A stretch of DNA of 64,000 nt from Nitrospirota bacterium (GTDB taxonomy: Bacteria; Nitrospirota; UBA9217). The DNA is taken from contig CAVTRN010000002.1 of NCBI GenBank assembly GCA_963737155.1, positions 2,688,001-2,752,000 of the forward strand. The letters run 5' to 3'. Both the position numbers and the translations under genes were made by a program. Under the pieces are notes generated by a model. The model was given only the letters and a program-made list of their open reading frames with translations. It was not told where the DNA came from and searched no databases. Positions 1 to 64,000 of this stretch are shown one piece after another (positions within the stretch are counted from its first letter, which is position 1; the number at the start of each line of letters is the position of its first letter).

Positions 1-997
1 TTATCTTCACTCCGGAGGCAAATATACAGTGCCTCCCGGCATCCGCGATCGAATTACGCATAATTCTGATATCCTGCACATCGGGCAAGCCGTTACCACC
101 AGTGTGCAAAAATACCCCGTCTCCATGCACTCCTTTGATCACGTTATCGACGACTTCAACCGTCTGCGCCCCACCCTTTACCGCAATCCCACCAACCATG
201 CTTCCACTGACAAAGTTCCCAGCGACACGCACATTGCGAATGCTCCCCTTGTTTACCCTGGAATCGATGCCATAGACAGTTATTCCGAAGGACGCCCCTT
301 GCGCTTGTATCGTGTTTTTCTCGACGAGAATATTTTCCACCCTCCCCTCCCATCCAAAGGTGGCGATTGGCTCATCGCTTACGGATTCAATCATGTTGTT
401 CCGGACAACAATGTCGGAAGTGGCCCGCGCCAGCCGTGGATCTTTGTTTCTAATCATGACCCCCCCGCCACTTGTCCTATTCCGATTAGAGATTGAACAT
501 CCTTCGACAGCCGCGTCCCTGATTCGGGCCGACAAGTCGATACTGTATAACTGCGAGTCTGCAGCAATAGTCAGATTTTTAATCTTAAGATGTTCAACGT
601 TCTCAAATCGTATAATGCCTATATCATCTCCGACAAGCACCGGCAACATGAACTCTATTTTCATGTTCCTGACCGTAATATCACGGTTTCCCTTCGCAAA
701 GTCTGCATTCGTTATGAACCGCGGACCGGTAAAAGGATCTTCGGCTTGCAGTACAGTCAAGTTGCCTTCTCCTTCAAGAATTGATCGGGAAGCCAGCGAG
801 ATCGTTCTCGTCACTTTGTAAATGCCAGCGGGAATGTGTATAATAGTCGTACCGTTGCCGTCAGTCTTCGTGCAGGCCTTCAGATCTAGTAAAGCGGGAA
901 GAACAGCGTCATTTGCCAAAGAAAAACAGGGGACACATAAGAACAACAATAATGGCGAATATATCCTCAAAGCTGAGATGGTTTTTCGCTTAATCAT
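1..997 (-). CDS. Secreted right-handed parallel beta-helix protein (pectate-lyase-3/GH28-like); runs off the left edge
   Basis: Not in the ORF track because it has no stop in the window. Manual translation from ATG at 997: MIKRKTISALRIYSPLLLFLCVPCFSLA (signal-like)...IHIPAGIYKVTRTISLASRSILEGEGNLTVLQ, a typical pectin-lyase-fold N-terminus. Co-oriented with the glycosyltransferases. Confidence 0.65.
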   Translation of the reverse strand, partial: MIKRKTISALRIYSPLLLFLCVPCFSLANDAVLPALLDLKACTKTDGNGTTIIHIPAGIYKVTRTISLASRSILEGEGNLTVLQAEDPFTGPRFITNADFAKGNRDITVRNMKIEFMLPVLVGDDIGIIRFENVEHLKIKNLTIAADSQLYSIDLSARIRDAAVEGCSISNRNRTSGGGVMIRNKDPRLARATSDIVVRNNMIESVSDEPIATFGWEGRVENILVEKNTIQAQGASFGITVYGIDSRVNKGSIRNVRVAGNFVSGSMVGGIAVKGGAQTVEVVDNVIKGVHGDGVFLHTGGNGLPDVQDIRIMRNSIADAGRHCIFASGVKI

Positions 998-1013
998 GTC
1001 ATAATCGCCGCGT

Positions 1014-2018
1014 TTAAAGACGCTCTCGAAAATACCGGAATGACATCAGGAGCATATTAATCGGCTTTAAATACAACCTTTGTTTATTTCGTCGCGGTGA
1101 ATTGACCAGTTGCCAGACGAAGCGTGTAGCTGAGTTTAATCGACTTCCCCAGAGCAACCGCCGCACAACAAACATACCTCTATCCCCGAGTAATGTTGAA
1201 ATTTCTCTTGCCCGTTCCAGGTTTCCAGAAAGAACATGCTGCCGCATGTTCTCCCATCGTAGCCGGGCCAGATAGAGTTCCACATCATGATCAATTTTTG
1301 CGGGAAGACGTCCCGCTCTGCGCAGTGCTTCCACCGTTTCAATAAAGGGATGTTCATCTGTCGGTCGGAATAAAGCACAAGCGCGGTTCTCCGCATCCTT
1401 ATAATAAACTGCTCCGATTTTCGAGCTGAACGCTATGGGATAATGGAGCGCAATGCGTCCCCAAAGATCTAGATCTTCACCCATTCTCCTTCCTACGGAA
1501 AAGCCGCTCATCTCAATGAGCACAATTTTTGGTACGCAGGATGCGGATGACGAGACTGGCGGTGTTCCCAGAGCAGCCGACCGAAAATAGCTTGGAATCA
1601 TTCCTTCCCAAGATGAAACCATAATTCCTATGAATTTCGGATTAATCTCACTGTGTCTTTCGTTTACGATATTGTAGGCGGTGGCGTAAATACCTGCTCC
1701 GGGGTATTTGTTCCGTAACCGGTTTATCGTTTCTAGGAAATCCGGTTTCCACTCATCATCGGCATCTAAAAAAGCAACCATATCTCCGCGCGAGGCTGCA
1801 ATCCCGCGATTCCTGGCCGCCGAAACACCTGCGTTGTCTTGGTGAATAAGCATGATGCGTGAGTCATACATGCGTTTAACAATCTCAGGCCCCTTATCGG
1901 TAGATCCATCATTCACGACAATGAGCTCAAAATTTTTATATGACTGCTTTATCACTGACTGGATAGCACGCTCGATGTGCAAGGCTTTATTGAAAAGAGG
2001 TACGACAATGGAGATCAT
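1014..2018 (-). CDS. Glycosyltransferase family 2
   Basis: MISIVVPLFNK...ELIVVNDGSTD...NAGVSAARNRG...AFLDADD GT-A motifs; start placed at ATG 2018 inside ORF 1014..2162. Confidence 0.9.
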   Translation of the reverse strand: MISIVVPLFNKALHIERAIQSVIKQSYKNFELIVVNDGSTDKGPEIVKRMYDSRIMLIHQDNAGVSAARNRGIAASRGDMVAFLDADDEWKPDFLETINRLRNKYPGAGIYATAYNIVNERHSEINPKFIGIMVSSWEGMIPSYFRSAALGTPPVSSSASCVPKIVLIEMSGFSVGRRMGEDLDLWGRIALHYPIAFSSKIGAVYYKDAENRACALFRPTDEHPFIETVEALRRAGRLPAKIDHDVELYLARLRWENMRQHVLSGNLERAREISTLLGDRGMFVVRRLLWGSRLNSATRFVWQLVNSPRRNKQRLYLKPINMLLMSFRYFRERL

Positions 2019-2455
2019 TTTTACACTTTCAATATCCGGGTCCTTTCGAAATATTGCAGGAATACTGTTATTTTTAATCAATGGATGACAAAACCCCATA
2101 TACTTTAAATCGCCGGCAGTATCTGTTAGTTGACCCAGACTTACATATTCTGGATTGGGCAACGTTGCAATTCCGGCTCATCATTCTTAAAGAATGGTTT
2201 CACGCATTCCCACTCCTCCAGAGATTATTTCCGTCGAACGGTACTTCATTAATCATCGTGCGTAATTCAAAAGTCGTGAGATGCAATGAAATTGAGGCTA
2301 TAGTTCGTTTTAACGTTTGGAGCATTGAACATACTAAATTAATTCCAGTCCTTAATCGGCGACATATGTATCTGGATTTTGACGAAAATAAACGTTTACA
2401 AATGCTACGACAGCTTTAGCTTTCTCCGGATGTTAAAAAGTTAGATATTTACATT

Positions 2456-3337
2456 TCATAATCTTAATCCCTGATAAAAAAAATATTTCTGGATATGCTT
2501 TTTTTTAAACGTCATAAAATATCTCATTATACAAACAACCATAAAGAAATATTTCACCATCGCCGCGGCGTACGCCCCCCGGCATTTTTTCATGTAAAGT
2601 ATCTGGCTTGCCGAGTAAATTTTATAATCCTTTTCGCGAGATGATTGCCCCTCAAGGTGAATTATGCAAATGTCGGGAACAATGAATGCCCTCAAACCTT
2701 TTTGCTTCAAGCGATGACAGAGTTCTGATTCTTCAAAATAAAGAAAAAAATCCTCGTCGAACGGGAGTCCGGGGCTCACCGTAGATTTGCGTAAAAAAAT
2801 ATCTGCACCAACTATGTAGTCAACTTCGATCGGAGTAAGTGATTTCGGGATGACTCCTGTTGATATTTTGTCCTTTACTGAGGCGGGCAGCAACCTGTCA
2901 GCTCTTACAGCATAGAGCATAATTTCAAGCAATGATGGGAAATTACCGTAAGATTTGGCCGGCGTCAGGTCTTTCTGCAAAAGCTGGCCACCGCATGCAT
3001 AAACATTCTTATTTTCAGGACACTCCATGAAATGGTAGAAATCCCTGATCGCATCACTGACCAAGAGCGTATCAGAATTCAAAAAAAAGACGTACTTCCC
3101 CTTGGCCGACGTATAGCCGACATTGTTCGCTTTTCCAAATCCAAGATTTGTCTGATTCCTTATCAGAATTACTTCAGGAAACTCCTTTTCCACCATCTCC
3201 CGAGAGCCGTCCTGGGAATCATTATCAACGACAATAATTTCGCTGTGCAAACTCGAAGCGTACTTTTGTACACTCCGGATGCAATCCCGAAGTAGCAAAG
3301 CCGTATTGTAGCTGACTATAATGACTGATACATCCAC
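2456..3337 (-). CDS. Glycosyltransferase family 2 (rhamnosyltransferase-like)
   Basis: VSVIIVSYN, VVDNDSQDGS, NLGFGKANN, FLNSDT, FDEDFFLYFEE motifs. Confidence 0.9.
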   Translation of the reverse strand: MDVSVIIVSYNTALLLRDCIRSVQKYASSLHSEIIVVDNDSQDGSREMVEKEFPEVILIRNQTNLGFGKANNVGYTSAKGKYVFFLNSDTLLVSDAIRDFYHFMECPENKNVYACGGQLLQKDLTPAKSYGNFPSLLEIMLYAVRADRLLPASVKDKISTGVIPKSLTPIEVDYIVGADIFLRKSTVSPGLPFDEDFFLYFEESELCHRLKQKGLRAFIVPDICIIHLEGQSSREKDYKIYSASQILYMKKCRGAYAAAMVKYFFMVVCIMRYFMTFKKKHIQKYFFYQGLRL

Positions 3338-3370
3338 AATCCTCTCCCTTTGCCTAATACGCTGTTCAAT

Positions 3371-4834
3371 TTATGCTTTCATATTGGCAAATATTGTTCT
3401 CGCCTCCTTAATCATCGTCCACTTAGAAAGAAGTCCTTGCATCAACACATATCCGGCAATGCACACAACCAGTTTGAGCGCAAATACCATCGCTGTCGGC
3501 CGATAGCCGACGTCCAATCGCATGAATAGCGCCGTCAATACGCCAATACAAATCCCTGATGCGACAGCGGGGCTTATTGTTCTGAACATGTCCCGATATT
3601 CCAAATTTATCTCATTTCGCAAGGCCGGGAAGTATATAAAATATTGCAACATATAGCTCATTGTTACTAAAACGGCAACTCCTGTTAGGCCGAAATAGCG
3701 GATCACCGGATAGAGAAATACCACTTCGATAAGGGCAGTAACAATCGTAGATTTGAGTACCAGGTCTGTGCGTCCGATGGCCATAACTACGCTGCCAACC
3801 GGCTCAAGAAGAGACCGCGCTATTCCGTAAAAACAAAATATTTTCAAAACGAGCAAAGAGGATAACCATTTATCAGTACCCTGCCCCAAAACGATAACCA
3901 GAAACTCCTTTGATACGGTGAACAGGCAAAGGTTTGTCAAAATGCTAATGAACGCGATAACTTTCACGACCCGCAAATAAGCATCCCTAATGTTCGCTTT
4001 GTCATGTTGTATGTTTGCAAAGGTTGGAAACAGCACGGTCAATATTACGGAGGCAGAGAGTACGCTTATCATGGATCCCCAATTGAACGCCAGCGAGTAG
4101 TAGCCAAGCGTATTGACCCCTGATACCACACCAACGACGAAGTTGTCCAGGTTGATGATCGCAAATATCAGAAGCTGGGAAATAAATATTTTACCGCCGT
4201 AGTTAACGAGAGCTCCCGCGTCCCGTCTGTCAAATTCTATTTTTATCTTTACAGGCTTTAGAATATTGATAAGGATCACGGATACAAACGTCGCGCATAC
4301 GTTACCAATGACAATGCTCCAATATGAATAATTGTGTACAACGAGAATAATGGAAGTCAATGAGCTCGTCAGCGAGGCCGCTATTTGATAATACATGATT
4401 TTTTTAAAATCGAGCTTGCGGGTAAGAATGGTGACCGGGATAAAAGAGAGACTGTTTAAAAGGAAATTTAGTGAAAGGAGTTTAACTACATTGACAACCG
4501 CGGCTTCATGGAAAAGATATTTCGTAAGAGGAGCTACGAAAAATGACGAGATGAAAACAAGAACACCAAGAGTAACTTTCATGGAGAATCCCGTGTATAA
4601 AGCGCGATCGGTTAGCAGCTTTTTTTGAATTACTGCGCTGTTGATTCCGAAGTCATTGAATTGCGAAAATAAATTGACGATGATGATTGCAAAACCTGCA
4701 ATGCCATAATCACGTGACACAAGATGTCGTGCAAGTACAACGCTTGCAACGCCTGAAAGAACGATTGTTATGATCTTCGCAGCGGCATTGAAGCTTATAT
4801 TTTTAACCAGCGCGGTTTTAAAGGTCTGGGACAT
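3371..4834 (-). CDS. Wzx-family polysaccharide flippase (WzxC-like)
   Basis: 487 aa, many TM segments, LARHL..DYG, DFGINSAVIQ, LDNFVVG..LGYY motifs of PST-family exporters. Confidence 0.88.
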   Translation of the reverse strand: MSQTFKTALVKNISFNAAAKIITIVLSGVASVVLARHLVSRDYGIAGFAIIIVNLFSQFNDFGINSAVIQKKLLTDRALYTGFSMKVTLGVLVFISSFFVAPLTKYLFHEAAVVNVVKLLSLNFLLNSLSFIPVTILTRKLDFKKIMYYQIAASLTSSLTSIILVVHNYSYWSIVIGNVCATFVSVILINILKPVKIKIEFDRRDAGALVNYGGKIFISQLLIFAIINLDNFVVGVVSGVNTLGYYSLAFNWGSMISVLSASVILTVLFPTFANIQHDKANIRDAYLRVVKVIAFISILTNLCLFTVSKEFLVIVLGQGTDKWLSSLLVLKIFCFYGIARSLLEPVGSVVMAIGRTDLVLKSTIVTALIEVVFLYPVIRYFGLTGVAVLVTMSYMLQYFIYFPALRNEINLEYRDMFRTISPAVASGICIGVLTALFMRLDVGYRPTAMVFALKLVVCIAGYVLMQGLLSKWTMIKEARTIFANMKA

Positions 4835-5468
4835 TTTTTGCCAGAATATAAAACTGATATGCAGCGAAGGATCTGAGTCTGTTCAACAGCAGCCCGTTTA
4901 TTAACCTGAACAATTTCCCGGAAATATAGACGCCTTGGACTTTTTCAGCTTTCATCCCGGCACTTTTTATAAGACCAATAATTTCACTGCGCGTGAAAAA
5001 CCTCACGTGTGTATTGTCGAGAATTCCCTGTTCCGCATATTTCCACTCGTCGTGTAGAATCAATCTTTGTAATAATTTATAATACTTCACATTCGGGATG
5101 CTAATGAGCATAACGCCTTCGTCACGCAGGTAGGAACGTATTTTCTTTATCGCGTCCAGGGGGTTATAGAGATGTTCCAAAACATCGGCCAGAATGATCC
5201 CGTCGAAATAGTTATTTTCGAAAGGAAGATCGTCTTTTTCTATATCGGCCACAAGAACTGCATCCAGTCCTTTTCTTTCGGCGATTGCTATCGCTTCGGC
5301 ATTTATATCAACACCGGCGACATAAGAGGCGCCGATTGTCTTCAGATATTCAAGAGTCGCGCCGTTTCCACAGCCAATCTCCAAATATCTGCCATAAATG
5401 GCAGGCAGCATCCCAACAAGATCGCGACGTTGATAATTATAATATTGTGAATTTTTAGGCCTTTGCAT
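4818..5468 (-). CDS. Class I SAM-dependent methyltransferase
   Basis: YLEIGCGNG motif I, DVLEHL, SIPNV, GILDNTHVRFFT; typical of polysaccharide loci. Confidence 0.88.
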   Translation of the reverse strand: MQRPKNSQYYNYQRRDLVGMLPAIYGRYLEIGCGNGATLEYLKTIGASYVAGVDINAEAIAIAERKGLDAVLVADIEKDDLPFENNYFDGIILADVLEHLYNPLDAIKKIRSYLRDEGVMLISIPNVKYYKLLQRLILHDEWKYAEQGILDNTHVRFFTRSEIIGLIKSAGMKAEKVQGVYISGKLFRLINGLLLNRLRSFAAYQFYILAKNVPDL

Positions 5469-5476
5469 TTTTATAT

Positions 5477-5627
5477 TTTATAAAACAGTCCTGAAATACC
5501 CAGCAGCTTGCTGCTGGGATGAAAAGGACATCCTGGCGAAGCCAGGATAAGTCTTCAGCTTCTTTGTTGTGCTTTTTTAAGGTTTCAAGTTCCGATGCCC
5601 CGCAGCTTGCTGCGGGGTGATTCACTC
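5477..5627 (-). mobile_element. 151-bp non-autonomous palindromic element (IS200/IS605-derived MITE/PATE-like), copy 1
   Basis: Reverse complement matches 27410..27560 with 1 mismatch. Terminal hairpins CCCCGCAGCAAGCTGCGGGG and CCCAGCAGCAAGCTGCTGGG, internal hairpin ATCCTGGC-TTC-GCCAGGAT. Confidence 0.75.
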
Positions 5628-5692
5628 GACTAGCGATCTTTCAACTTCCTAAAACAATGTTTCAATATTTACTTTCCCAGAGTTTAAAATTA

Positions 5693-6529
<837 letters not shown>

Positions 6530-6759
6530 CTGATTCTCCCTGACGGCGGATCTGGTGTAGTGTATTCCTTCGGGCTGCAAGCGATGCGTAATACCCCTCC
6601 CCGAAGAAGACTAAATATGAGGGAAGAGAGCCGCGAAGCCGTTGGCAAAGCTCCGCCTCCTCGGTCACAGGGCTTCAAAAAAACCGAGAAGGTAACGAAA
6701 AAATACTTTTTTTCGCATGTGGATGGTTAATGCCTGCCGGGATGATCGGGCTCGCCGTT

Positions 6760-7261
6760 ATGCTGCCTCTCGACATCTTCCGCACACCTTTTTATGGCCG
6801 TGCATCTCCCGAGCAGTTCGATGCTTACGAAATATATATGCTGACCGTGATGCTTCTGCTTCAGTATCCCCCAGGGCGCCCCGGGACACAACTTTCGTCA
6901 CGTGTACCGGCAATCCTTCCTGCAGATGAGTATAAAGTCAGCGTGTTCTGCGCAGATGAAGCACATTTTCAGCAATCCAGTCTCCTCAGGCAATGCCGGA
7001 CAGGGTTGCCTTGGAACCATCAAGATGAACGTTACCGTACCCCTTGTTTTGATAACGTTCAGAAATTTATCCGGTCAGTAATGGAGACGAAAATATAGCC
7101 GGGGAACAAGGGCAGCCTGCCTGTTTCTTCCTGTCTTTCCATTGATTCAGCTTCATGACAGAAGGAAGAAAGGCCTCGATCCCCTTGCGCTGAAGTTCAT
7201 CGGAGGCAACGCGTTCATGCCTCGATTTTACGTCCAATGCGTATCTGCTCGTCTTTCTCAT
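6760..7261 (-). pseudogene. UpxY/LoaP/NusG-family antiterminator pseudogene
   Basis: YALDVKSRHERVASDELQRKGIEAFLPSVMKLNQWKDRKK, then frameshift to PLFPGYIFVSI, later VSIELLGR (KOW-like tail); interrupted by stops. Confidence 0.75.
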
Positions 7262-7335
7262 AACGTCACACCGGATACCCACCGGAACTATTCAGACCTA
7301 CCGGTCCGGCACCCAGTGCGGCTCCCCTGCGGCCC

Positions 7336-8349
7336 TCAGGGCACTTTCGCGGTGTTTACTTCTTCACGGAGCAGGATCTCCACTGATGCCTTCTCGCGAA
7401 GGTTCTTGGCATACAGATCTGCCTCCTGCCGAACTTTTTCCTGGGCCAAATGTTTTCGAATCTGTTCCTTGACTGCATCATAAGCGAGGATTGTCTCCGG
7501 CTTCCGGTCGAACACCTTGAACACGTTAAACCCGTAACTCGTCTCGATAATATCGCTCGTTTCTCCCGTCTTCAGTCTGAACACGGCGTTCTCGAGCTGC
7601 TTGTCCAGCTGCCCGATCCTGATATATCCCAAGTCGCCGCCGCTGGTTCTGGTCGGACCATCGGACTGTTCCCTGGCCAAGGCAGAAAAATCCTGGCCCT
7701 TTTTCAGGTTCTTCAGGACCAGTTCGGCCTTTTGCTTCGCTTCCTTTTTTCTTAGATCATCCCATTTCGGATCAACCTGGATCAGGATATGGCTGACCCG
7801 TGCCTGGAGCGGCTGTTTGAAGAGGTCTAAGTGGCTCTCGTAATTGCCGACCATTTCGGCGTCGGTCACGGTGACCTTCGCGCCGAATTTCCGGTCCACA
7901 TACTGTTGCAGGGCGCTGTTCCTTTCCAGCTGCAGCCGCAGCGCTTCCTCGGACATGTTCCTCTTTCCGAGTTCATTGTTATACTCTGCCTCAGTCGGGA
8001 ACTGCCGCTTGAGCGCCGCGAGCTCGCCGGCGACCGCGCTCTCATCAGGCTTGATGCCAGCTTTGCGGCTGTCCTGATAGAGGACCTCACGCCGGATCAT
8101 GCTTTCCAGCACCTGCGCCCGGATGGAGGCAACCTGGCTTCCGGTAAGCGGTTTTCCCTGGCCCAGAAGGGATTTCTGGATCAGAAAGACTTCCTTATCG
8201 AAATCAGCCCGCTCTATGGGAACGCCGTTCACGACCGCAACACGATCGTTGGCTGGTTCCGCTTTCTTTCCTTCGCTCCAGGCCGGCGAGGCAATGGCGA
8301 TGCATGCAGCGAACAGCACTACTGTTTTGAAACCAAAAATCCTGGTCAT
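7336..8349 (-). CDS. SurA/PrsA-like parvulin (PpiC-type) peptidyl-prolyl isomerase
   Basis: Signal peptide; VAVVNGVPI; ARVSHILI; DFSALAREQSD..SGGDLG; SDIIETSYGF. Confidence 0.92.
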   Translation of the reverse strand: MTRIFGFKTVVLFAACIAIASPAWSEGKKAEPANDRVAVVNGVPIERADFDKEVFLIQKSLLGQGKPLTGSQVASIRAQVLESMIRREVLYQDSRKAGIKPDESAVAGELAALKRQFPTEAEYNNELGKRNMSEEALRLQLERNSALQQYVDRKFGAKVTVTDAEMVGNYESHLDLFKQPLQARVSHILIQVDPKWDDLRKKEAKQKAELVLKNLKKGQDFSALAREQSDGPTRTSGGDLGYIRIGQLDKQLENAVFRLKTGETSDIIETSYGFNVFKVFDRKPETILAYDAVKEQIRKHLAQEKVRQEADLYAKNLREKASVEILLREEVNTAKVP

Positions 8350-8363
8350 GTTAAAAAACCCCC

Positions 8364-9044
8364 TTATTTTTTATTGATCTTCAGCTGCTCAATCTCATCT
8401 TGATACTGACTAATTAGCTGTTCAAGTTCCACCTTCCGCACTTGCGTCAGCGGCTCCTTCTCAAGGAGAGCCGAGCCGATCCCCTTGTCCTTGTATTTTT
8501 TGACGAGTTCCTGTGCGATCAGTGCGAGCTCGGCATTGTGCGCGGAACAGGAGCCCAGTTCCCGAGTCGTCCGTTTCAGGTCCACCTGAAGGACTTGTTT
8601 TTCTCCGGCTGCTTGTTTTAGTTCCCGGTCCAAGTCCTTGTTGATCTGCTGCGCTTTCTCGAGGTCTTGTCTGGTTTTGGCAGTTTTTTCATTGGCCGCA
8701 TTGTTCCGTGCTTCCAGTTTTTGAACCTGCTCGGTAAGTATTCCCACCCGGCCACGCAAATCCGCTGTTTTCTTCCTCTCGCCTTGGATAGCAGCCTGCA
8801 GTTTGTTCACATCGTCAGTGCATTTTTGCTCCAGCGAGCCAGTGGCCTCGGCCCTTTCCTCGGTCATAGTCTTCTGAATAAAAGCAATCCTCTTTTCCTT
8901 CTCCCTGATCTTGTCCTGGCAGCTCTTTTGCTCCTTTGTGACCTCCCTTGTGACCTGCATATGTCCTACACCCAGCCCGATGCACAGTCCGGCAACCAGC
9001 CCAACAGCGGGAAGTATGAGCCTTTGTAACAGTGGGAAACTCAT
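8364..9044 (-). CDS. Membrane-anchored coiled-coil protein
   Basis: N-terminal hydrophobic segment, long heptad-rich region, C-terminal EPLTQVRKVELE; follows the putative porin in the operon. Confidence 0.75.
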   Translation of the reverse strand: MSFPLLQRLILPAVGLVAGLCIGLGVGHMQVTREVTKEQKSCQDKIREKEKRIAFIQKTMTEERAEATGSLEQKCTDDVNKLQAAIQGERKKTADLRGRVGILTEQVQKLEARNNAANEKTAKTRQDLEKAQQINKDLDRELKQAAGEKQVLQVDLKRTTRELGSCSAHNAELALIAQELVKKYKDKGIGSALLEKEPLTQVRKVELEQLISQYQDEIEQLKINKK

Positions 9045-9107
9045 GATTTCTCCAGATCTGATCCAGCCCGTCCAGAACCACAGGACTGAAAGTATCTTCT
9101 GCGATCG

Positions 9108-10751
9108 CTAGAATCTTGCATTTATATCCACCTGCAGTACATCGATCGCCAGTGGTGGACCGCTGATTGCATCCGCCGACAACCATCGAAGCGTAAGCCA
9201 GTTATTCTTTAACAACCCGACATCGGTTCCCACAATCCAGCCTTGAGCATTGGTGCCTCCAAGATGGAAATCGGAGTCTGTATAGCCGTCAACAACGGCG
9301 TCCGATTCCAGGTGCTTTTGGTAAAAATATACCTTCCACTGGCCGGAATCATACGTGTTCGGATACCCTACGGACACACCATATTGGTAGCCCTCGACTT
9401 GTTTGTTGGGATTGGGATTGCCCGTCCTTGCGGCAACACGGGCCTCATTAAAGCCAAAATTTTTCACATAATCGCCGAGGAAAACGACATGAACGGGATC
9501 CCAGAAACCGATATCGAGAGTGCCCGTGGCGTCCAATTCCTGGAATTCCGAAGCGAGGGCCGTCGTAACGACGGATGGGTTCGAGCTGATATTGAACAGA
9601 GTGTTCCCCTTCTGTTGAAACTGGGGTGCGGTCCAGTCCGTGGCGCCGGGATTATTGGGATTATTGAGCACCCCGGTGATATTCTTGAAATCATAGAAGG
9701 CCGAACCGATCTTAATAGCAACGCTTTTTTGGCTTTCCCGTTCAAGCCCCAACTGCCCGGCCACAAGCCATTTCTGTTCCGAGCTGAAATTATACTGCTG
9801 CAATGGAAAAGCACCGGTAGTGATATAGGGCGTCAACGATTCCGCGTTGGACGTGGGCATCCTCGCATGCAGGGCAAAGCCATCGAAATTCAAATCCTTG
9901 GCCCACACAAGATCGGTTGAAAAAAAAGGATTAGGCATCCTCCCCCCATAAAGAGCGAATGAGTTCGACGGGTGCCACTTAAGATATGCAAGATTGATCA
10001 CGACAGAGTCAGGGCTCATAGAGTTCCCTATGGTCACATTATTCGAGACGGGGTTTGTCGTACTGCCAGTGGACAGGCGAACGACCGCATCCAGCTGGTC
10101 ATTTATCATCGCCTCCGCGCCGAAACGTGCCCGGTATTTGAATAGGTCCTGGTCTACCGTCGTATTCATGAGTTCACTCGGGTCTGACGGCTGCGCAAAA
10201 GAGGCATTATTTTTGCCAAAGCGATCTTGCTCATACCGCAGGCGGATGTCCCCGCCAAAGCGGATCCGCTTTTCTTTCTCCTGCATGGCCCAGTTCACTT
10301 TCCAGATCTCCCTGTACATCTCGTCCATAACGTCGTTTCTGACCTCATCCTCGACGGCACTTCCAACCTCCTGGATCACCCGAGCTGTTGTTTTCGCAAT
10401 CAGCTCCCTGTCATGTGCCTCCTGAGCGCTGACGGTCCCCGTCCCTTCGGTACTAACGGTCGACGCCGCAGCAAGAGCAGGTGCGGCTTCGTTGTACTGG
10501 TTAGCATTCCCCTGCTTCGCCTGTCCAACGGGTTCCTTGCGGGTCTGCCAGTAAGCCGTAGCAATATCACTCTGGGACGGTGTGCTCTCATGCATGATGA
10601 TCACGGGTTTGGGAGCCGATGCGCAGCCAACAACTATCGACATCAAGAGCGCCGCAATGCCACAAGTGATATGTCTCCCCATCCACGTCAGGAGTACTGA
10701 AGCCGGAAGTTGAATGTTTGCTTTCATTGATATGTGCCTGGTTCCTCTCAT
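9108..10751 (-). CDS. Putative porin (outer-membrane beta-barrel) with lipobox-like N-terminus
   Basis: IRFGGDIRLRYE, DSDFHLGGTNAQGW, C-terminal DVLQVDINARF ending in Phe; VVGC lipobox-like motif. Confidence 0.85.
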   Translation of the reverse strand: MRGTRHISMKANIQLPASVLLTWMGRHITCGIAALLMSIVVGCASAPKPVIIMHESTPSQSDIATAYWQTRKEPVGQAKQGNANQYNEAAPALAAASTVSTEGTGTVSAQEAHDRELIAKTTARVIQEVGSAVEDEVRNDVMDEMYREIWKVNWAMQEKEKRIRFGGDIRLRYEQDRFGKNNASFAQPSDPSELMNTTVDQDLFKYRARFGAEAMINDQLDAVVRLSTGSTTNPVSNNVTIGNSMSPDSVVINLAYLKWHPSNSFALYGGRMPNPFFSTDLVWAKDLNFDGFALHARMPTSNAESLTPYITTGAFPLQQYNFSSEQKWLVAGQLGLERESQKSVAIKIGSAFYDFKNITGVLNNPNNPGATDWTAPQFQQKGNTLFNISSNPSVVTTALASEFQELDATGTLDIGFWDPVHVVFLGDYVKNFGFNEARVAARTGNPNPNKQVEGYQYGVSVGYPNTYDSGQWKVYFYQKHLESDAVVDGYTDSDFHLGGTNAQGWIVGTDVGLLKNNWLTLRWLSADAISGPPLAIDVLQVDINARF

Positions 10752-10784
10752 GGCAATAGTATCGGGCCGTTCATTCTTGATTTA

Positions 10785-11483
10785 TCAGCCCTGAGAAATA
10801 ATTTTGACGTCCATCGTCCGCGGCATGCTTTCCGGCGGTGGTTCACTGATCCGGAGAGAACGGAGGGCCTGGATGACCGCGTCATCCATTCTGTTGTTCC
10901 CCGAAGACCCGATTATCCGGTAATCAATGACTGTGCCATCAATGTCCACTTTCACCCTAACGATAGCCTGAAGCTTGCCCTTGGGGATTCCACCTTCCTC
11001 ATCCAGTTGCTTCGTGACCTTCTTTCTGATTTCCGTCACCACGATCTGGGTATAGCCGGCGAATTTGGTCAGAAGAGAGAGCTTCCCGAACCCGGATTCC
11101 GCGGCAATAATGCTCCTCCCACCCTTCTTCCCGACCAGACCGAAGTTGTCACTGCCTGCTCCGCCCTCGGAATCAACACCCAGATTTTCTCCAGCCGGCG
11201 TGTTGTCCTTGCTGTCGGTGTTCTGGTTCTGCGCCTCGTTCTTCACTCCCGGATCGATAATGTCCTCCTTCTTCGGGACCTCTTTGATCTCCTCGGGCGG
11301 CTTTTCCTTTACCTCGACTATAGGCGGAGGCTTGAGCAACGTGACAGTTGCCATGGTGTTCTTCCTGTGCGGCTCATCCTCGGACAGGACCGTTTTGACA
11401 ATATACACGCCCCCCGAGATCAGAAAGATCGTCACCGCGATCAGAACCCAGGGAACGGATTTTTTTGCTTGTTTGCCAGACAT
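10785..11483 (-). CDS. TonB-family energy transducer (TonB/TolA C-terminal domain)
   Basis: Single TM, Pro/Glu/Lys-rich linker KPPPIVEVKEKPPEE, C-terminal GSSGNNRMDDAVIQAL. Confidence 0.85.
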   Translation of the reverse strand: MSGKQAKKSVPWVLIAVTIFLISGGVYIVKTVLSEDEPHRKNTMATVTLLKPPPIVEVKEKPPEEIKEVPKKEDIIDPGVKNEAQNQNTDSKDNTPAGENLGVDSEGGAGSDNFGLVGKKGGRSIIAAESGFGKLSLLTKFAGYTQIVVTEIRKKVTKQLDEEGGIPKGKLQAIVRVKVDIDGTVIDYRIIGSSGNNRMDDAVIQALRSLRISEPPPESMPRTMDVKIISQG

Positions 11484-11579
11484 GCGCTGTTGCTCCGACT
11501 AATGCAAATAAAAAGTTGACGCTTAATTTAGTGCGATTCGACACTTCCCGGTTTTATTCCTGGTGTGGCGCATGTCCCT

Positions 11580-11996
11580 TCACTTCACCAGCTTCTGCGT
11601 CACCAGACCGAGTTGGGTGATCTCAAGACGTTGCAGAATATCCAGCACCTCAATGACGCTCTTGTAAGATATCTTCTCATCGCCCCGTATGACCACCGGG
11701 AAGTTGGGATCCGCGCCCTTGTACTGTCGGAGCCTGCTCTCCAATTCGGGCAAAGTCACGGGAAAACTGTCGAGATAGATCGTTCCGTCCCCGGTGATGG
11801 TGATCGCCTTGGTAGTGGCTTTGACCTTGCTCGCGGCCGCACTCGCCTTGGGAAGGTTGACGCTGATCCCCTGTACGGACGCCGTCACGACGATCATGAA
11901 CACCAAGAGGAGATTCCAGGCCAGATCCAGCATGGGAACCACGTTGATCTCGTCATACACATCATGGTCGTCATAGGGGTTCTTTCCATGGCGCAT
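11580..11996 (-). CDS. exbD: Biopolymer transporter ExbD
   Basis: EINVVPMLDL..LLLVFMI, VNLPKAS, VVIRGD motifs. Confidence 0.93.
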   Translation of the reverse strand: MRHGKNPYDDHDVYDEINVVPMLDLAWNLLLVFMIVVTASVQGISVNLPKASAAASKVKATTKAITITGDGTIYLDSFPVTLPELESRLRQYKGADPNFPVVIRGDEKISYKSVIEVLDILQRLEITQLGLVTQKLVK

Positions 11997-13838
11997 CTAT
12001 TTTTCCTCTTCCAGTTTAAGGATGAAGTCGTCGATAAAAACATTCACATCGGCGTTCATGTCCTTGATTCGGCCCGTAATGTAGCTGCTGGCAAACAATG
12101 CGGGGATCGCGACCAGGAGCCCGGCAAGCGTGCAGGAAAGGGCTGATGCAACACCCGGAGCGATGGCCGCCAGGTTGGCTTCGCCGCTCTCGGCCAGTCC
12201 GGCAAACGTATTCATTACGCCCCAGACCGTGCCGAGCAGACCCAGGAATGGTCCGCCGGCAACGCTCATGTTCAAGACGACCATGCCTGCTGACAGCCGT
12301 CGGCTTTCGTACATGGCCGCCTTCTCGACTCCCGCGCGAAAGCCATTCATTGCCCGCGCCGAAAGTCCCGCCCACCCAGTGAGAGATTCTCCCCGTTTTT
12401 CGATGCCGAATTTCAATTCCTCACATCCAGCACGATAGACGCGGTAGAGCGTAGATCCCCGGAAGTCATCTTCGTTCTGGAGCAGCGACAAGGGATGTTC
12501 CAGATCCCGGAAAGATTGGGAAAAGGTCTGATTGCCCTTTTTGGCTTGGTTCAGCACCACAATCTTTTGTCGGAAGACAAAAAGGGACCCGAAGCCAAGG
12601 ATCACTAACACCCCGATAATCAGCCATCCGTCGAGGGTAATGGTCCTGATGATGACCTTCATAAGATGGATGGTAAGGGACTCACCACTACCGCCGCCTC
12701 CAGATTCTTCCTCCATATAGGATGTCAGAACGCTCTCCGGTCCCTGGCTTTGGAACGCCGCCTTGATCCAGGCAGCTGGACGTACCAAGTTCGAGAGTGC
12801 CACTTCATCCAGATCTCCCAGAAACGAGTTGTTTCCTTTTTCAGAACCGGCGATGATAATGTCCGACGAAGGCGCCGGGAGCGGCCCCTTGAAACTGGCC
12901 GAAGCTGCTTCCACACCATTCACGTAAAGGATGATCTGTTTGTCCGGTTCTACGGTCACCGCAAGGTGGTGCCAAAGGCCGGCGGTCAAGGCTGCCGTCT
13001 TCGGCGTCGTTGCCGAAGTCCCCTTACCCGACACCACGCTTCCGTAGGCCTTCCCATCATCAATGCCAACCACAATGGACTGGCTCCCGTCGTCCCAGGA
13101 GAACAGGTCAGCCATCCCTACGGTACTGCTTGGCCGAACCCAGGCTGAGAATGTGAACCCCTTGCTGAAGTTCAGGGAGGGGGACCTCGCAATGGTCATT
13201 TTATCGCCTGCAGTGCCAAGCTGAGCGCCCATTCCTATCGCCGAGGGAACGCCGAGCTTCCCTGCGAAAGAGACCGAGTGGTTACCGTAAGCGGTTGCAT
13301 CTTTCGGGTTGCCGTCCTGTTCGCGCAGGTGATACACCGCGACCTGGTTCACATCGTAGGTGCCACCCGCGTCCTGTCCGTCCGGCGCCGACGCATTACC
13401 GTAATACATCCAGATCGAATCCTGGTTCGAACTCGCGGCTACGCTGGGGACTTTTACCCAAATCAGCGCCAACTCATTCTTAGGATCAAACATTTCGAAG
13501 TGGTACTTCAACGGAGACTTATCGTCGCTGCTCACGAACCGTATGTCCGACCCGTCCACCTTGGCGTTGGAGAAACTGAAGTTACCTGTATTGAGACGAA
13601 TGAGCACCGGCACATCGTTCAAGTTCTCCTTGATGTCGGCAGCCTTTGCCGATGTATCAAACTGGATCTTTATACGATGCTGCCACTTACCATCCCACCA
13701 AGCAAGCGCGTTTGGCGCAGCTAGCAGGCCAACCATGACAATCACTCCTATGGCTGCGATTATCCTTGCGAGGGAAATTCTCGATAGCGACGATCTCTTG
13801 TTAATAAACACGGCTTTTTCACTCCTTCTCGGTCTCAT
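11997..13838 (-). CDS. exbB: DUF2341 + LamG-like + MotA/TolQ/ExbB fusion protein
   Basis: AWWDGKWQHR..DGSDIRF..IWVKVP..IWMYYGN (DUF2341); FTFSAWVRP/WHHLAVT/LYVNG/GDLDEV (LamG); GGPFLGLLGTVWGVM..IAPGVASAL..GLLVAIPA (ExbB). Confidence 0.9.
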   Translation of the reverse strand: MRPRRSEKAVFINKRSSLSRISLARIIAAIGVIVMVGLLAAPNALAWWDGKWQHRIKIQFDTSAKAADIKENLNDVPVLIRLNTGNFSFSNAKVDGSDIRFVSSDDKSPLKYHFEMFDPKNELALIWVKVPSVAASSNQDSIWMYYGNASAPDGQDAGGTYDVNQVAVYHLREQDGNPKDATAYGNHSVSFAGKLGVPSAIGMGAQLGTAGDKMTIARSPSLNFSKGFTFSAWVRPSSTVGMADLFSWDDGSQSIVVGIDDGKAYGSVVSGKGTSATTPKTAALTAGLWHHLAVTVEPDKQIILYVNGVEAASASFKGPLPAPSSDIIIAGSEKGNNSFLGDLDEVALSNLVRPAAWIKAAFQSQGPESVLTSYMEEESGGGGSGESLTIHLMKVIIRTITLDGWLIIGVLVILGFGSLFVFRQKIVVLNQAKKGNQTFSQSFRDLEHPLSLLQNEDDFRGSTLYRVYRAGCEELKFGIEKRGESLTGWAGLSARAMNGFRAGVEKAAMYESRRLSAGMVVLNMSVAGGPFLGLLGTVWGVMNTFAGLAESGEANLAAIAPGVASALSCTLAGLLVAIPALFASSYITGRIKDMNADVNVFIDDFILKLEEEK

Positions 13839-14223
13839 CTTCTACAAAATCGATCACTTTCACTTCCAGCCACTCTGCAATTAATTGATCTACCATTCGC
13901 GCTGCCTGCGCTTTTTCGGTACTTAGCCCGGATGTGTCCGTGGCCACCTGGCCTTGCGTCATGCATGAGGCCGCCAATATCCCCGCAAATGTGTCTCAAT
14001 CCGAGGCCGGCATATTTCAATTGACCTAGGGCTAAGACTGATGTTTGCGGCGGCGTTAACGAGAAGTGCGGTCAGGATTATCTATCCCCCCGAGTTCCCC
14101 GCTTTGCCGGCATAAATATTGTCGTCGCAAGCAGTCCACAGGTCCGTCAAGAAGGAGGTAAATACAATAGTCGCAACAGCATCCTCTCGTCCGGCATGAT
14201 AAAAACAGGCATTAAATAAAAAC

Positions 14224-17200
14224 TTAATAACTATTCTGATTGTTATTATCGTCTACAACAAAATCAATCACGTCCACTTCCAGCCACTTTGCAATTATGT
14301 TCTCGACCATCTGAGCCGCCTGTACATTTTCGGCACTCAGACCGGATGCATCCGCGGTTGCCTGATTGCTTTGCGTTATGCTGGAGCCTGCTAACGTCCC
14401 TAGCGACGCTCCCTCCGACGTTTGGGGCACCCCTATAGACCCGGCGCTAAAGCTGATGTTCGCGACATTGCTCACATGCAGCGCTGCCAAGGTTATTTGT
14501 CCTCCCGATATTCCAGCTTCGCCCGCGTCGATGATGCCGCTCGGAGCGAAGAGATGGATGTTGCCAGGTGGGGGCGGGTTTTCCCCATAAGTCACGGCAC
14601 GAATACCACTCCCTATGGCTGGCGGTGTAAATACGGTTATATAGAGTCCCTGGGCAGTCTTCTCCTTTTTGGGCGGGACAGCGCTGACCGAGGTGCTCGC
14701 TCCCCTACCGGCGTTGATGCTTCCCTGGTCGCTCCAGATCGTTATATCTCCTCCATAAAAGGTCATTACCCGCGACTCGTTGACGTTCACATCCTGGCTG
14801 GAGAAAATATTGATTGCGCCGCCCCCGCCAGTCGTAATGCCGGTAGTATTACTTACTGTACCGGGCGTCGGCAGTGCGGTCAGTCCCAAATTAATACTGC
14901 CGTTCGCAATCACGTATATGTCAGACTGCCCTATGGAAGTCGAGATTTGTGATGAGGTCATATTGATGTCGCCGGCACCTGTAGGCGTGCCCAGAAGCGG
15001 ATCGATCGTATCTTGTCTAGTCGTTTGCAACAACTGCGCCGCCTCACTTAAATTGCCTTCTGCCAACAACTCGGCATACGTGTCCCCGGCTGTTCGAATA
15101 TTATTAAAAAAAGTCTGAATATCTGCCGCCGATGTGTTGAACCCGTATCCCGACAGGATGACCAGAGCGCACGCTTCAGTGCCCAGCTCAAAGTTGTTGC
15201 CATTGCCCACCGCTTGGATACCATCTGGGAGCGATCCCAGATCAATGGAGCCGCCTGCCTGAACCATGAAGACGCCGGGACCGCCTTGAATGAGGCCTTC
15301 GTGGGGCGGCTGATCTACGATGGTTGAGTTGCCGGTCGTGGATGCCTTGGCATACTGCATAGTTATATCGCCACCCGCCCTGATCGTCGAAACATCGGTC
15401 TCGTTAATGTTCTGACCGACATAGGTGATGTCCTGGATATCCTGACCGGCCGTTATGTCCGCCTCTTTCGGGAACGCCATATTCAGGTTGCTTATATCTG
15501 CGCCCGCCTGGATGGTTACGGGCTGATTGTCCTGTTCATGGAGTGGCTCCATGAACGACCAGGTGCCGTTTGAGGGATCATACAGCCCATGGTTATTAGT
15601 GTCCCTCGTCAGGATCCAATGGCCGTTTTGTTCTACTTGGTAATCGTAAATGTCAAAGAGTCCGTACCAGTTCTGAGGTGCAATGTCTGACATCAGGATC
15701 GATGCGGATTGCACGTTAGTCGTAGCACTCGTACTGGAATATCCGAGTACACTGCCTCCAGCGTTCAGGCTGAGGTTCCCCGTGGGGGAAGACGTCATCA
15801 CAAAATTATTAAACAGGAAGATATCCCCTCCGGCGGTAACATTCACCGTTGCAGGCAGGACTTGCTCGTACAGCGGGGAATCCGTGTTGTCAGAAATTTG
15901 ATGATTATTATAAAAAGGAGAATTACCTTCGATCGTTACATCGGTGCCGGCTGATAGACTGATACTGGTGTCCGGCGTATAAGTACACTGCACGAAGTCC
16001 GAGTTCCTGTAAGCCTCGACAGCATCACTTGCCAGCGTGGGGTTCAGCACTGCGCCAATCTGGATCTCTCCCTGGGCGGTAACATTCATCTGGCTGTTGA
16101 ACAACTCGATTTGAACCCGTTCGTCTATCTTTGATGAAGGATCATAAGCACCGAAGTTTCCCATGGCATTGATCTCACCCTGCCCGTCCTCGTTCAGGAA
16201 ACGGCCCATGACATTCCCTCCGGAATAGATCGTAAGGTTACCTGAGCTGAAGGTGCCTGCCTGAGCTAGGAAGTCCCCTCCGCTGCGAACGACTAGGTTC
16301 CCTCCGCCCATGGTAGCCAGTCCTGCCGTACCGTCCAAATAATCGGCTGAAAATACCCCATAACTAATATTGTAATTTTTCGGCGCCGAAGGCAAAATGA
16401 CGCCTATCGTTGTAAACATATCCCAACCTGTGGGACCCGAGGTGTCCCCCAAGGTGTCCTCTGCGATAGTCCACTGGCCATTGCTGAATTTTCCCACATT
16501 CCTTCCCACCGAAAGGTTAATGTCGCCGCCTCCGTCGTATCTCCAATAATAAGCGGTAGATTGTGGACCATTTTGCTTTACTCCTTGGATTGGGAGGTTG
16601 GTTGCCGGATCAATGATCACGGGATCCAGAGGATCCGTTCCCAGGGCAGCAGATGCTGCAGCCTGTGTAAGCTGGCCGGTCGTCCGGATGGCGCCGGCAC
16701 CATCATTGCTCGGATCATTCCCAACAAGGAGGTCCAGATCGCGGCCAACGCTGATGTCAATATCACCCGTGGCTGTCTGAATAGAGCCGGCTATCGTGAG
16801 ATCGCGGCCCACATATCCGTTGATTGACCCGTTGAAGGACGCAAGGTTGTAACTCATTGCCTCTCCAAGTTCTCCATTGATCATGAACCCCGGGTTTGCT
16901 GGCGCTGTGCCAATGATTGTGTCCCCTGCTGAGGCGAAACGAATGGGTGCACTCTCAGTGTAGACAACTACACCATTGGCAATATTGAGATCCCCGTTGC
17001 CTCTGCTGTTCACTGCCAGGGGATCGGCACTCGATGTATCAGCTCCCGCTGCCAGATTGAACGCCCAGGAACTTCGTACCGTAGGAGCAGTTGTTATAGA
17101 AGTTATAGGACTACCCGATGCCTCGTATGCGGGATAGTCCGTCAGATCGCCGTTAATGTTGAGGTTCCCTGCCGCGCGGATAGTCAATACGCCAGGATTA

Positions 17201-20200
17201 TTGTCGAAGCCCAATAGGGAAAAATTCACGGGGTTAGTCATCGTAATGTTGCCGCCGGAATTAACCACTTCAATTCCGGGAAGAATATAGAACGAAGCGC
17301 CAGTGGGTGCCCCCACCTGGAGCCGCTCCAAAGAGGCATTATCTGTTGCAAAGGATACGGCTTCGTTGAGCCAGGTATTGATTAGCGGGTCTATAACAAG
17401 AGACGACTGCGAATATTGGTACGTCTGCACGGCTTCCGCATAGACCGCTGACGCGCCCTGCAGGGTTCCTCCCAGATTGATTTGCACATCGTTATCGTTG
17501 TTGCTGTTAACGTAGCGCTGGGCCCTCAGATAGATTGTGCCACCCGTACCGCCTGCCCCCCCGGACACGTCAATCGACCCATTGACATTGACCCATCCCT
17601 GCTCGGAGCTGAGGAGAACGCTGCCGCCGGTAGAACCCGCAGTGGAAGCGACAGCTTTGACTATACCGCCGGACTGAATGGTCAGATCGTTCATGGCATA
17701 CAGCTCGACGTTGCCGCCCTCGCTCCCTTCGATCGTGCCGGAAACGTTGATCTGTCCCTGTCCTGCGGTCGCATCGTCGGCGGTCAGTTTGACAGTGCTG
17801 GCCTGCAAGGTCTGTCCTGCGGCGATATTGATGTTTCCAGTGAGCGCCTCGATGTCAACGGATTCGGTAAATCCGCCTGCAGAAATAGTGCCCATGAGCT
17901 GAGTCATATCGGTATTGATCATATTCGAATTCAAATTGGAAGTTTGATAAGTATCAACAACAAGGGAACCGCCAGCGCCACCCTGAGAATTTCCTTTCAG
18001 ATCACCGTTGATCAGGACGCCTCCCAAGGGCGCTTGGAGGCTGATAAGCCCTGCGTCACCCTGGGAACCTGCTGATACATCAATCAATGATGCCGGCTCG
18101 ATGGTGGCTCCGCTGGCATCGACGGTTGCACCTTCCACGACAACGCTGCCGTTTGCCGACTTCAGGACCACCTGGCCTCCGGGTGCGTCATCAGTGCCCC
18201 GCGCGAGAAGCTGGCTACCGCTGAGCAGCGTCACACCGTTCGTCTGTCCGGGACCTGCTGCTGAAAGCATGATTGACCCACCGTCCACCTGAATCACTCC
18301 ACCCTGAGCTATTGAGCTTCCCTCGAAGTTCAGTATGCCCCCAGGGGTGGAGGTCGCGCCTGGGGTCCCACCGCTGTTGGTTATGGTTATGGAACCAGTA
18401 GGGTTCGGATTGTTCTGGTCGTTATAATAATTTGCGCCAGTATAAATCGTGAAATTCGCCGCAGTAACCGCAGTTGCGGACGTCCCGTAGGAATTATTGA
18501 CCGTCATGGTCGTACTGGCTGTCGTGACGCGTGCGGCGCTAATGCTCAGATTCGCGTTTCCCGTTGTAAGGCTTCCCTGTCCCATAAAAGTCAGATCGTT
18601 CATACTATTTAGCCCAATGGCGCTAAAACCGCCAAAGAGGACGTCTCCGCTACCAATGTTGATCTGATTAGCATTCACCGTAAAGGTCCCCGGATTAGCA
18701 GGGGCTGGGGTGATGGCGGCCGATGAAGTTCCCGAATTGGTAAGATTGACAATCGGTGCAGCCAGCGTCACTGAGGTGCCGTTACTGTTGGCTCCGATAA
18801 TCTGTGCCGAATCTAACGTCAAGCTATTGCCAGCGGAAAGCGCGGAGCTGCCCGTGAAATTAGTCCTGAACTGAATGTCATTGTTGCCAACGAGGGTGAT
18901 GTTATTGAACGTCGCGAACTGGTTCCATAGCGTGCTAGTCAGATACAGGCCCACATCGGTCGACTGTTTTCCGCCATCGAGGCCAAAGAATATCGCCGAG
19001 CTTTGCAGCGTCAGATTGCCGCTGTCGGACTTGAGTTGGCCCGAAATGTCCTCTACGTTATTCACATCCAATGTGATGCCTTGGGAGGCATATACGGAAG
19101 CCCCGGAGGCAATGGTGAGCTGGCCAGGCGTGGTAATAGCAATCTGATTGGTTCCGCTCTTTCCTGTGGCAGCCTGGACCACGCCGAGGCTTGCCCCAGA
19201 TTCTAAGGTCACCGCCTGGGCAGCCGTTAGGTTGATAGCACCTGCGTTCAGCGCTACACCTGGCATGATTGTCACGCTGTCTGTACTGCTGTTTCCCAGG
19301 TCAACCTCGCTGAAGCTCTGACCGGAGATGCTGTCGGCTGATATTGTCAGCGTGCCCCGCAAGCTGGGCTCGAGAGTGCTGTTGAACCCAAAATTAGAGG
19401 GCAGGAGGGAAGCTGCCGACGACTGAACTGAAATGTTTGTTGCAGCCAGGCTAAGCGTGCCGCCGTTATAACCGCTCAGAGCCGTGGCCTTGAGCGATCC
19501 GTCAAGGACGGTTGTTGCCCCGGTGATAGAGATGGTGCCGGCATTGCCCAGCGTCGCGGACTGCATCTCATAATTACCCTCCTGGGCCAAAACGTCCTGG
19601 GCTAGCCGGACGCTGAAGACCTCTGGCCGGGAACTCTGTATCGCCGTATCAGCTACCGCAGAATATCCGACCACCAGAGGGTATCCGCCACTCGACAGAG
19701 ACGTCGGACCCGGCAAGGAGGTGGCCGATTGCGCCTGCAGGATATAGGCACCCGGCAGGAACGCGTACCGCGCATTTTGAGGGTCATTTGCATTCAGAGG
19801 GAGCATGGTGTACATTCCCGCACTGAGTCCTCCCCCCCCCTGAAGATCAACGGCCGTTCCCGGCATCGCGAAGGAATTGTCCTTGAACACAATATAGCTT
19901 CCCGGAATTGTGAGCGGATCAACTGAGCCTTGAACTCCCGGTTGAAAAGCGTACGCAAATATGGACCCGCCACCGGAAACGTCGATCACGGACCCTCCCT
20001 TCGTGATGACTTCGTTTGCATTCAAGGTGATGCTCTCTCCAGGAAGGCTATTCGCACTGAATTGGGTCGACGACGCGGAATCGGCGCCTTCCGGGTTTGC
20101 GTTGTCCTCGGTCTCCCAGATACCGTTGGAGTCAATAAGCCCGTAATTGACAGCCGTCGTCCCTGCTGTCGTTACAACACTGCCGTTCGCAAGATAGATC

Positions 20201-23200
20201 CGCTGCCCCGGCGCCGTGAGCGTTATGCTCCCCAAGGGTGCTGCCAGAGTCACGCCGTTTTCCACGTCGATCCCACCGAGGCCCTCAATGGTCAGCCTTC
20301 CGCCCGCCGAATAGATAGGTCCATTAGCGGCAGTATCTTCAGGCTGGATCGTGTGTTGCAGGGTTACTTGTCCGTCGGCATATACTGTGTAGTCGGAGTA
20401 CATATCCGGATAGACTGTGCTGCCACTTTTTAAGGAATAATAAGTGCCAGGATATATCCGCTCCGCATCCAGTACCAGGTTTCCCGTGGTGGCCAATTGT
20501 CCAGGGGCTACAATTCCGTTTACGACATTATTATTGTACAGGGCCTGGCTCAGGGTAATGTCCCGAGCTGCCTGGAGCACCACATCGTCAAACCCCACAA
20601 AGTTCATGGAGCCGATCACATCGATCCATTGGCTGGTAAGCGTGATCTGAGAACCGGTGGTCGTTGCGGATGGTAGCTGCGCCGGCGAGTTAGTCGTATT
20701 GGTCAGAACAATCGAGGGTGCGTTTATTGCGACGTTGATTCCGGCGGCACCTGTGATCTCCGGCGCATCCAGTGTCAGTTTCTGGCCTATCGTCATATTA
20801 CTAATGGAGTTGCTGAAGATTAGAGAGTTCGGGCTCCTTAATGTCAGATTATTGAAACCCTCGGAGAGATAATAGCCCAGTTCAAGGTTACTGATTGACA
20901 TCCCCATGCTCGTATCCAGCATATTGATTGTCAGGCTGCCTCCACCGAGTCCGGCTAGTCCAGCATTTCGGGCTGTCACCGCACCTTGCACATTCAGATT
21001 GCCCCCCGTGTTTCCATAGGTAAGGGAGACACTGCCGGGGCTGCTTGCATCTTTATAGGTAACGTTCGTACCGTCTGACGCTTTAATCGTGTTCTGAACC
21101 ACCTCCGATCCCGACACATCAATCCATGCCGAGGCCGACAGTGTCAGATTTCCAAATGCCGACAAGGCCACATTCCCGCCGTTCACCGGCTGGTAGTTGA
21201 GTTTGAATCCTGCTGGCGTTGATGACGGATCGGGTTGGTTGTATCCTGTAGCAAGAATACTGGCATTGTCCCCGGCACTGTCTCCAACAACGAGATCGAA
21301 CTTCGTTGCCTGAACGCTGATATTGCCGCCAGGCGAAGAAAGCGTCCCATCCATGGCTACCGACGGCCCGGACAGGGATATCTGGGTATTCACTGCAGCC
21401 GCATTGACGGGGGTGTTATTTGCGATCCTGGTGACCGATGACACTTCAGGCGTTGTTTGAATTACGGCTCCGGGCGAAATAGTGAGGCTGGCAGTGCTGT
21501 TAGCCGTATTAATTAAGTTATTGCTAAAGATTGAGCTGCTGCCCACAAAAGAAACCCCTGCGCCAGCCACAAAAGAGGAGGGCCCTGCCATAAATGCATT
21601 AGAATCATTGAGAAGAATGAGGTTGCCAGGAAGCTCAGTCCCGTAAACCGCTTGTCCCTGGCCTTGCGGAGAAACACCTGAACTGCCTACTGACACGGGG
21701 TCATTCAACCGGACAAGCGATGGACCAATGGTCGTACCTGATTCCACTACGAGGTCGTTTATGCTGTTCAGGGTGATTTGGGTGAAACCTGTATTGTCCA
21801 GCCTGTCGCCAGCCAGCACGAACGATCCCGAAGGAGCTGAGGCTCCGCTGCCAACATATATCTCTTTTGATGCAAGCGTAATGGAGCCTCCGAGAATATC
21901 GCCGCTCGAATTAGCCAACGCATAGCCATGCAGATTGCCATCCAGTTGGATATTGGATCCCTGAATGCTCAGCGTTCCCGCATTCCCACCGGTAACATTG
22001 CCCTTCTGGTCAATGGTGTAGCCGCCGTCAACATTTACCACAGCTCCCGTCTGGATATACACTCCGGTCCCATTGTCGGTTTCATCCATAATCGAGATGC
22101 TGCCGCCGGTGGTCTGACCGTACTTAAGGGAGGCCGTGCTACTCGTCCCGACGTTGGAGTTATCGATCTTTTCGCCGGATGCATCGAGCAGGCTGCCCGA
22201 TTCCAGGATTATATTCTCAGTGAGGGGGATATAATTGCTGTTCTGGTTTCCGTTGGCGCCAATTTCGCTCGTGGAGTTCTGCACGGTGGTCAAACTGATC
22301 GAACCCCCATGGGACGTGATCTGGCCCTGAAAATCGAGCTGTCTGGCTGATGCGGAAAATGAACCCCCCGGCTGAAGCATGATGCTGGCATTGGATGCCG
22401 TGTCAATTATCAGGTTTGCGAAGAGATTCAGGCTGCCCAGGTTCGCATCGTTCACAATCTGCGCCGAGAGCAGCGTGGGCTGCCCTGCCGGCAGTATGGA
22501 ACCGGGGGTAAGGTCTGTCTGAGGATCTGTTGCAGAAAGAATAGAAATAGCCGCAGGATTGTTTGTTGCTGTCGCGCTCTCCGTGCCTATGTTGAGCGTT
22601 CCTGCCCGCGGCGCTTCGAGACCCTGCGCCTTGGAAAGCGCCAATGCATTATCGTAATCCTGCGCATTGGCAAATGACCCCTGCATGGTCCAGGTATTCT
22701 GATATTTGCCGCTCGTCGCGCTGCCATTGAGCTGTCCATCCAGGACGACCGTAGATGCCGCGAGTGTGACCGTGCCTGCATCGCCACCCTGAGTATAGCC
22801 CTTCACATAGGTCATCAGCGGAGAGGCTCCACCATAGTAAAGACCTGAAAAGGACTGCTTGATGCCATACCCGTTATACGCTTCCACGTAATTTCCCAGA
22901 ATCGCGTTATATTGAATATCGGCAGGGGCATTGCCGATGTCATAGATATTCGTGCCTGAAAGCATTTGCGTCGAATTCACCATCCCCCCAAGGTAAGTGA
23001 TAGCGCCGCCGGAAAAGTTTAGCAAAGCCCCTTGCTTGACAATAATATCTCCGTTCGTGGCTGATATATTTATGCTGCCGGTATAAGCCGTATAGGAACC
23101 ATCCGCGTTTGGCGTCATCGCGCCACCCACCAGGCGCTCCTGCGCGGTCATTTCACGTCCTAGGATCGCCTGCGAGATATCCCCTATGGCGGATCCGGAC

Positions 23201-24639
23201 GTTATAGGGGTGGTGACATTCTCCCCCTGCAAGACACCGCCCTTCTGCGTATAGTCGTCCCGAAGTTCGATGCTGTTCAGTTGGATATCGACGACCGGCG
23301 CGGGAAGGGTAGCTACGACCCCGCTCACGTCGATGCTGCTGCCGGTTTCCAGATAGGCCTGTTGAGAGGCGCTGATTGTTACAACACCTGCCGGCGCAAC
23401 GATGCTGCCCTGCAGGTCGATCTGTGCAGCCGTATTCCGGCCGCTGTCCAAACCTCCTATGAAAACTTTGGGCTGGATGTCAAACGTGTCGTCGACAGTG
23501 GGGAGTTGACCAGTCGCCGGGTCCACTGCATCGTTGACGGGTAGATCAATGACGCTGTTTGGACCTGTGGTGATCTCGTTTGCGGCCCTCAGCTCCACCT
23601 GCCCCTGATTGTTCTGGAAGGCAGTCACGGAGCGGATGATTCCCCACTGGTCGACGTTGTTCCCGTACATGCCTACCATGCCTCCGTCGGCGAATAAATT
23701 GCCGTTATTCGCCGCCCGGCCGAAATTGACGTCATTGCTTACGAAACTGGGATTATTGCTCTGGGTTTCAGTTGAGAAGTCATCTTCGACGATTACATAA
23801 TAGCCGTTCCTCGTCGTGTCGCCTTGGGCCGGGGGCTGCAACAACACGTCTGTCCCGGCGGCAAGGCCAACCTGCCCGGCTGGAGCATTGATGGTACCGA
23901 AGTTTTCCACGCGGGGAGCAAAGAGAAAGGCAAATCCTCCGTTTGCAGCGTCTATCTCCCCAAAAGACGAGACTGCTGCTAGCACATTCGGGTTGCTCTG
24001 AGCCTGGTAGTTATCCAGTGTAAACTGAAGATCATTGTTTAGGAAATTCGCATCAATGAGGTCAAGAGCCGAGGCCACCAGGCCGTTCACGTTTACCCTG
24101 GAGCCAGGCCCGAAAAGGAATCCGTTCTGATTGATGAGATAGATATTGCCGTCCGCCTTTAGCTGCCCGTAAATTTGACTGGGATTGGCGTCCCAGATAC
24201 GGTTCAGGGCAGTCCAGCCCGCATTCCCCTGCTGATTGAAATAGACCGATGAGTTGCTGCCAATATTGAAAGTCTGCCAGTTGATGATCGCGTTCTGCTG
24301 ATTCTGATATACCGTGACCTGCCCACTGTTGGCATTGACGGTTGATGCGATACCCTGATTCCCTTTGCTGGTATCAAGACCCGAGTTGCTGCCTTGGATC
24401 GCAACCGGGACCTCATTGGTCGGGACAGCGGGAAGCGAAACCCCGTTATAGAAGCCTGGGATGCTGAGCACCACAGCCGGGGAAGCGGACGCAGTGGGCA
24501 CTACGGGGACTAAGATGCGCGCGGCAGCCGATCCCTGAAACCCAGGGATACTGACGGCCCCGGCCAACGCGTAATGGGGAAATAGGAGCAGCACACAGCA
24601 CAGCAACCGCAGCATCATATGAAAAAAGCTGGTTTTCAT
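14224..24639 (-). CDS. Filamentous haemagglutinin-like TpsA exoprotein (3471 aa) with DUF3739-like C-terminus
   Basis: Signal peptide; TPS domain AIINWQTFNIG..LNRI..SQIYGQLKADGNIYLINQNG; Gly/Asn/Ser-rich beta-helix repeats; C-terminal GGDITIWSDQGSINAGRG..GSGIR..APSGIIDAGEAGI. Confidence 0.92.
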   Translation of the reverse strand: MKTSFFHMMLRLLCCVLLLFPHYALAGAVSIPGFQGSAAARILVPVVPTASASPAVVLSIPGFYNGVSLPAVPTNEVPVAIQGSNSGLDTSKGNQGIASTVNANSGQVTVYQNQQNAIINWQTFNIGSNSSVYFNQQGNAGWTALNRIWDANPSQIYGQLKADGNIYLINQNGFLFGPGSRVNVNGLVASALDLIDANFLNNDLQFTLDNYQAQSNPNVLAAVSSFGEIDAANGGFAFLFAPRVENFGTINAPAGQVGLAAGTDVLLQPPAQGDTTRNGYYVIVEDDFSTETQSNNPSFVSNDVNFGRAANNGNLFADGGMVGMYGNNVDQWGIIRSVTAFQNNQGQVELRAANEITTGPNSVIDLPVNDAVDPATGQLPTVDDTFDIQPKVFIGGLDSGRNTAAQIDLQGSIVAPAGVVTISASQQAYLETGSSIDVSGVVATLPAPVVDIQLNSIELRDDYTQKGGVLQGENVTTPITSGSAIGDISQAILGREMTAQERLVGGAMTPNADGSYTAYTGSINISATNGDIIVKQGALLNFSGGAITYLGGMVNSTQMLSGTNIYDIGNAPADIQYNAILGNYVEAYNGYGIKQSFSGLYYGGASPLMTYVKGYTQGGDAGTVTLAASTVVLDGQLNGSATSGKYQNTWTMQGSFANAQDYDNALALSKAQGLEAPRAGTLNIGTESATATNNPAAISILSATDPQTDLTPGSILPAGQPTLLSAQIVNDANLGSLNLFANLIIDTASNASIMLQPGGSFSASARQLDFQGQITSHGGSISLTTVQNSTSEIGANGNQNSNYIPLTENIILESGSLLDASGEKIDNSNVGTSSTASLKYGQTTGGSISIMDETDNGTGVYIQTGAVVNVDGGYTIDQKGNVTGGNAGTLSIQGSNIQLDGNLHGYALANSSGDILGGSITLASKEIYVGSGASAPSGSFVLAGDRLDNTGFTQITLNSINDLVVESGTTIGPSLVRLNDPVSVGSSGVSPQGQGQAVYGTELPGNLILLNDSNAFMAGPSSFVAGAGVSFVGSSSIFSNNLINTANSTASLTISPGAVIQTTPEVSSVTRIANNTPVNAAAVNTQISLSGPSVAMDGTLSSPGGNISVQATKFDLVVGDSAGDNASILATGYNQPDPSSTPAGFKLNYQPVNGGNVALSAFGNLTLSASAWIDVSGSEVVQNTIKASDGTNVTYKDASSPGSVSLTYGNTGGNLNVQGAVTARNAGLAGLGGGSLTINMLDTSMGMSISNLELGYYLSEGFNNLTLRSPNSLIFSNSISNMTIGQKLTLDAPEITGAAGINVAINAPSIVLTNTTNSPAQLPSATTTGSQITLTSQWIDVIGSMNFVGFDDVVLQAARDITLSQALYNNNVVNGIVAPGQLATTGNLVLDAERIYPGTYYSLKSGSTVYPDMYSDYTVYADGQVTLQHTIQPEDTAANGPIYSAGGRLTIEGLGGIDVENGVTLAAPLGSITLTAPGQRIYLANGSVVTTAGTTAVNYGLIDSNGIWETEDNANPEGADSASSTQFSANSLPGESITLNANEVITKGGSVIDVSGGGSIFAYAFQPGVQGSVDPLTIPGSYIVFKDNSFAMPGTAVDLQGGGGLSAGMYTMLPLNANDPQNARYAFLPGAYILQAQSATSLPGPTSLSSGGYPLVVGYSAVADTAIQSSRPEVFSVRLAQDVLAQEGNYEMQSATLGNAGTISITGATTVLDGSLKATALSGYNGGTLSLAATNISVQSSAASLLPSNFGFNSTLEPSLRGTLTISADSISGQSFSEVDLGNSSTDSVTIMPGVALNAGAINLTAAQAVTLESGASLGVVQAATGKSGTNQIAITTPGQLTIASGASVYASQGITLDVNNVEDISGQLKSDSGNLTLQSSAIFFGLDGGKQSTDVGLYLTSTLWNQFATFNNITLVGNNDIQFRTNFTGSSALSAGNSLTLDSAQIIGANSNGTSVTLAAPIVNLTNSGTSSAAITPAPANPGTFTVNANQINIGSGDVLFGGFSAIGLNSMNDLTFMGQGSLTTGNANLSISAARVTTASTTMTVNNSYGTSATAVTAANFTIYTGANYYNDQNNPNPTGSITITNSGGTPGATSTPGGILNFEGSSIAQGGVIQVDGGSIMLSAAGPGQTNGVTLLSGSQLLARGTDDAPGGQVVLKSANGSVVVEGATVDASGATIEPASLIDVSAGSQGDAGLISLQAPLGGVLINGDLKGNSQGGAGGSLVVDTYQTSNLNSNMINTDMTQLMGTISAGGFTESVDIEALTGNINIAAGQTLQASTVKLTADDATAGQGQINVSGTIEGSEGGNVELYAMNDLTIQSGGIVKAVASTAGSTGGSVLLSSEQGWVNVNGSIDVSGGAGGTGGTIYLRAQRYVNSNNDNDVQINLGGTLQGASAVYAEAVQTYQYSQSSLVIDPLINTWLNEAVSFATDNASLERLQVGAPTGASFYILPGIEVVNSGGNITMTNPVNFSLLGFDNNPGVLTIRAAGNLNINGDLTDYPAYEASGSPITSITTAPTVRSSWAFNLAAGADTSSADPLAVNSRGNGDLNIANGVVVYTESAPIRFASAGDTIIGTAPANPGFMINGELGEAMSYNLASFNGSINGYVGRDLTIAGSIQTATGDIDISVGRDLDLLVGNDPSNDGAGAIRTTGQLTQAAASAALGTDPLDPVIIDPATNLPIQGVKQNGPQSTAYYWRYDGGGDINLSVGRNVGKFSNGQWTIAEDTLGDTSGPTGWDMFTTIGVILPSAPKNYNISYGVFSADYLDGTAGLATMGGGNLVVRSGGDFLAQAGTFSSGNLTIYSGGNVMGRFLNEDGQGEINAMGNFGAYDPSSKIDERVQIELFNSQMNVTAQGEIQIGAVLNPTLASDAVEAYRNSDFVQCTYTPDTSISLSAGTDVTIEGNSPFYNNHQISDNTDSPLYEQVLPATVNVTAGGDIFLFNNFVMTSSPTGNLSLNAGGSVLGYSSTSATTNVQSASILMSDIAPQNWYGLFDIYDYQVEQNGHWILTRDTNNHGLYDPSNGTWSFMEPLHEQDNQPVTIQAGADISNLNMAFPKEADITAGQDIQDITYVGQNINETDVSTIRAGGDITMQYAKASTTGNSTIVDQPPHEGLIQGGPGVFMVQAGGSIDLGSLPDGIQAVGNGNNFELGTEACALVILSGYGFNTSAADIQTFFNNIRTAGDTYAELLAEGNLSEAAQLLQTTRQDTIDPLLGTPTGAGDINMTSSQISTSIGQSDIYVIANGSINLGLTALPTPGTVSNTTGITTGGGGAINIFSSQDVNVNESRVMTFYGGDITIWSDQGSINAGRGASTSVSAVPPKKEKTAQGLYITVFTPPAIGSGIRAVTYGENPPPPGNIHLFAPSGIIDAGEAGISGGQITLAALHVSNVANISFSAGSIGVPQTSEGASLGTLAGSSITQSNQATADASGLSAENVQAAQMVENIIAKWLEVDVIDFVVDDNNNQNSY

Positions 24640-24658
24640 GAGCCCTCCCTATCCATTG

Positions 24659-26242
24659 TCAAAACACGGCCCTCAGTTTAAAATAGAACCTCAGGTCTCT
24701 GCTCCTTGTCTGGTCCGTCGCGTCCATGGCCTTGGCTTCGTCAAACTCGTATTCCAGGTTCCTCGCCATCGTGCCGCGTATTCCCAACCCCGTCCCTTCA
24801 AGCTTGATAGCGCTCTCCGTTCCGGGGAGCGGATCCAGAACAGTCAACTCGGCCATGTCGTAGAAGAGAAAGGGGGTCACCTGAAGTCCCCCGGAGTGTT
24901 CGAGAGGGTTTGGGAAAGATATTTCCACTGTCGTATGCATGGCTTCATCGCCCGAAGCCTCACTTTCCTTGTATCCTCGCACGCTTTCCATGCCTCCCGC
25001 GATATACTGCTCATTACTGATGAGCGGTTGCTGGGATGCCTGCCCATCCACTTTCACGAAGAGGTTCATCCCGTGGGGCAGCTTTTGGGTGCGCTGTATG
25101 GCCGCTGTCGTGTAGGCATAGTCCGCCGTCCCTTTGTAACGTTTGAGCTCAAACTCGCTCTCCTGTGCCACCAAGCCGCGGAAGGATATGTTCTCTCCAA
25201 GGTTAAACACGGTCATCCCTCCCCATTCATCCGACAGGGAAGCGCTATACGTGAATGAAAATGGCAAATAAGAGATGGGTGTATGCGTTGTCTGGCCACT
25301 TACCGTTGTGTAACCTACGGCTTGATCAAATTGCTTGTAATCTATGCCAAAGGTAAAATTATGCGTATAAAGATGGTACTCCGGCAGCAGTGTCACGTAG
25401 CGGGTCCCGAATATCTTCCCCTTACCTATGACCGTGAATCCCTCGCCGAATGCCGTAGCGCTGTCCGACCAGATGCCGTAAAGGGCCCACTGGTCGTTCT
25501 TCTCCCACGGAGCGGGAAGAACGTAAGAAACATTCACTACCTCCACCTGGCTTGTGTCTTGGGGCGACGTCTGGTACTGAAAAGTCAGGGAATGCTCCTT
25601 TTGCCAGAGATTGTCGTAGTGAATCACTGCGTTCAGACGTAATGGAGTCGTGTCATAGGTGTTCCTGTTATTCAGTTCCAGATACCCATGCAGGGGAAGC
25701 TGGTCTTGCACCTTGAGCTCCACATCGATGGTCCCCATTTCCCTGGCTGGCGACATCACAGGCTCGACCTTGAAGTCCTGACTCCTGTTCAACTGGCTGA
25801 TCTCCTTCTGGACCTGGGGCAAATAGAGGATCATGCCAGGCGTTAGGGACGGCAGGTCTCTCAGCACTTTTTCCATTGTGAAATACCGGTTGCCAGTGAT
25901 CCTCACCCTGCCGATCCGGCTCTCTATCACCTGAAGTTTGACGATACCGTCCTCCAAAGTCTGTGCAGGTATGTTCACGATCACGGCCGGATACCCGGCC
26001 TCGTGGTATTTTTTTTCCAGCGAGTCCCGGGCCTTTTCCACGTCTTTCACCGTTCTATCAGGGCCGGTGAAAAGGATTACGGCGGCACGCACCTGATCAT
26101 CGGTAAACAGGCTGTTGCCGGTTACCTCAAAGGCCTTGATCTCGAAGCCTGGTTTTTTGGTTTCCTGGGCAGAACAAAGCCCGGCCATGAACACCGCAAA
26201 CAGGACCGTCAGTAAGAAGAGCCGCCAACACCTCGTGTTCAC
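24659..26242 (-). CDS. ShlB/FhaC/HecB-family TpsB transporter
   Basis: POTRA FEVTGNS..YHEAGY..VNIPAQ; conserved GGMESVRGY; terminal Phe; directly upstream of the TpsA. Confidence 0.93.
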   Translation of the reverse strand: MNTRCWRLFLLTVLFAVFMAGLCSAQETKKPGFEIKAFEVTGNSLFTDDQVRAAVILFTGPDRTVKDVEKARDSLEKKYHEAGYPAVIVNIPAQTLEDGIVKLQVIESRIGRVRITGNRYFTMEKVLRDLPSLTPGMILYLPQVQKEISQLNRSQDFKVEPVMSPAREMGTIDVELKVQDQLPLHGYLELNNRNTYDTTPLRLNAVIHYDNLWQKEHSLTFQYQTSPQDTSQVEVVNVSYVLPAPWEKNDQWALYGIWSDSATAFGEGFTVIGKGKIFGTRYVTLLPEYHLYTHNFTFGIDYKQFDQAVGYTTVSGQTTHTPISYLPFSFTYSASLSDEWGGMTVFNLGENISFRGLVAQESEFELKRYKGTADYAYTTAAIQRTQKLPHGMNLFVKVDGQASQQPLISNEQYIAGGMESVRGYKESEASGDEAMHTTVEISFPNPLEHSGGLQVTPFLFYDMAELTVLDPLPGTESAIKLEGTGLGIRGTMARNLEYEFDEAKAMDATDQTRSRDLRFYFKLRAVF

Positions 26243-26248
26243 CTGCCG

Positions 26249-27154
26249 CTACTCTCCGCTCTGGACGAGCTTTGCGTCTTTGATCTTTTCCACGGTTACA
26301 CCACAGAACAGCGTTTCTCCGCCAAACTGGTTTCCAAAGTCAATAGTAATGACTTTGTCGTCAACATCCGAGATACGACCAACCATGACACCTGCCCGGA
26401 CAATCGCTCCTTTGTGCGCATCTATGTCCATCTTATAGTCTTGGCCCTCTTCTCTGATGCGTCCAGGGCCAAAGGGGGTATTGATAATGGCCCCGGGCGT
26501 AGCAAACAACCTTATCGTAACTTCCTTGTCTGAAACGGCCTCCACCTTGCCTGGGAAATCGGGATCGTAGGTATATTCCTGTCCCACCTCAGGGGACCGT
26601 TGAGCCAAGTGTTCGTAATCAGCCTTCGGCATTTTCATTTCCTTGGGTCGCGTACGGATCCGGGTCAGGCGTGCGATATATTGCGGGGCTAGCTCCGACG
26701 GCACGTCTTCTGCCTTGATCTCCGCCGTGCCGGTATCGCCTACCTTCATGCCAACGATCGCCTGTGCCAGCTGATGCGATATTTCCTCTTCAAGGGATCG
26801 TTGCTCGTAGGGCCGCTGTTGCTGTACGGCATCGGCGGCGCTCAGTGCCACAAGCGATAGCGGACCTGTCTCCTGACGCTGCCTATACAGATTCGACTTC
26901 CGTTGGCTTTCCTCCACGCTGTCCGTTGCAGCCACGACTTCGCCTGACTGGAGCCGGCACAGAAAATGAACAGAAGCTGTATCTCCAGGTTGCACATGCC
27001 TCTCCTGTGCGACAGCAGTCGCGCGATCGGACTGCAGGGTCTGATGCGTTCCTTGGGTAGCACACCCTGCGAGTGTCAGCAGGCAAACGAATATCTGAGG
27101 CAGCCGCTGGAGTACCGTCTGCGTTTCTTTCTGGCTACACTTCATGTCGTACAT
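26249..27154 (-). CDS. FKBP-type (SlyD-like) PPIase lipoprotein
   Basis: Lipobox LAGC; VQPGDTASVHF, AIVGMKVGDT, TIDFGNQFGGETLFCGVTV resemble the SlyD/FKBP termini with a large insert. Confidence 0.7.
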   Translation of the reverse strand: MYDMKCSQKETQTVLQRLPQIFVCLLTLAGCATQGTHQTLQSDRATAVAQERHVQPGDTASVHFLCRLQSGEVVAATDSVEESQRKSNLYRQRQETGPLSLVALSAADAVQQQRPYEQRSLEEEISHQLAQAIVGMKVGDTGTAEIKAEDVPSELAPQYIARLTRIRTRPKEMKMPKADYEHLAQRSPEVGQEYTYDPDFPGKVEAVSDKEVTIRLFATPGAIINTPFGPGRIREEGQDYKMDIDAHKGAIVRAGVMVGRISDVDDKVITIDFGNQFGGETLFCGVTVEKIKDAKLVQSGE

Positions 27155-27335
27155 CCCTTTCCCCGCTGACCTGCTTCATGGCGGCATTCACTGGATTAAT
27201 GTTCGCGGCATCAAACTCTTCCGATTTTTCGATTCGACCGATACTTCCCTGACTGATATTGATCCTGATGTAACCGCTGAACTCTCCTTCTATAAGAGTT
27301 TTGATCGTTTCGCTGAGTCTTTTCATCTTGTCCAT
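27135..27335 (-). CDS. Small protein, DUF2292/YezD-like
   Basis: GAGGTG RBS before ATG 27335; FSGYIRINISQGSIGRIEKSE pattern; overlaps the next gene start. Confidence 0.55.
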   Translation of the reverse strand: MDKMKRLSETIKTLIEGEFSGYIRINISQGSIGRIEKSEEFDAANINPVNAAMKQVSGERDVRHEV

Positions 27336-27409
27336 AGGCACCTCGCGGCAGCGGAAAAAGAGCTGCATTGTCCTTATTCTGGATAAGGCTTACAGTTTTA
27401 ATCGGTTAA

Positions 27410-27560
27410 GAGTGAATTACCCCGCAGCAAGCTGCGGGGCATCGGAACTTGAAACCTTAAAAAAGCACAACAAAGAAGCTGAAGACTTATCCTGGCTTCG
27501 CCAGGATGTCCTTTTCATCCCAGCAGCAAGCTGCTGGGTATTTCAGGACTGTTTTATAAA
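27410..27560 (+). mobile_element. 151-bp palindromic element (IS200/IS605-derived MITE/PATE-like), copy 2
   Basis: GAGTGAATTACCCCGCAGCAAGCTGCGGGGCATC...TTCATCCCAGCAGCAAGCTGCTGGGTATTTCAGGACTGTTTTATAAA; inverted near-identical copy of 5477..5627. Confidence 0.75.
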
Positions 27561-27814
27561 TTTCTACCCAAGAGGGGGGAGGAATTTACCAAGAAAAAAA
27601 CGCAGCGTTCGAAATTAGAAGCCAAGTTCCGATCTTATCTTCTTGAACTTCTGCGGAATCTACTTCGAGCCCTTCTCTGATAATAGGTTTTAATTTTTTT
27701 TACGGCTAGTCCTGGTCGGGAAGCGCAAAAGAGGAATAGAGAATTGCGGGCTTCCCGGTCGTTGATGCGAGTCATGCATCAATTCAGCAAAGTACCCATC
27801 GCTAACGATGGCCG

Positions 27815-27870
27815 ATCTTAGCAATGTTATGTTAAAGCAGTATTACAATTGGATAAAATTTTAGTGACAA
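27815..27870 (-). promoter_or_regulatory. Pho-box-like array + -10 for the TPS/TonB operon
   Basis: Minus strand TTGTCAC-taaa-ATTTTAT-ccaa-TTGTAAT-actg-CTTTAAC (11-bp period), then 10 bp, then TAAGAT. Confidence 0.7.
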
Positions 27871-27992
27871 TGACCTCGATGAAAGAGATAAAATCTGATT
27901 GAAAAACCGACGGTTGTCTCGTGACGATCAAAATATTTTTTTTCTCATTCGAGGACATAAGCCGTACTTCCGCGGTTAGGCCCCTACCAGTA

Positions 27993-28026
27993 GCAAAAGA
28001 ATGCGGGGCTCTTAACAGAGCCCCGC
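27993..28026 (-). terminator. Intrinsic terminator after the PstS-like gene
   Basis: Perfect 10-bp stem GCGGGGCTCT/AGAGCCCCGC followed on the minus strand by ATTCTTTT. Confidence 0.7.
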
Positions 28027-28071
28027 GAAAGTTACAACCAGCTGCGGTGTTTTACAAGCTGTAGGTGGGAA

Positions 28072-29367
28072 TTAGTTGCAGTTGCTGTTCTGATAATTGG
28101 TATTAATTGACCAGCCACTGAAGTTCGATTGCTTGACATACTGCATATGGCACTGAGCTGCCCAGTATATATTGTTTGCTTCCACTGTACTGGGCTGGTC
28201 TGAGTATGTGCAAATGTCTAAATACAAGGGATTCGTGGAATTGGCTAACGACACATACACGTTCTCAATCGTCATGAAAGGATTGGTCCATGTTTGAGTC
28301 AACGGCGTGTACGGAATTTGGTTGTCAAGGCTGAGGCGGGTCGTGTTGCCATAATTGGCAAGGTTCTGGTCCACATCGGCAAAACCGACTGCGCCCGTAC
28401 CTGACCAAGTGCCGCTGCCGTTGACGCAGTTCATCATATCAGCTGATCCGTCGTTGAACCAAGCATGATAACCGGTTCCACCCGAAATCTGGGTAGTAAG
28501 CAATGTCTGGGGCTCCATGAAAGCAGCCAAGGTTGCGAGGGTACCTGAACCTGCAGCGCGGAAACAGGCATTAATAGGCATGGCGGGCATGCTAAGCACT
28601 GTTGTTCCAGTTCCGCCAGATACAATCCCTTGCAGATCAGACCAGTCCTTGACAGCACCAGAGAAGATCATCTTCGCGCTTGCTGTGCTGAGGTTGTTGA
28701 GCACTGTCCCAGCCGACGTGAGTACGGAGTTGTTTACGTAGAACGAGAAGGGGATCGCGAGCGGACGGCAGAGGTCGACTACGTTTGAGCTGACCGTAAC
28801 CGGGTCAAGAAGAAAATTGTGAACTTCAGATGCTCCGCCAAGAGGTCCGTTCAATGTGCCGGTGGTATGCTGTGTGAAGTCTTGCAATAAAACGTCAGAA
28901 GCGCCGATAGTTACGGGCACACACAGCGCTGCAGAGGTGCATACGCCGCCGGAGCAAGAGCTGGGATCGGCCATAGGACGATCGTAAGGACTCGAACAGC
29001 TCGTGTTAGAAGCAAAGGGGTTGGTCGTGTTGCCGTCGATCGCGAGCGGGCCATCATAGGAAGCCTTGGAGGAAACGCGGAAGTTGACCGTGGTTCCGCC
29101 ACAGTTTGCCTGCTGGACGAAGTTCTTATTGTCCGTGGTTGTACCTGAAACGCCATTGGTGCAGCCCGCTGCTTGGAGGTAGTTCGGGGCTTCGCGCTTC
29201 CAGTATGTAAACTGGGCTGAAGATCCCCAGACATTTATGTCCGCTGTGGGCATGGTCGGCGAGCTGGTTCCCGTTTGGTATATTGTTGTTCCTGCCGATG
29301 CTGCTCCCACGAATGCCAGGAGGGAGACGCCGGCTATAGCTGAGGCGAAGATATTCTTGATCTTCAT
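28072..29367 (-). CDS. Secreted Cys-rich PstS/DING-like (phosphate-binding-protein fold) protein
   Basis: Signal peptide ..AASA; motifs GSSA, IGASD, FRAAGSGT, GAVGFAD parallel PstS GASD/HRSDGSGT/IGYVE; 12 Cys. Confidence 0.65.
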   Translation of the reverse strand: MKIKNIFASAIAGVSLLAFVGAASAGTTIYQTGTSSPTMPTADINVWGSSAQFTYWKREAPNYLQAAGCTNGVSGTTTDNKNFVQQANCGGTTVNFRVSSKASYDGPLAIDGNTTNPFASNTSCSSPYDRPMADPSSCSGGVCTSAALCVPVTIGASDVLLQDFTQHTTGTLNGPLGGASEVHNFLLDPVTVSSNVVDLCRPLAIPFSFYVNNSVLTSAGTVLNNLSTASAKMIFSGAVKDWSDLQGIVSGGTGTTVLSMPAMPINACFRAAGSGTLATLAAFMEPQTLLTTQISGGTGYHAWFNDGSADMMNCVNGSGTWSGTGAVGFADVDQNLANYGNTTRLSLDNQIPYTPLTQTWTNPFMTIENVYVSLANSTNPLYLDICTYSDQPSTVEANNIYWAAQCHMQYVKQSNFSGWSINTNYQNSNCN

Positions 29368-29448
29368 GTAATTATTCTCCTTGTGATGTAGGGCTCCTTA
29401 AGGAGCCTCAAATGTGAAAGGTTAAAGCACTGAATCGGTATCAGACCA

Positions 29449-30240
29449 TTAGGCAACCATTTTCCTGCGCAGGCCGATAAGACCAAGCAGACCGGAGCCG
29501 AAGAGGTAAACAGCAGCCGGAATTGGCGTGGGGGACGGCGTGCCTGCCAAGACTGTTACGAGTTGACCACTGGAGTTGACCAAGGTTTCGAGCGAGGCGA
29601 CAGCCGTGCCCTTGATGTCTGTAGTACTGCCATCCGGAGTGGCACCGTAGTAATAGAGCATCTGGTTCACATAGCCGGTGGTTGAAAGCGCAGCAAGATT
29701 CATTTCAGCAGTGTTACCGGGAACAGTCTGGTCCAGATAAGTGCCCATCGTGCCGACTGCGTACCCGGCTCCATTCATGTTTGTCCAATAGGAACTCGCG
29801 TTGCTCTGCAGCGATGACGCATTGTTGCCAACGGCAATCGAATTGTAATACGGCAGCACCGTTGACGCGTTGAGTTGGAATCCTGACCAGAATTGACCGG
29901 GAGCGGCAGTAGCGCCGGTTGTTGGACCGCTGGTCCAAGCAGCGCCATTCCCGCTATTAAGGGTCGAGGACATGATGAAGTAGCCAACATTCGCATTGCT
30001 CCAGCTGGTAGCCCCTGCTTGGCTTAAGCTGACGGTGTCCGTGGTGTCGTTCAGGTACGCGCCGCTGCCTGGGGCGGTCAGGCTTGAAAAATTACCCAAG
30101 TCGGTGGCATACTCCGTGCCGGAACCGGTTCCGCTGTATACTACGCGGATCAAATCTCCTTCGCTAAAAGCGGCCATGGCTTTTCCGCTCACACCGAGCA
30201 TGAGCAGGGCAACCATCATGAGCATCATGATCTTTTTCAT
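29449..30240 (-). CDS. VPLPA-CTERM (PEP-CTERM class) surface protein
   Basis: Signal peptide ..KAMA; C-terminal PTPIPAAVYLFGSGLLGLIGLRRK sorting signal; low-charge Ser/Thr/Gly/Asn-rich body. Confidence 0.9.
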   Translation of the reverse strand: MKKIMMLMMVALLMLGVSGKAMAAFSEGDLIRVVYSGTGSGTEYATDLGNFSSLTAPGSGAYLNDTTDTVSLSQAGATSWSNANVGYFIMSSTLNSGNGAAWTSGPTTGATAAPGQFWSGFQLNASTVLPYYNSIAVGNNASSLQSNASSYWTNMNGAGYAVGTMGTYLDQTVPGNTAEMNLAALSTTGYVNQMLYYYGATPDGSTTDIKGTAVASLETLVNSSGQLVTVLAGTPSPTPIPAAVYLFGSGLLGLIGLRRKMVA

Positions 30241-30391
30241 TGTTTTCTTCTCCTGAGTTTTGAAATGGGTTAATTGTTTCTACTGCCGAACGGCCTTTTT
30301 CGCTGCGTACGACTCCTTCGTGGTTTATCGCCCTCTTCGCTATGCGACCGGAGTTCAATGCGCTTATGTGTGGTCCGCTGGTCAGTATCTT

Positions 30392-30478
30392 CCCCTCAGG
30401 CAACCCGGCCATCCACCACTGTGGGATCCGTGGGCTTTCCGTCATCCGGTTACCCGGATTTTGGCTTTATACTGAAGG
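30392..30478 (-). ncRNA. Cyclic di-GMP-I (GEMM-I) riboswitch
   Basis: Minus strand CCTTCAG-TATAAAG-CCAAA-ATCCGG-GTAA-CCGGAT-GACGGAAAG-CCCACGGATCC...GGATGGCCGGGTTGC-CTGAGGG: P1, GNRA-capped P2, GACG(G)AAAG junction, P3; about 150 nt upstream of the CTERM gene. Confidence 0.85.
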
Positions 30479-30669
30479 TCGGATGCGGGCTTTGCGCCGA
30501 CATCCTACCTGTTTTTACGCCAAAGCATTACAGTCGTTCTTGCCCTCCTTTCTTATTGGAATATTGAACCCACCGGTTTATGCAAAAAAACTCTCACTGA
30601 AGTTCGGCAGGCTCGCGATCCGGGCTTCCTGTTCCCTTTCCCAGGTCAGCCAAGTACCCAAATCGAAAT

Positions 30670-30716
30670 AAAAAAAGCCCGATACGAGATGGAAGCATCC
30701 TCTCGAATCGGGCTTT
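30670..30716 (-). terminator. Leader terminator/attenuator hairpin upstream of the riboswitch
   Basis: AAAGCCCGATTCGAGAGGATGCTTCCATCTCGTATCGGGC followed by TTTTTTT. Confidence 0.7.
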
Positions 30717-30846
30717 CTGGTGCGCGACAAAACATTTGTCGGTCAGCAAAGGACCCTGATGGTCGCTTGTGCGTCAGTAATTTTCTAATGGTCCGTGGTA
30801 ATGGCTACCGCGTTAATCGCACTTCTCGATGCAGGTTACAGAGACG

Positions 30847-30890
30847 ATAATACTTATCCAATGTTACAGGGGAATACAGTTCAATGATTG
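30847..30890 (-). promoter_or_regulatory. Pho-box-like array + -10 (copy A, one spacer 1 bp short)
   Basis: CAATCAT-tgaa-CTGTATT-ccc-CTGTAAC, 10 bp, TATTAT. Confidence 0.55.
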
Positions 30891-31240
30891 TTTAGCGATT
30901 TTTAAATAACCTCTCTGCCGCTCTTCTCAATCCTTTCCACGAACAATGTCCTTTCAATTCAGGCCGGTGCATCCTTTGCATGTCTTTGGCCATGGACTTC
31001 ACTATTTTAAGGTTAGATATGAATCATATCCTTGGTAAGGCGCCCTATCGCCTGCATGACAATTTTTGATAAATGCTACTGAGCGAACTATCGTGTCTTC
31101 CTATGCAAGCTGCTAAGGTACTCGGCATAAGAGTTGTCGTCAATAAAGAACCATGATAGTCGCCTGTTTCATTAACATTCACAACATCCGCGTATTGACT
31201 GCCGCCTAACATAAGCTTCTTGATCTAGCTTACATAACAG

Positions 31241-31296
31241 AGAGTACATGTCCAATGTTACACTATAATTACAATTCAATGATTCTTGTGTTAATG
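31241..31296 (-). promoter_or_regulatory. Pho-box-like array + -10 (copy B)
   Basis: CATTAAC-acaa-GAATCAT-tgaa-TTGTAAT-tata-GTGTAAC, 10 bp, TACTCT. Confidence 0.65.
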
Positions 31297-31483
31297 ATCA
31301 TCAATTTTTTTCTGGTACTTTCTAACGACTCCATATAAAATATCACGATAATTCATATCGATTCGCTCTTTACACAGTCTTTCAACAAAAGAAGCTTCCG
31401 CATTTAAAGGTAAAGTCGAAATTATTTCCTCAGCGGATCTATTTGCCTGCACAATTTTCTTTTGACCGGTCCTGAGGTACGAA

Positions 31484-32710
31484 CTATTGTGTCTTCCTGT
31501 TAAGGTTGGCCAGGTAATTCGCTGTAAATATATACTCCAAGAAATATATTTTGTTATCCCTATGAAGCGCTGAAGATTGTTTGTTAATGTATTCCTGCAG
31601 CTCATCAAGGAAATTATTTTCATCGACCCCGTCATCTAGTTTTATTGGCGGTGAAACTACAAGCGGATAGTCAAGGAATTCCCGGCCCGTATCTATGGCC
31701 AGTCTTACGTCCCATGTCCCTTCATTCGGCAGCACGGTCATGACGATTCCTTTTTCGCTCACTTCTTTCGAGATTAGTATTCCATTGGCCAAAGCAATCC
31801 CGATAGGATACGATTCTTCCTTCTGAACTTCCATTCTGATCGTGACTGGCGTTTTCCCATCGGAGATGGCGATTGCCGGCTCCTGCGCAGATCTGTCACC
31901 GTCTCTCCGCTTGAACAGAGCAGCAAATGTTTTCAGCCCTTTCCGCCCCTCGAATTTTTTGAACCGCTGCAGTACACTGGTTTCATCATAGATGATAGAT
32001 GCCGTCTCCTCTTTATGAATCTTCTGGTCAGTGCCTGCCGGTGACGTCATCCCTGCTTGGGCAGATAGAGTATTAGTCATATTGTTTGAATCCGACACAA
32101 TTGTTTGAGTCACCTTCGGGGCTGTTTCGCCCACTTCTATTGCGGAAGATGCAACTGAGGGCCCATTTTCAGATCCGTTCACGGATCCATCCCCGGTGTT
32201 GTCCGAAGACGAAGTGGAATCCGAATCAAGCTGCGAAGGCTGAGGAGCCATACTAGTGGCATTTGCAGATACAGTATAGATGCCTCCCGCCGTATCAGTC
32301 TTTGTTTGGAAGTTCAAAACGATCTGAAGGATGCCATTTGCAACTGGCCGACTTATGCTGGCTACCAGGTTACCTGGCGAATCAGAATTTACCTGCGATA
32401 GATTTCCTCCTGTTATCTGCATGGTGGGATTCTCTAGCAGCGAGGAATCGTAGGCAATCTCGATGTCCAAGGACTGCACGCCATTAACATTTTCTCCCAC
32501 TAAAACAAAACTTCCATTACCATTCGGTAGGATGCTCATATTCACAGGATCGGCGAAGGAAAATGCCGGGCAGTTCATGGCAAACAGCAAACCTACTAAA
32601 CACAATTTTATCAATCTGCGCCGTAAGACTTTCTTCTCGACAGCGCACGGATTTAACGCGGTACTCGCAAAACAGTCAAATACGTACTTCTTTGAAAAAT
32701 AAGTATTCAT
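31484..32710 (-). CDS. Secreted protein with cohesin-like N-terminal domain
   Basis: Hydrophobic signal; GENVNGVQSLDIEIAYDSSLLENP cohesin-like pattern; Ser/Thr linker; C-terminal QEPAIAISDGKT..YIFTANYL. True start may lie downstream of 32710. Confidence 0.65.
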   Translation of the reverse strand: MNTYFSKKYVFDCFASTALNPCAVEKKVLRRRLIKLCLVGLLFAMNCPAFSFADPVNMSILPNGNGSFVLVGENVNGVQSLDIEIAYDSSLLENPTMQITGGNLSQVNSDSPGNLVASISRPVANGILQIVLNFQTKTDTAGGIYTVSANATSMAPQPSQLDSDSTSSSDNTGDGSVNGSENGPSVASSAIEVGETAPKVTQTIVSDSNNMTNTLSAQAGMTSPAGTDQKIHKEETASIIYDETSVLQRFKKFEGRKGLKTFAALFKRRDGDRSAQEPAIAISDGKTPVTIRMEVQKEESYPIGIALANGILISKEVSEKGIVMTVLPNEGTWDVRLAIDTGREFLDYPLVVSPPIKLDDGVDENNFLDELQEYINKQSSALHRDNKIYFLEYIFTANYLANLNRKTQ

Positions 32711-33013
32711 ATGCTCACCTATGCAAAATCATAAGCAAAGATAGTTAATATCACTCTGTCCAAAATAGGTTTTATCTTGGACAGCATTTTCATGACTGGC
32801 CAGCAGCCCTACAAACAAGATTATTCCAAAACGTGAGAAAAGCAGCTATGAGCGGCCTTTCGAAAAGCCTCTGATAGGATAATCGGAGTAGTCTTCGAAT
32901 TCTGGCGTCTTGATAGCATATAGCGCCCGCGACGTCGGGACTTACGGCTTTTCCACGGTCATCGTTAGGACCTTAAGGACACCCTTAGGAAAACCAAGGG
33001 ATGGACATATAAC

Positions 33014-33069
33014 TTTTTAACTGCATATTGTTACAGCTCTATGAAAAATAAGTGACAATTTCATGAATT
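33014..33069 (-). promoter_or_regulatory. Pho-box-like array + -10 upstream of the cohesin-like gene
   Basis: AATTCAT-gaaa-TTGTCAC-ttat-TTTTCAT-agag-CTGTAAC, 10 bp, TAAAAA. Confidence 0.7.
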
Positions 33070-33169
33070 TTTAATCTCATCGCTCATGAGTCCGTTACAC
33101 CATTTTCAAGATAGCACCTGAAAACACATCCCGGAATAATGTTATCGGCCTGGTGAACACGCGGCTTGA

Positions 33170-33600
33170 GTAGATGGCTTTTTTTCTCTATCTCTACTGT
33201 TTGTTGTCAAAGTCCAACGTGAAGTCGATGCGTTCATGCCACCGAAGCTGACAATGATTGAGAGTCGATGATAAGCCTCACTTGGCCGTCTATCCTTCTG
33301 CGGAGTCCGCAATGCTCCGAAGCCAGTCCACGACGGAGTCCGGGGTGGGTTTCTCGTCGTGTTCCACAAGTTTTAAAGGGGGCCTTCCTGAATGAGTTTC
33401 CGGATGTCCAGATGGTGACCTTCACTTGTTGCAGAAGAATCAAACATCTACGAATGCAGACGCGCATTGCTCCCGACTTTATTGTCGGGACGAGGCACGT
33501 TGTTGTCAGCCAACGCGCGCAGGCCAAACACGGTGATTGAATAACCGAGTCGGACCGCCCCCTGGGCAAGGATAGTGTGTAAATCCCTCACCTTTTTTGT
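33170..33600 (-). pseudogene. Decayed IS1380-like transposase fragment
   Basis: Interrupted frames give GLRALADNNVPRP, LLKLVEHDEKPTPDSVVDWLRSIA and RIDFTLDFD, resembling IS1380 P.PDT..DWLR and TLD.D motifs; several stops. Confidence 0.5.
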
Positions 33601-33630
33601 ATCGTGAAACGAAAAAAAACGTTTAGCTCA

Positions 33631-34671
33631 TCATGATCCTACCTTGTTGGTTATTGCATTTGCTTGGTGGAGAATCATGAAAATAAACAACAGAAAAGGG
33701 AACACGTATTGACCGACAACGAGGAGTGTCAAATCCACCCTGCTGACGGCCGTAAAATTGAAGTAAGCTATCAAGACATTATCAATTCTGTGAAAAAGAT
33801 GGATAGCAAAAAGGAGCATCAGCCCGGCAATGAGTCCCTTGATTTTCATTGCCCATGACGTTGAACGAATGGCGAGAACAAGTGATGTAAAGGTAACAAT
33901 GCTGAAGGTTTCATAGTAGATAACGGTATCATGCGCCAGGCCTACGCGGTGATTAAATAGAGAAAAGGCCAGGACCATGAACCAATCCAAAAACCGGATG
34001 TACCAATGGTGGACTTTCATCCATACAAGAAACACACATCCTGATATGAGCACAAAGCGGGCAAAAAAAACCGCCGCTTTCATGGGCATGTTCTGTTTCG
34101 ACCCTTCCCTATCGATCCATTTCAGCCACAGGACGCAAACCAAAATTACCAAAAACACGGTGAATACCTGTCCCAGATACACATGAAACACATTAAATAA
34201 CCTCCGGTCGTATCGGCTGACCGTGAATGTAAGTGTAAGCCGGACTAGATTGCCAAGATACAATGCGGGGATGCCTATTGCAAGGCCTGCTGCCTTCTGG
34301 CGCACTGATGCAGGCTGGAAGATGACAAAACTGAGGAAGAGGCCTGTCGTGAAAAGTGGTGTGCACTCCGGGATTATCTTGAACGCCAATTTCCCTTCCG
34401 ATACTATGTCGTTATTAGCAGAAACAGGAATTCCAAACGCATTAAGGACCATGCCCAGGGTTGCGGCAATGTTCTCGTTGATTGGTTGCGTGAATGACGG
34501 CGGCAGTGCTTGAATGATGGCGTAGAATGCAATACAGAAAATGGTGAAAGCTGCGGCAATGCGAAAACGGCCCAATCGGACTATGTCCGATGTAAAGGGT
34601 CTGAATGCAGTTCCCTGTTCGGCGCCTGCCTGTTTTTTATCGCGTTGATATTTTGATTTATGTTTTGCCAT
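33631..34671 (-). CDS. Exosortase H-like transpeptidase with C-terminal membrane extension
   Basis: Catalytic Cys-Arg-His contexts IIPECTP, GNLVRL, FHVYLGQV; multi-TM; adjacent to an IPTL-CTERM-like substrate. Confidence 0.82.
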   Translation of the reverse strand: MAKHKSKYQRDKKQAGAEQGTAFRPFTSDIVRLGRFRIAAAFTIFCIAFYAIIQALPPSFTQPINENIAATLGMVLNAFGIPVSANNDIVSEGKLAFKIIPECTPLFTTGLFLSFVIFQPASVRQKAAGLAIGIPALYLGNLVRLTLTFTVSRYDRRLFNVFHVYLGQVFTVFLVILVCVLWLKWIDREGSKQNMPMKAAVFFARFVLISGCVFLVWMKVHHWYIRFLDWFMVLAFSLFNHRVGLAHDTVIYYETFSIVTFTSLVLAIRSTSWAMKIKGLIAGLMLLFAIHLFHRIDNVLIAYFNFTAVSRVDLTLLVVGQYVFPFLLFIFMILHQANAITNKVGS

Positions 34672-34700
34672 GCTTTACTGTATCAGCAGCTTGTTCATCT

Positions 34701-37379
34701 TCATTGCTTCCTGCGTTTCCGCGATATATAGCCTCCCAATACTGCCGCTGTCGCTATTATCCCCCATATCCCGAGAGCCGGGGCCGCCTCCGCCTGGGCG
34801 AAGGTTGCCACGATTGCGTGGACTTCCGTAACGCTTGCGATTGTGTACGTGTAACTGCCGGTGCCCGTCGGTACAGCGTTTACGGCCGTACCATTGTCAG
34901 TCAGCCCCTCCAAAGTGAAGCTGATGGCCGGGTTGATAGTGAAGGTAACAGGTGAGCTGTATTCAATGACTGCGTTCGCCGGTGTTATGCTGCCATTGTT
35001 GCCGCTGCTGACGGAAGCGGTAACATCATAAGTGTTTAAAGCGAAGGTTGCGACTACCGTATGAGCAGCGGTGATATTTGTAATAGTGTAATTGCCGCTT
35101 ATGACGTCGGCGGTGACATTTGTGCCGTTATCAATCAGGGCGGCCAGGTGGTAACCGACGGCCGGAGTGATGGTTAAAACTGCATTGCCACCGGAAACGA
35201 CCATAGCAGTGCCCGGGGAAATGGCTCCGCCAATGCTATTTGTGACTGACGATGTTATACTAAATGTCTGGAGTATCGTGAGAGTTACTGTTGCAGTTTG
35301 CGTAATTCCGCCACCAATGCCGGTAACGGTAACGGGGAATGTGCCCGCAACGGACGATGCAACGGCATTGATCGTTAGAATGGAGCTGCCGGAACCCGGA
35401 GCCGAGATTGAGGCTGGGCTGAAAGACGCCGTCGCGCCCGACGGAAGTCCAGATGCAGAAAGCGTAACAGTATTGCTAAAATTGCCTGAGGTGGTCGAAC
35501 TTATGGTAGTTACGACCATTGAGCCCTGAGGAACAGACACAAAGACGGGCGAGACCGATAGGGCGAAGGCCGGGGTCCAGTTCGTCACAAGTGAGTTCGC
35601 GTCCACCGAGCCAAGTCCCGTAGCCTGGTCAAAGCCTGTTGTACAGGAATAGCCTGTCACACCAGGTACACTATTTCCGCCCGAGGTGATGTCATGGAAT
35701 ACCGAAACACCTCCTGCGCCGTATTGCGAATTGCCCAGCTGGTAAAATCGGGGATTGGCGTTTCCCTGTCGCTGTCCTGTATTCTGCACGATAAGCGCCA
35801 TGAGACCGGCAAAGGACGGTGAGGAAGCCGACGTTCCGCCTATGGCATAGAGTGCGCCCTGTGTCTCGACAAGATAAGCATCATGGACAGCCGAGCTCAG
35901 ACAAACGTCTGGTACGTCGCGCTTGCCGTCAACGGGGACGCCGGGTGAAATCTGCCAGGAAGGTTTGGCGTATAACGTTGAAGCACCTCCTCCCGTCGCC
36001 CACAGTCCGGAGCCGCCCGCCACATCGCCGCTTTCGTTCCAGGCCGTTTCGGGTATATAACTGATCGCCGAGGTGTATCCGCTCCCCCCATTTTTTGTAT
36101 TCCAATAGCTGCCGGACCCTTCATTGAATTCCGTCCCTCCCACCGCTACATTGTACGGTGTGGAAGCGAGACCATTGACCGCGCGATTTGAGCCCGTAGT
36201 GTCGGTGGGGGAATCGCAGTCCGCTGCACCGGCGTCGCCGGAAGAAACAAAGGAGGTAATGCCCTGCGAGGCGGCCTGTCGCCAAAGATTGTTGTAAAAA
36301 GTGTTTTCTGCTGATCCCAGATCCGATTCGCATGAGCCGAAACTTGTACTCATGACTGCGGCCAGATTGTTGTTCACTATATACTGGGCCGACAGGTCCA
36401 CGCCGTCCGTAGCGCCGGTAGATTTCGAAGTGACAAACAGAATCGCGGCATTTATTGCCACTGCTCCCGACCATTCGACATCAAGATCAGCTTCATTGTC
36501 TTCTGTCCCGCCGAGATCGCCGGGATCAGTTCCGTTCACAATCACCTGGGGAGGGTTTGCAGGCAGCCCCATGATGCTGCGGAAGGTCGTCCAGTCGGAA
36601 GTGGATGGGTGGGTGCGGCCCACAATCGCAATGCTTTGGCCACTGCCATTTATTCCTGAGCCATAAAGAGGATTAAGGTCATAGATGATCGCGAAATCAC
36701 TAGGTGATAAATAATGGATCGAGCCTGCGGTGTAATACGGAAGAATACTATCCTGAGTTGCCGAGCTCATGGCATGGTGCATCATCTTGCGCGGAAAGTT
36801 GTGCAGGGAGACAATACCCGCTACTAAATCCGAAAGCCCCCGCGGTATCGACGGGTCCTGAGCGTTCGCATGGTACATGTGTCCGTTGACATAATAGTTG
36901 TGTATTCGCGTATGAAATGCGCGCTCAACGTCGGCCACCGTTCCGGAGAAATTGACCCACGCGCCGCTTTTAGCAACTTCATTTATCATGAATCCATGGG
37001 ATGTGAGCCAGTCGGTTATAGAATGAATATCCTCGGACAAGGGCCCGAATCGTTTGTTAAATTCCTCTGGCGAAAGCCAGCGATGATATTTAGGGGAGGC
37101 CGGATTGTGCAACTCAGCCAGAATCTTGTTCAATTCGGACTGTTTCATAGCATTCAACTGTAACGTGAGAATCATACGCTCCATTGGCATTGATGCATCT
37201 GTTTCTCCCCTGTCGAATTCAGGACGGGCGAGCGGATGCACGTTTCCATGAAGGATTATGGCATCCCTATCATTGATGACACGAGGCGGATGAGCGGATG
37301 CATTTGACGCGGCAAATAGGATTGCCGAGCTCGCGAAAATTATACATGCGAAGAGAAAGCGTTTAACTTCGTATTTCAT
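34701..37379 (-). CDS. S53 (sedolisin/kumamolisin) protease with pro-domain, Ig-like repeats and IPTL-CTERM-like tail
   Basis: Pro-domain YHRWLSPEEF; EADLDVEW, SSGDAG, GKRDVPDV, GGTSASSP; C-terminal APALGIWG + TM + RKRRK. Confidence 0.92.
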   Translation of the reverse strand: MKYEVKRFLFACIIFASSAILFAASNASAHPPRVINDRDAIILHGNVHPLARPEFDRGETDASMPMERMILTLQLNAMKQSELNKILAELHNPASPKYHRWLSPEEFNKRFGPLSEDIHSITDWLTSHGFMINEVAKSGAWVNFSGTVADVERAFHTRIHNYYVNGHMYHANAQDPSIPRGLSDLVAGIVSLHNFPRKMMHHAMSSATQDSILPYYTAGSIHYLSPSDFAIIYDLNPLYGSGINGSGQSIAIVGRTHPSTSDWTTFRSIMGLPANPPQVIVNGTDPGDLGGTEDNEADLDVEWSGAVAINAAILFVTSKSTGATDGVDLSAQYIVNNNLAAVMSTSFGSCESDLGSAENTFYNNLWRQAASQGITSFVSSGDAGAADCDSPTDTTGSNRAVNGLASTPYNVAVGGTEFNEGSGSYWNTKNGGSGYTSAISYIPETAWNESGDVAGGSGLWATGGGASTLYAKPSWQISPGVPVDGKRDVPDVCLSSAVHDAYLVETQGALYAIGGTSASSPSFAGLMALIVQNTGQRQGNANPRFYQLGNSQYGAGGVSVFHDITSGGNSVPGVTGYSCTTGFDQATGLGSVDANSLVTNWTPAFALSVSPVFVSVPQGSMVVTTISSTTSGNFSNTVTLSASGLPSGATASFSPASISAPGSGSSILTINAVASSVAGTFPVTVTGIGGGITQTATVTLTILQTFSITSSVTNSIGGAISPGTAMVVSGGNAVLTITPAVGYHLAALIDNGTNVTADVISGNYTITNITAAHTVVATFALNTYDVTASVSSGNNGSITPANAVIEYSSPVTFTINPAISFTLEGLTDNGTAVNAVPTGTGSYTYTIASVTEVHAIVATFAQAEAAPALGIWGIIATAAVLGGYISRKRRKQ

Positions 37380-37926
37380 CTTTTTCCTCTACATCTGAGA
37401 CTTCTGCTGAGCATCGTAAAGAACGCCCCGCAAATCCTTTTTTTCATGATATAATCCACGCTTGGGCATTGAGCTCGAAACGCGGTCTTTCCGAGGTCCA
37501 TCGCAGCGTAAACCATTCGCGGTATCGCCAATGGTGTCGCCTCCGATATATATATTCCTCAGCAGCACTGTCGATGTCATCCAAATATCCCCAAGGCCGG
37601 AACCGATTTCCGCCGACGATATGGCGGAAATCCACATCGTTCTTGCGTTGCATTCCTCTAAAATCGAGCCTCTGATCGCAGCAATCACGGTATAGATTCC
37701 CGCATCGAACGGACCTGTAAGCCGAGCCATTGGAGGTAAAAAAGGTCGTCAAATCTGGCTGCATTTGTGGTCGCCACCACGTTCTTGAGAGACCCGTTGC
37801 ACATGAAGCACGGGTTCCATGTCTCTGACAAAAAACCAGAAAAAAACTCTCCGGTTTCTGTCCGGGTTTTCCGTGTCCTCAACGGGGCCGGCAAAGCCCA
37901 TGTCAGTCTATTCATTCGTGCTACCC

Positions 37927-37982
37927 ATTAAACGATATATTCGTTGCAATAGTATGAAAATTTCATGAATTTATCGTTAAAA
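37927..37982 (-). promoter_or_regulatory. Pho-box-like array + -10 upstream of the protease/exosortase unit
   Basis: TTTTAAC-gata-AATTCAT-gaaa-TTTTCAT-acta-TTGCAAC, 10 bp, TTTAAT. Confidence 0.6.
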
Positions 37983-38279
37983 ATATTGACGTCAAACTTT
38001 ATTTAGCTTTCTTCCATATTCAGCTTCCATGACACTTACTACCCATTGACAGTCATAACCATTTGAAATTGCAAAACCCAAGCAATTCCCGCGTGAAAAC
38101 CGACGAGTTTGGCAGTATTACAGTTTTTCTTTAACAAGCCGCTGAAAAAATGTTTCTCGTAAGCTGAAAAATCTGCGCTTCAAAAAAATAAAACTTAGAT
38201 AACACGGCAGCAGCACTCTTAAAGATGCCTTATAGACACGATTAAGTTTTTTTATATCGTCCGCCCCGACTTCATTAAG

Positions 38280-38324
38280 ATGTAACGAAATCGTCATATT
38301 TATGTAACAGTCCCGCATTATAGT
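38280..38324 (+). promoter_or_regulatory. Pho-box-like array + -10 for the two-component cluster
   Basis: ATGTAAC-gaaa-TCGTCAT-attt-ATGTAAC, 10 bp, TATAGT. Confidence 0.75.
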
Positions 38325-38362
38325 TCCCGTCATGGCAAAAGCACATAACCGAAGGACTAAGG

Positions 38363-39490
38363 ATGGCAATAGAACGTATTCTAATCGTTGATGACGAACA
38401 GGATGTTGTGGATCTCCTGCGATACAATCTTGAAAAAGCTGGTTACGATACTGTCGCCGCGCTGAGCGGCGAGGAGGCCATAGAAGCCGTACAGTCCTAT
38501 GCGCCAGACGTGATACTTCTAGATATCATGCTCCCGGACATCAGCGGATGGGAGATATGCAAAACCCTGAGAGAAAGCTCGACTGGCAAGGCCCTCCCGA
38601 TTATCATGCTCACGGCCCTTTCCGACGAAGAGGCGCGAATCAAAGGACTCACGCTGGGCGCGAATGACTACCTCGCCAAACCATTTTCACTCGGGGAACT
38701 CCAACTCAAGATTCGGAAATGTCTTGACCAGCAGCAAATGATCAAAACATTAATCGCCAGAGAGCAGGACCATGATACTTCGCTAAGCTACCTCGTCCAC
38801 GAACTGAAAAATTCCCTTTCCATTATTGGAAACTTTTCAGCGCTCGCACTCAGGAAGGACGAAGACACAAAAAAATACCTGAAGACGATTAATGTCGCCT
38901 CTGTTCACGCGGAAAACCTTCTCAACGACACGTCGCTGCTCGCCAGGCTTGAAAAGGAAGGGGCCGCATTCCAAATCGCGCCGATCGATATTTCAGCGGT
39001 CTGCGACGAAGTGGCCGACATGTTCTGCGATGAGGCAAAAAAACGTGAGGTCGGCATCGAAATCATTAACGAGACCCGGTTTATGGTCAAGGGTCACAGA
39101 ACAGCCGTGCGCCAGGTGCTTGTTAACCTCATTTCCAATGCTGTCAAGTACAACCGGCGCGGCGGCAAGGTCTGGATATCCTTCGACGATACGGGCCCCT
39201 GTCTTCAAATCTCGGTTCAGGACGAAGGATGCGGAATATCCCACGAAGAACTCCCCTTCATTTTCGATAAATTCTACCGTGCGGCAGGAAGTGAACGGAT
39301 AAAAGGAGCAGGACTCGGCCTCTATATCGCCAAACTCATAGCGCAGGCCATGGCCGGGGAAATCACGGTCTCCAGCACTATCGGTGTCGGAAGTGTCTTT
39401 ACCGCAACATTCGAACGATACGGCGCAGAGAACTGCGAACAGGGAAACACCGTCACAAGCGAGGCCGTCCGGTCGGCAGGACACAAATAG
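38363..39490 (+). CDS. Hybrid receiver-histidine kinase (OmpR/PhoB-like REC + HisKA + HATPase)
   Basis: ILIVDDE, LLDIMLP, IIMLTA, DYLAKPF; VHELKNSL H-box; NLISNAVKY, DEGCGI, GAGLGL. Confidence 0.9.
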   Translation: MAIERILIVDDEQDVVDLLRYNLEKAGYDTVAALSGEEAIEAVQSYAPDVILLDIMLPDISGWEICKTLRESSTGKALPIIMLTALSDEEARIKGLTLGANDYLAKPFSLGELQLKIRKCLDQQQMIKTLIAREQDHDTSLSYLVHELKNSLSIIGNFSALALRKDEDTKKYLKTINVASVHAENLLNDTSLLARLEKEGAAFQIAPIDISAVCDEVADMFCDEAKKREVGIEIINETRFMVKGHRTAVRQVLVNLISNAVKYNRRGGKVWISFDDTGPCLQISVQDEGCGISHEELPFIFDKFYRAAGSERIKGAGLGLYIAKLIAQAMAGEITVSSTIGVGSVFTATFERYGAENCEQGNTVTSEAVRSAGHK

Positions 39491-39492
39491 GA

Positions 39493-40731
39493 ATGCTCTC
39501 AACAAATCCCGCAATAGATACGGACATCAAAAACTTTTTTCTGCAAAACGATTCCCCGCTGGTCGGTACGCTTATCGAGTCCATCCGGACCGTGCCAACG
39601 ACGATGCGTATAAGGGACGTCGCCGATCTGTTTTTTCAATCATCCAAGCTCGACTCCCTGGCGATTGTAGAGGGAAATGAACCAGTAGCGCTTCTCGCAA
39701 GGCTCAAATTCATGTGCAAGCTTTTTCACAGATCCGGATTCGAGGTGCTCGGAAAGCATCCCGTCATATCACTCGCCGACACGAATCCACTGATTATTGA
39801 AGAAAGCGAACGGCTAGATGTGACGATCGATATGGCATTGAGGCGAGATTCCTCCATGGTCTTTGACGAAATCATCGTCGTAGACCAGAATGGCTGTTTT
39901 AAAGGCCTCCTTTCGGTCAGGCAGCTTATAATCCAGCAGTGCTCCTCGTTGGCTAACCACATGGTGATCAAGGAAATCGCAAGCAAGCGGACTTGCGAAT
40001 TTGAAAATATCGGTGCGATAAAATCGCAGTTTATCGCACACGTCACCCGCGATCTCCGCTCTCCAGTCGATGCCGTCATCAGACTTGCCGAACTCCTGAT
40101 AATAGAGGGGAACAAGGGTGCCATCGAGCAGATCAGGGAGCTTCTCTCATTGATGATGTCCAGCGCCTCTGACATCCGGGCAATCATCACCAGCATTCTC
40201 GATCTATCGAGGATCGAAGCGGGCAATATGGAAGTCACGAAGCAGGATGTGGACATATCGGCGCTTGTCGCTGAAACGGCGGAAACTGCACGAGCTCTCG
40301 TCGGGAACAAGCCGGTAATCGTCGAGGTCACGGTCCCCATCGCGCCAGTAATGCTCACAACAGACGCGGTCAAGCTGCGCCAGATTGTCATGAACCTCGC
40401 GAGTAATGCGGTGAAATTCACCAGCACCGGCAAGGTCTCCCTGACACTCGGCATTATCGGCAGCAGTCTTGAAATCGCGGTCGGCGATACCGGCATCGGC
40501 ATCAAGAAGGAATGTCTAAACGAGTTGTTCAGCGCCCTCAGCCGAATAGAAGATGCCGATGCAAAAATCGGCCAAAGACCGGGGCTTGGCCTGGCGGTCA
40601 GTAAATATCTCATTGAGCTTCTCGGCGGCACGATCTCGGTGATAAGTGCATTTGGCGCAGGAACAACCTTCGCTGTATCTCTGCCGCTGCAGCTTGGGGA
40701 GCGGAGTGGAGGGCTCTACAATGCGGAATAG
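39493..40731 (+). CDS. CBS-domain histidine-kinase-like protein lacking the canonical phospho-His
   Basis: CBS pair (IIVVDQNGCFKGLLSVRQL); H-box reads FIAHVTRDLRSP; NLASNAVKF, DTGIGI, PGLGL. Confidence 0.85.
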   Translation: MLSTNPAIDTDIKNFFLQNDSPLVGTLIESIRTVPTTMRIRDVADLFFQSSKLDSLAIVEGNEPVALLARLKFMCKLFHRSGFEVLGKHPVISLADTNPLIIEESERLDVTIDMALRRDSSMVFDEIIVVDQNGCFKGLLSVRQLIIQQCSSLANHMVIKEIASKRTCEFENIGAIKSQFIAHVTRDLRSPVDAVIRLAELLIIEGNKGAIEQIRELLSLMMSSASDIRAIITSILDLSRIEAGNMEVTKQDVDISALVAETAETARALVGNKPVIVEVTVPIAPVMLTTDAVKLRQIVMNLASNAVKFTSTGKVSLTLGIIGSSLEIAVGDTGIGIKKECLNELFSALSRIEDADAKIGQRPGLGLAVSKYLIELLGGTISVISAFGAGTTFAVSLPLQLGERSGGLYNAE

Positions 40732-41110
40732 GGAAAAGGTCCTGGTTGTCGATAAGAACGAAGTACACCTTGACAGGGCTAGAAATCTCCTTGAAAGCGA
40801 CGAAATAGAGGTTGTGACCCATACGGGCGCCTTCGGGGTAACCAGCCGCGTAAGAGTGATGCAGCCAGACCTAATTCTTCTTGGCATCAACGTACCTCCC
40901 CTCTCCGACGATAACCTCGCTTCTCTGCTTCACAATTGCTGTGATTCCAATCGTATTCCGGTCATCTTTCAATCATCCGATGACGAGGGTAGCATGGTGG
41001 AAAGCGTGAAGATTCATAGCGTTCAGGGCTATATCTGTAAAGGGGACCCTGCTGACCTCCGGATCAAAGTCAAAATGGTTCTCAACAAGCAGTCAAAGGT
41101 ATATATATAG
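40721..41110 (+). CDS. Stand-alone pseudo-receiver domain protein
   Basis: GGAGG RBS; VLVVDK and DLILLGINVP (acceptor Asp replaced by Gly); paralog of the next gene. Confidence 0.8.
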   Translation: MRNREKVLVVDKNEVHLDRARNLLESDEIEVVTHTGAFGVTSRVRVMQPDLILLGINVPPLSDDNLASLLHNCCDSNRIPVIFQSSDDEGSMVESVKIHSVQGYICKGDPADLRIKVKMVLNKQSKVYI

Positions 41111-41134
41111 TGAAGTTCGTGCAGGAGAGGACCA

Positions 41135-41512
41135 TTGATGAATAGAAGAAAAAAAATCCTGGTTGTTGACGATAATGAAATGCATCTCCAGGTAACAGGG
41201 GAGCTCCTCCGCGAGGAATTCGAGGTCATCACCCATCAATGCGGCTTCGGAGTCATGGCTCTCGCAAGCGAGTTTCAGCCTGACCTTCTCCTCCTCGATG
41301 TCAACATGCCAGCCTTCTCCGGTGACAAAGTGGCATTGCTACTCAGGGCAAACGAACTTACGCGTAATATTCAGATCGTATTCTATTCATGCGCCGACGA
41401 GAAAAATCTCAGCGAAATTGTCAAGACCTGCGATGTACGAGGATACATATGTAAGGGTGACATCATCGACCTGAAAAATAAAGTAAGCCACTACCTCGGA
41501 GCGCCGGTCTGA
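41135..41512 (+). CDS. Stand-alone response regulator receiver
   Basis: ILVVDD, DLLLLDVNMP, VFYS, GYICK. Confidence 0.88.
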   Translation: MMNRRKKILVVDDNEMHLQVTGELLREEFEVITHQCGFGVMALASEFQPDLLLLDVNMPAFSGDKVALLLRANELTRNIQIVFYSCADEKNLSEIVKTCDVRGYICKGDIIDLKNKVSHYLGAPV

Positions 41513-41738
41513 GCGAACACACGGCATGAACTTTATGAGAGGACCGATTCATCCGACAGGGACAGTGTCGTTACAGAGAAGCCAAAATAAGCAGTTCATG
41601 TCACTCCTTAATCAGCCCCGGCGAAATGAATAATCTGCGCTCCGGGGATAAGTCGCACGGCATCGAGGAATAGCGGTCGTGAAACGAAGGGTTGGAGACA
41701 CAAAAAAATATGGTAACAATATACTAAGATTCATTGCA

Positions 41739-41783
41739 TTGTAACGAAATTGTAACATGATTGTAATAATTCAATGATATAAA
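41739..41783 (+). promoter_or_regulatory. Pho box array + -10 of pstS
   Basis: TTGTAAC-gaaa-TTGTAAC-atga-TTGTAAT, 10 bp, TATAAA; 35 bp upstream of pstS. Confidence 0.88.
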
Positions 41784-41817
41784 AATAGCATCGAAAAATC
41801 AATAGGGAGGAAATCCA

Positions 41818-42825
41818 ATGAAGAAAATCGCAGTAGTGGCATTAATCATCGTTCTCGCAATGGCATCGAGCGTCTTTGCGGCGGATATGCTGAACGGCGC
41901 CGGGGCGACGTTCCCCTACCCCATCTATTCGGCGTGGGCCAATGAGTACAACCAGGTCACAGGCATCCAGTTAAATTATCAGTCCATTGGTTCGGGCGGA
42001 GGCATCAAGCAGATCACAGAGCGGACAGTCGACTTCGGTGCATCCGACGCACCGCAAACGCCAGAGTTCCTGGCAAAAAACAATTTGCTGCAATTCCCGG
42101 CTGTGATGGGCGGCGTCGTTCTAGTTGTCAATATCAATGGTGTAAAGGCGAGACAGCTAAAACTCGATTCCGAAGCAGTTTGTAAAATATACCTTGGTGA
42201 AATAACGAACTGGAGCGACCCGAAGATCAAGGATCTTAACCCCGGCCTCAACCTCCGGAATGGCGACATCACAGTAGTCCATCGCTCAGACGGATCAGGA
42301 ACAACCGCGATCTTCACCGGTTACCTAAACGATGTCTGCTCTGCCTGGAAAGAAAAAGTCGGCACCGGCACTTCCGTCAGCTGGCCTGTGGGTATCGGAG
42401 GGAAAGGGAACGAGGGCGTTGCCAACTATGTTCAGCAGCAAAAGGATTCAATCGGATATGTAGAGTTTGCCTATGCGCAGCAGAACAATCTGTCCTACAC
42501 GCTCCTCAAGAATAGCGCCGGCACATTCGTGTCACCGAGTTTCGATACTTTTAAAGATGCGGCCGCTTCCGCCAATTTTGACCCGAAAAAGGACTTCTAC
42601 CTCTGGCTTAACAATGCACCAGGCAAAAACGCATGGCCTATCGCTGGCGCAACGTTCATACTCCTCGGTAAGGAAAAGATGGATTCGAACAAGAAGGTAG
42701 TGACGTTCTATAACTGGGCATTTACGCACGGCGATAAAAAGGCGGAAGAACTGATCTATGTTCCGCTCCCCAAATCTCTGAAAGATAAAATCCGCGCCTA
42801 CTGGAAAACGAACGGCATCATATAG
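41818..42825 (+). CDS. pstS: Phosphate ABC transporter substrate-binding protein
   Basis: GAGATFPYP, NYQSIGSGGG, DFGASD, HRSDGSGTT. Confidence 0.97.
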   Translation: MKKIAVVALIIVLAMASSVFAADMLNGAGATFPYPIYSAWANEYNQVTGIQLNYQSIGSGGGIKQITERTVDFGASDAPQTPEFLAKNNLLQFPAVMGGVVLVVNINGVKARQLKLDSEAVCKIYLGEITNWSDPKIKDLNPGLNLRNGDITVVHRSDGSGTTAIFTGYLNDVCSAWKEKVGTGTSVSWPVGIGGKGNEGVANYVQQQKDSIGYVEFAYAQQNNLSYTLLKNSAGTFVSPSFDTFKDAAASANFDPKKDFYLWLNNAPGKNAWPIAGATFILLGKEKMDSNKKVVTFYNWAFTHGDKKAEELIYVPLPKSLKDKIRAYWKTNGII

Positions 42826-43103
42826 TAAAGTGGCAAAATGAGTCTTTTTGGCGAGAGTGTGGGAAACACCAAAATATAGCATACAAGGGACAAACAAACC
42901 TTATTAATTTTGGTAAAATCCTTGTATAATCGAGGATTTACATCTTACAGAGCATAAGCAGCCTATGTCGATATGTTTGGGGTGCCCACACCTTAACCCT
43001 CAAGCGACCAAAAAATAAGTTGAATTGCACGGGTCAGGTATATATACTATTGATACCTGACCCGTTTGATTTTATCATCGGGCAGAGCAGAAAGGTAGCA
43101 TCC

Positions 43104-44045
43104 TTGGCCACTTTCCCCAAAAAAAATATCATCGATTTTTCCTTTTCCTTCCTGACCGCCATCGCATCTTTTACTGTCATCATTTTCATTGTCGGAATTC
43201 TGGTGGTACTCGTCAATGAGTCTTCGCTCGCCATAGGAAAGTTCGGGTTAATCCACTTTCTTACATCAACGGTCTGGAACCCCGTCACAGGCGTCTTTGG
43301 GGCGGCAACCACTATCTACGGTACATTCGTTACAACCGCGCTCGCCTTGATTTTTGCCATTCCGACCGCGATCGGCATAGCGATATTCGTCACAGAAATT
43401 GCGCCCAATTTTCTCAAAGCCCCTATTGGCATCGCTATAGAGCTTCTGGCAGCCATTCCGAGCATTATTTACGGCATGTGGGGCCTCTTCGCGCTGGCGC
43501 CTATCATGTCGAATTATGTCGAACCCGCGCTTAAGAGTACCGTCGGGACGCTACCAGTTATCGGCATTCTGTTCAAGGGGAATCCTATGGGCATCGACCT
43601 GTTGACCGCAAGCATCATCCTCGGCATCATGATCATCCCTTTCACGGCAAGCATCGCCCGCGATGCGTTCAATTTAACCCCCGCCGTGGTCAAGGAGTCG
43701 GCCTACGCCATTGGGGCCACCAGGTGGGAAGTCGTGAAAAACGTTGTCCTTCCTTATTCCAAGCTGGGCGTGTTCGGAGGGGCCGCGCTTTCTCTAGGAC
43801 GAGCGCTGGGCGAGACCATGGCCGTAGCCTTCGTGCTCGGGAACAACCATAAAATCGCCACGTCGCTCCTTGACGCGGCATCGACCATCACCGTGAGCCT
43901 CGCAAATGAATTCACGGAAGCGGACAGCGCCTTGTACTTGTCCTCGCTTTATTATCTCGCACTCGTCCTGTTCGTGATGAGCTTTATCATATTGGCTATT
44001 GCTAAATTTTTTCTTTTGAAGGCGGAAAGGAAGTATTCACGTTAG
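43104..44045 (+). CDS. pstC: Phosphate ABC transporter permease
   Basis: ELLAAIPSIIYGMWG, ESAYAIGATRWE, GRALGETMAV; start placed at TTG 43104 after AAAGG. Confidence 0.95.
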   Translation: MATFPKKNIIDFSFSFLTAIASFTVIIFIVGILVVLVNESSLAIGKFGLIHFLTSTVWNPVTGVFGAATTIYGTFVTTALALIFAIPTAIGIAIFVTEIAPNFLKAPIGIAIELLAAIPSIIYGMWGLFALAPIMSNYVEPALKSTVGTLPVIGILFKGNPMGIDLLTASIILGIMIIPFTASIARDAFNLTPAVVKESAYAIGATRWEVVKNVVLPYSKLGVFGGAALSLGRALGETMAVAFVLGNNHKIATSLLDAASTITVSLANEFTEADSALYLSSLYYLALVLFVMSFIILAIAKFFLLKAERKYSR

Positions 44046-44225
44046 CGCAGAATACGCCTGTGTGCTTCGCCCTTCTTGTCGTCCTTCCTGTTTGTCGGGA
44101 ATTGTAGCTGAATCACGAGCTCAAAGAAAACGATTCCGGACAAGCCCTTGGTGTGCCTATGCGAAAGGGCAGGCGGAATGACATTAAAAGATGGGTGGCT
44201 GAGCGAGAAAATTAATTTTTATCCC

Positions 44226-45068
44226 ATGACTAACGAACAAAAACGTAAAATCGAAAGCATCCTCGCTCTCTCGTTGAGCGGACTCGCCGCCGCGATCGGT
44301 CTATTCTGGCTCGTGTACATCCTGGCCGATGTGATTATCAACGGTCTCGGGGCTCTCAAATTAAGCTTGTTCTTCAATGACCCTGCTCCCGTAGGGGTCG
44401 AAGGAGGCGGATTGAGGAATGCTTTCGTCGGGCAGCTGATGATAACCGCGACCGCAACCTTGATAGGCGTTCCCATCGGCGTGCTGGGAGGCACGTTCCT
44501 CGCCGAATACGCCCGGGGCAGAAAGATCGCGCGTGTCATCAGCATTCTTGCCGACATTATGGTCAGCGTTCCGTCCATCGTGGTAGGTGCATTTGTTTAC
44601 GCGATCCTCGTCCTGCCAATGCACCATTTCAGCGGCTGGGCCGGGGCCGTTGCACTTTCGATCATTATGATCCCCGTGGTCCTGCGGACGACCGAGGACA
44701 TGCTGTCCCTGGTGCCATGGACCTTGCGTGAAGCGGCCTTCGCCCTCGGCGCGCCGTATTACAAAGTAATCATCCAGGTCGTGTACCGCGGGGCCGCCAC
44801 AGGCATCCTCACCGGAATTCTGCTCTCTATCGCCCGCGTTGCCGGTGAAACAGCTCCACTGCTCTTTACGTCGTTCAACAATAACTTTCATTCAACGAAC
44901 ATGAACGGCCCCATGGCTTCGCTCACGGTCACCATCTTTCAGTACGCCATGGGTCCCTATAAAAGCTGGCATGTGCAGGCCTGGGGCGCATCCTTCGTCA
45001 TCACGCTTTTCATTCTCGGACTGACAATCGCGGGCAGATTAATCATCAAATGGAGGTATAAGACTTGA
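44226..45068 (+). CDS. pstA: Phosphate ABC transporter permease
   Basis: [31 protein letters not shown]; start placed at ATG 44226. Confidence 0.95.
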
Positions 45069-45829
45069 CAGGACCAATCGAGATGGAGGTCAGGGACCTG
45101 GACTTCTATTACAACGGAGACCTTCACGCGCTTCGGGCGATTTCGCTGCCAATTTACAAAAACAACGTAACGGCACTGATCGGACCGTCGGGTTGCGGCA
45201 AAACCACGCTGCTCCGCTGTTTTAACCGTATGCACGATCTCTATCCCAAGCACCGGTACGGAGGGGAAATCGTCTTTCAGGGAAATGACATTTTGGGTGT
45301 CGGCACAGACCTGATTAATCTTCGGAGCCGCATCGGAATGGTATTCCAGAGGCCGACGCCCTTCCCCATGTCCATTGCCGAAAACATCGCATACGGGTTG
45401 CGGCTCAAGGGAATCAGGAAAAAAAGCGAGCTCGTCGAGCGCATTGAGCGGGCGCTCAAACATGCGGTGCTCTGGGAGGAGGTAAGGGACAAGCTGAACT
45501 CCAGTGCCTACGACCTCTCGGGCGGACAGCAGCAGCGGCTCGTGATAGCGCGCGCCTTGGCCGTGGAACCAGAAATCCTACTTTTCGATGAGCCGACTTC
45601 TGCCCTAGACCCCATCTCAACGGCCAAAATCGAGGAGTTGGTGGTCAACCTCAAGAAGGATGTCACGATTATCATCGTAACGCACAACATGCAGCAGGCG
45701 GCGCGCGTCTCCGACATGACAGGCTTTCTCTACATGGGTGAACTCATCGAATACGGCACAACAGAGAAGATATTCACGAATCCAGACAAGAAGCAGACTG
45801 ACGATTATATAACTGGTAGGTTCGGGTAA
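45065..45829 (+). CDS. pstB: Phosphate ABC transporter ATPase
   Basis: [34 protein letters not shown]. Confidence 0.97.
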
Positions 45830-45931
45830 AAGATGCAGGATCATGTAGAAAGGGAACTAAAACTTTGCAGCCTAGTACTCACACTTTTCCCTGCTCTTGA
45901 CACGTGACCCTATGTTCTAAACGGAGGACCC

Positions 45932-46618
45932 ATGACGGCACAGAAAGAACAGGACATCGAAAAACTCAAGGAACGCATCCTCAAGATGGGGGCCTTTGTC
46001 GAGGAAGCTATCAGGCGATCCGTTAAGGCCCTTGTGGAACGAGACCGTGAGTTGGCCATCTCGGTGATCGACGGCGATGCCATTGTGAACAACTACGACG
46101 TGGAGATCGAGGAGGAGTGCATCAGGTTCCTGGCCATTTGGCAACCCACGGGCAGTAATCTCCGACTTGTGACGACGGCAATAAAGATCATCACCGATTT
46201 GGAGCGCATGGGAGATCTGGCTGTGGACACCTGCGAACGGGCCATCGAGATGTTGGACGAGCCGCCGCTCAAGCCTTTTATCGACCTCCCGCGCATGGCC
46301 GAGGCAGCCCAGAAAATGCTTAAGGACAGCCTAGACGCCTTTGTGACCCAGGATGCTGATCTGGCCTTGCAGGTGTGCGAAGCCGATGATTTCGTGGACA
46401 ACCTGAACCAGCAGATATTCAACGAGTTACTGCTTTATATGCTCAAAGACTCGAAAAACATCAGCCGCGCCGTCCGGCTTACCTATATTGACAAGTATAT
46501 CGAACGCATCGCCGATCATGCCACGAATATCGCGGAAATGGTGGTCTATATGGTCAAGGGCAAAGTGATTAGGCATATGGCCTGTGAAACAATCCGTAAG
46601 GAAAAAAACAAGGTTTGA
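45932..46618 (+). CDS. phoU: Phosphate signalling protein PhoU
   Basis: DLERMGDLA, ERIADHATNIAE. Confidence 0.96.
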   Translation: MTAQKEQDIEKLKERILKMGAFVEEAIRRSVKALVERDRELAISVIDGDAIVNNYDVEIEEECIRFLAIWQPTGSNLRLVTTAIKIITDLERMGDLAVDTCERAIEMLDEPPLKPFIDLPRMAEAAQKMLKDSLDAFVTQDADLALQVCEADDFVDNLNQQIFNELLLYMLKDSKNISRAVRLTYIDKYIERIADHATNIAEMVVYMVKGKVIRHMACETIRKEKNKV

Positions 46619-46816
46619 CATAGTATGCCACACGTCCGCAACACATAATTCCCATTATGAACGAACGGCAGCGCGGGCGGGACAGGAAAAGAGGCTGAAA
46701 AATTCTAACCCAATCGCCGTTTTCTCATTAATGTCCTGTTAAATATTCTTAAGATTTTCCAGCCGCGTCTGCCATATTTCCCCATTCATTATACGTTGAC
46801 CATCACCATAAAATGT

Positions 46817-46846
46817 TTGACAAATCGCACTATTACGATGTAAAAT
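46817..46846 (+). promoter_or_regulatory. Sigma70-like promoter of the arn operon
   Basis: TTGACA-18 bp-TAAAAT. Confidence 0.5.
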
Positions 46847-46973
46847 ATAAAATTCGGCTTTCATCGGCCGGGTTTTCTTGCTCTGCCATCCCAAACAATA
46901 ACGGCGAGCGGTAGATTCCGCTGTCCATCAATTCCCGGCCGCGCTCGTAGGCAGCATCTTCGGAAAGATATTC

Positions 46974-48650
46974 ATGAATTCTGTCTCCAAACAAAGCGGG
47001 CATCCTCTCCTGCGGGACCTTGTAATCTTGACTGTCCTACTTGCCGTCTTTTTTGGCTTAATGATCGGAAACCGGCCCTTGTCCGTGCCCGACGAGGGCC
47101 GGTACGTTGAGATTCCCCGCGAAATGGTCGAAACGGGAAACTATCTAACCCCCCGCCTGAACGGGGTGAAATACTTTGAAAAACCCGTTCTCTTCTACTG
47201 GCTTGAGGCCTCGTCGATCAAACTTTTCGGTCTCCACGAGTCCACCTTACGCCTCTGGCCCGCTCTCTTCGCACTCTTCGGATGCCTCTCTGTCTACGTC
47301 GCAGGTCGACGGCTCTTCAGTCGCCGAACCGGGCTTGTCGCCACGATCGTGCTGGCGACCAACGTTCTTTACTACAGCATGAGTCGGGCGATCATTCTCG
47401 ACATGCCAGTCTCAGCCTTCCTTACCGCTGCGCTACTTTCCTTCCTGGTCGGCATGCACGAGATTCCTGGATTGCGGCGAAGGCTCCTTCTATGGAGCTT
47501 TTACGTTTTTTGCGCCTTCGCCGTCCTCACCAAGGGACTAATCGGCATCGTCATCCCAGGCATAATCATCGGCGCATGGATCGTCATGCTCGGCGAATGG
47601 CGTGTCCTCAAGACCATCTATCTTCCCTCGGGGCTTGCGCTGTTCCTGCTTATCGCCGCGCCGTGGCACATCCTCATCATTCGGGCCAACCCTGAGTTTT
47701 TTCATTTTTATTTCATTCAAGAGCACTTCCTGCGTTATTTGACCAAGATGCACGACCGGTACCATCCCGCGTGGTTCTTTATTCCCATCATCCTCGCCGG
47801 GTTGTTTCCCTGGAGCGTCTTTCTCATGCAGTCAGTAAGATACAGCCTCCCGACCTCCTGGTTTGAACGGTACGAGCACCGTGATGCGCTCTTTCTGATA
47901 CTATGGGCAGGGCTGGTGTTTCTCTTTTTTTCTGGCTCGGATTCGAAGCTGGTACCCTACATCCTTCCTGTATTTCCGCCTCTGGCGCTCCTGATCGGGC
48001 GCTATCTTGCCGATGCATGGGACAGCAAGGAGTTTCCCGGACTACGTCTCGGATACCATATGCTCCTGATAGCTGCATTGCTGCTGTCAGGTGCTTTTTT
48101 GATGGTCCCATATTTTTCGCTGGTGCTGAATGTTCAGGCCCTTGGCGTATACAGCTACCTGCTTGCAATTACCCTGACCGCGGGAGCTGTATCAGCCTGG
48201 GTGCTAGCACGGAAGCGCGGTTTTCAGCCGTTCTTCATCGCCATTGTCGCCATGTCCGTGCTTTTCCTGCTCGAAGTGAACGCGGCCGCCCCCCGCGTTC
48301 AACCCAATTCGATCAAGGATCTAGCGGTGGTCCTGAAGCCCTTGCTTAAGCCCGGAGATGAGGTCGCAAACTATTCAAACTATTACCAGGATCTGCCTGT
48401 TTATCTTGAAAAGCGCATCATTGTCGCAGGCTGGACTGGCGAGCTCGAATTTGGCACTCAAGTGGAGGACACCTCACAGTGGATGATGGACCCGGACGCG
48501 TTCTGGAAACGGTGGCAAGGCCCCGGAACGCTTTACTTGATTACCGATAAAGATACTTATGAGGGCCTGCGCCAGAACGCCAAGCTTAAATTATTCCCTG
48601 TGGCAGCAGACAGGACGAACATTGTGCTGTCCAACATAGAGGTCAAGTGA
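46974..48650 (+). CDS. arnT: ArnT-family (GT83) undecaprenyl-phosphate sugar transferase
   Basis: PDEGRYVEIPREM, YFEKPVLFYW, LTKG, SKLVPYILP. Confidence 0.88.
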   Translation: MNSVSKQSGHPLLRDLVILTVLLAVFFGLMIGNRPLSVPDEGRYVEIPREMVETGNYLTPRLNGVKYFEKPVLFYWLEASSIKLFGLHESTLRLWPALFALFGCLSVYVAGRRLFSRRTGLVATIVLATNVLYYSMSRAIILDMPVSAFLTAALLSFLVGMHEIPGLRRRLLLWSFYVFCAFAVLTKGLIGIVIPGIIIGAWIVMLGEWRVLKTIYLPSGLALFLLIAAPWHILIIRANPEFFHFYFIQEHFLRYLTKMHDRYHPAWFFIPIILAGLFPWSVFLMQSVRYSLPTSWFERYEHRDALFLILWAGLVFLFFSGSDSKLVPYILPVFPPLALLIGRYLADAWDSKEFPGLRLGYHMLLIAALLLSGAFLMVPYFSLVLNVQALGVYSYLLAITLTAGAVSAWVLARKRGFQPFFIAIVAMSVLFLLEVNAAAPRVQPNSIKDLAVVLKPLLKPGDEVANYSNYYQDLPVYLEKRIIVAGWTGELEFGTQVEDTSQWMMDPDAFWKRWQGPGTLYLITDKDTYEGLRQNAKLKLFPVAADRTNIVLSNIEVK

Positions 48651-49015
48651 TGAGTTATCTTCCCCTGATTCTCCTCGGCGTATTGCTGAATGCGACTGCT
48701 CAGGTGTTTCTCAAGGAGGGGATGCGGCGGATCGGCCATTTCGATTTCATCTGGGCCAATGTACTCCCCATTGCGGTCCAGGTGGCGGGGAATGCTTTCA
48801 TTCTCGCGGGTCTGCTCTGCTACGTCATAAGCGTAGCGGTCTGGCTTCTTGTCCTATCCCGGGTCGAGGTAAGCTTTGCCTATCCACTCCTCTCGGTGGG
48901 ATACATCGTGAACGCCATTGCGGGGTATTACCTGTTCCAGGAGAATCTTTCAGTCACCCGTATTACGGGAATCCTGATCATTTGTATAGGCGTGTATTTT
49001 GTGACGAAGAGCTGA
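48647..49015 (+). CDS. SMR/EamA 4-TM flippase (ArnE/ArnF-like)
   Basis: WLLVLSRVEVSFAYPLLS; position in arn cluster. Confidence 0.82.
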   Translation: MMSYLPLILLGVLLNATAQVFLKEGMRRIGHFDFIWANVLPIAVQVAGNAFILAGLLCYVISVAVWLLVLSRVEVSFAYPLLSVGYIVNAIAGYYLFQENLSVTRITGILIICIGVYFVTKS

Positions 49016-49204
49016 GCAAATAAATATTTCACCGTAGCTTGAGTAAAGAATGCGGAGTTCCAAAATTGTCATGTGAACCTTATGTCCTTTGAGCTTTTTT
49101 TGACGTTGTTTCAGACAAGCCGGAATGATAACAAAACCGGCGACCTGAGTCGTTACACCATGTAAATGACTCGTGAGAATATATCTTTTGAAACGAGGCA
49201 TCTA

Positions 49205-50374
49205 ATGTCAAATAACTCAAAAGAAGAATTTCTTCCTTTTTCCCGGCCGTCCATCGATCAGGCCGCCATCGACGAAGTGGTGGCGTGCCTTAAATCAGGC
49301 TGGATTACCACCGGTCCCCGAGTCAAACAGTTCGAGGAGGATCTGAAAGCTTATGTAGGCGCGCCGTACGTTTTGGCTCTCAACTCTGCAACCGCCGGCC
49401 TCCACCTTGCGCTCGTTGCCCTGGACCTCAAACCAGACGAAGAAGTTATCACAACGCCCATGACCTTCGCGGCCACGCTGAACACGATCGTGCTTGCAGG
49501 CGGGAAACCGGTCCTCGTCGATGTCGAGCCCGGGACTTATAACATGGATGTGACGAAGCTTGAAAAGGCGGTCACGCAACGCACCCGCGCCATTATGCCC
49601 GTACACTTTGCCGGCCTTCCAGTGGACCTCGATCCACTCTACGATGTCGCGAAGAAACATAACCTTCGCGTCATTGAGGACGCGGCCCATGCTATCGGCA
49701 CGGAGTACAAAGGCAGGCGCATCGGCGGATTCGGCGATATCCAGGTATTCAGCTTCCACCCGAACAAGAATATGACGACTGGCGAAGGCGGATGCGTGGT
49801 CACGCGGGACGAAAAACTCACCTCGGACATCGCCCTGCTCCGTTTCCATGGCATGGACCGGGAAGCGTGGAACCGGTTCGGCAAAAAAGGCAACCAGCAT
49901 TACGAGATCATCACGCCGGGATTTAAATATAACATGATGGACATCCAGGCCGCCTTGGGGCTGCACCAGCTAAAGCAGCTCAACGGCTTCATCAGGCGCC
50001 GAACCGAACTTGCGCTCCGGTACCACAAGCTGCTCAAGAACTGGCCCCAATGGACCCTGACCGCGGCTCCAACTTATCCCCACCTTCACGCCTGGCATCT
50101 ATACACGCCGCTCATCAATCCCGAGTCGGCGAAGATGGACCGGGACGCGTTCATGCAGGGGATGAAGGAGCGCAACATTGGGACAGGCCTGCATTACCGC
50201 GCCGTACATCTCTACCCGTACTACAGGGAACACTTCGGCTTCAAGCAGGGTGATTTTCCGAATGCCGAGAACATCTCAGATCGCATCGTGAGCCTACCGC
50301 TGTTCCCCGCCATGAATGATGAGGACCAAGACCGCGTGGTCGCAGCTATGGCTGACCTGTTCAAGAGGAAGTAA
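49205..50374 (+). CDS. arnB: DegT/DnrJ aminotransferase (ArnB-like)
   Basis: SGWITTGP, IEDAAHA, FSFHPNKNMTTGEGG, GFKYNM. Confidence 0.88.
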   Translation: MSNNSKEEFLPFSRPSIDQAAIDEVVACLKSGWITTGPRVKQFEEDLKAYVGAPYVLALNSATAGLHLALVALDLKPDEEVITTPMTFAATLNTIVLAGGKPVLVDVEPGTYNMDVTKLEKAVTQRTRAIMPVHFAGLPVDLDPLYDVAKKHNLRVIEDAAHAIGTEYKGRRIGGFGDIQVFSFHPNKNMTTGEGGCVVTRDEKLTSDIALLRFHGMDREAWNRFGKKGNQHYEIITPGFKYNMMDIQAALGLHQLKQLNGFIRRRTELALRYHKLLKNWPQWTLTAAPTYPHLHAWHLYTPLINPESAKMDRDAFMQGMKERNIGTGLHYRAVHLYPYYREHFGFKQGDFPNAENISDRIVSLPLFPAMNDEDQDRVVAAMADLFKRK

Positions 50375-50378
50375 GCCC

Positions 50379-51317
50379 ATGAAACCCTATATCAGCATAG
50401 TTATCCCGGTTTACAACGAACAGGACAATCTCGAGGCCCTCTTCACACGCCTGACGGCGGTGATGGACAAAACGGGAAAACCCTACGAAATTCTGTTCAC
50501 GAACGACGGTAGCCGCGACCGTTCCCGGGATATACTCAAGGATTTTTTTAAGCGGCGTCCTGGTACCATTCGTGTCATCAACTTCAACGGAAATTTCGGT
50601 CAGCACATGGCCATCATGGCCGCCTTCGAACGGGTGCAGGGCGAGGTGGTTGTAACGCTTGATGCGGACCTTCAGAATCCGCCCGAGGAAATTCCGAAGC
50701 TTCTCGCGGCAATCGAAGCGGGACATGACGTTGTGGGGGGATACCGCAAAAACCGCCAGGATAACTTCTTCAGGAAGTATGTATCGAAGGTAATAAACGG
50801 AATCCGTGCGAAGATCACCAATATCCGCATGCGGGACCAGGGCTGCATGCTCCGCGCGTACCGGAAGAACATTATCGACAGCATTGTGGCGAGCGAGGAG
50901 ACCTCAACGTTCATCCCGGCGCTCGCTTACAGCTATGCGGCCAATCCTGCTGAGGTGGAAGTCGAGCATGCGGCACGGGCGGCAGGTGAATCCAAGTACC
51001 GCCTCTATGACCTGATCCGTTTGAACTTCGATCTCATGACTGGATTCTCCATCGTGCCACTCCAGGTGTTCACCGTCTTCGGCATTGTCGTTTCTATGCT
51101 TAGTACTCTCTTCGTGGTTTACCTGTTCATACGCCGCCTAGTAGTAGGCCCCGAGGCTGAGGGGGTATTCACCCTTTTCGCAATACTCTATTTTCTCGTC
51201 GGAATCGCTATCATGGGTCTCGGCATCATCGGCGAATATATCGGAAGAATCTATAAGGAAGTGAGGCGCAGACCGCGGTTCGTGATCCGCGACGTCTACG
51301 AAAAAATCAATGACTAA
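50379..51317 (+). CDS. arnC: Undecaprenyl-phosphate 4-deoxy-4-formamido-L-arabinose transferase
   Basis: IPVYNE, NFGQHMAI, TLDADLQNPPEEIP, DQGCMLRAY, GEYIGRIY. Confidence 0.88.
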   Translation: MKPYISIVIPVYNEQDNLEALFTRLTAVMDKTGKPYEILFTNDGSRDRSRDILKDFFKRRPGTIRVINFNGNFGQHMAIMAAFERVQGEVVVTLDADLQNPPEEIPKLLAAIEAGHDVVGGYRKNRQDNFFRKYVSKVINGIRAKITNIRMRDQGCMLRAYRKNIIDSIVASEETSTFIPALAYSYAANPAEVEVEHAARAAGESKYRLYDLIRLNFDLMTGFSIVPLQVFTVFGIVVSMLSTLFVVYLFIRRLVVGPEAEGVFTLFAILYFLVGIAIMGLGIIGEYIGRIYKEVRRRPRFVIRDVYEKIND

Positions 51318-52209
51318 ACCAGCCATCCTTGTTTTCGCGTACCATGATGTCGGCTATGAATGCCTGGACGCTCTGATACAGAATGACGAATATGTGCTCG
51401 CCGTCATAACGCACAAAGACAATCCGGACGAAGAAATCTGGTTCCGTTCCGTCGAGGGTCTGGCAAAAAAGTACGGTATTCCGGTCCATACCCCGGAGTC
51501 GGTGAATACTCCGGATTGGATTGCGCGGATTCGATTCTGGGAACCGGACCTGATTTTCTCCTTCTATTACCGCAACATGATCAAAGAAGAGGTTCTAAGC
51601 ATTCCGCACCTCGGCGCGTTCAACATGCACGGCTCGCTCCTCCCAAAATACCGTGGCCGTGTGCCGATCAATTGGGCTATCCTGAACGGCGAAAAGGAAA
51701 CAGGCGTGACGCTCCATCATATGGTGAAACGCGCAGACGCAGGTGACATCGTAGACCAGGAAACGGTACCTATCGGCCCGGATGAGACGGCGCGGGAAGT
51801 TTTCGCCAAATGCGCCAAGGCTGCGCGTCTTGTTCTCGATCGACAGCTGGAGGCCCTGAAAACGGGGACCGCCCAGCGGCGCAAGCAAGATGAATCGCAA
51901 GCTACCTATTTCGGTGGCCGCAGACCTGAGGACGGGCGCATCGACTGGACACAGAGCGCAGAAAAAATATATAATCTCATCCGCGCCGTGACTCAACCCT
52001 ATCCCGGAGCCTTCACTGACTCTGGCGGGAAACGGTTGTTCATCTGGTGGGCTACACCTCTTCCCGGAGCCGGCGGCACGCCAGGTCAGGTCATTTCAAC
52101 AAATCCGCTCAGAGTGGCCACGGGCATGGGAACACTCGATATCGTTAATTGGGAATGGGAAGATGATGACACGCGCGAATTGAGCACAGATCAAATACTG
52201 GGATCCTGA
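51310..52209 (+). CDS. Formyltransferase (stand-alone ArnA N-terminal domain)
   Basis: VFAYHDVG, FSFYYR, NMHGSLLPKYRG, IRAVTQPYPGAF. Confidence 0.9.
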   Translation: MTKPAILVFAYHDVGYECLDALIQNDEYVLAVITHKDNPDEEIWFRSVEGLAKKYGIPVHTPESVNTPDWIARIRFWEPDLIFSFYYRNMIKEEVLSIPHLGAFNMHGSLLPKYRGRVPINWAILNGEKETGVTLHHMVKRADAGDIVDQETVPIGPDETAREVFAKCAKAARLVLDRQLEALKTGTAQRRKQDESQATYFGGRRPEDGRIDWTQSAEKIYNLIRAVTQPYPGAFTDSGGKRLFIWWATPLPGAGGTPGQVISTNPLRVATGMGTLDIVNWEWEDDDTRELSTDQILGS

Positions 52210-52317
52210 CCACCCCGCTGTCCAGCACTCGTTGATTCTTGTTGTAATTGCGTCATCGCCCGTTCCAGAAGCAGGTTTGCACCCAGCCAGGCTTCACAAG
52301 CCCGGTGATTATCTAAA

Positions 52318-52410
52318 ATGTTGCTATTCTACAAACCTTGCCAGATATTAGGTGTAAACGGTTTCATCGGTAGCAGTTTTACGGGGATAACGATGGAGTT
52401 GGATGAGTAG
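52318..52410 (+). pseudogene. Remnant of the ArnA decarboxylase (UDP-GlcA dehydrogenase/decarboxylase) gene
   Basis: Translates MLLFYKPCQILGVNGFIGSSFTG...*; ILGVNGFIG is the Rossmann motif starting the ArnA decarboxylase, at the expected operon position. Confidence 0.7.
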
Positions 52411-52582
52411 CAGAAAAAGAATGTGTAATACACAGACCGAAGTCCTAGGCCGGCATTTCTTCGTGCCCGAAATCGTAATAATGATTTTGTTTTTGCGTTT
52501 ATCTCGTATTTTCTGTTCCCGGCTTGAGCAATTAAGAGGATATCTGCATCATGATTCTCCATTCTGACTCATTATCTATATC

Positions 52583-53482
52583 ATGACCGATCTTGCAATC
52601 AGAATCGACGTTGACACCGACCGGGGCACGCGCATCGGCGTACCAAATCTCCTCGCCCTGTTCGACGAATTCGGCATCAAGGCTACGTTTCTCTTTTCCC
52701 TTGGTCCCGATAATACAGGCCGCGCCATAAAGCGTATTTTCCGTCCTGGGTTCCTGAGCAAAGTAAGCCGCACAAGCGTTATATCTACCTATGGCATTCG
52801 CACGCTCCTGAACGGCGTACTCCTGCCCGGACCGCATGTAGGTCGGAGAAACGAAGGCGTCATGAAGCTTACGCAGGACAAGAGTCATGAGGTCGGCATT
52901 CATTGCTACGATCACATCCGCTGGCAGGACGGCCTTGCAAAAATGACTCGTGATGAAGTGTTCGAAGAGTTCGGCAAGGCACGGCGGGAATTCGAGAGGA
53001 TTTTTGGCGAACGGGCAAAGACGGCAACCGCAGCGGGATGGCAGGCAAATGCTTACAGCCTCGCTGCCTATGACGATGCGGAACTCCTTTACGCAGGCGA
53101 TGCCCGTGGTCGTCATCCTTTCTTCCCCCGTGTACAGGGCGCTGTATATCGGACGATGCAGGTTCCCACTACCCTCCCGACGCTTGATGAACTGCTTGGA
53201 CGGCCGGGATATTCTAAGGACTGTCTTGCCGATCATTATCTGTCCCTGCTGCGGCCTGAAACCTTGAATGTTCTTACCATACACGCGGAAGTCGAGGGCA
53301 TGAGCAACCTCGCCTTCTTCTGGTCCCTTCTCAATCGGTTCAGAACACGCGGTATTCAGATCGTGAGGCTTGATGACCGGGTAAAAGAGCTTCTGAAAAA
53401 CCCTCCTTCGATTCCCGTTTGCGATCTCGTTCCGGGTGCCGTAGACGGACGCAGTGGTACTATTGCCCTCCAAAAACAATAA
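52583..53482 (+). CDS. arnD: ArnD-like deformylase (polysaccharide deacetylase family)
   Basis: RIDVDT.RGT, SLGPDNTGR, HEVGIH..DH..WQD, QVPTTLPT.DE, TIHAEVEG. Confidence 0.88.
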   Translation: MTDLAIRIDVDTDRGTRIGVPNLLALFDEFGIKATFLFSLGPDNTGRAIKRIFRPGFLSKVSRTSVISTYGIRTLLNGVLLPGPHVGRRNEGVMKLTQDKSHEVGIHCYDHIRWQDGLAKMTRDEVFEEFGKARREFERIFGERAKTATAAGWQANAYSLAAYDDAELLYAGDARGRHPFFPRVQGAVYRTMQVPTTLPTLDELLGRPGYSKDCLADHYLSLLRPETLNVLTIHAEVEGMSNLAFFWSLLNRFRTRGIQIVRLDDRVKELLKNPPSIPVCDLVPGAVDGRSGTIALQKQ

Positions 53483-53603
53483 AACTTCCAACACAAGGCA
53501 CTGCGGCAACGAACGGCAGGGCATATCCATGAAGACAACATGGCACATGCTTGCCTTGGATGTTGTTTTCCCGTCAAAAACAATCTTTATCATCAGATTT
53601 TTT

Positions 53604-53632
53604 TTGACAATCCCACGTTATTCCATTATATT
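53604..53632 (+). promoter_or_regulatory. Sigma70-like promoter of mtnA
   Basis: TTGACA-17 bp-TATATT. Confidence 0.55.
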
Positions 53633-53680
53633 GAAAGGGAATCTCAATATTCGCCACATTATCCCTAAAGGAGAGTGTCA

Positions 53681-54742
53681 ATGATCCCTACCGTCGAATG
53701 GAAAGACGGCATCGTTCGCATGCTAGACCAAACCAGACTGCCCTTGGAAACGGTTTACAACGACTGTAAAGACTACCAGACCGTTGCACGGGGGATCAAG
53801 GAACTCTGGGTGCGTGGTGCTCCGGCAATCGGGGTATCGGCTGCCATGGGACTCGCCCTCGGCGCCCGACAGGTGACTGCGGCCACCTTTGAGGAATTTT
53901 GGCCGAAATTCGAGGAGATATGTGCTGTCATGGCGTCAACCCGGCCCACGGCGGTGAATCTCTTTTGGGCCATCGAGCGAATCAAACAATTCGCACAAGC
54001 AAACCGGGAGAAAAGTATCGATGAGATCCGCACCCTCCTCGTAGAAGAATCCCAGCGCATACTAGACGAGGACATTGCAACCAACAAAATGATCGGCAGC
54101 TACGGATCGGTTTTCCTTTCCGATGAAGACAACGTTATAACGCACTGCAACGCAGGTTCGGTCGCCACCGCTGGCTACGGCACGGCAGAAGGTGTCATGC
54201 GCGCCGCGGTCGAGGAAGGGAAAAGGATCCATGTCTATGTCGACGAAACGCGCCCCGTGCTCCAAGGCGCACGTCTGACTGCGTGGGAGCTGATGCAGGA
54301 AAACATCCCCTGCACACTAATCACCGACAACATGGCGGGTTATTTCATGTATCATGATATGATCGACGTAGCCATCGTAGGAGCCGACCGCATTGCGAGA
54401 AACGGCGATGTAGCTAATAAAATCGGTACGTACAGTCTCGCGGTCCTTTGCAAGGTACACGGCATCCCCTTTTATGTTGCCGCTCCGCTCTCTTCTATCG
54501 ATTTCAAGATTGAAGCAGGCTCTTCCATTCCCATCGAGGAACGCAACCCCCGCGAGGTGACCCATCTTCTCGATAAAGTCCAGATCGCGCCAAGCGGCGT
54601 GAACGTGGCAAACCCAGCCTTTGATATTACGCCGGCCCGGTACATCACGGCTATCATTACCGAAAAGGGGGCGTTCCATGCGAAGGATATCCACAAACTT
54701 GCCGACAACAAAACCGACCCGGAAAGCTTCAGATTGAAATAA
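53681..54742 (+). CDS. mtnA: S-methyl-5-thioribose-1-phosphate isomerase
   Basis: [47 protein letters not shown]. Confidence 0.95.
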
Positions 54743-54864
54743 CACCAGCTACACAGCATGAGGAATCGATTGTCTTCTTAACGCATGACTGAGAAGAAGC
54801 CTGAACTTTGGACTTTGATACTCGAAAATCCTGCATGGCAATCTATTCCCCGGCGGAGGGCTTA

Positions 54865-55959
54865 ATGAAGCAAACTGTTCTTTATCTGAAACACGAACTA
54901 ATGAAAGCGAAGATGACTGAATATCAGGGATGGCAGATCCCCCTGCAGTTTGCTGGTATGCAGGACGAGTATCATGCTGTCCGCCATACCGCGGGCCTTT
55001 TCGACATTAGCTATCTGGGGAGAATCGAGGTCACTGGCCCCGGGGCTCCCGCCCTGCTTCAGAACATCATAACCTCAAACCTGTCGAAAATTCCCGAGGG
55101 TTCTGCCCACTATGGCCTTATCTGCAATGATGCTGGACGCATTCTTGACGATATTTTCATCCACCACCTCGCCACCGCAAAGACTCCGGGCGGCCGCTAC
55201 CTTCTATCAACTAATGCGTCCAATACCGAGAAAATACTGAACTGGCTCAAAAAGCACGCTTCAGGAGATGTGCAGATCGATGACCGGTCGCAGGCCACAG
55301 CGCAGCTCTCCCTTCAGGGCCCGAAATCACACCACATCATGGAAAAACTTCCTGGCTTGCACTTTAAAAGATTGAAACTCCGGTCGATCCGGGACATGAC
55401 ATACGCCGATACGTCGGTGCTCGTGCTGCGGAGTGGCTATACCGGGGAGCACGGATATGAGATCGTTGTTACCGCGGACCACGCAGAAGCACTCTGGGAC
55501 GCCCTGCTGACCGCTGGCGCCGATGAGGGCGTACTTCCCTGCGGTTTCGCATGCAGGGACATCCTGCGCCTTGAAATGGGTTACCTTATGTACGGTTATG
55601 ACATTGATGAGACACGTACACCTATCGAAGCCGGGTTGTCCCGATTTGTCGATTTCAAGAAAGAATTCATCGGCAAAGACTCCCTGCAGCGTATCAAAAC
55701 CGAGGGACCGAAACAGAAGCTGGCTGGCTTTGTTCTGCTCGACAAAGCAGTTCCGAAAAACGGGGGCAGCATCTACTCTGAAAACCGAGAAATAGGCACG
55801 GTAACGAGCGGGGGGCAGTCACCCCACTTGCGCAAGGGCATCGGTTTAGGCTATGTTTTCAGCCGTTATGCGCAGCCTGGACAGGAGATAGAAATAGAAG
55901 TCCGCGATCGCGAAATTGCCGCAAAGATAGTGGATATGCCCTTTTATCGGATAAAGTGA
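54865..55959 (+). CDS. gcvT: Glycine cleavage system aminomethyltransferase T
   Basis: AGLFDIS, SGYTGEHGYE, RDILRLEMG. Confidence 0.88.
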   Translation: MKQTVLYLKHELMKAKMTEYQGWQIPLQFAGMQDEYHAVRHTAGLFDISYLGRIEVTGPGAPALLQNIITSNLSKIPEGSAHYGLICNDAGRILDDIFIHHLATAKTPGGRYLLSTNASNTEKILNWLKKHASGDVQIDDRSQATAQLSLQGPKSHHIMEKLPGLHFKRLKLRSIRDMTYADTSVLVLRSGYTGEHGYEIVVTADHAEALWDALLTAGADEGVLPCGFACRDILRLEMGYLMYGYDIDETRTPIEAGLSRFVDFKKEFIGKDSLQRIKTEGPKQKLAGFVLLDKAVPKNGGSIYSENREIGTVTSGGQSPHLRKGIGLGYVFSRYAQPGQEIEIEVRDREIAAKIVDMPFYRIK

Positions 55960-56109
55960 TCGTCCTGCCAAGACGCCTCTCCAACTATCTCTACGATAAG
56001 GGTCTCGTAAAAAAATTTGCATCATGGATCTGTCCGACATTTCATGCCCAAAAAGGCAGCATTGCATTAGAAACGTGTTGGAACGGTTTTTATAATTTTG
56101 TGTAGTGAT

Positions 56110-56148
56110 AAAAAAAGGCGTTGCCGATTTAAGCCCGGCAGCACCTTC
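56110..56148 (-). terminator. Probable terminator downstream of apt (convergent with gcvT)
   Basis: AAGGTGCTGCCG...CGGCAACGCCTT followed by a T run on the minus strand. Confidence 0.5.
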
Positions 56149-56173
56149 GTCAATCCTCAGTCAATGTAACGGC

Positions 56174-56707
56174 TTAATCTCCTTCAAACTCTGTCAATGC
56201 GAAAACATTATATCCCTTTTTTAGCAGTTTTTCCTTTCCACCTACCTCTGGCAAATCGACGATAAAGGCCATCTCCACCACAATTGCACCGAGTTTTTCG
56301 ATGAGGGCTGCGGCTGCTAGCGCCGTGCCGCCGGTTGCAAGGAGGTCATCGATGAGAAGCACACGTTCGTTTTTCGTCAGCGCATCCTTGTGGATCTCGA
56401 TGCGATCCGAACCGTACTCAAGCGAGTACTCCTGGGACACGACCTCGGCAGGAAGTTTGCCCTTCTTGCGAATCGGGACAAATCCCCTTCCGAGCGTATA
56501 TGCCAGCGCCGAGCCAATAATGAAACCCCGCGACTCAATGCCGACAATCATGTCGAAATCGAAATCCGCATGAATATACCGTTGAGTCAGCGTATCAATA
56601 ACGAGCCGGAACCCAACAGGGTCCTTGAGAAGCGTGGTGATATCGCGGAACATAATTCCCTTTTTGGGATAATCGGGTATGGTTCTGATCCTGGATTTAA
56701 TCGTCAT
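56174..56707 (-). CDS. apt: Adenine phosphoribosyltransferase
   Basis: IPDYPKKGIMFRDIT, IRKKGKLP, IDDLLATGGT. Confidence 0.96.
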   Translation of the reverse strand: MTIKSRIRTIPDYPKKGIMFRDITTLLKDPVGFRLVIDTLTQRYIHADFDFDMIVGIESRGFIIGSALAYTLGRGFVPIRKKGKLPAEVVSQEYSLEYGSDRIEIHKDALTKNERVLLIDDLLATGGTALAAAALIEKLGAIVVEMAFIVDLPEVGGKEKLLKKGYNVFALTEFEGD

Positions 56708-56812
56708 CCTTCTCCCCTTCAGTAATTTTCCCGCAACGCGGCAAGAAGCCACACGGTGATTTTTTCACCCTGAACACGACGCTCTCCATCCTTGTTCCCT
56801 GTTTTCTGGGCA

Positions 56813-57394
56813 TTAGCAATTCCCGTCTTCAACCTCTCCGATTTCTTTGTTCCGTTCCACGCCGATCCGATACAGGTCTTCTCCATGAACGTCATTCACG
56901 ACGATCGCAGGGAAATTTTCCACTTCGAGCCGCATCACGGCTTCGGTCCCAAGCTCAGGATAGGCTACAACCTCGGCTTTTTTGATGGTCTTGGATATAA
57001 GCGCTCCCGCTCCGCCGATAGCCGCGAGATAGACGGCTTTATATTTTCTGATCGCGTCCTTTACTTCCTGTCCGCGAGGCCCTTTGCCGATCATTCCCTT
57101 CAGCCCGAGTTCAAGCAGTGCAGGAGTATACTTGTCCATGCGGTAACTCGTGGTTGGCCCTGCGGATCCGATGACCCTTCCCGGCGGTGCGGGTGTCGGC
57201 CCGGTGTAATAAAGGATTTGGCCCTTGAGATCGAAAGGTAGCTTTCCCCCCTTTTCGCAATCTTCAATCATGTACTTGTGCGCCATATCCCTGCCAGTGT
57301 AGATGACACCGGTAATGACCACAGGATCTCCTGCCCTAAGCTTTACGATTATGTCGTCCGTCAGGGGAGGACGCAGTAAAATGTGATCAGACAT
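56813..57394 (-). CDS. Fe-S fumarate hydratase beta subunit
   Basis: TGRDMAH, GPTTSYRM, MIGKG, GGAGAL. Confidence 0.92.
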   Translation of the reverse strand: MSDHILLRPPLTDDIIVKLRAGDPVVITGVIYTGRDMAHKYMIEDCEKGGKLPFDLKGQILYYTGPTPAPPGRVIGSAGPTTSYRMDKYTPALLELGLKGMIGKGPRGQEVKDAIRKYKAVYLAAIGGAGALISKTIKKAEVVAYPELGTEAVMRLEVENFPAIVVNDVHGEDLYRIGVERNKEIGEVEDGNC

Positions 57395-57491
57395 GATACA
57401 CCTCTCCGGGCATGGCCCCTCGAGCATGACGAACAGGCTTCAATGACAACCTTCATGATGCAGCTCGTGTTTTGCGCTCTCTACTCTCAAA

Positions 57492-58331
57492 TCATAGAAT
57501 AATCGTTTTGTGCCGTGCAGCATGACAATTAATATTCACCGCCACGGGAAAGCTCGCGATGTGGCAGGGGAAGCTTTCAACATTCACCGCCATAGCCGTT
57601 ACCTTACCTCCCAGCCCCTCAGGCCCGATACCGGTCTTGTTTACGGTCTTCAGCAGCGTTTCCTCGAGTGAAGCCAACTCCAGTTTGGCGTTCGGACTGC
57701 CCACGGGTCTGAGAAGAGCCTTCTTTGCAAGGAGCGCCGCCTTCTCGAAGTCACCGCCAATACCCACACCGATAACGACCGGAGGGCAGGGGTTCGCACC
57801 CGCTTTCTGCACGCACTCAAGCACAAAACTCCTGATGCCCTCAATGCCCTCAGTGGGACGCAGCATCCGGATCGCACTCATGTTTTCGCTACCCCCTCCC
57901 TTGGGCATGAATGAAATCCTGAGCTTGTCGCCAGGCACTAGTTCGGTGTAAATGATGGCCGGCGTGTTGTCACCCGTGTTCTTTCGGGAAATAGGGTCTA
58001 CTACGGATTTACGGAGAAAGCCCTCCTTGTATCCCTTGCGAACGCCTTCATTAATGGCGTCCATGAGAAAACCGTTTTTTATCCGCAGGTCCTGGCCGAT
58101 CTCTACGAAGAAAATTGCGATCCCTGTGTCTTGGCACACGGGAATACGTTCCTCCCGGGCGATGCGGGCGTTCTCCTTCAGGAGCCCGATGATTTCCTTT
58201 GCCGCGGGCGCCGTCTCGGTCTCCAGCGCCCAGTCAAAAGCTGTCATCACATCGTCGCTCACGTTATATGCCGCGTCGATGCAGATTTGAGCCACATTGT
58301 CCCTTATTTCATCTACGTGAATTTCGCGCAT
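57492..58331 (-). CDS. Fe-S fumarate hydratase alpha subunit
   Basis: PVCQDTG, KGGGSEN, ANPCPP, PCHIAS, NCHAARH. Confidence 0.93.
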
Positions 58332-59236
58332 GCCGATCTCACAGCCTCTACTGATTTCATAAACGCCATGTTCTCTTCGGCGTTCAGCTTGATCTCGATA
58401 ACTTGTTCAACCCCGCCCGCTCCAAGCTTCACCGGCACACCGACGAAGACCTCCTTGACGCCATATTCGCCGGCAAGACAGGTGGAACAGGAAAGAATCT
58501 TTTTCTTGTCCAACAAAACGGCTTCGACCATCTCCAGCGTTGCCGCCGAGGGAGCATAATAGGCGCTCCCTGTCTTGAGCTGCGCAACAATTTCTGCGCC
58601 TCCATTCCGGGTGCGCTCGACCAACTTGTCTATAGTCTCTTTTTTCATCAATTCCGTGATTGGGATCCCCGCCACCGTAGAGTACCGCGGCAGCGGCACC
58701 ATGGTGTCGCCATGCCCACCGAGCACAAAGGCATGAGTGTTCTCAACCGAAACCTGCAGCTCCAAGGCGATAAAGGTGCGGAAACGCGCCGAGTCCAGTA
58801 CACCACCCATGCCTATCACCCGCTCGCGCGGGAAACCGCTGGCCTTCATGGCGACATAGGCCATGATGTCCATGGGGTTCGTGACTACAATCATAACCGC
58901 CCGGGGTGAACGCTTCCCGGTTTCCTCAGCAACTTTCTTTACGATAGTGCCATTCGCTGCAAGAAGGTCATCGCGGCTCATACCCGGTTTGCGTGCCAGG
59001 CCGGCTGTAATCACTATAATATCGGAACCCGCGGTTTCATCATAGCTGTTCACGCCGATGACTTTGGTATCATAACCCATCACCGGTCCGGCTTCAAGCA
59101 GGTCAAGCCCCTTTCCTTGCGGAACGCCCTCGACCACATCCACCATCACAACATCCGCCAGCCGGGTTTCTGCAATCCTCTGCACCAGCGTTGCTCCGAC
59201 ATTGCCTGCGCCAACGACTGTTACTTTCTTCCTCAC
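58313..59236 (-). CDS. mdh: Malate dehydrogenase (LDH-like)
   Basis: [29 protein letters not shown]. Confidence 0.95.
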
Positions 59237-59283
59237 TCCGCGACCTCCCTTTTTTACTGCGATTTAAATTAATTTGTGTAATG

Positions 59284-60585
59284 TTATAATTTTGTGACCT
59301 TTACTTTCGTGATTTTTCTTCCCTCAAGCTCAAGCACTTCGAGTTTGAGGTTCCGATACTTTAGCTGCTCGCCTACCTTGGGCATTCTGCCAAAAAGCCC
59401 AAATACGAAGCCACCGAGGGTGTTGAAGTCCAGGGACAGAAGATTTGTGCCGATCAATTCGTTTACTTCATCAAGGGCGGACTGACCTGAAACGACAAAG
59501 TTCTTCTCATCAACCACCTCCACATCCTTCTCCTCGGCTTCCAATTCGTCGTGAATGCTGCCCACGATCTCCTCGATCAAATCCTCGAGGGTTACGAGGC
59601 CGGATGTTCCGCCGTACTCGTCGATAACGATGGCAAGCTGGAATCGATCGCGCTGCATTTCCGACAACAATTCGCTCACCCGCTTGTTCTCGGGGATGAA
59701 GTATGCCTGCCTGATAAATTGTTGAATCCCCCCTTGGCGCTTCACCTCGCCCCCAGACATGGCGACAAGAATATCCTTGATATAGAGAATGCCGATGACC
59801 GTATCAACCGTATCCTCGATGACAGGGTAGCGTGAATAACCGAACTCGGCTACGAGGGCGAATACCTCCTGAAGTGTAATATTCGACGGGACACTCACGA
59901 TCTCAGTCCTGGGCCTCATGGCCTGTGAAGCAAGCGTGTCTCCGAACTCGAAGACCTTGTGCAGCAGTTCCTTCTCTTCCTCCTTGAGAGAACCCCGTTC
60001 CTCGCCAAGGTTGATCATTGCCTTGATATCATCTTCGGTGACTACCGCCGCACAGGACAAGCCCTGCGCCCCCGGTCCGACAATGAAGTCCGCTGCCCGT
60101 GAAAACATGCTATTCAGGGGGGAGAAAAACCTGCTTATGACTTGAAGTGTCGGAGCGACAGCAAGGGAAACGGCAATGGGGTTTCTGCAGGCGACCCCTT
60201 TGGGTACCAGTTTGGCGAAAAAAACAACGAGCACGCTCATCACCACCGCCGCAACAAACACGGCCAGCGCAGTCGGGGCGAAAACACGGAGAGCCATGAT
60301 CGTTCCGAGGACAACTGAGAGAATGATAAGAAAATTTTCAACCAGCATCAGCGACACGTGGAGACGATCTCGGTCCAGCAAAAGTTTGAGTACGGTCTGC
60401 GCCCGTACATTCCCGGTCTCGGACAACTGGCGAAGGTGCGCTTTGTTCGAGAAGACAATGGCCGTCTCAGCACCGGCGCAAAAAGCCGCCAAAAAGGTGC
60501 TCAGGCCGATCGATGTCAACAGCACGATATTGCCGGTTATAATAGTAATAAACGTATCCATAGCAACTGAACAGGCTGTCAACAT
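59284..60585 (-). CDS. CNNM/hemolysin-family protein (DUF21 + CBS pair + CorC/HlyC)
   Basis: GAETA, MRPRTEI, YSRYPV, IDEYGGTSGLVTLEDLIEEIVG, TLGG. Confidence 0.92.
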   Translation of the reverse strand: MLTACSVAMDTFITIITGNIVLLTSIGLSTFLAAFCAGAETAIVFSNKAHLRQLSETGNVRAQTVLKLLLDRDRLHVSLMLVENFLIILSVVLGTIMALRVFAPTALAVFVAAVVMSVLVVFFAKLVPKGVACRNPIAVSLAVAPTLQVISRFFSPLNSMFSRAADFIVGPGAQGLSCAAVVTEDDIKAMINLGEERGSLKEEEKELLHKVFEFGDTLASQAMRPRTEIVSVPSNITLQEVFALVAEFGYSRYPVIEDTVDTVIGILYIKDILVAMSGGEVKRQGGIQQFIRQAYFIPENKRVSELLSEMQRDRFQLAIVIDEYGGTSGLVTLEDLIEEIVGSIHDELEAEEKDVEVVDEKNFVVSGQSALDEVNELIGTNLLSLDFNTLGGFVFGLFGRMPKVGEQLKYRNLKLEVLELEGRKITKVKVTKL

Positions 60586-61348
60586 AACCCTTGTCCCATG
60601 ACGCCTATCTTCCTACGTTTCCCCCCGTCACCGTTCCTAAAACCATAGTCTTTTATTTCTAATTTCTATGACGGCAGCCGACAGTACAGCTACCGGTTAA
60701 TGAGCAACCGCCCCCTGAACGGCGTTCTGTTCTTTAATGATTGTTGTACCAGTTGGCATCTGCTCAGTTTCAACTGGCAGCTTTCCACTGCTTCCATACC
60801 GCTTAATGGGTTATCCCCTTGTTTTGCCTATACGCTTAATTTCATGTAAATAGTAAATCACCGAAAACTATATTATACAAGTAAAATAATGAACAGTTCT
60901 TAACACTTTTCCTCATCAGGGTTTACAGAACCAGGCGGCCCAAGCCGATGAGATTGTTTCATTATACACGCAAACACGCTGCTGCGCTGCACTTTCTCTA
61001 ATGGGAGTATTTAAACATAAAGGCCCCCGCAGATGGGGGGCCCAGTATCATTCAATCGTTAGTGCGCAGAAATTCTATTTTTTGCGGGTTTTGCCGAGAC
61101 CGACTCCGGAGTCGGTGTTGATGCGGGTGTTTCCGATGCCGGTGCAGGAGGCGGTGTCACAGCAGACTAGGGGTATTTTTTTCTCTTCCCATCCGATAAT
61201 AACGACGGAACCCTGCTAATGAAGTCAAGGAGAAGTACGATTATCTGATTCAAGTACTTTCACTTCCTGTCGGCTCAAAGACAAATAAAAAGTAGGGTCG
61301 GTATGCCGGGGACAGCCCTTCCGGATACATAGAATGTGTCTTTTGCCC

Positions 61349-61576
61349 CTAAAGAATTCTCGTCGCGACCGATCGTGTGACAGTCAGTTCCTTCACCTTC
61401 TGCCCGAGTTGTTCTTCCAATATCTGCTGCTGCTCCTCGTTGAGGCGCAACCGAAAGACTCTCAGTTTGTTCAATGATCGCTTCGTTAGATAAATCTCAT
61501 GGAGCTCGAAACCAATCTGCTTTTTAATTTCAGCAATCTGTTGAAGGTTCAATTGTAGCTTTACGATATCTTCCAC
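61349..61576 (-). CDS. Small hypothetical protein with internal duplication
   Basis: GGAGG RBS before GTG; two similar halves LQLNLQQIAEIKKQIG / LRLNEEQQQILEEQLG. Confidence 0.55.
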   Translation of the reverse strand: MEDIVKLQLNLQQIAEIKKQIGFELHEIYLTKRSLNKLRVFRLRLNEEQQQILEEQLGQKVKELTVTRSVATRIL

Positions 61577-61799
61577 CGAGTTCCTCCATAGAGATGGATT
61601 ATAAAAGCTTTAGTGACGAAATTCAAGCTATTTTTGGCCGGTAAGCTCTGATTATCATGACCGGGGTTTAACCACTTTTATCTGTCCGGCCTGGATAAAT
61701 TTAGATTTACTGCCACCTCGAAACAATGTAGGTGCAACTATCTGGTCACATGCAAATGTCTTCACAATTCAGTTTGAACTCCGAATTTTCTTTTCTTGG

Positions 61800-63491
61800 T
61801 TACCCTTCCATCACCAGCTTTTTCGCAATTTGTCGCACAGCTGCTTCAACGCTAACTTGTTCCACCTGTCCTGTCTTGCGTTCCTTGATCTCCACCAGAC
61901 CTTCTTTGAGATTTTTTTCTCCGATGATGATGCGCCACGGAATGCCAATGAGGTCCGCGTCCTTGAATTTCACGCCCGCCCGCTCGTCGCGGTCGTCCAT
62001 AAGAACCTCGAAACCCTTCTCCTCCAGGGCAGTATACATTTCCTCGGCAACATCCATGGACTTCACGTCTTTTACGTTTACCGGTACAATCAGGAGCTGA
62101 TAGGGTGCGATGGCAAGGGGCCAAATAATACCGTTTCCATCGTTTCCCTGCTCGATGGCCGCCGCTGCAATCCGCGCCGGTCCGATGCCGTAGCTGCCCA
62201 TGACGATCGGCTTTTCATTGCCCTGCTCATCGAGATAATTCGCATTAAGCGGTTCGGAATATTTCGTTCCGAGCTTGAAAATATTACCGATCTCGATGAC
62301 GCGGTCGATCCTGACCGGCTGACCGCACTGTACGCAAGCATCGCCCGCAGCAGCAACGTGGATGTCGCTGAACTCAGCATCAGGAAAGTGTTTGTCGGCG
62401 ATCACGCCCTTGATATGAAACCCTTCCTTGTTTGCGCCAGCAATATACAGCCCCTCCTTGAGCGCCGGATCTGCAATTTTCCTGATCCGATGACCCATGG
62501 GGCCGATGAATCCCGCTGGGACCTTAAGATGTTCCTTGACCTCTTCTTTCCGAGCGGGTCGATGTGGACCGATGAGTTTTGCAAGTTTTTTTTCATGGAG
62601 CGTCTGGTCACCGCGGATCAAGGCCAGCACCGGCCCGTTATCGTTCATGACCAGGATAGATTTTATCAGAAGATCCGGAGTTACCTTCAGAAACCGCGTC
62701 ACTTCTTCGATAGTCCGTTTCTCGGGAGTCGCGATCTCTTCACATTTCCCCTCAGAAACCACTGTCTGTTTCGGAATCGACAACGCCAGTTCCACGTTTG
62801 CCGCATACCCGCAGCCGTCACAAAGGGCTACCTCGTCCTCTCCGGCCGGCGATGGAGCCATATACTCGTGCGCCATGGAACCACCCATCATGCCGGTATC
62901 GCTCTGAACCACGTAGAATTTGATGCCGCAGCGCGTATAAATTTTCTTATAAGCATCAAGATGGAGTTGATAGGACTTGTCCAATCCTTCCTGATCCTTA
63001 TCGAAACTGTAGGAGTCTTTCATGGTGAACTCGCGGGTCCGGAGTACCCCGCTCTTGGGCCGCGCCTCATCGCGAAGCTTCGTCTGAAGTTGATACCATA
63101 TCTGAGGAAGCTCCCTGTAGGAACGGATGTCGTGAGAGGCCAGCCAAGTCATTGTTTCCTCGTGGGTCATGGCCAAGCACATATCTCGGCCTCCGCGGTC
63201 CTTGAGCCTGAACATTTCATCGCCGATGGCGTCCCACCGTCCTGTCTGCTGCCAGACCTCGGCAGGGTTCAACACCGGCATGGCAACTTCCTGTCCGCCG
63301 ATTGCATTCATCTCCTCGCGGATGATCCGGTTAATTTTTTCCATGACCCGGATGAAGAGCGGAAGATAAATGTACAACCCGGCGGCAAGCTGGCGCACAT
63401 AGCCTGCCCGCACCATGAGTTTATGAGATATCGCCTCTGCCTCGGACGGAGCTTCTTTCAGGGTCGGGATGAATAATCGAGAATAGCGCAT
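61800..63491 (-). CDS. proS: Proline--tRNA ligase
   Basis: SHKLMVRAG, THEE, RDEARP..R.REF.MKD.YSF, IEIGNIFKLGTKYS, DDRDER.GVKF.D.DLIG. Confidence 0.97.
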   Translation of the reverse strand: MRYSRLFIPTLKEAPSEAEAISHKLMVRAGYVRQLAAGLYIYLPLFIRVMEKINRIIREEMNAIGGQEVAMPVLNPAEVWQQTGRWDAIGDEMFRLKDRGGRDMCLAMTHEETMTWLASHDIRSYRELPQIWYQLQTKLRDEARPKSGVLRTREFTMKDSYSFDKDQEGLDKSYQLHLDAYKKIYTRCGIKFYVVQSDTGMMGGSMAHEYMAPSPAGEDEVALCDGCGYAANVELALSIPKQTVVSEGKCEEIATPEKRTIEEVTRFLKVTPDLLIKSILVMNDNGPVLALIRGDQTLHEKKLAKLIGPHRPARKEEVKEHLKVPAGFIGPMGHRIRKIADPALKEGLYIAGANKEGFHIKGVIADKHFPDAEFSDIHVAAAGDACVQCGQPVRIDRVIEIGNIFKLGTKYSEPLNANYLDEQGNEKPIVMGSYGIGPARIAAAAIEQGNDGNGIIWPLAIAPYQLLIVPVNVKDVKSMDVAEEMYTALEEKGFEVLMDDRDERAGVKFKDADLIGIPWRIIIGEKNLKEGLVEIKERKTGQVEQVSVEAAVRQIAKKLVMEG

Positions 63492-63566
63492 GAAACCTCC
63501 GATGAGCCAGTAGACTGCAGAAGTAGGCAACAGAGGGGAAAATCCAGCCTAAAAAATTTTGCACGT

Positions 63567-64000
63567 CTACGGTTCACTACTTCTTGTCTGTTTGTTTCTA
63601 ACGATTTCCTCCACTTCCCGTACCAATACATCGGCCAGTTCCTTCTCGTCGAGCTTCTTGACGATGTCGCCGTGCCTGAACAGAAGCCCGATGCCTTTTC
63701 CGCCCGCGATGCCCACATCGGCTTCGCGTGCCTCTCCCGGGCCGTTCACCACGCACCCCATGACCGCAATGGTAAGCGGCTCCTTGACTGAGGCCAGACG
63801 CCTCTCGACTTCCTCGGCCAGGCCGATGATGTCAATCTCGGTTCTTCCGCAGGTTGGGCAGGAGATGATGTTCACGCCACGTTGACGGATTTTTAGCGCC
63901 TTAAGAATTTCATAGGCAACGCGCACTTCCTCGACAGGATCCGCAGTAAGGGAAACACGCATCGTGTCGCCGATGCCTTCGGCCAGCAGGATGCCGAGCC
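63567..64000 (-). CDS. ispG: (E)-4-hydroxy-3-methylbut-2-enyl-diphosphate synthase; 5' part outside the window
   Basis: GIGDTMRVSLT, SCPTCGRT, AVMGCVVNGPGEA. Confidence 0.95.
   Translation of the reverse strand, partial: LGILLAEGIGDTMRVSLTADPVEEVRVAYEILKALKIRQRGVNIISCPTCGRTEIDIIGLAEEVERRLASVKEPLTIAVMGCVVNGPGEAREADVGIAGGKGIGLLFRHGDIVKKLDEKELADVLVREVEEIVRNKQTRSSEP

Follow-up and report, generated by a model that had tools for sequence, protein, structure and literature searches.

A conserved envelope gene block of Nitrospirota carries a giant exoprotein, an ExbB/TolQ-type motor and a riboswitch-headed PstS-like cassette

A block of about 30 kb of cell-envelope genes in a Nitrospirota genome is one conserved unit that is found in several bacterial phyla, and its genes are not chance neighbours. 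In the window (the whole stretch of 64,000 nucleotides analysed), all 14 genes were recovered in place on the minus strand (Table 1), confirming the co-oriented block reported in a preliminary description. Three features are new: a two-gene cassette headed by a c-di-GMP-I riboswitch, a PstS-like protein that retains the PstS fold and its ligand motifs, and an outer-membrane barrel modelled as plug-less and stalked. The riboswitch and a canonical pstSCAB-phoU operon at 41818-46618 are additions to that description. We read the block as a conserved, patchily distributed envelope system of modular build, of the type represented by PdtA in P. aeruginosa; whether it works as proposed below is, in our judgement, an even call.

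Table 1. Features of the block and its neighbours, numbered from the first letter of the window.
Feature	Position	Strand	Basis or detail
SurA-like parvulin PPIase/chaperone with signal peptide	7336-8349	-	family match
CC226, 226 aa: N-terminal hydrophobic stretch, charged coiled-coil-like remainder	8364-9044	-	
Porin_5 outer-membrane protein	9108-10751	-	Pfam 4e-126; lipobox VVGC; AF2 model
TonB/TolA-like protein: N-terminal membrane anchor, Pro/Lys/Glu-rich linker, TonB C-terminal domain	10785-11483	-	family match
ExbD/TolR-type motor B subunit	11580-11996	-	family match
Motor A subunit, 613 aa: signal peptide, DUF2341 and Laminin_G_3, MotA_ExbB	11997-13838	-	family matches; alignment A3
TpsA giant exoprotein, 3471 aa	14224-24639	-	N-terminal TPS domain 1.3e-21; C-terminal DUF3739 7.6e-31
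TpsB outer-membrane transporter (Omp85 family, POTRA domains)	24659-26242	-	ShlB 3e-20; POTRA_2
SlyD/SlpA-type FKBP with large insert, 301 aa	26249-27154	-	sub-cut-off Pfam; profile A7 against PDB
Terminator-like hairpin (10 pairs, 8 G-C), then T-rich tail	28003-28026	-	46 nt past the PstS-like stop codon
PstS-fold phosphate-binding protein paralogue, 431 aa	28072-29367	-	alignment A1, profile, AF2 model, Foldseek
CTERM263, secreted 263-aa protein with PEP-CTERM-type tail	29449-30240	-	family alignment A2; Atlas look-alikes
c-di-GMP-I riboswitch aptamer	30396-30475	-	RF01051; 5' leader of the CTERM/PstS-like unit
Secreted 408-aa protein, possibly cohesin-like	31484-32710	-	Atlas look-alike clusters
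XrtH-like exosortase, 346 aa	33631-34671	-	TIGR04177 85.8 against 86; TIGR04178 51 against 23
S53 sedolisin-type protease, 892 aa: pro-kumamolisin activation domain, repeat domains, sorting tail	34701-37379	-	
Divergent neighbours: phosphorelay genes and canonical pstS-pstC-pstA-pstB-phoU operon	38363-46618	+	context; unit membership not claimed

Most of the earlier gene calls stand. Those of TpsB, TpsA with DUF3739, the DUF2341-LamG-ExbB protein, ExbD, the TonB-like protein, the porin and the SurA-like parvulin are carried by family matches, and that of the S53 protease by Pfam (Pro-kuma_activ, 2e-34) together with a match of its catalytic domain to PDB sedolisin 1nlu (4.6e-33). Likewise, searches for the Plug domain, Sigma70_r2 and secretins gave no match inside the window, in line with the reported lack there of a classical TonB-dependent receptor, an ECF sigma factor and a type II secretion system. 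Four secretins are encoded elsewhere in the genome.

Co-occurrence of the CTERM and PstS-like genes with the core had been set beforehand as the key test, and it holds. The class to which the window belongs is represented by 64 genomes; the porin (strong Porin_5 match), TpsB and the full-length PstS-like gene occur in the same 7 of them, each on one contig, and in all 7 this contig also holds CTERM263, FKBP, TpsA, ExbB, ExbD, TonB, CC226 and PPIase genes. Carriers score 7/7 against 0/57 for non-carriers, except for a 50-residue fragment at a contig end in genome G035. That the PstS-like, CTERM, exosortase and protease genes are unrelated neighbours of a TPS/TonB operon could be argued from the large gaps that separate them (917 nt from the PstS-like to the FKBP-like gene, and 1243 and 920 nt at two places upstream) and from the hairpin terminator that the CTERM/PstS-like unit has of its own. 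We give this explanation next to no credence, since it is already contradicted by the distribution in the class, by the survival of the CTERM/PstS-like pair through rearrangements, and by the reciprocal XrtH scan, in which 20/22 XrtH-anchored loci lie in genomes holding the system or a Porin_5 gene.

In some 90 loci, spread over Nitrospirota, Thermodesulfobacteriota and a number of Pseudomonadota, content is constant and gene order variable. A cultured organism, Desulfosarcina alkanivorans PL12 (L016/G069), is one of the carriers. In ExbB-anchored loci (n=70; denominators are the loci whose contig reaches far enough), ExbD is found in 64/64, TonB in 60/62, Porin5 in 51/55 and CC226 in 43/53, with TpsA or TpsB upstream in 64/65. 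The PstS-like gene adjoins TpsB in 18 of the 22 TpsB-anchored loci, and so does an FKBP-like gene (18/22); of the four misses, two are loci with their genes ordered differently and two are contigs beginning at TpsB. The SurA-like PPIase is present in 24/49 assessable ExbB-anchored loci and XrtH in 3/70, being missing near most loci outside Nitrospirota, and because of these counts we do not place either in the core. Depending on the locus, the CTERM/PstS-like pair precedes FKBP-TpsB, follows the PPIase, follows CC226 in antisense orientation or separates CC226 from FKBP-TpsA, and it relocates as one piece in rearranged loci.

Judged by its sequence, this pair forms a bicistronic unit headed by a c-di-GMP-I riboswitch and closed by a strong hairpin. 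The aptamer reaches 57.4 bits (gathering score 35), is the sole Rfam match in the window and is conserved across 8 class genomes. It lies upstream of the homologous CTERM gene in 14 of 19 assessable loci (13 directly and one at 1.2 kb; in L008, L009, L018, L019 and L021 no match reached the gathering score) and is kept in all 6 rearranged loci tested. The model alignment places a G at the equivalent of position 20 and an A at the equivalent of position 47, which we take to be a ligand-contact position; across 12 aptamers neither G11, which corresponds to position 20, nor the GACGGAA stretch with the counterpart of A47 varies. The position-20 rule for c-di-GMP-I aptamers is given in the accessible part of PMC6140456. 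The riboswitch is the only regulatory element found, and it points to control by c-di-GMP. A similar G+C hairpin and T-run lie 3' of the PstS-like gene in genome G005. As for the first gene product, its earlier name, VPLPA-CTERM, is one of the weaker labels: no NCBIfam model matched at E<=0.01 and Pfam gave only a sub-threshold VPDSG-CTERM match; its tail, TPIPAAVYLFGSGLLGLIGLRRK, is nevertheless PEP-CTERM-like, Atlas look-alikes bear PEP-CTERM, and P239, P241, G248, G250, L251, R258 and R259 are invariant in alignment A2.

The second gene product has a Sec signal peptide as its sole export signal, and conserved cysteines. Single-sequence scores gave weak backing to its description as PstS-like: 27.5 against a Pfam cut-off of 27, and 17.3 for NCBIfam PstS, far under the cut-off of 206.6, because of which we do not regard it as the transporter's own binder. 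Profile and fold searches made the assignment firm. The profile matched PstS1 (4exl) in the PDB at 2e-18, and Foldseek with the AF2 model (pLDDT 82.6) gave phosphate-binding proteins as 41 of the 42 matches listed, the remaining one being a LysR-type regulatory domain. Among 14 aligned sequences (27-54% identity), GxSA, S103, GxxD158 and C-x-R270-H-A-G-S-G-T276 are invariant or nearly so. By these alignments and this model the protein retains the PstS fold and invariant ligand motifs, and phosphate binding is predicted.

The pst operon lies 4.4 kb from the block (PstS equivalog 394.8 against 339; PhoU 216.8 against 130). Elsewhere, PhoU, PstB and PstA are encoded ~17 kb beyond XrtH in G045, PstC and PstA come next after CC226 in L073, and in L101 a PstS-like gene adjoins TpsB. 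In Pseudomonas, DING/LAP genes adjoin a giant haemagglutinin whose cluster is induced at low Pi, according to the accessible parts of PMC2225411, PMC4971064 and PMC2729926. A phosphate link for the block is plausible because of the PstS fold with its ligand motifs, the nearby pstSCAB-phoU operon and these Pseudomonas neighbours. Control by Pi is unsupported here, since a search of the regions upstream of pstS and of the cluster genes gave no match to an E. coli-type Pho-box pattern.

In the secretion module, TpsA would be secreted via TpsB as a fibre or adhesin. It is best conserved at both ends (identity per 100 aa 0.70 and 0.70-0.72, against 0.39-0.68 elsewhere). The second PPIase of the preliminary description fell under the Pfam cut-off as a single sequence, whereas a 12-sequence profile matched FKBP/SlpA/SlyD chains (1ix5 at 2e-9, 4dt4 at 1.6e-7) in two pieces, profile positions 38-101 and 242-282; its LAGC sequence suggests a lipoprotein. 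Together with the SurA-like parvulin it probably attends the long unfolded periplasmic passage of TpsA. The TpsA/TpsB architecture and the very large exoprotein would also suit contact-dependent inhibition or toxin delivery, with the motor serving toxin release or import. However, TpsA ends in the conserved DUF3739 instead of a variable toxin tip, and no small immunity-like gene follows, the motor A subunit coming next, 385 bp downstream; we consider toxin delivery very improbable.

The motor A and B subunits would form a proton-driven ExbB/TolQ-ExbD/TolR motor, whose large DUF2341-LamG head we read as periplasmic. The TonB/TolA-like arm and CC226, which gave no match in the family search and whose hydrophobic stretch is read as a membrane anchor, would couple this motor to the porin. 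The porin's AF2 model reaches moderate quality (overall pLDDT 63.7, below 50 at the N-terminus) and consists of a low-confidence N-terminal stretch, probably flexible, a long helix (109-155) and a 16-strand barrel; Foldseek returned OmpM1 (8byt) as best match (4e-15, TM 0.73 normalised to the target). The model thus predicts a barrel that lacks a plug and stands on a helical stalk, with OmpM as its nearest likeness, and it speaks against a TonB-gated receptor.

The same parts could make up an adhesion or envelope-tether system with no role for phosphate. A Tol-like motor and the OmpM-like stalked porin would then anchor a c-di-GMP-controlled adhesin and tie the outer membrane to the wall where secretion takes place, with the PstS-fold protein turned to a new use, partnering the PEP-CTERM protein in the matrix or structurally. 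NCBIfam favours TolQ/TolR (113.4/85.4 bits) over ExbB/ExbD (80.1/66.9), the porin model best matches the fold of an outer-membrane attachment porin, the upstream regions gave no Pho-box-like site, and adhesion and biofilm genes are the typical targets of c-di-GMP riboswitches in the accessible part of PMC6366702. Yet the PstS-like motifs are invariant at such low identity, which speaks for a protein that still binds its ligand; Pst genes turn up repeatedly close to the system in unrelated loci; Pi regulates the Pseudomonas relative in the partial sources cited above; and neither TolB nor Pal families were found among the 14 cluster proteins scanned. We hold the tether without phosphate to be unlikely.

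In the phosphate-linked working that we propose, high c-di-GMP, as in attached life, would see the adhesin displayed and, through the riboswitch, the PEP-CTERM-sorted surface protein and the phosphate binder made. The binder, which we infer to sit at or near the surface, would catch scarce phosphate there and pass it towards the porin and the Pst transporter encoded nearby. The motor would work mechanically on the stalked porin or on the periplasmic DUF3739 end of TpsA, not on a plug, by holding, releasing or gating. Going by the printed gene content and order, the known system most like the block is P. aeruginosa pdtA/pdtB-exbB2D2-tonB4, and the likeness to PA0690-PA0699 drawn earlier agrees with the gene list and order in the accessible parts of PMC2729926 and PMC4971064. 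The DUF2341-ExbB pattern retrieved 70 loci, none of them from a Pseudomonas record. The P. aeruginosa relative is without an assigned mechanism, since tpsA, tpsB, tonB-homologue and PA0696 mutants show no phenotype in zebrafish in the accessible part of PMC2729926.

The S53 protease and the XrtH-like exosortase are a lineage-restricted add-on, present in Nitrospirota and a few other lineages together with the possibly cohesin-like protein. The earlier name exosortase H stood as to the exosortase signature (TIGR04178, above cut-off) and fell short as to TIGR04177; E102-C103-T104, N141/R144 and H163 do not vary among 9 homologues. Six of the 64 class genomes have a strong XrtH homologue, always <8 kb from the PstS-like gene, and system genes lie within 10 kb in 12/22 XrtH-anchored loci. 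The protease ends in PALGIWG, a hydrophobic stretch and RKRRK, and PALGxWG-type tails are borne by proteins next to XrtH in 10/21 XrtH loci (L127 excluded; the variant in L114 and L116 lacks the W). This tail looks like the exosortase's target, and the protease may trim TpsA or other surface proteins. In contrast, the CTERM263 tail (VP-x-P-A...GSGLLGL...RRK) is unlike those adjoining XrtH.

These tails bear on the earlier proposal that the motor energises the Porin_5 channel for export or assembly of exosortase-sorted and PstS-like proteins. TonB-dependent protein secretion has precedent, the motor, porin and CTERM/PstS-like pair co-occur tightly in a window that holds no TonB-dependent receptor, and in one genome (L006/L028) S53-XrtH forms an insertion that parts the TonB gene from the porin gene. 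The proposal nonetheless fares poorly and we rate it improbable, given the difference in tails, the scarcity of XrtH near motor and porin loci, and a barrel modelled with 16 strands and no plug whose nearest solved fold is an attachment porin. A barrel of general-porin size would not be expected to pass a folded 43-kDa binder, and the genome holds two further exosortases besides its four secretins. The cohesin-like protein has no Pfam match, and its name comes only from Atlas look-alike clusters, where PF00963 is present in 37-50% of the members; it adjoins the system in G028, G045, G006, G062 and G035, and in part in G036.

The genes reported in the preliminary description were all recovered in place, every one of them on the minus strand, and family searches confirmed the absences it had listed, as no Plug domain, Sigma70_r2 or secretin was detected inside the window. 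The features and the scores behind their assignment are collected in the table.

Features of the envelope gene cluster and its plus-strand neighbours (window positions)
Feature	Position	Strand	Assignment
S53 protease	37379-34701	-	Pro-kuma_activ 2e-34; catalytic domain vs sedolisin 1nlu 4.6e-33
XrtH-like exosortase	34671-33631	-	TIGR04177 85.8 bits (cut-off 86); exosortase signature 51 (cut-off 23)
408-aa secreted protein	32710-31484	-	no Pfam match; Atlas look-alike clusters with Cohesin in 37-50% of members
c-di-GMP-I riboswitch	30396-30475	-	RF01051 57.4 bits (gathering score 35)
CTERM263, PEP-CTERM-type tail	30240-29449	-	
PstS-like protein	29367-28072	-	
Hairpin, 10 pairs (8 G-C), T-rich tail	28026-28003	-	46 nt past PstS-like stop codon
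FKBP-like lipoprotein	27154-26249	-	
TpsB	26242-24659	-	ShlB 3e-20; POTRA_2 2.8e-15
TpsA, 3471 aa, TPS domain + DUF3739	24639-14224	-	PF05860 1.3e-21; TIGR01901 5e-21
DUF2341-LamG-ExbB	13838-11997	-	PF01618
ExbD	11996-11580	-	PF02472
TonB-like protein	11483-10785	-	PF13103; TIGR01352 37.3 (cut-off 27.1)
Porin_5 protein	10751-9108	-	4e-126
CC226, coiled-coil-like, N-terminal hydrophobic anchor	9044-8364	-	
SurA-like parvulin	8349-7336	-	
Phosphorelay genes, then pstS-pstC-pstA-pstB-phoU operon	38363-46618	+	PhoU 216.8 (cut-off 130)

The cluster holds a two-partner secretion (TPS) pair, an Omp85-family TpsB with POTRA domains and an adjoining TpsA with an N-terminal TPS domain; 19 nt separate the two genes, and the two ends of TpsA are its best-conserved parts. 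Taken alone, the FKBP-like sequence stays under the Pfam cut-off (19.9 vs 21.1 bits), which makes its label weak. The profile built from 12 homologues aligns to FKBP, SlpA and SlyD chains (1ix5, 2e-9) in two separate pieces, positions 38-101 and 242-282, as an FKBP domain interrupted by a large insert. The DNA upstream of this gene varies from 308 to 1983 nt among loci, contains an inserted gene in G005, another genome of the class, and gave an uninformative alignment. Open frames of 641-787 aa span the FKBP-like region in three Desulfobacterales loci (L009:7886-9811, L010:817-3180 and L012:3201-5414; L-numbers denote loci from our anchor scans), with two FKBP-like matches inside one frame in L009 and L012, and other loci display separate FKBP-like gene pairs.

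The preliminary description had coupled the CTERM and PstS-like genes to the core of the cluster, and this association holds throughout the window's class, which comprises 64 genomes of one family. Strong Porin_5 matches were found in seven of them (the window's own genome, G000, and G028, G045, G006, G005, G062 and G036). Strong TpsB matches and full-length PstS-like matches fall in the identical seven, the additions being a weak TpsB match of 27% identity in G011 and a 50-residue PstS-like start at a contig end of G035. All seven carriers have, each on a single contig, the genes for CTERM263 (a 263-aa PEP-CTERM-type protein), the PstS-like protein, FKBP, TpsB/TpsA, ExbB, ExbD, TonB, Porin_5, CC226 (a 226-aa coiled-coil-like protein) and the PPIase.

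Three anchor scans (TpsB, DUF2341-ExbB and XrtH) over 185,579 species genomes extended this picture. Short peptide patterns served to seed the loci, and tblastn with the window's own proteins (E<=1e-5) to confirm them; distant homologues are therefore undercounted, namely CC226, PPIase, CTERM263 and anything in Pseudomonadota. With TpsB as anchor, 18 of 22 loci have a PstS-like and an FKBP-like gene upstream; in two of the remaining four TpsA precedes TpsB (L006, L011), and in the other two the contig starts at TpsB (L015, L020). Twelve of these loci have a CTERM263 homologue by tblastn, three more (L016, L019, L021) carry a PEP-CTERM-tailed gene at its place, and L009 has a gene with a different tail type. 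With the DUF2341-ExbB alignment as anchor (70 loci, only contigs with enough reach counted), we found ExbD in 64/64, TonB in 60/62, Porin_5 in 51/55, CC226 in 43/53 and PPIase in 24/49, with TpsA or TpsB upstream in 64/65. Judged by record titles, carriers include Nitrospirota, many Thermodesulfobacteriota orders, an NC10 bin, Burkholderiales, Ca. Tenderia, an Acetobacteraceae bin and further Pseudomonadota bins. Two carriers are cultured: the Desulfosarcina alkanivorans PL12 record contains the riboswitch, the binder (the PstS-like protein) and the TPS pair with a Porin_5 gene just past them, and the Desulfosarcina cetonica JCM 12296 record contains the binder and the TPS pair with a Porin_5 gene 3.4 kb beyond the retrieved region.

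The position of the CTERM263/PstS-like pair shifts from locus to locus. It precedes FKBP-TpsB in the window's type and in L077, follows the PPIase in L068, L071, L076 and L102, lies antisense after CC226 in L060 and L062, and is placed between CC226 and FKBP-TpsA in L082. Shuffled order with kept content is a classic signature of functional linkage, and we regard it as very probable that the block, riboswitch cassette included, forms one functional unit. Many of the records come from metagenome bins whose contigs are short, and the co-occurrence counts overstate the statistical weight because the genomes are related and hence not independent.

DNA alignment of eight class genomes revealed a block of ~200 nt upstream of the CTERM263 gene that is conserved like coding sequence. 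This block had gone unnoticed in the preliminary description, and by its Rfam match it is a c-di-GMP-I riboswitch, the sole Rfam family at gathering score within the 64-kb window. The element lies in the 5' leader of the CTERM263 gene, its aptamer ending 155 nt before the start codon. In the model alignment the equivalents of Vibrio reference positions 20 and 47 are G and A, respectively, and 12 of 12 aptamers keep this G as well as a GACGGAA stretch holding the A, which we take to be a further ligand contact. According to the available text of PMC6140456, position 20 tells the two sensor classes apart, being G in those for c-di-GMP and A in those for cGAMP. The G in all 12 aptamers rules out a cGAMP (GEMM-Ib) sensor. 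The element resembles known c-di-GMP-I (GEMM-I) riboswitches in scoring above the Rfam gathering threshold and in keeping the conserved core; its gene context was met in none of the papers searched. Flanked by the riboswitch on one side and the hairpin on the other, the CTERM263 and PstS-like genes have the appearance of a bicistronic unit; in G005, too, the PstS-like gene is followed by such a hairpin.

In the predicted minimum-free-energy structure of the leader, CUCAGG at the Shine-Dalgarno site is base-paired to CCUGAGGGG, the sequence that makes up the 3' strand of helix P1. In L082 both sides of this pairing site are changed, to CCUGAU and AUCAGG. The predicted pairing and the two-sided change suggest a translational ON switch; expression platforms differ in other loci. 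At the Rfam gathering score a riboswitch accompanies the CTERM gene in 14 of 19 loci, directly upstream in L004, L005, L012, L013, L016, L017, L024, L060, L062, L068, L071, L076 and L082 and 1.2 kb ahead of the gene in L007, and none was found at that score in L008, L009, L018, L019 and L021. L014 was left out of the count, as its contig begins within the CTERM gene. For some relatives the best-scoring model is the GGC or UAU variant of the riboswitch clan. Together these data show that the riboswitch moves with the CTERM263/PstS-like pair. Two further RNA features were recorded: a second c-di-GMP-I riboswitch at L005:695-791, 5.6 kb upstream of the one heading the CTERM gene, and a tRNA-Sec gene at L021:4369-4462 in a Desulforapulum bin. 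The latter lies ~150 nt ahead of the long open frame containing the CTERM gene, in a locus that yielded no riboswitch.

We next turn to the product of the second gene of the cassette. Alignment of 14 PstS-like homologues (27-54% identity to the window's protein) reveals invariant G48-x-S50-A51, S103, G155..D158 and C268-x-R270-(H)-A-G-S274-G275-T276, of which the R270..S274-G275-T276 motif aligns with RaAGSG of PstS1; the invariant residues presumably correspond to the phosphate ligands of (E. coli) PstS. A single-sequence search of the PDB gave no match for this protein, and its profile hit PstS1 (4exl, 2e-18) and, weakly, DING/HPBP. The AlphaFold model (pLDDT 82.6, pTM 0.81) was compared by Foldseek; 41 of the 42 listed matches are phosphate-binding proteins, the remaining one being a LysR-type regulatory domain, and among the listed matches 4exl scored 3.5e-12 and target-normalised TM reached 0.82. 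The protein is thus modelled with the two-lobe PstS fold. It carries a Sec signal and conserved cysteines and lacks both a lipobox and a CTERM tail. An identity as a DING/LAP protein was rejected: the sequence reads ADINVWGSSAQ here and DINxYGAS in relatives, not DINGGGATL, the mature DING N-terminus (motif quoted in PMC2242829). Likewise, PfluDING ranks under PstS proteins in Foldseek (3e-6, TM 0.38-0.45).

The PstS-like protein falls far under the NCBIfam PstS cut-off (17.3 vs 206.6 bits), and the pst operon 12 kb from its gene encodes its own PstS (equivalog 394.8 vs a cut-off of 339). Judged by these scores, the PstS-like protein is not the Pst transporter's own binder. Phosphate genes also occur near the system in other genomes: PhoU, PstB and PstA ~17 kb beyond XrtH in G045, PstC and PstA after CC226 in L073, and a PstS-like gene beside TpsB in L101. 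A search for the E. coli-type Pho-box pattern TGTCA-N6-TGTCA with at most one mismatch gave one match between genes of the cluster and two matches window-wide, nothing usable; as the box of this phylum may differ, the result does not speak for its absence. A role of the block in phosphate acquisition is conceivable, yet we lean slightly against it. The plus-strand genes preceding the pst operon comprise a hybrid response-regulator/histidine kinase, a second kinase and two single-domain response regulators; the set is divergent from the S53 gene, and homologues of the hybrid kinase adjoin XrtH in G006/L126, L121 and L071.

The A subunit of the motor consists of a signal peptide, a DUF2341-LamG part of ~340 residues, which we read as periplasmic, a glycine-rich linker and an ExbB/TolQ channel. 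DUF2341 appears among motor appendages of unknown function in the available portion of a 2025 survey (PMC12505986). The motor resembles TonB-ExbB-ExbD and Tol-Pal in its MotA/ExbB/TolQ-family channel, its ExbD/TolR protein and its TonB C-terminal domain, and it differs from both in the DUF2341-LamG head on the A subunit, in its stalked-porin partner and in having no plug receptor, TolB or Pal nearby. NCBIfam TolQ and TolR models score above ExbB and ExbD, all far under their cut-offs. The Tol-Pal set is incomplete, as TolQ, TolR and TolA models remain far under cut-off and no TolB or Pal family occurs among the 14 proteins. Of the parts of a TonB uptake system, ExbB, ExbD and the TonB C-terminal domain are present; a 22-strand plug receptor is missing from the window, the nearest Plug match being 580 kb away. 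Elsewhere in the genome, Plug-domain matches at G000:C1:1265189 and G000:C2:2107241 lie in 762-aa frames on two contigs, and their identical scores suggest a segment duplicated between contigs.

The Porin_5 protein was modelled from an 18-sequence alignment (pLDDT 63.7 overall, ~80 in the barrel, with a low-confidence N-terminus). The model displays 16 strands (residues 163-546) and a long helix (109-155), with no plug. Its best Foldseek match is the attachment porin OmpM1 of Veillonella parvula (8byt, E 4e-15, TM 0.73 target-normalised), followed by general porins, AlgE and OprO; the sequence profile gave no meaningful match to PDB sequences. Model and OmpM1 both place a 16-strand barrel after a long helix, and they differ in that no SLH domain was found in Porin_5 and identity to OmpM1 is only 16%. 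As modelled, the porin's architecture differs from that of a TonB-gated receptor. In Nitrospirota and Smithella the protein has a lipobox followed by P-V-T-I-K-H-E. A reading of this stretch as a TonB box was dropped, because it is absent from Desulfobacterota and Pseudomonadota members. Those members instead carry one to three N-terminal ALIxLLKxKGVISxEEA repeats, e.g. L078:12982-14679 and L099:12845-14494. The preliminary description had proposed that the motor energises the porin for export of the CTERM/PstS-like proteins, or for phosphate import; motor-driven export we hold to be improbable.

The exosortase upstream of the cassette scores 0.2 bits under the TIGR04177 cut-off, and this is its best-scoring exosortase model; with 346 aa against 158 model positions it is about twice the model's length. 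Its homologues keep the motifs E-C-T, N..R and H invariant, whose Cys, Arg and His we take to be catalytic. Six of the 64 class genomes have a strong homologue (>=51% identity), in every case no more than 8 kb from the PstS-like gene, and weaker matches in the class are other exosortases. G005 was left out for XrtH, its contig stopping right after CTERM263, and XrtH was not found in G062 (97% complete) with this query. In the opposite direction, an XrtH alignment used as anchor yielded 22 loci, 12 of them with system genes within 10 kb and 16 in genomes or contigs that, by record names, are also in the TpsB or ExbB sets. Four of five further XrtH genomes examined carry a Porin_5 gene, which brings to 20 of 22 the XrtH loci whose genome carries the system or a Porin_5 gene. 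The place of XrtH varies: upstream in the window, between the TonB and porin genes in L006/L028, antisense beside TpsB in L011/L106, and after CC226 in L078. In other lineages XrtH is seldom near the system (3 of 70 ExbB-anchored loci); XrtH is an add-on and not part of the core.

The S53 gene, whose product combines a pro-kumamolisin prodomain with a sedolisin catalytic domain, immediately precedes XrtH in 11 of 22 loci. A tail of P-A-L-G-x-W-G, a hydrophobic stretch and basic residues is encoded beside XrtH in 10 of 21 loci (L127 left out), with a W-less variant in two more. The tail resembles what we take to be the XrtH sorting signal, IPTLxxWG, and the window's S53 protease carries a tail of this type. 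The likeness to exosortase H consists in the best-scoring model, the invariant motifs and a neighbouring protein with a matching type of C-terminal signal. The tail of CTERM263 differs from that of S53 (VP-x-P-A...GSGLLGL...RRK), and the window's genome has two other exosortases. Because the tails differ and other enzymes are present, the S53 protease is likely XrtH's own substrate, and CTERM263 is more likely the target of another exosortase, as far as these signals can tell. One of these two, a larger exosortase-family gene in a 558-aa frame at G000:C2:2680357-2680641, 7.4 kb before the window start, may encode the enzyme that sorts CTERM263 by its PEP-CTERM-type tail. Distant XrtH-like genes beside the system at L078:15408-16259 (a Desulfosarcinaceae bin) and L106:6858-7943 (a Pseudomonadota bin) share a C-terminal HIRxxHG... 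stretch, with an extra CPICG motif just before it in L106; neither has an S53 gene adjoining.

The preliminary description had likened the core to the PA0690-PA0699 region of P. aeruginosa, and the comparison stands at the level of annotation, not sequence: in the available gene lists (PMC2729926, PMC4971064), pdtA (PA0690)-phdA-pdtB-exbB2-exbD2-tonB4-PA0696-PA0701 matches the block in content and order. Common to both are a giant TpsA, TpsB, ExbB, ExbD, a TonB homologue, two signal-peptide proteins and a PpiC-type PPIase. The P. aeruginosa cluster, described in 2009 (PMC2729926), is induced at low Pi via sigma-VreI and PhoB (PMC2729926, PMC4971064, as far as accessible); the accessible parts report no zebrafish phenotype of single mutants (PMC2729926) and give no mechanism for the motor, the TonB homologue or PA0696-PA0698 (both papers). 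A further likeness is a secreted PstS-family protein directly beside a giant haemagglutinin: in the available text of PMC2225411, the DING gene psp of P. fluorescens SBW25 lies between Hxc secretion genes and a 4083-aa haemagglutinin, and the DING-like LapA and LapB of PAO1 are PA0688 and PA0689, numbers that immediately precede pdtA. The PdtA cluster has an ECF sigma/anti-sigma set and Hxc type II secretion, unlike the window; a sigma-VreI/PhoB setting beside vreAIR and Hxc is lacking here, with no Sigma70_r2, secretin or usable E. coli-type Pho box in the window. The block differs further in that its binder unit is under a c-di-GMP riboswitch and pairs the binder with a PEP-CTERM protein, an FKBP gene stands at the place of phdA, XrtH and S53 are added, and TpsA follows TpsB. 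No Pseudomonas record is among the 70 loci of the DUF2341-ExbB pattern scan, and the control genomes named by the family searches do not include P. aeruginosa, so that these controls have no bearing on PA0690-PA0701. In the literature searched, with subscription journals thinly covered, we found no report of a c-di-GMP riboswitch in this context, of the binder's PEP-CTERM partner, of an XrtH/S53 link to a TPS/motor system or of an OmpM-like reading of Porin_5.

The Bordetella FHA/FhaC two-partner system includes the maturation protease SphB1, which trims FHA, and the parvulin Par27. The block shares with it a TpsA with a TPS domain, an Omp85-type TpsB with POTRA domains, a subtilisin-clan surface protease and a parvulin. 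It differs in that its protease is an S53 sedolisin with exosortase sorting, and its motor, porin and phosphate binder have no counterpart there.

The analysis shows which parts make up the system and that they are linked, and it establishes the riboswitch, the PstS fold with its motifs and a predicted architecture of the porin; how the system works is a proposal. High c-di-GMP would turn on the CTERM263/binder unit. TpsB would export the giant TpsA, and the two PPIase-type chaperones would assist it on its way through the periplasm, as a parvulin serves FHA in Bordetella. The motor may act, via a TonB/TolA-like arm and the anchored coiled-coil protein, on the porin stalk or on the C-terminal DUF3739 end of TpsA. 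The binder would catch phosphate for uptake through the porin and the adjoining Pst transporter, and the exosortase-anchored S53 protease could trim TpsA or other surface proteins, by analogy with SphB1 and FHA. The most far-reaching version, a trans-envelope machine that fishes for phosphate, is a long shot: a c-di-GMP-switched PstS-fold binder, comparable to a hemophore though for phosphate, would be held at the surface by an exosortase-anchored partner and the giant TpsA fibre, and a TolQR/TonB-like motor with a lectin head would pull a plug-less stalked porin for cargo intake. If true, it would represent TonB-type energised uptake without a TonB-dependent receptor, and would give a function to P. 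aeruginosa ExbB2-ExbD2-TonB4 and to XrtH exosortases.

The results show that a PdtA-kind cluster is widespread in anaerobic Nitrospirota and Thermodesulfobacteriota, where its conserved parts are now defined as motor, stalked porin, coiled-coil protein, TPS pair and FKBP, and that a c-di-GMP riboswitch ties a phosphate-binder/PEP-CTERM cassette to it. The riboswitch suggests that a second-messenger signal, besides Pi, can control such systems, and XrtH-type exosortases can now be assigned a definite partner system as well as a probable substrate. These predictions are testable in the two cultured Desulfosarcina carriers.

Minor features flank the block. Read from translations alone, several short frames at 5690-6668 (minus strand) resemble fragments of a sugar-nucleotide epimerase. 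Immediately past the PPIase gene, a 71-aa frame at 7067-7282 (minus strand) is similar, again by its translation alone, to the N-terminal part of a NusG/UpxY-type antiterminator. Right after phoU, positions 46974-51317 (plus strand) encode an ArnT-like glycosyltransferase, a DegT-type aminotransferase and a GT2 glycosyltransferase, which may form a lipid A or envelope sugar-modification set.
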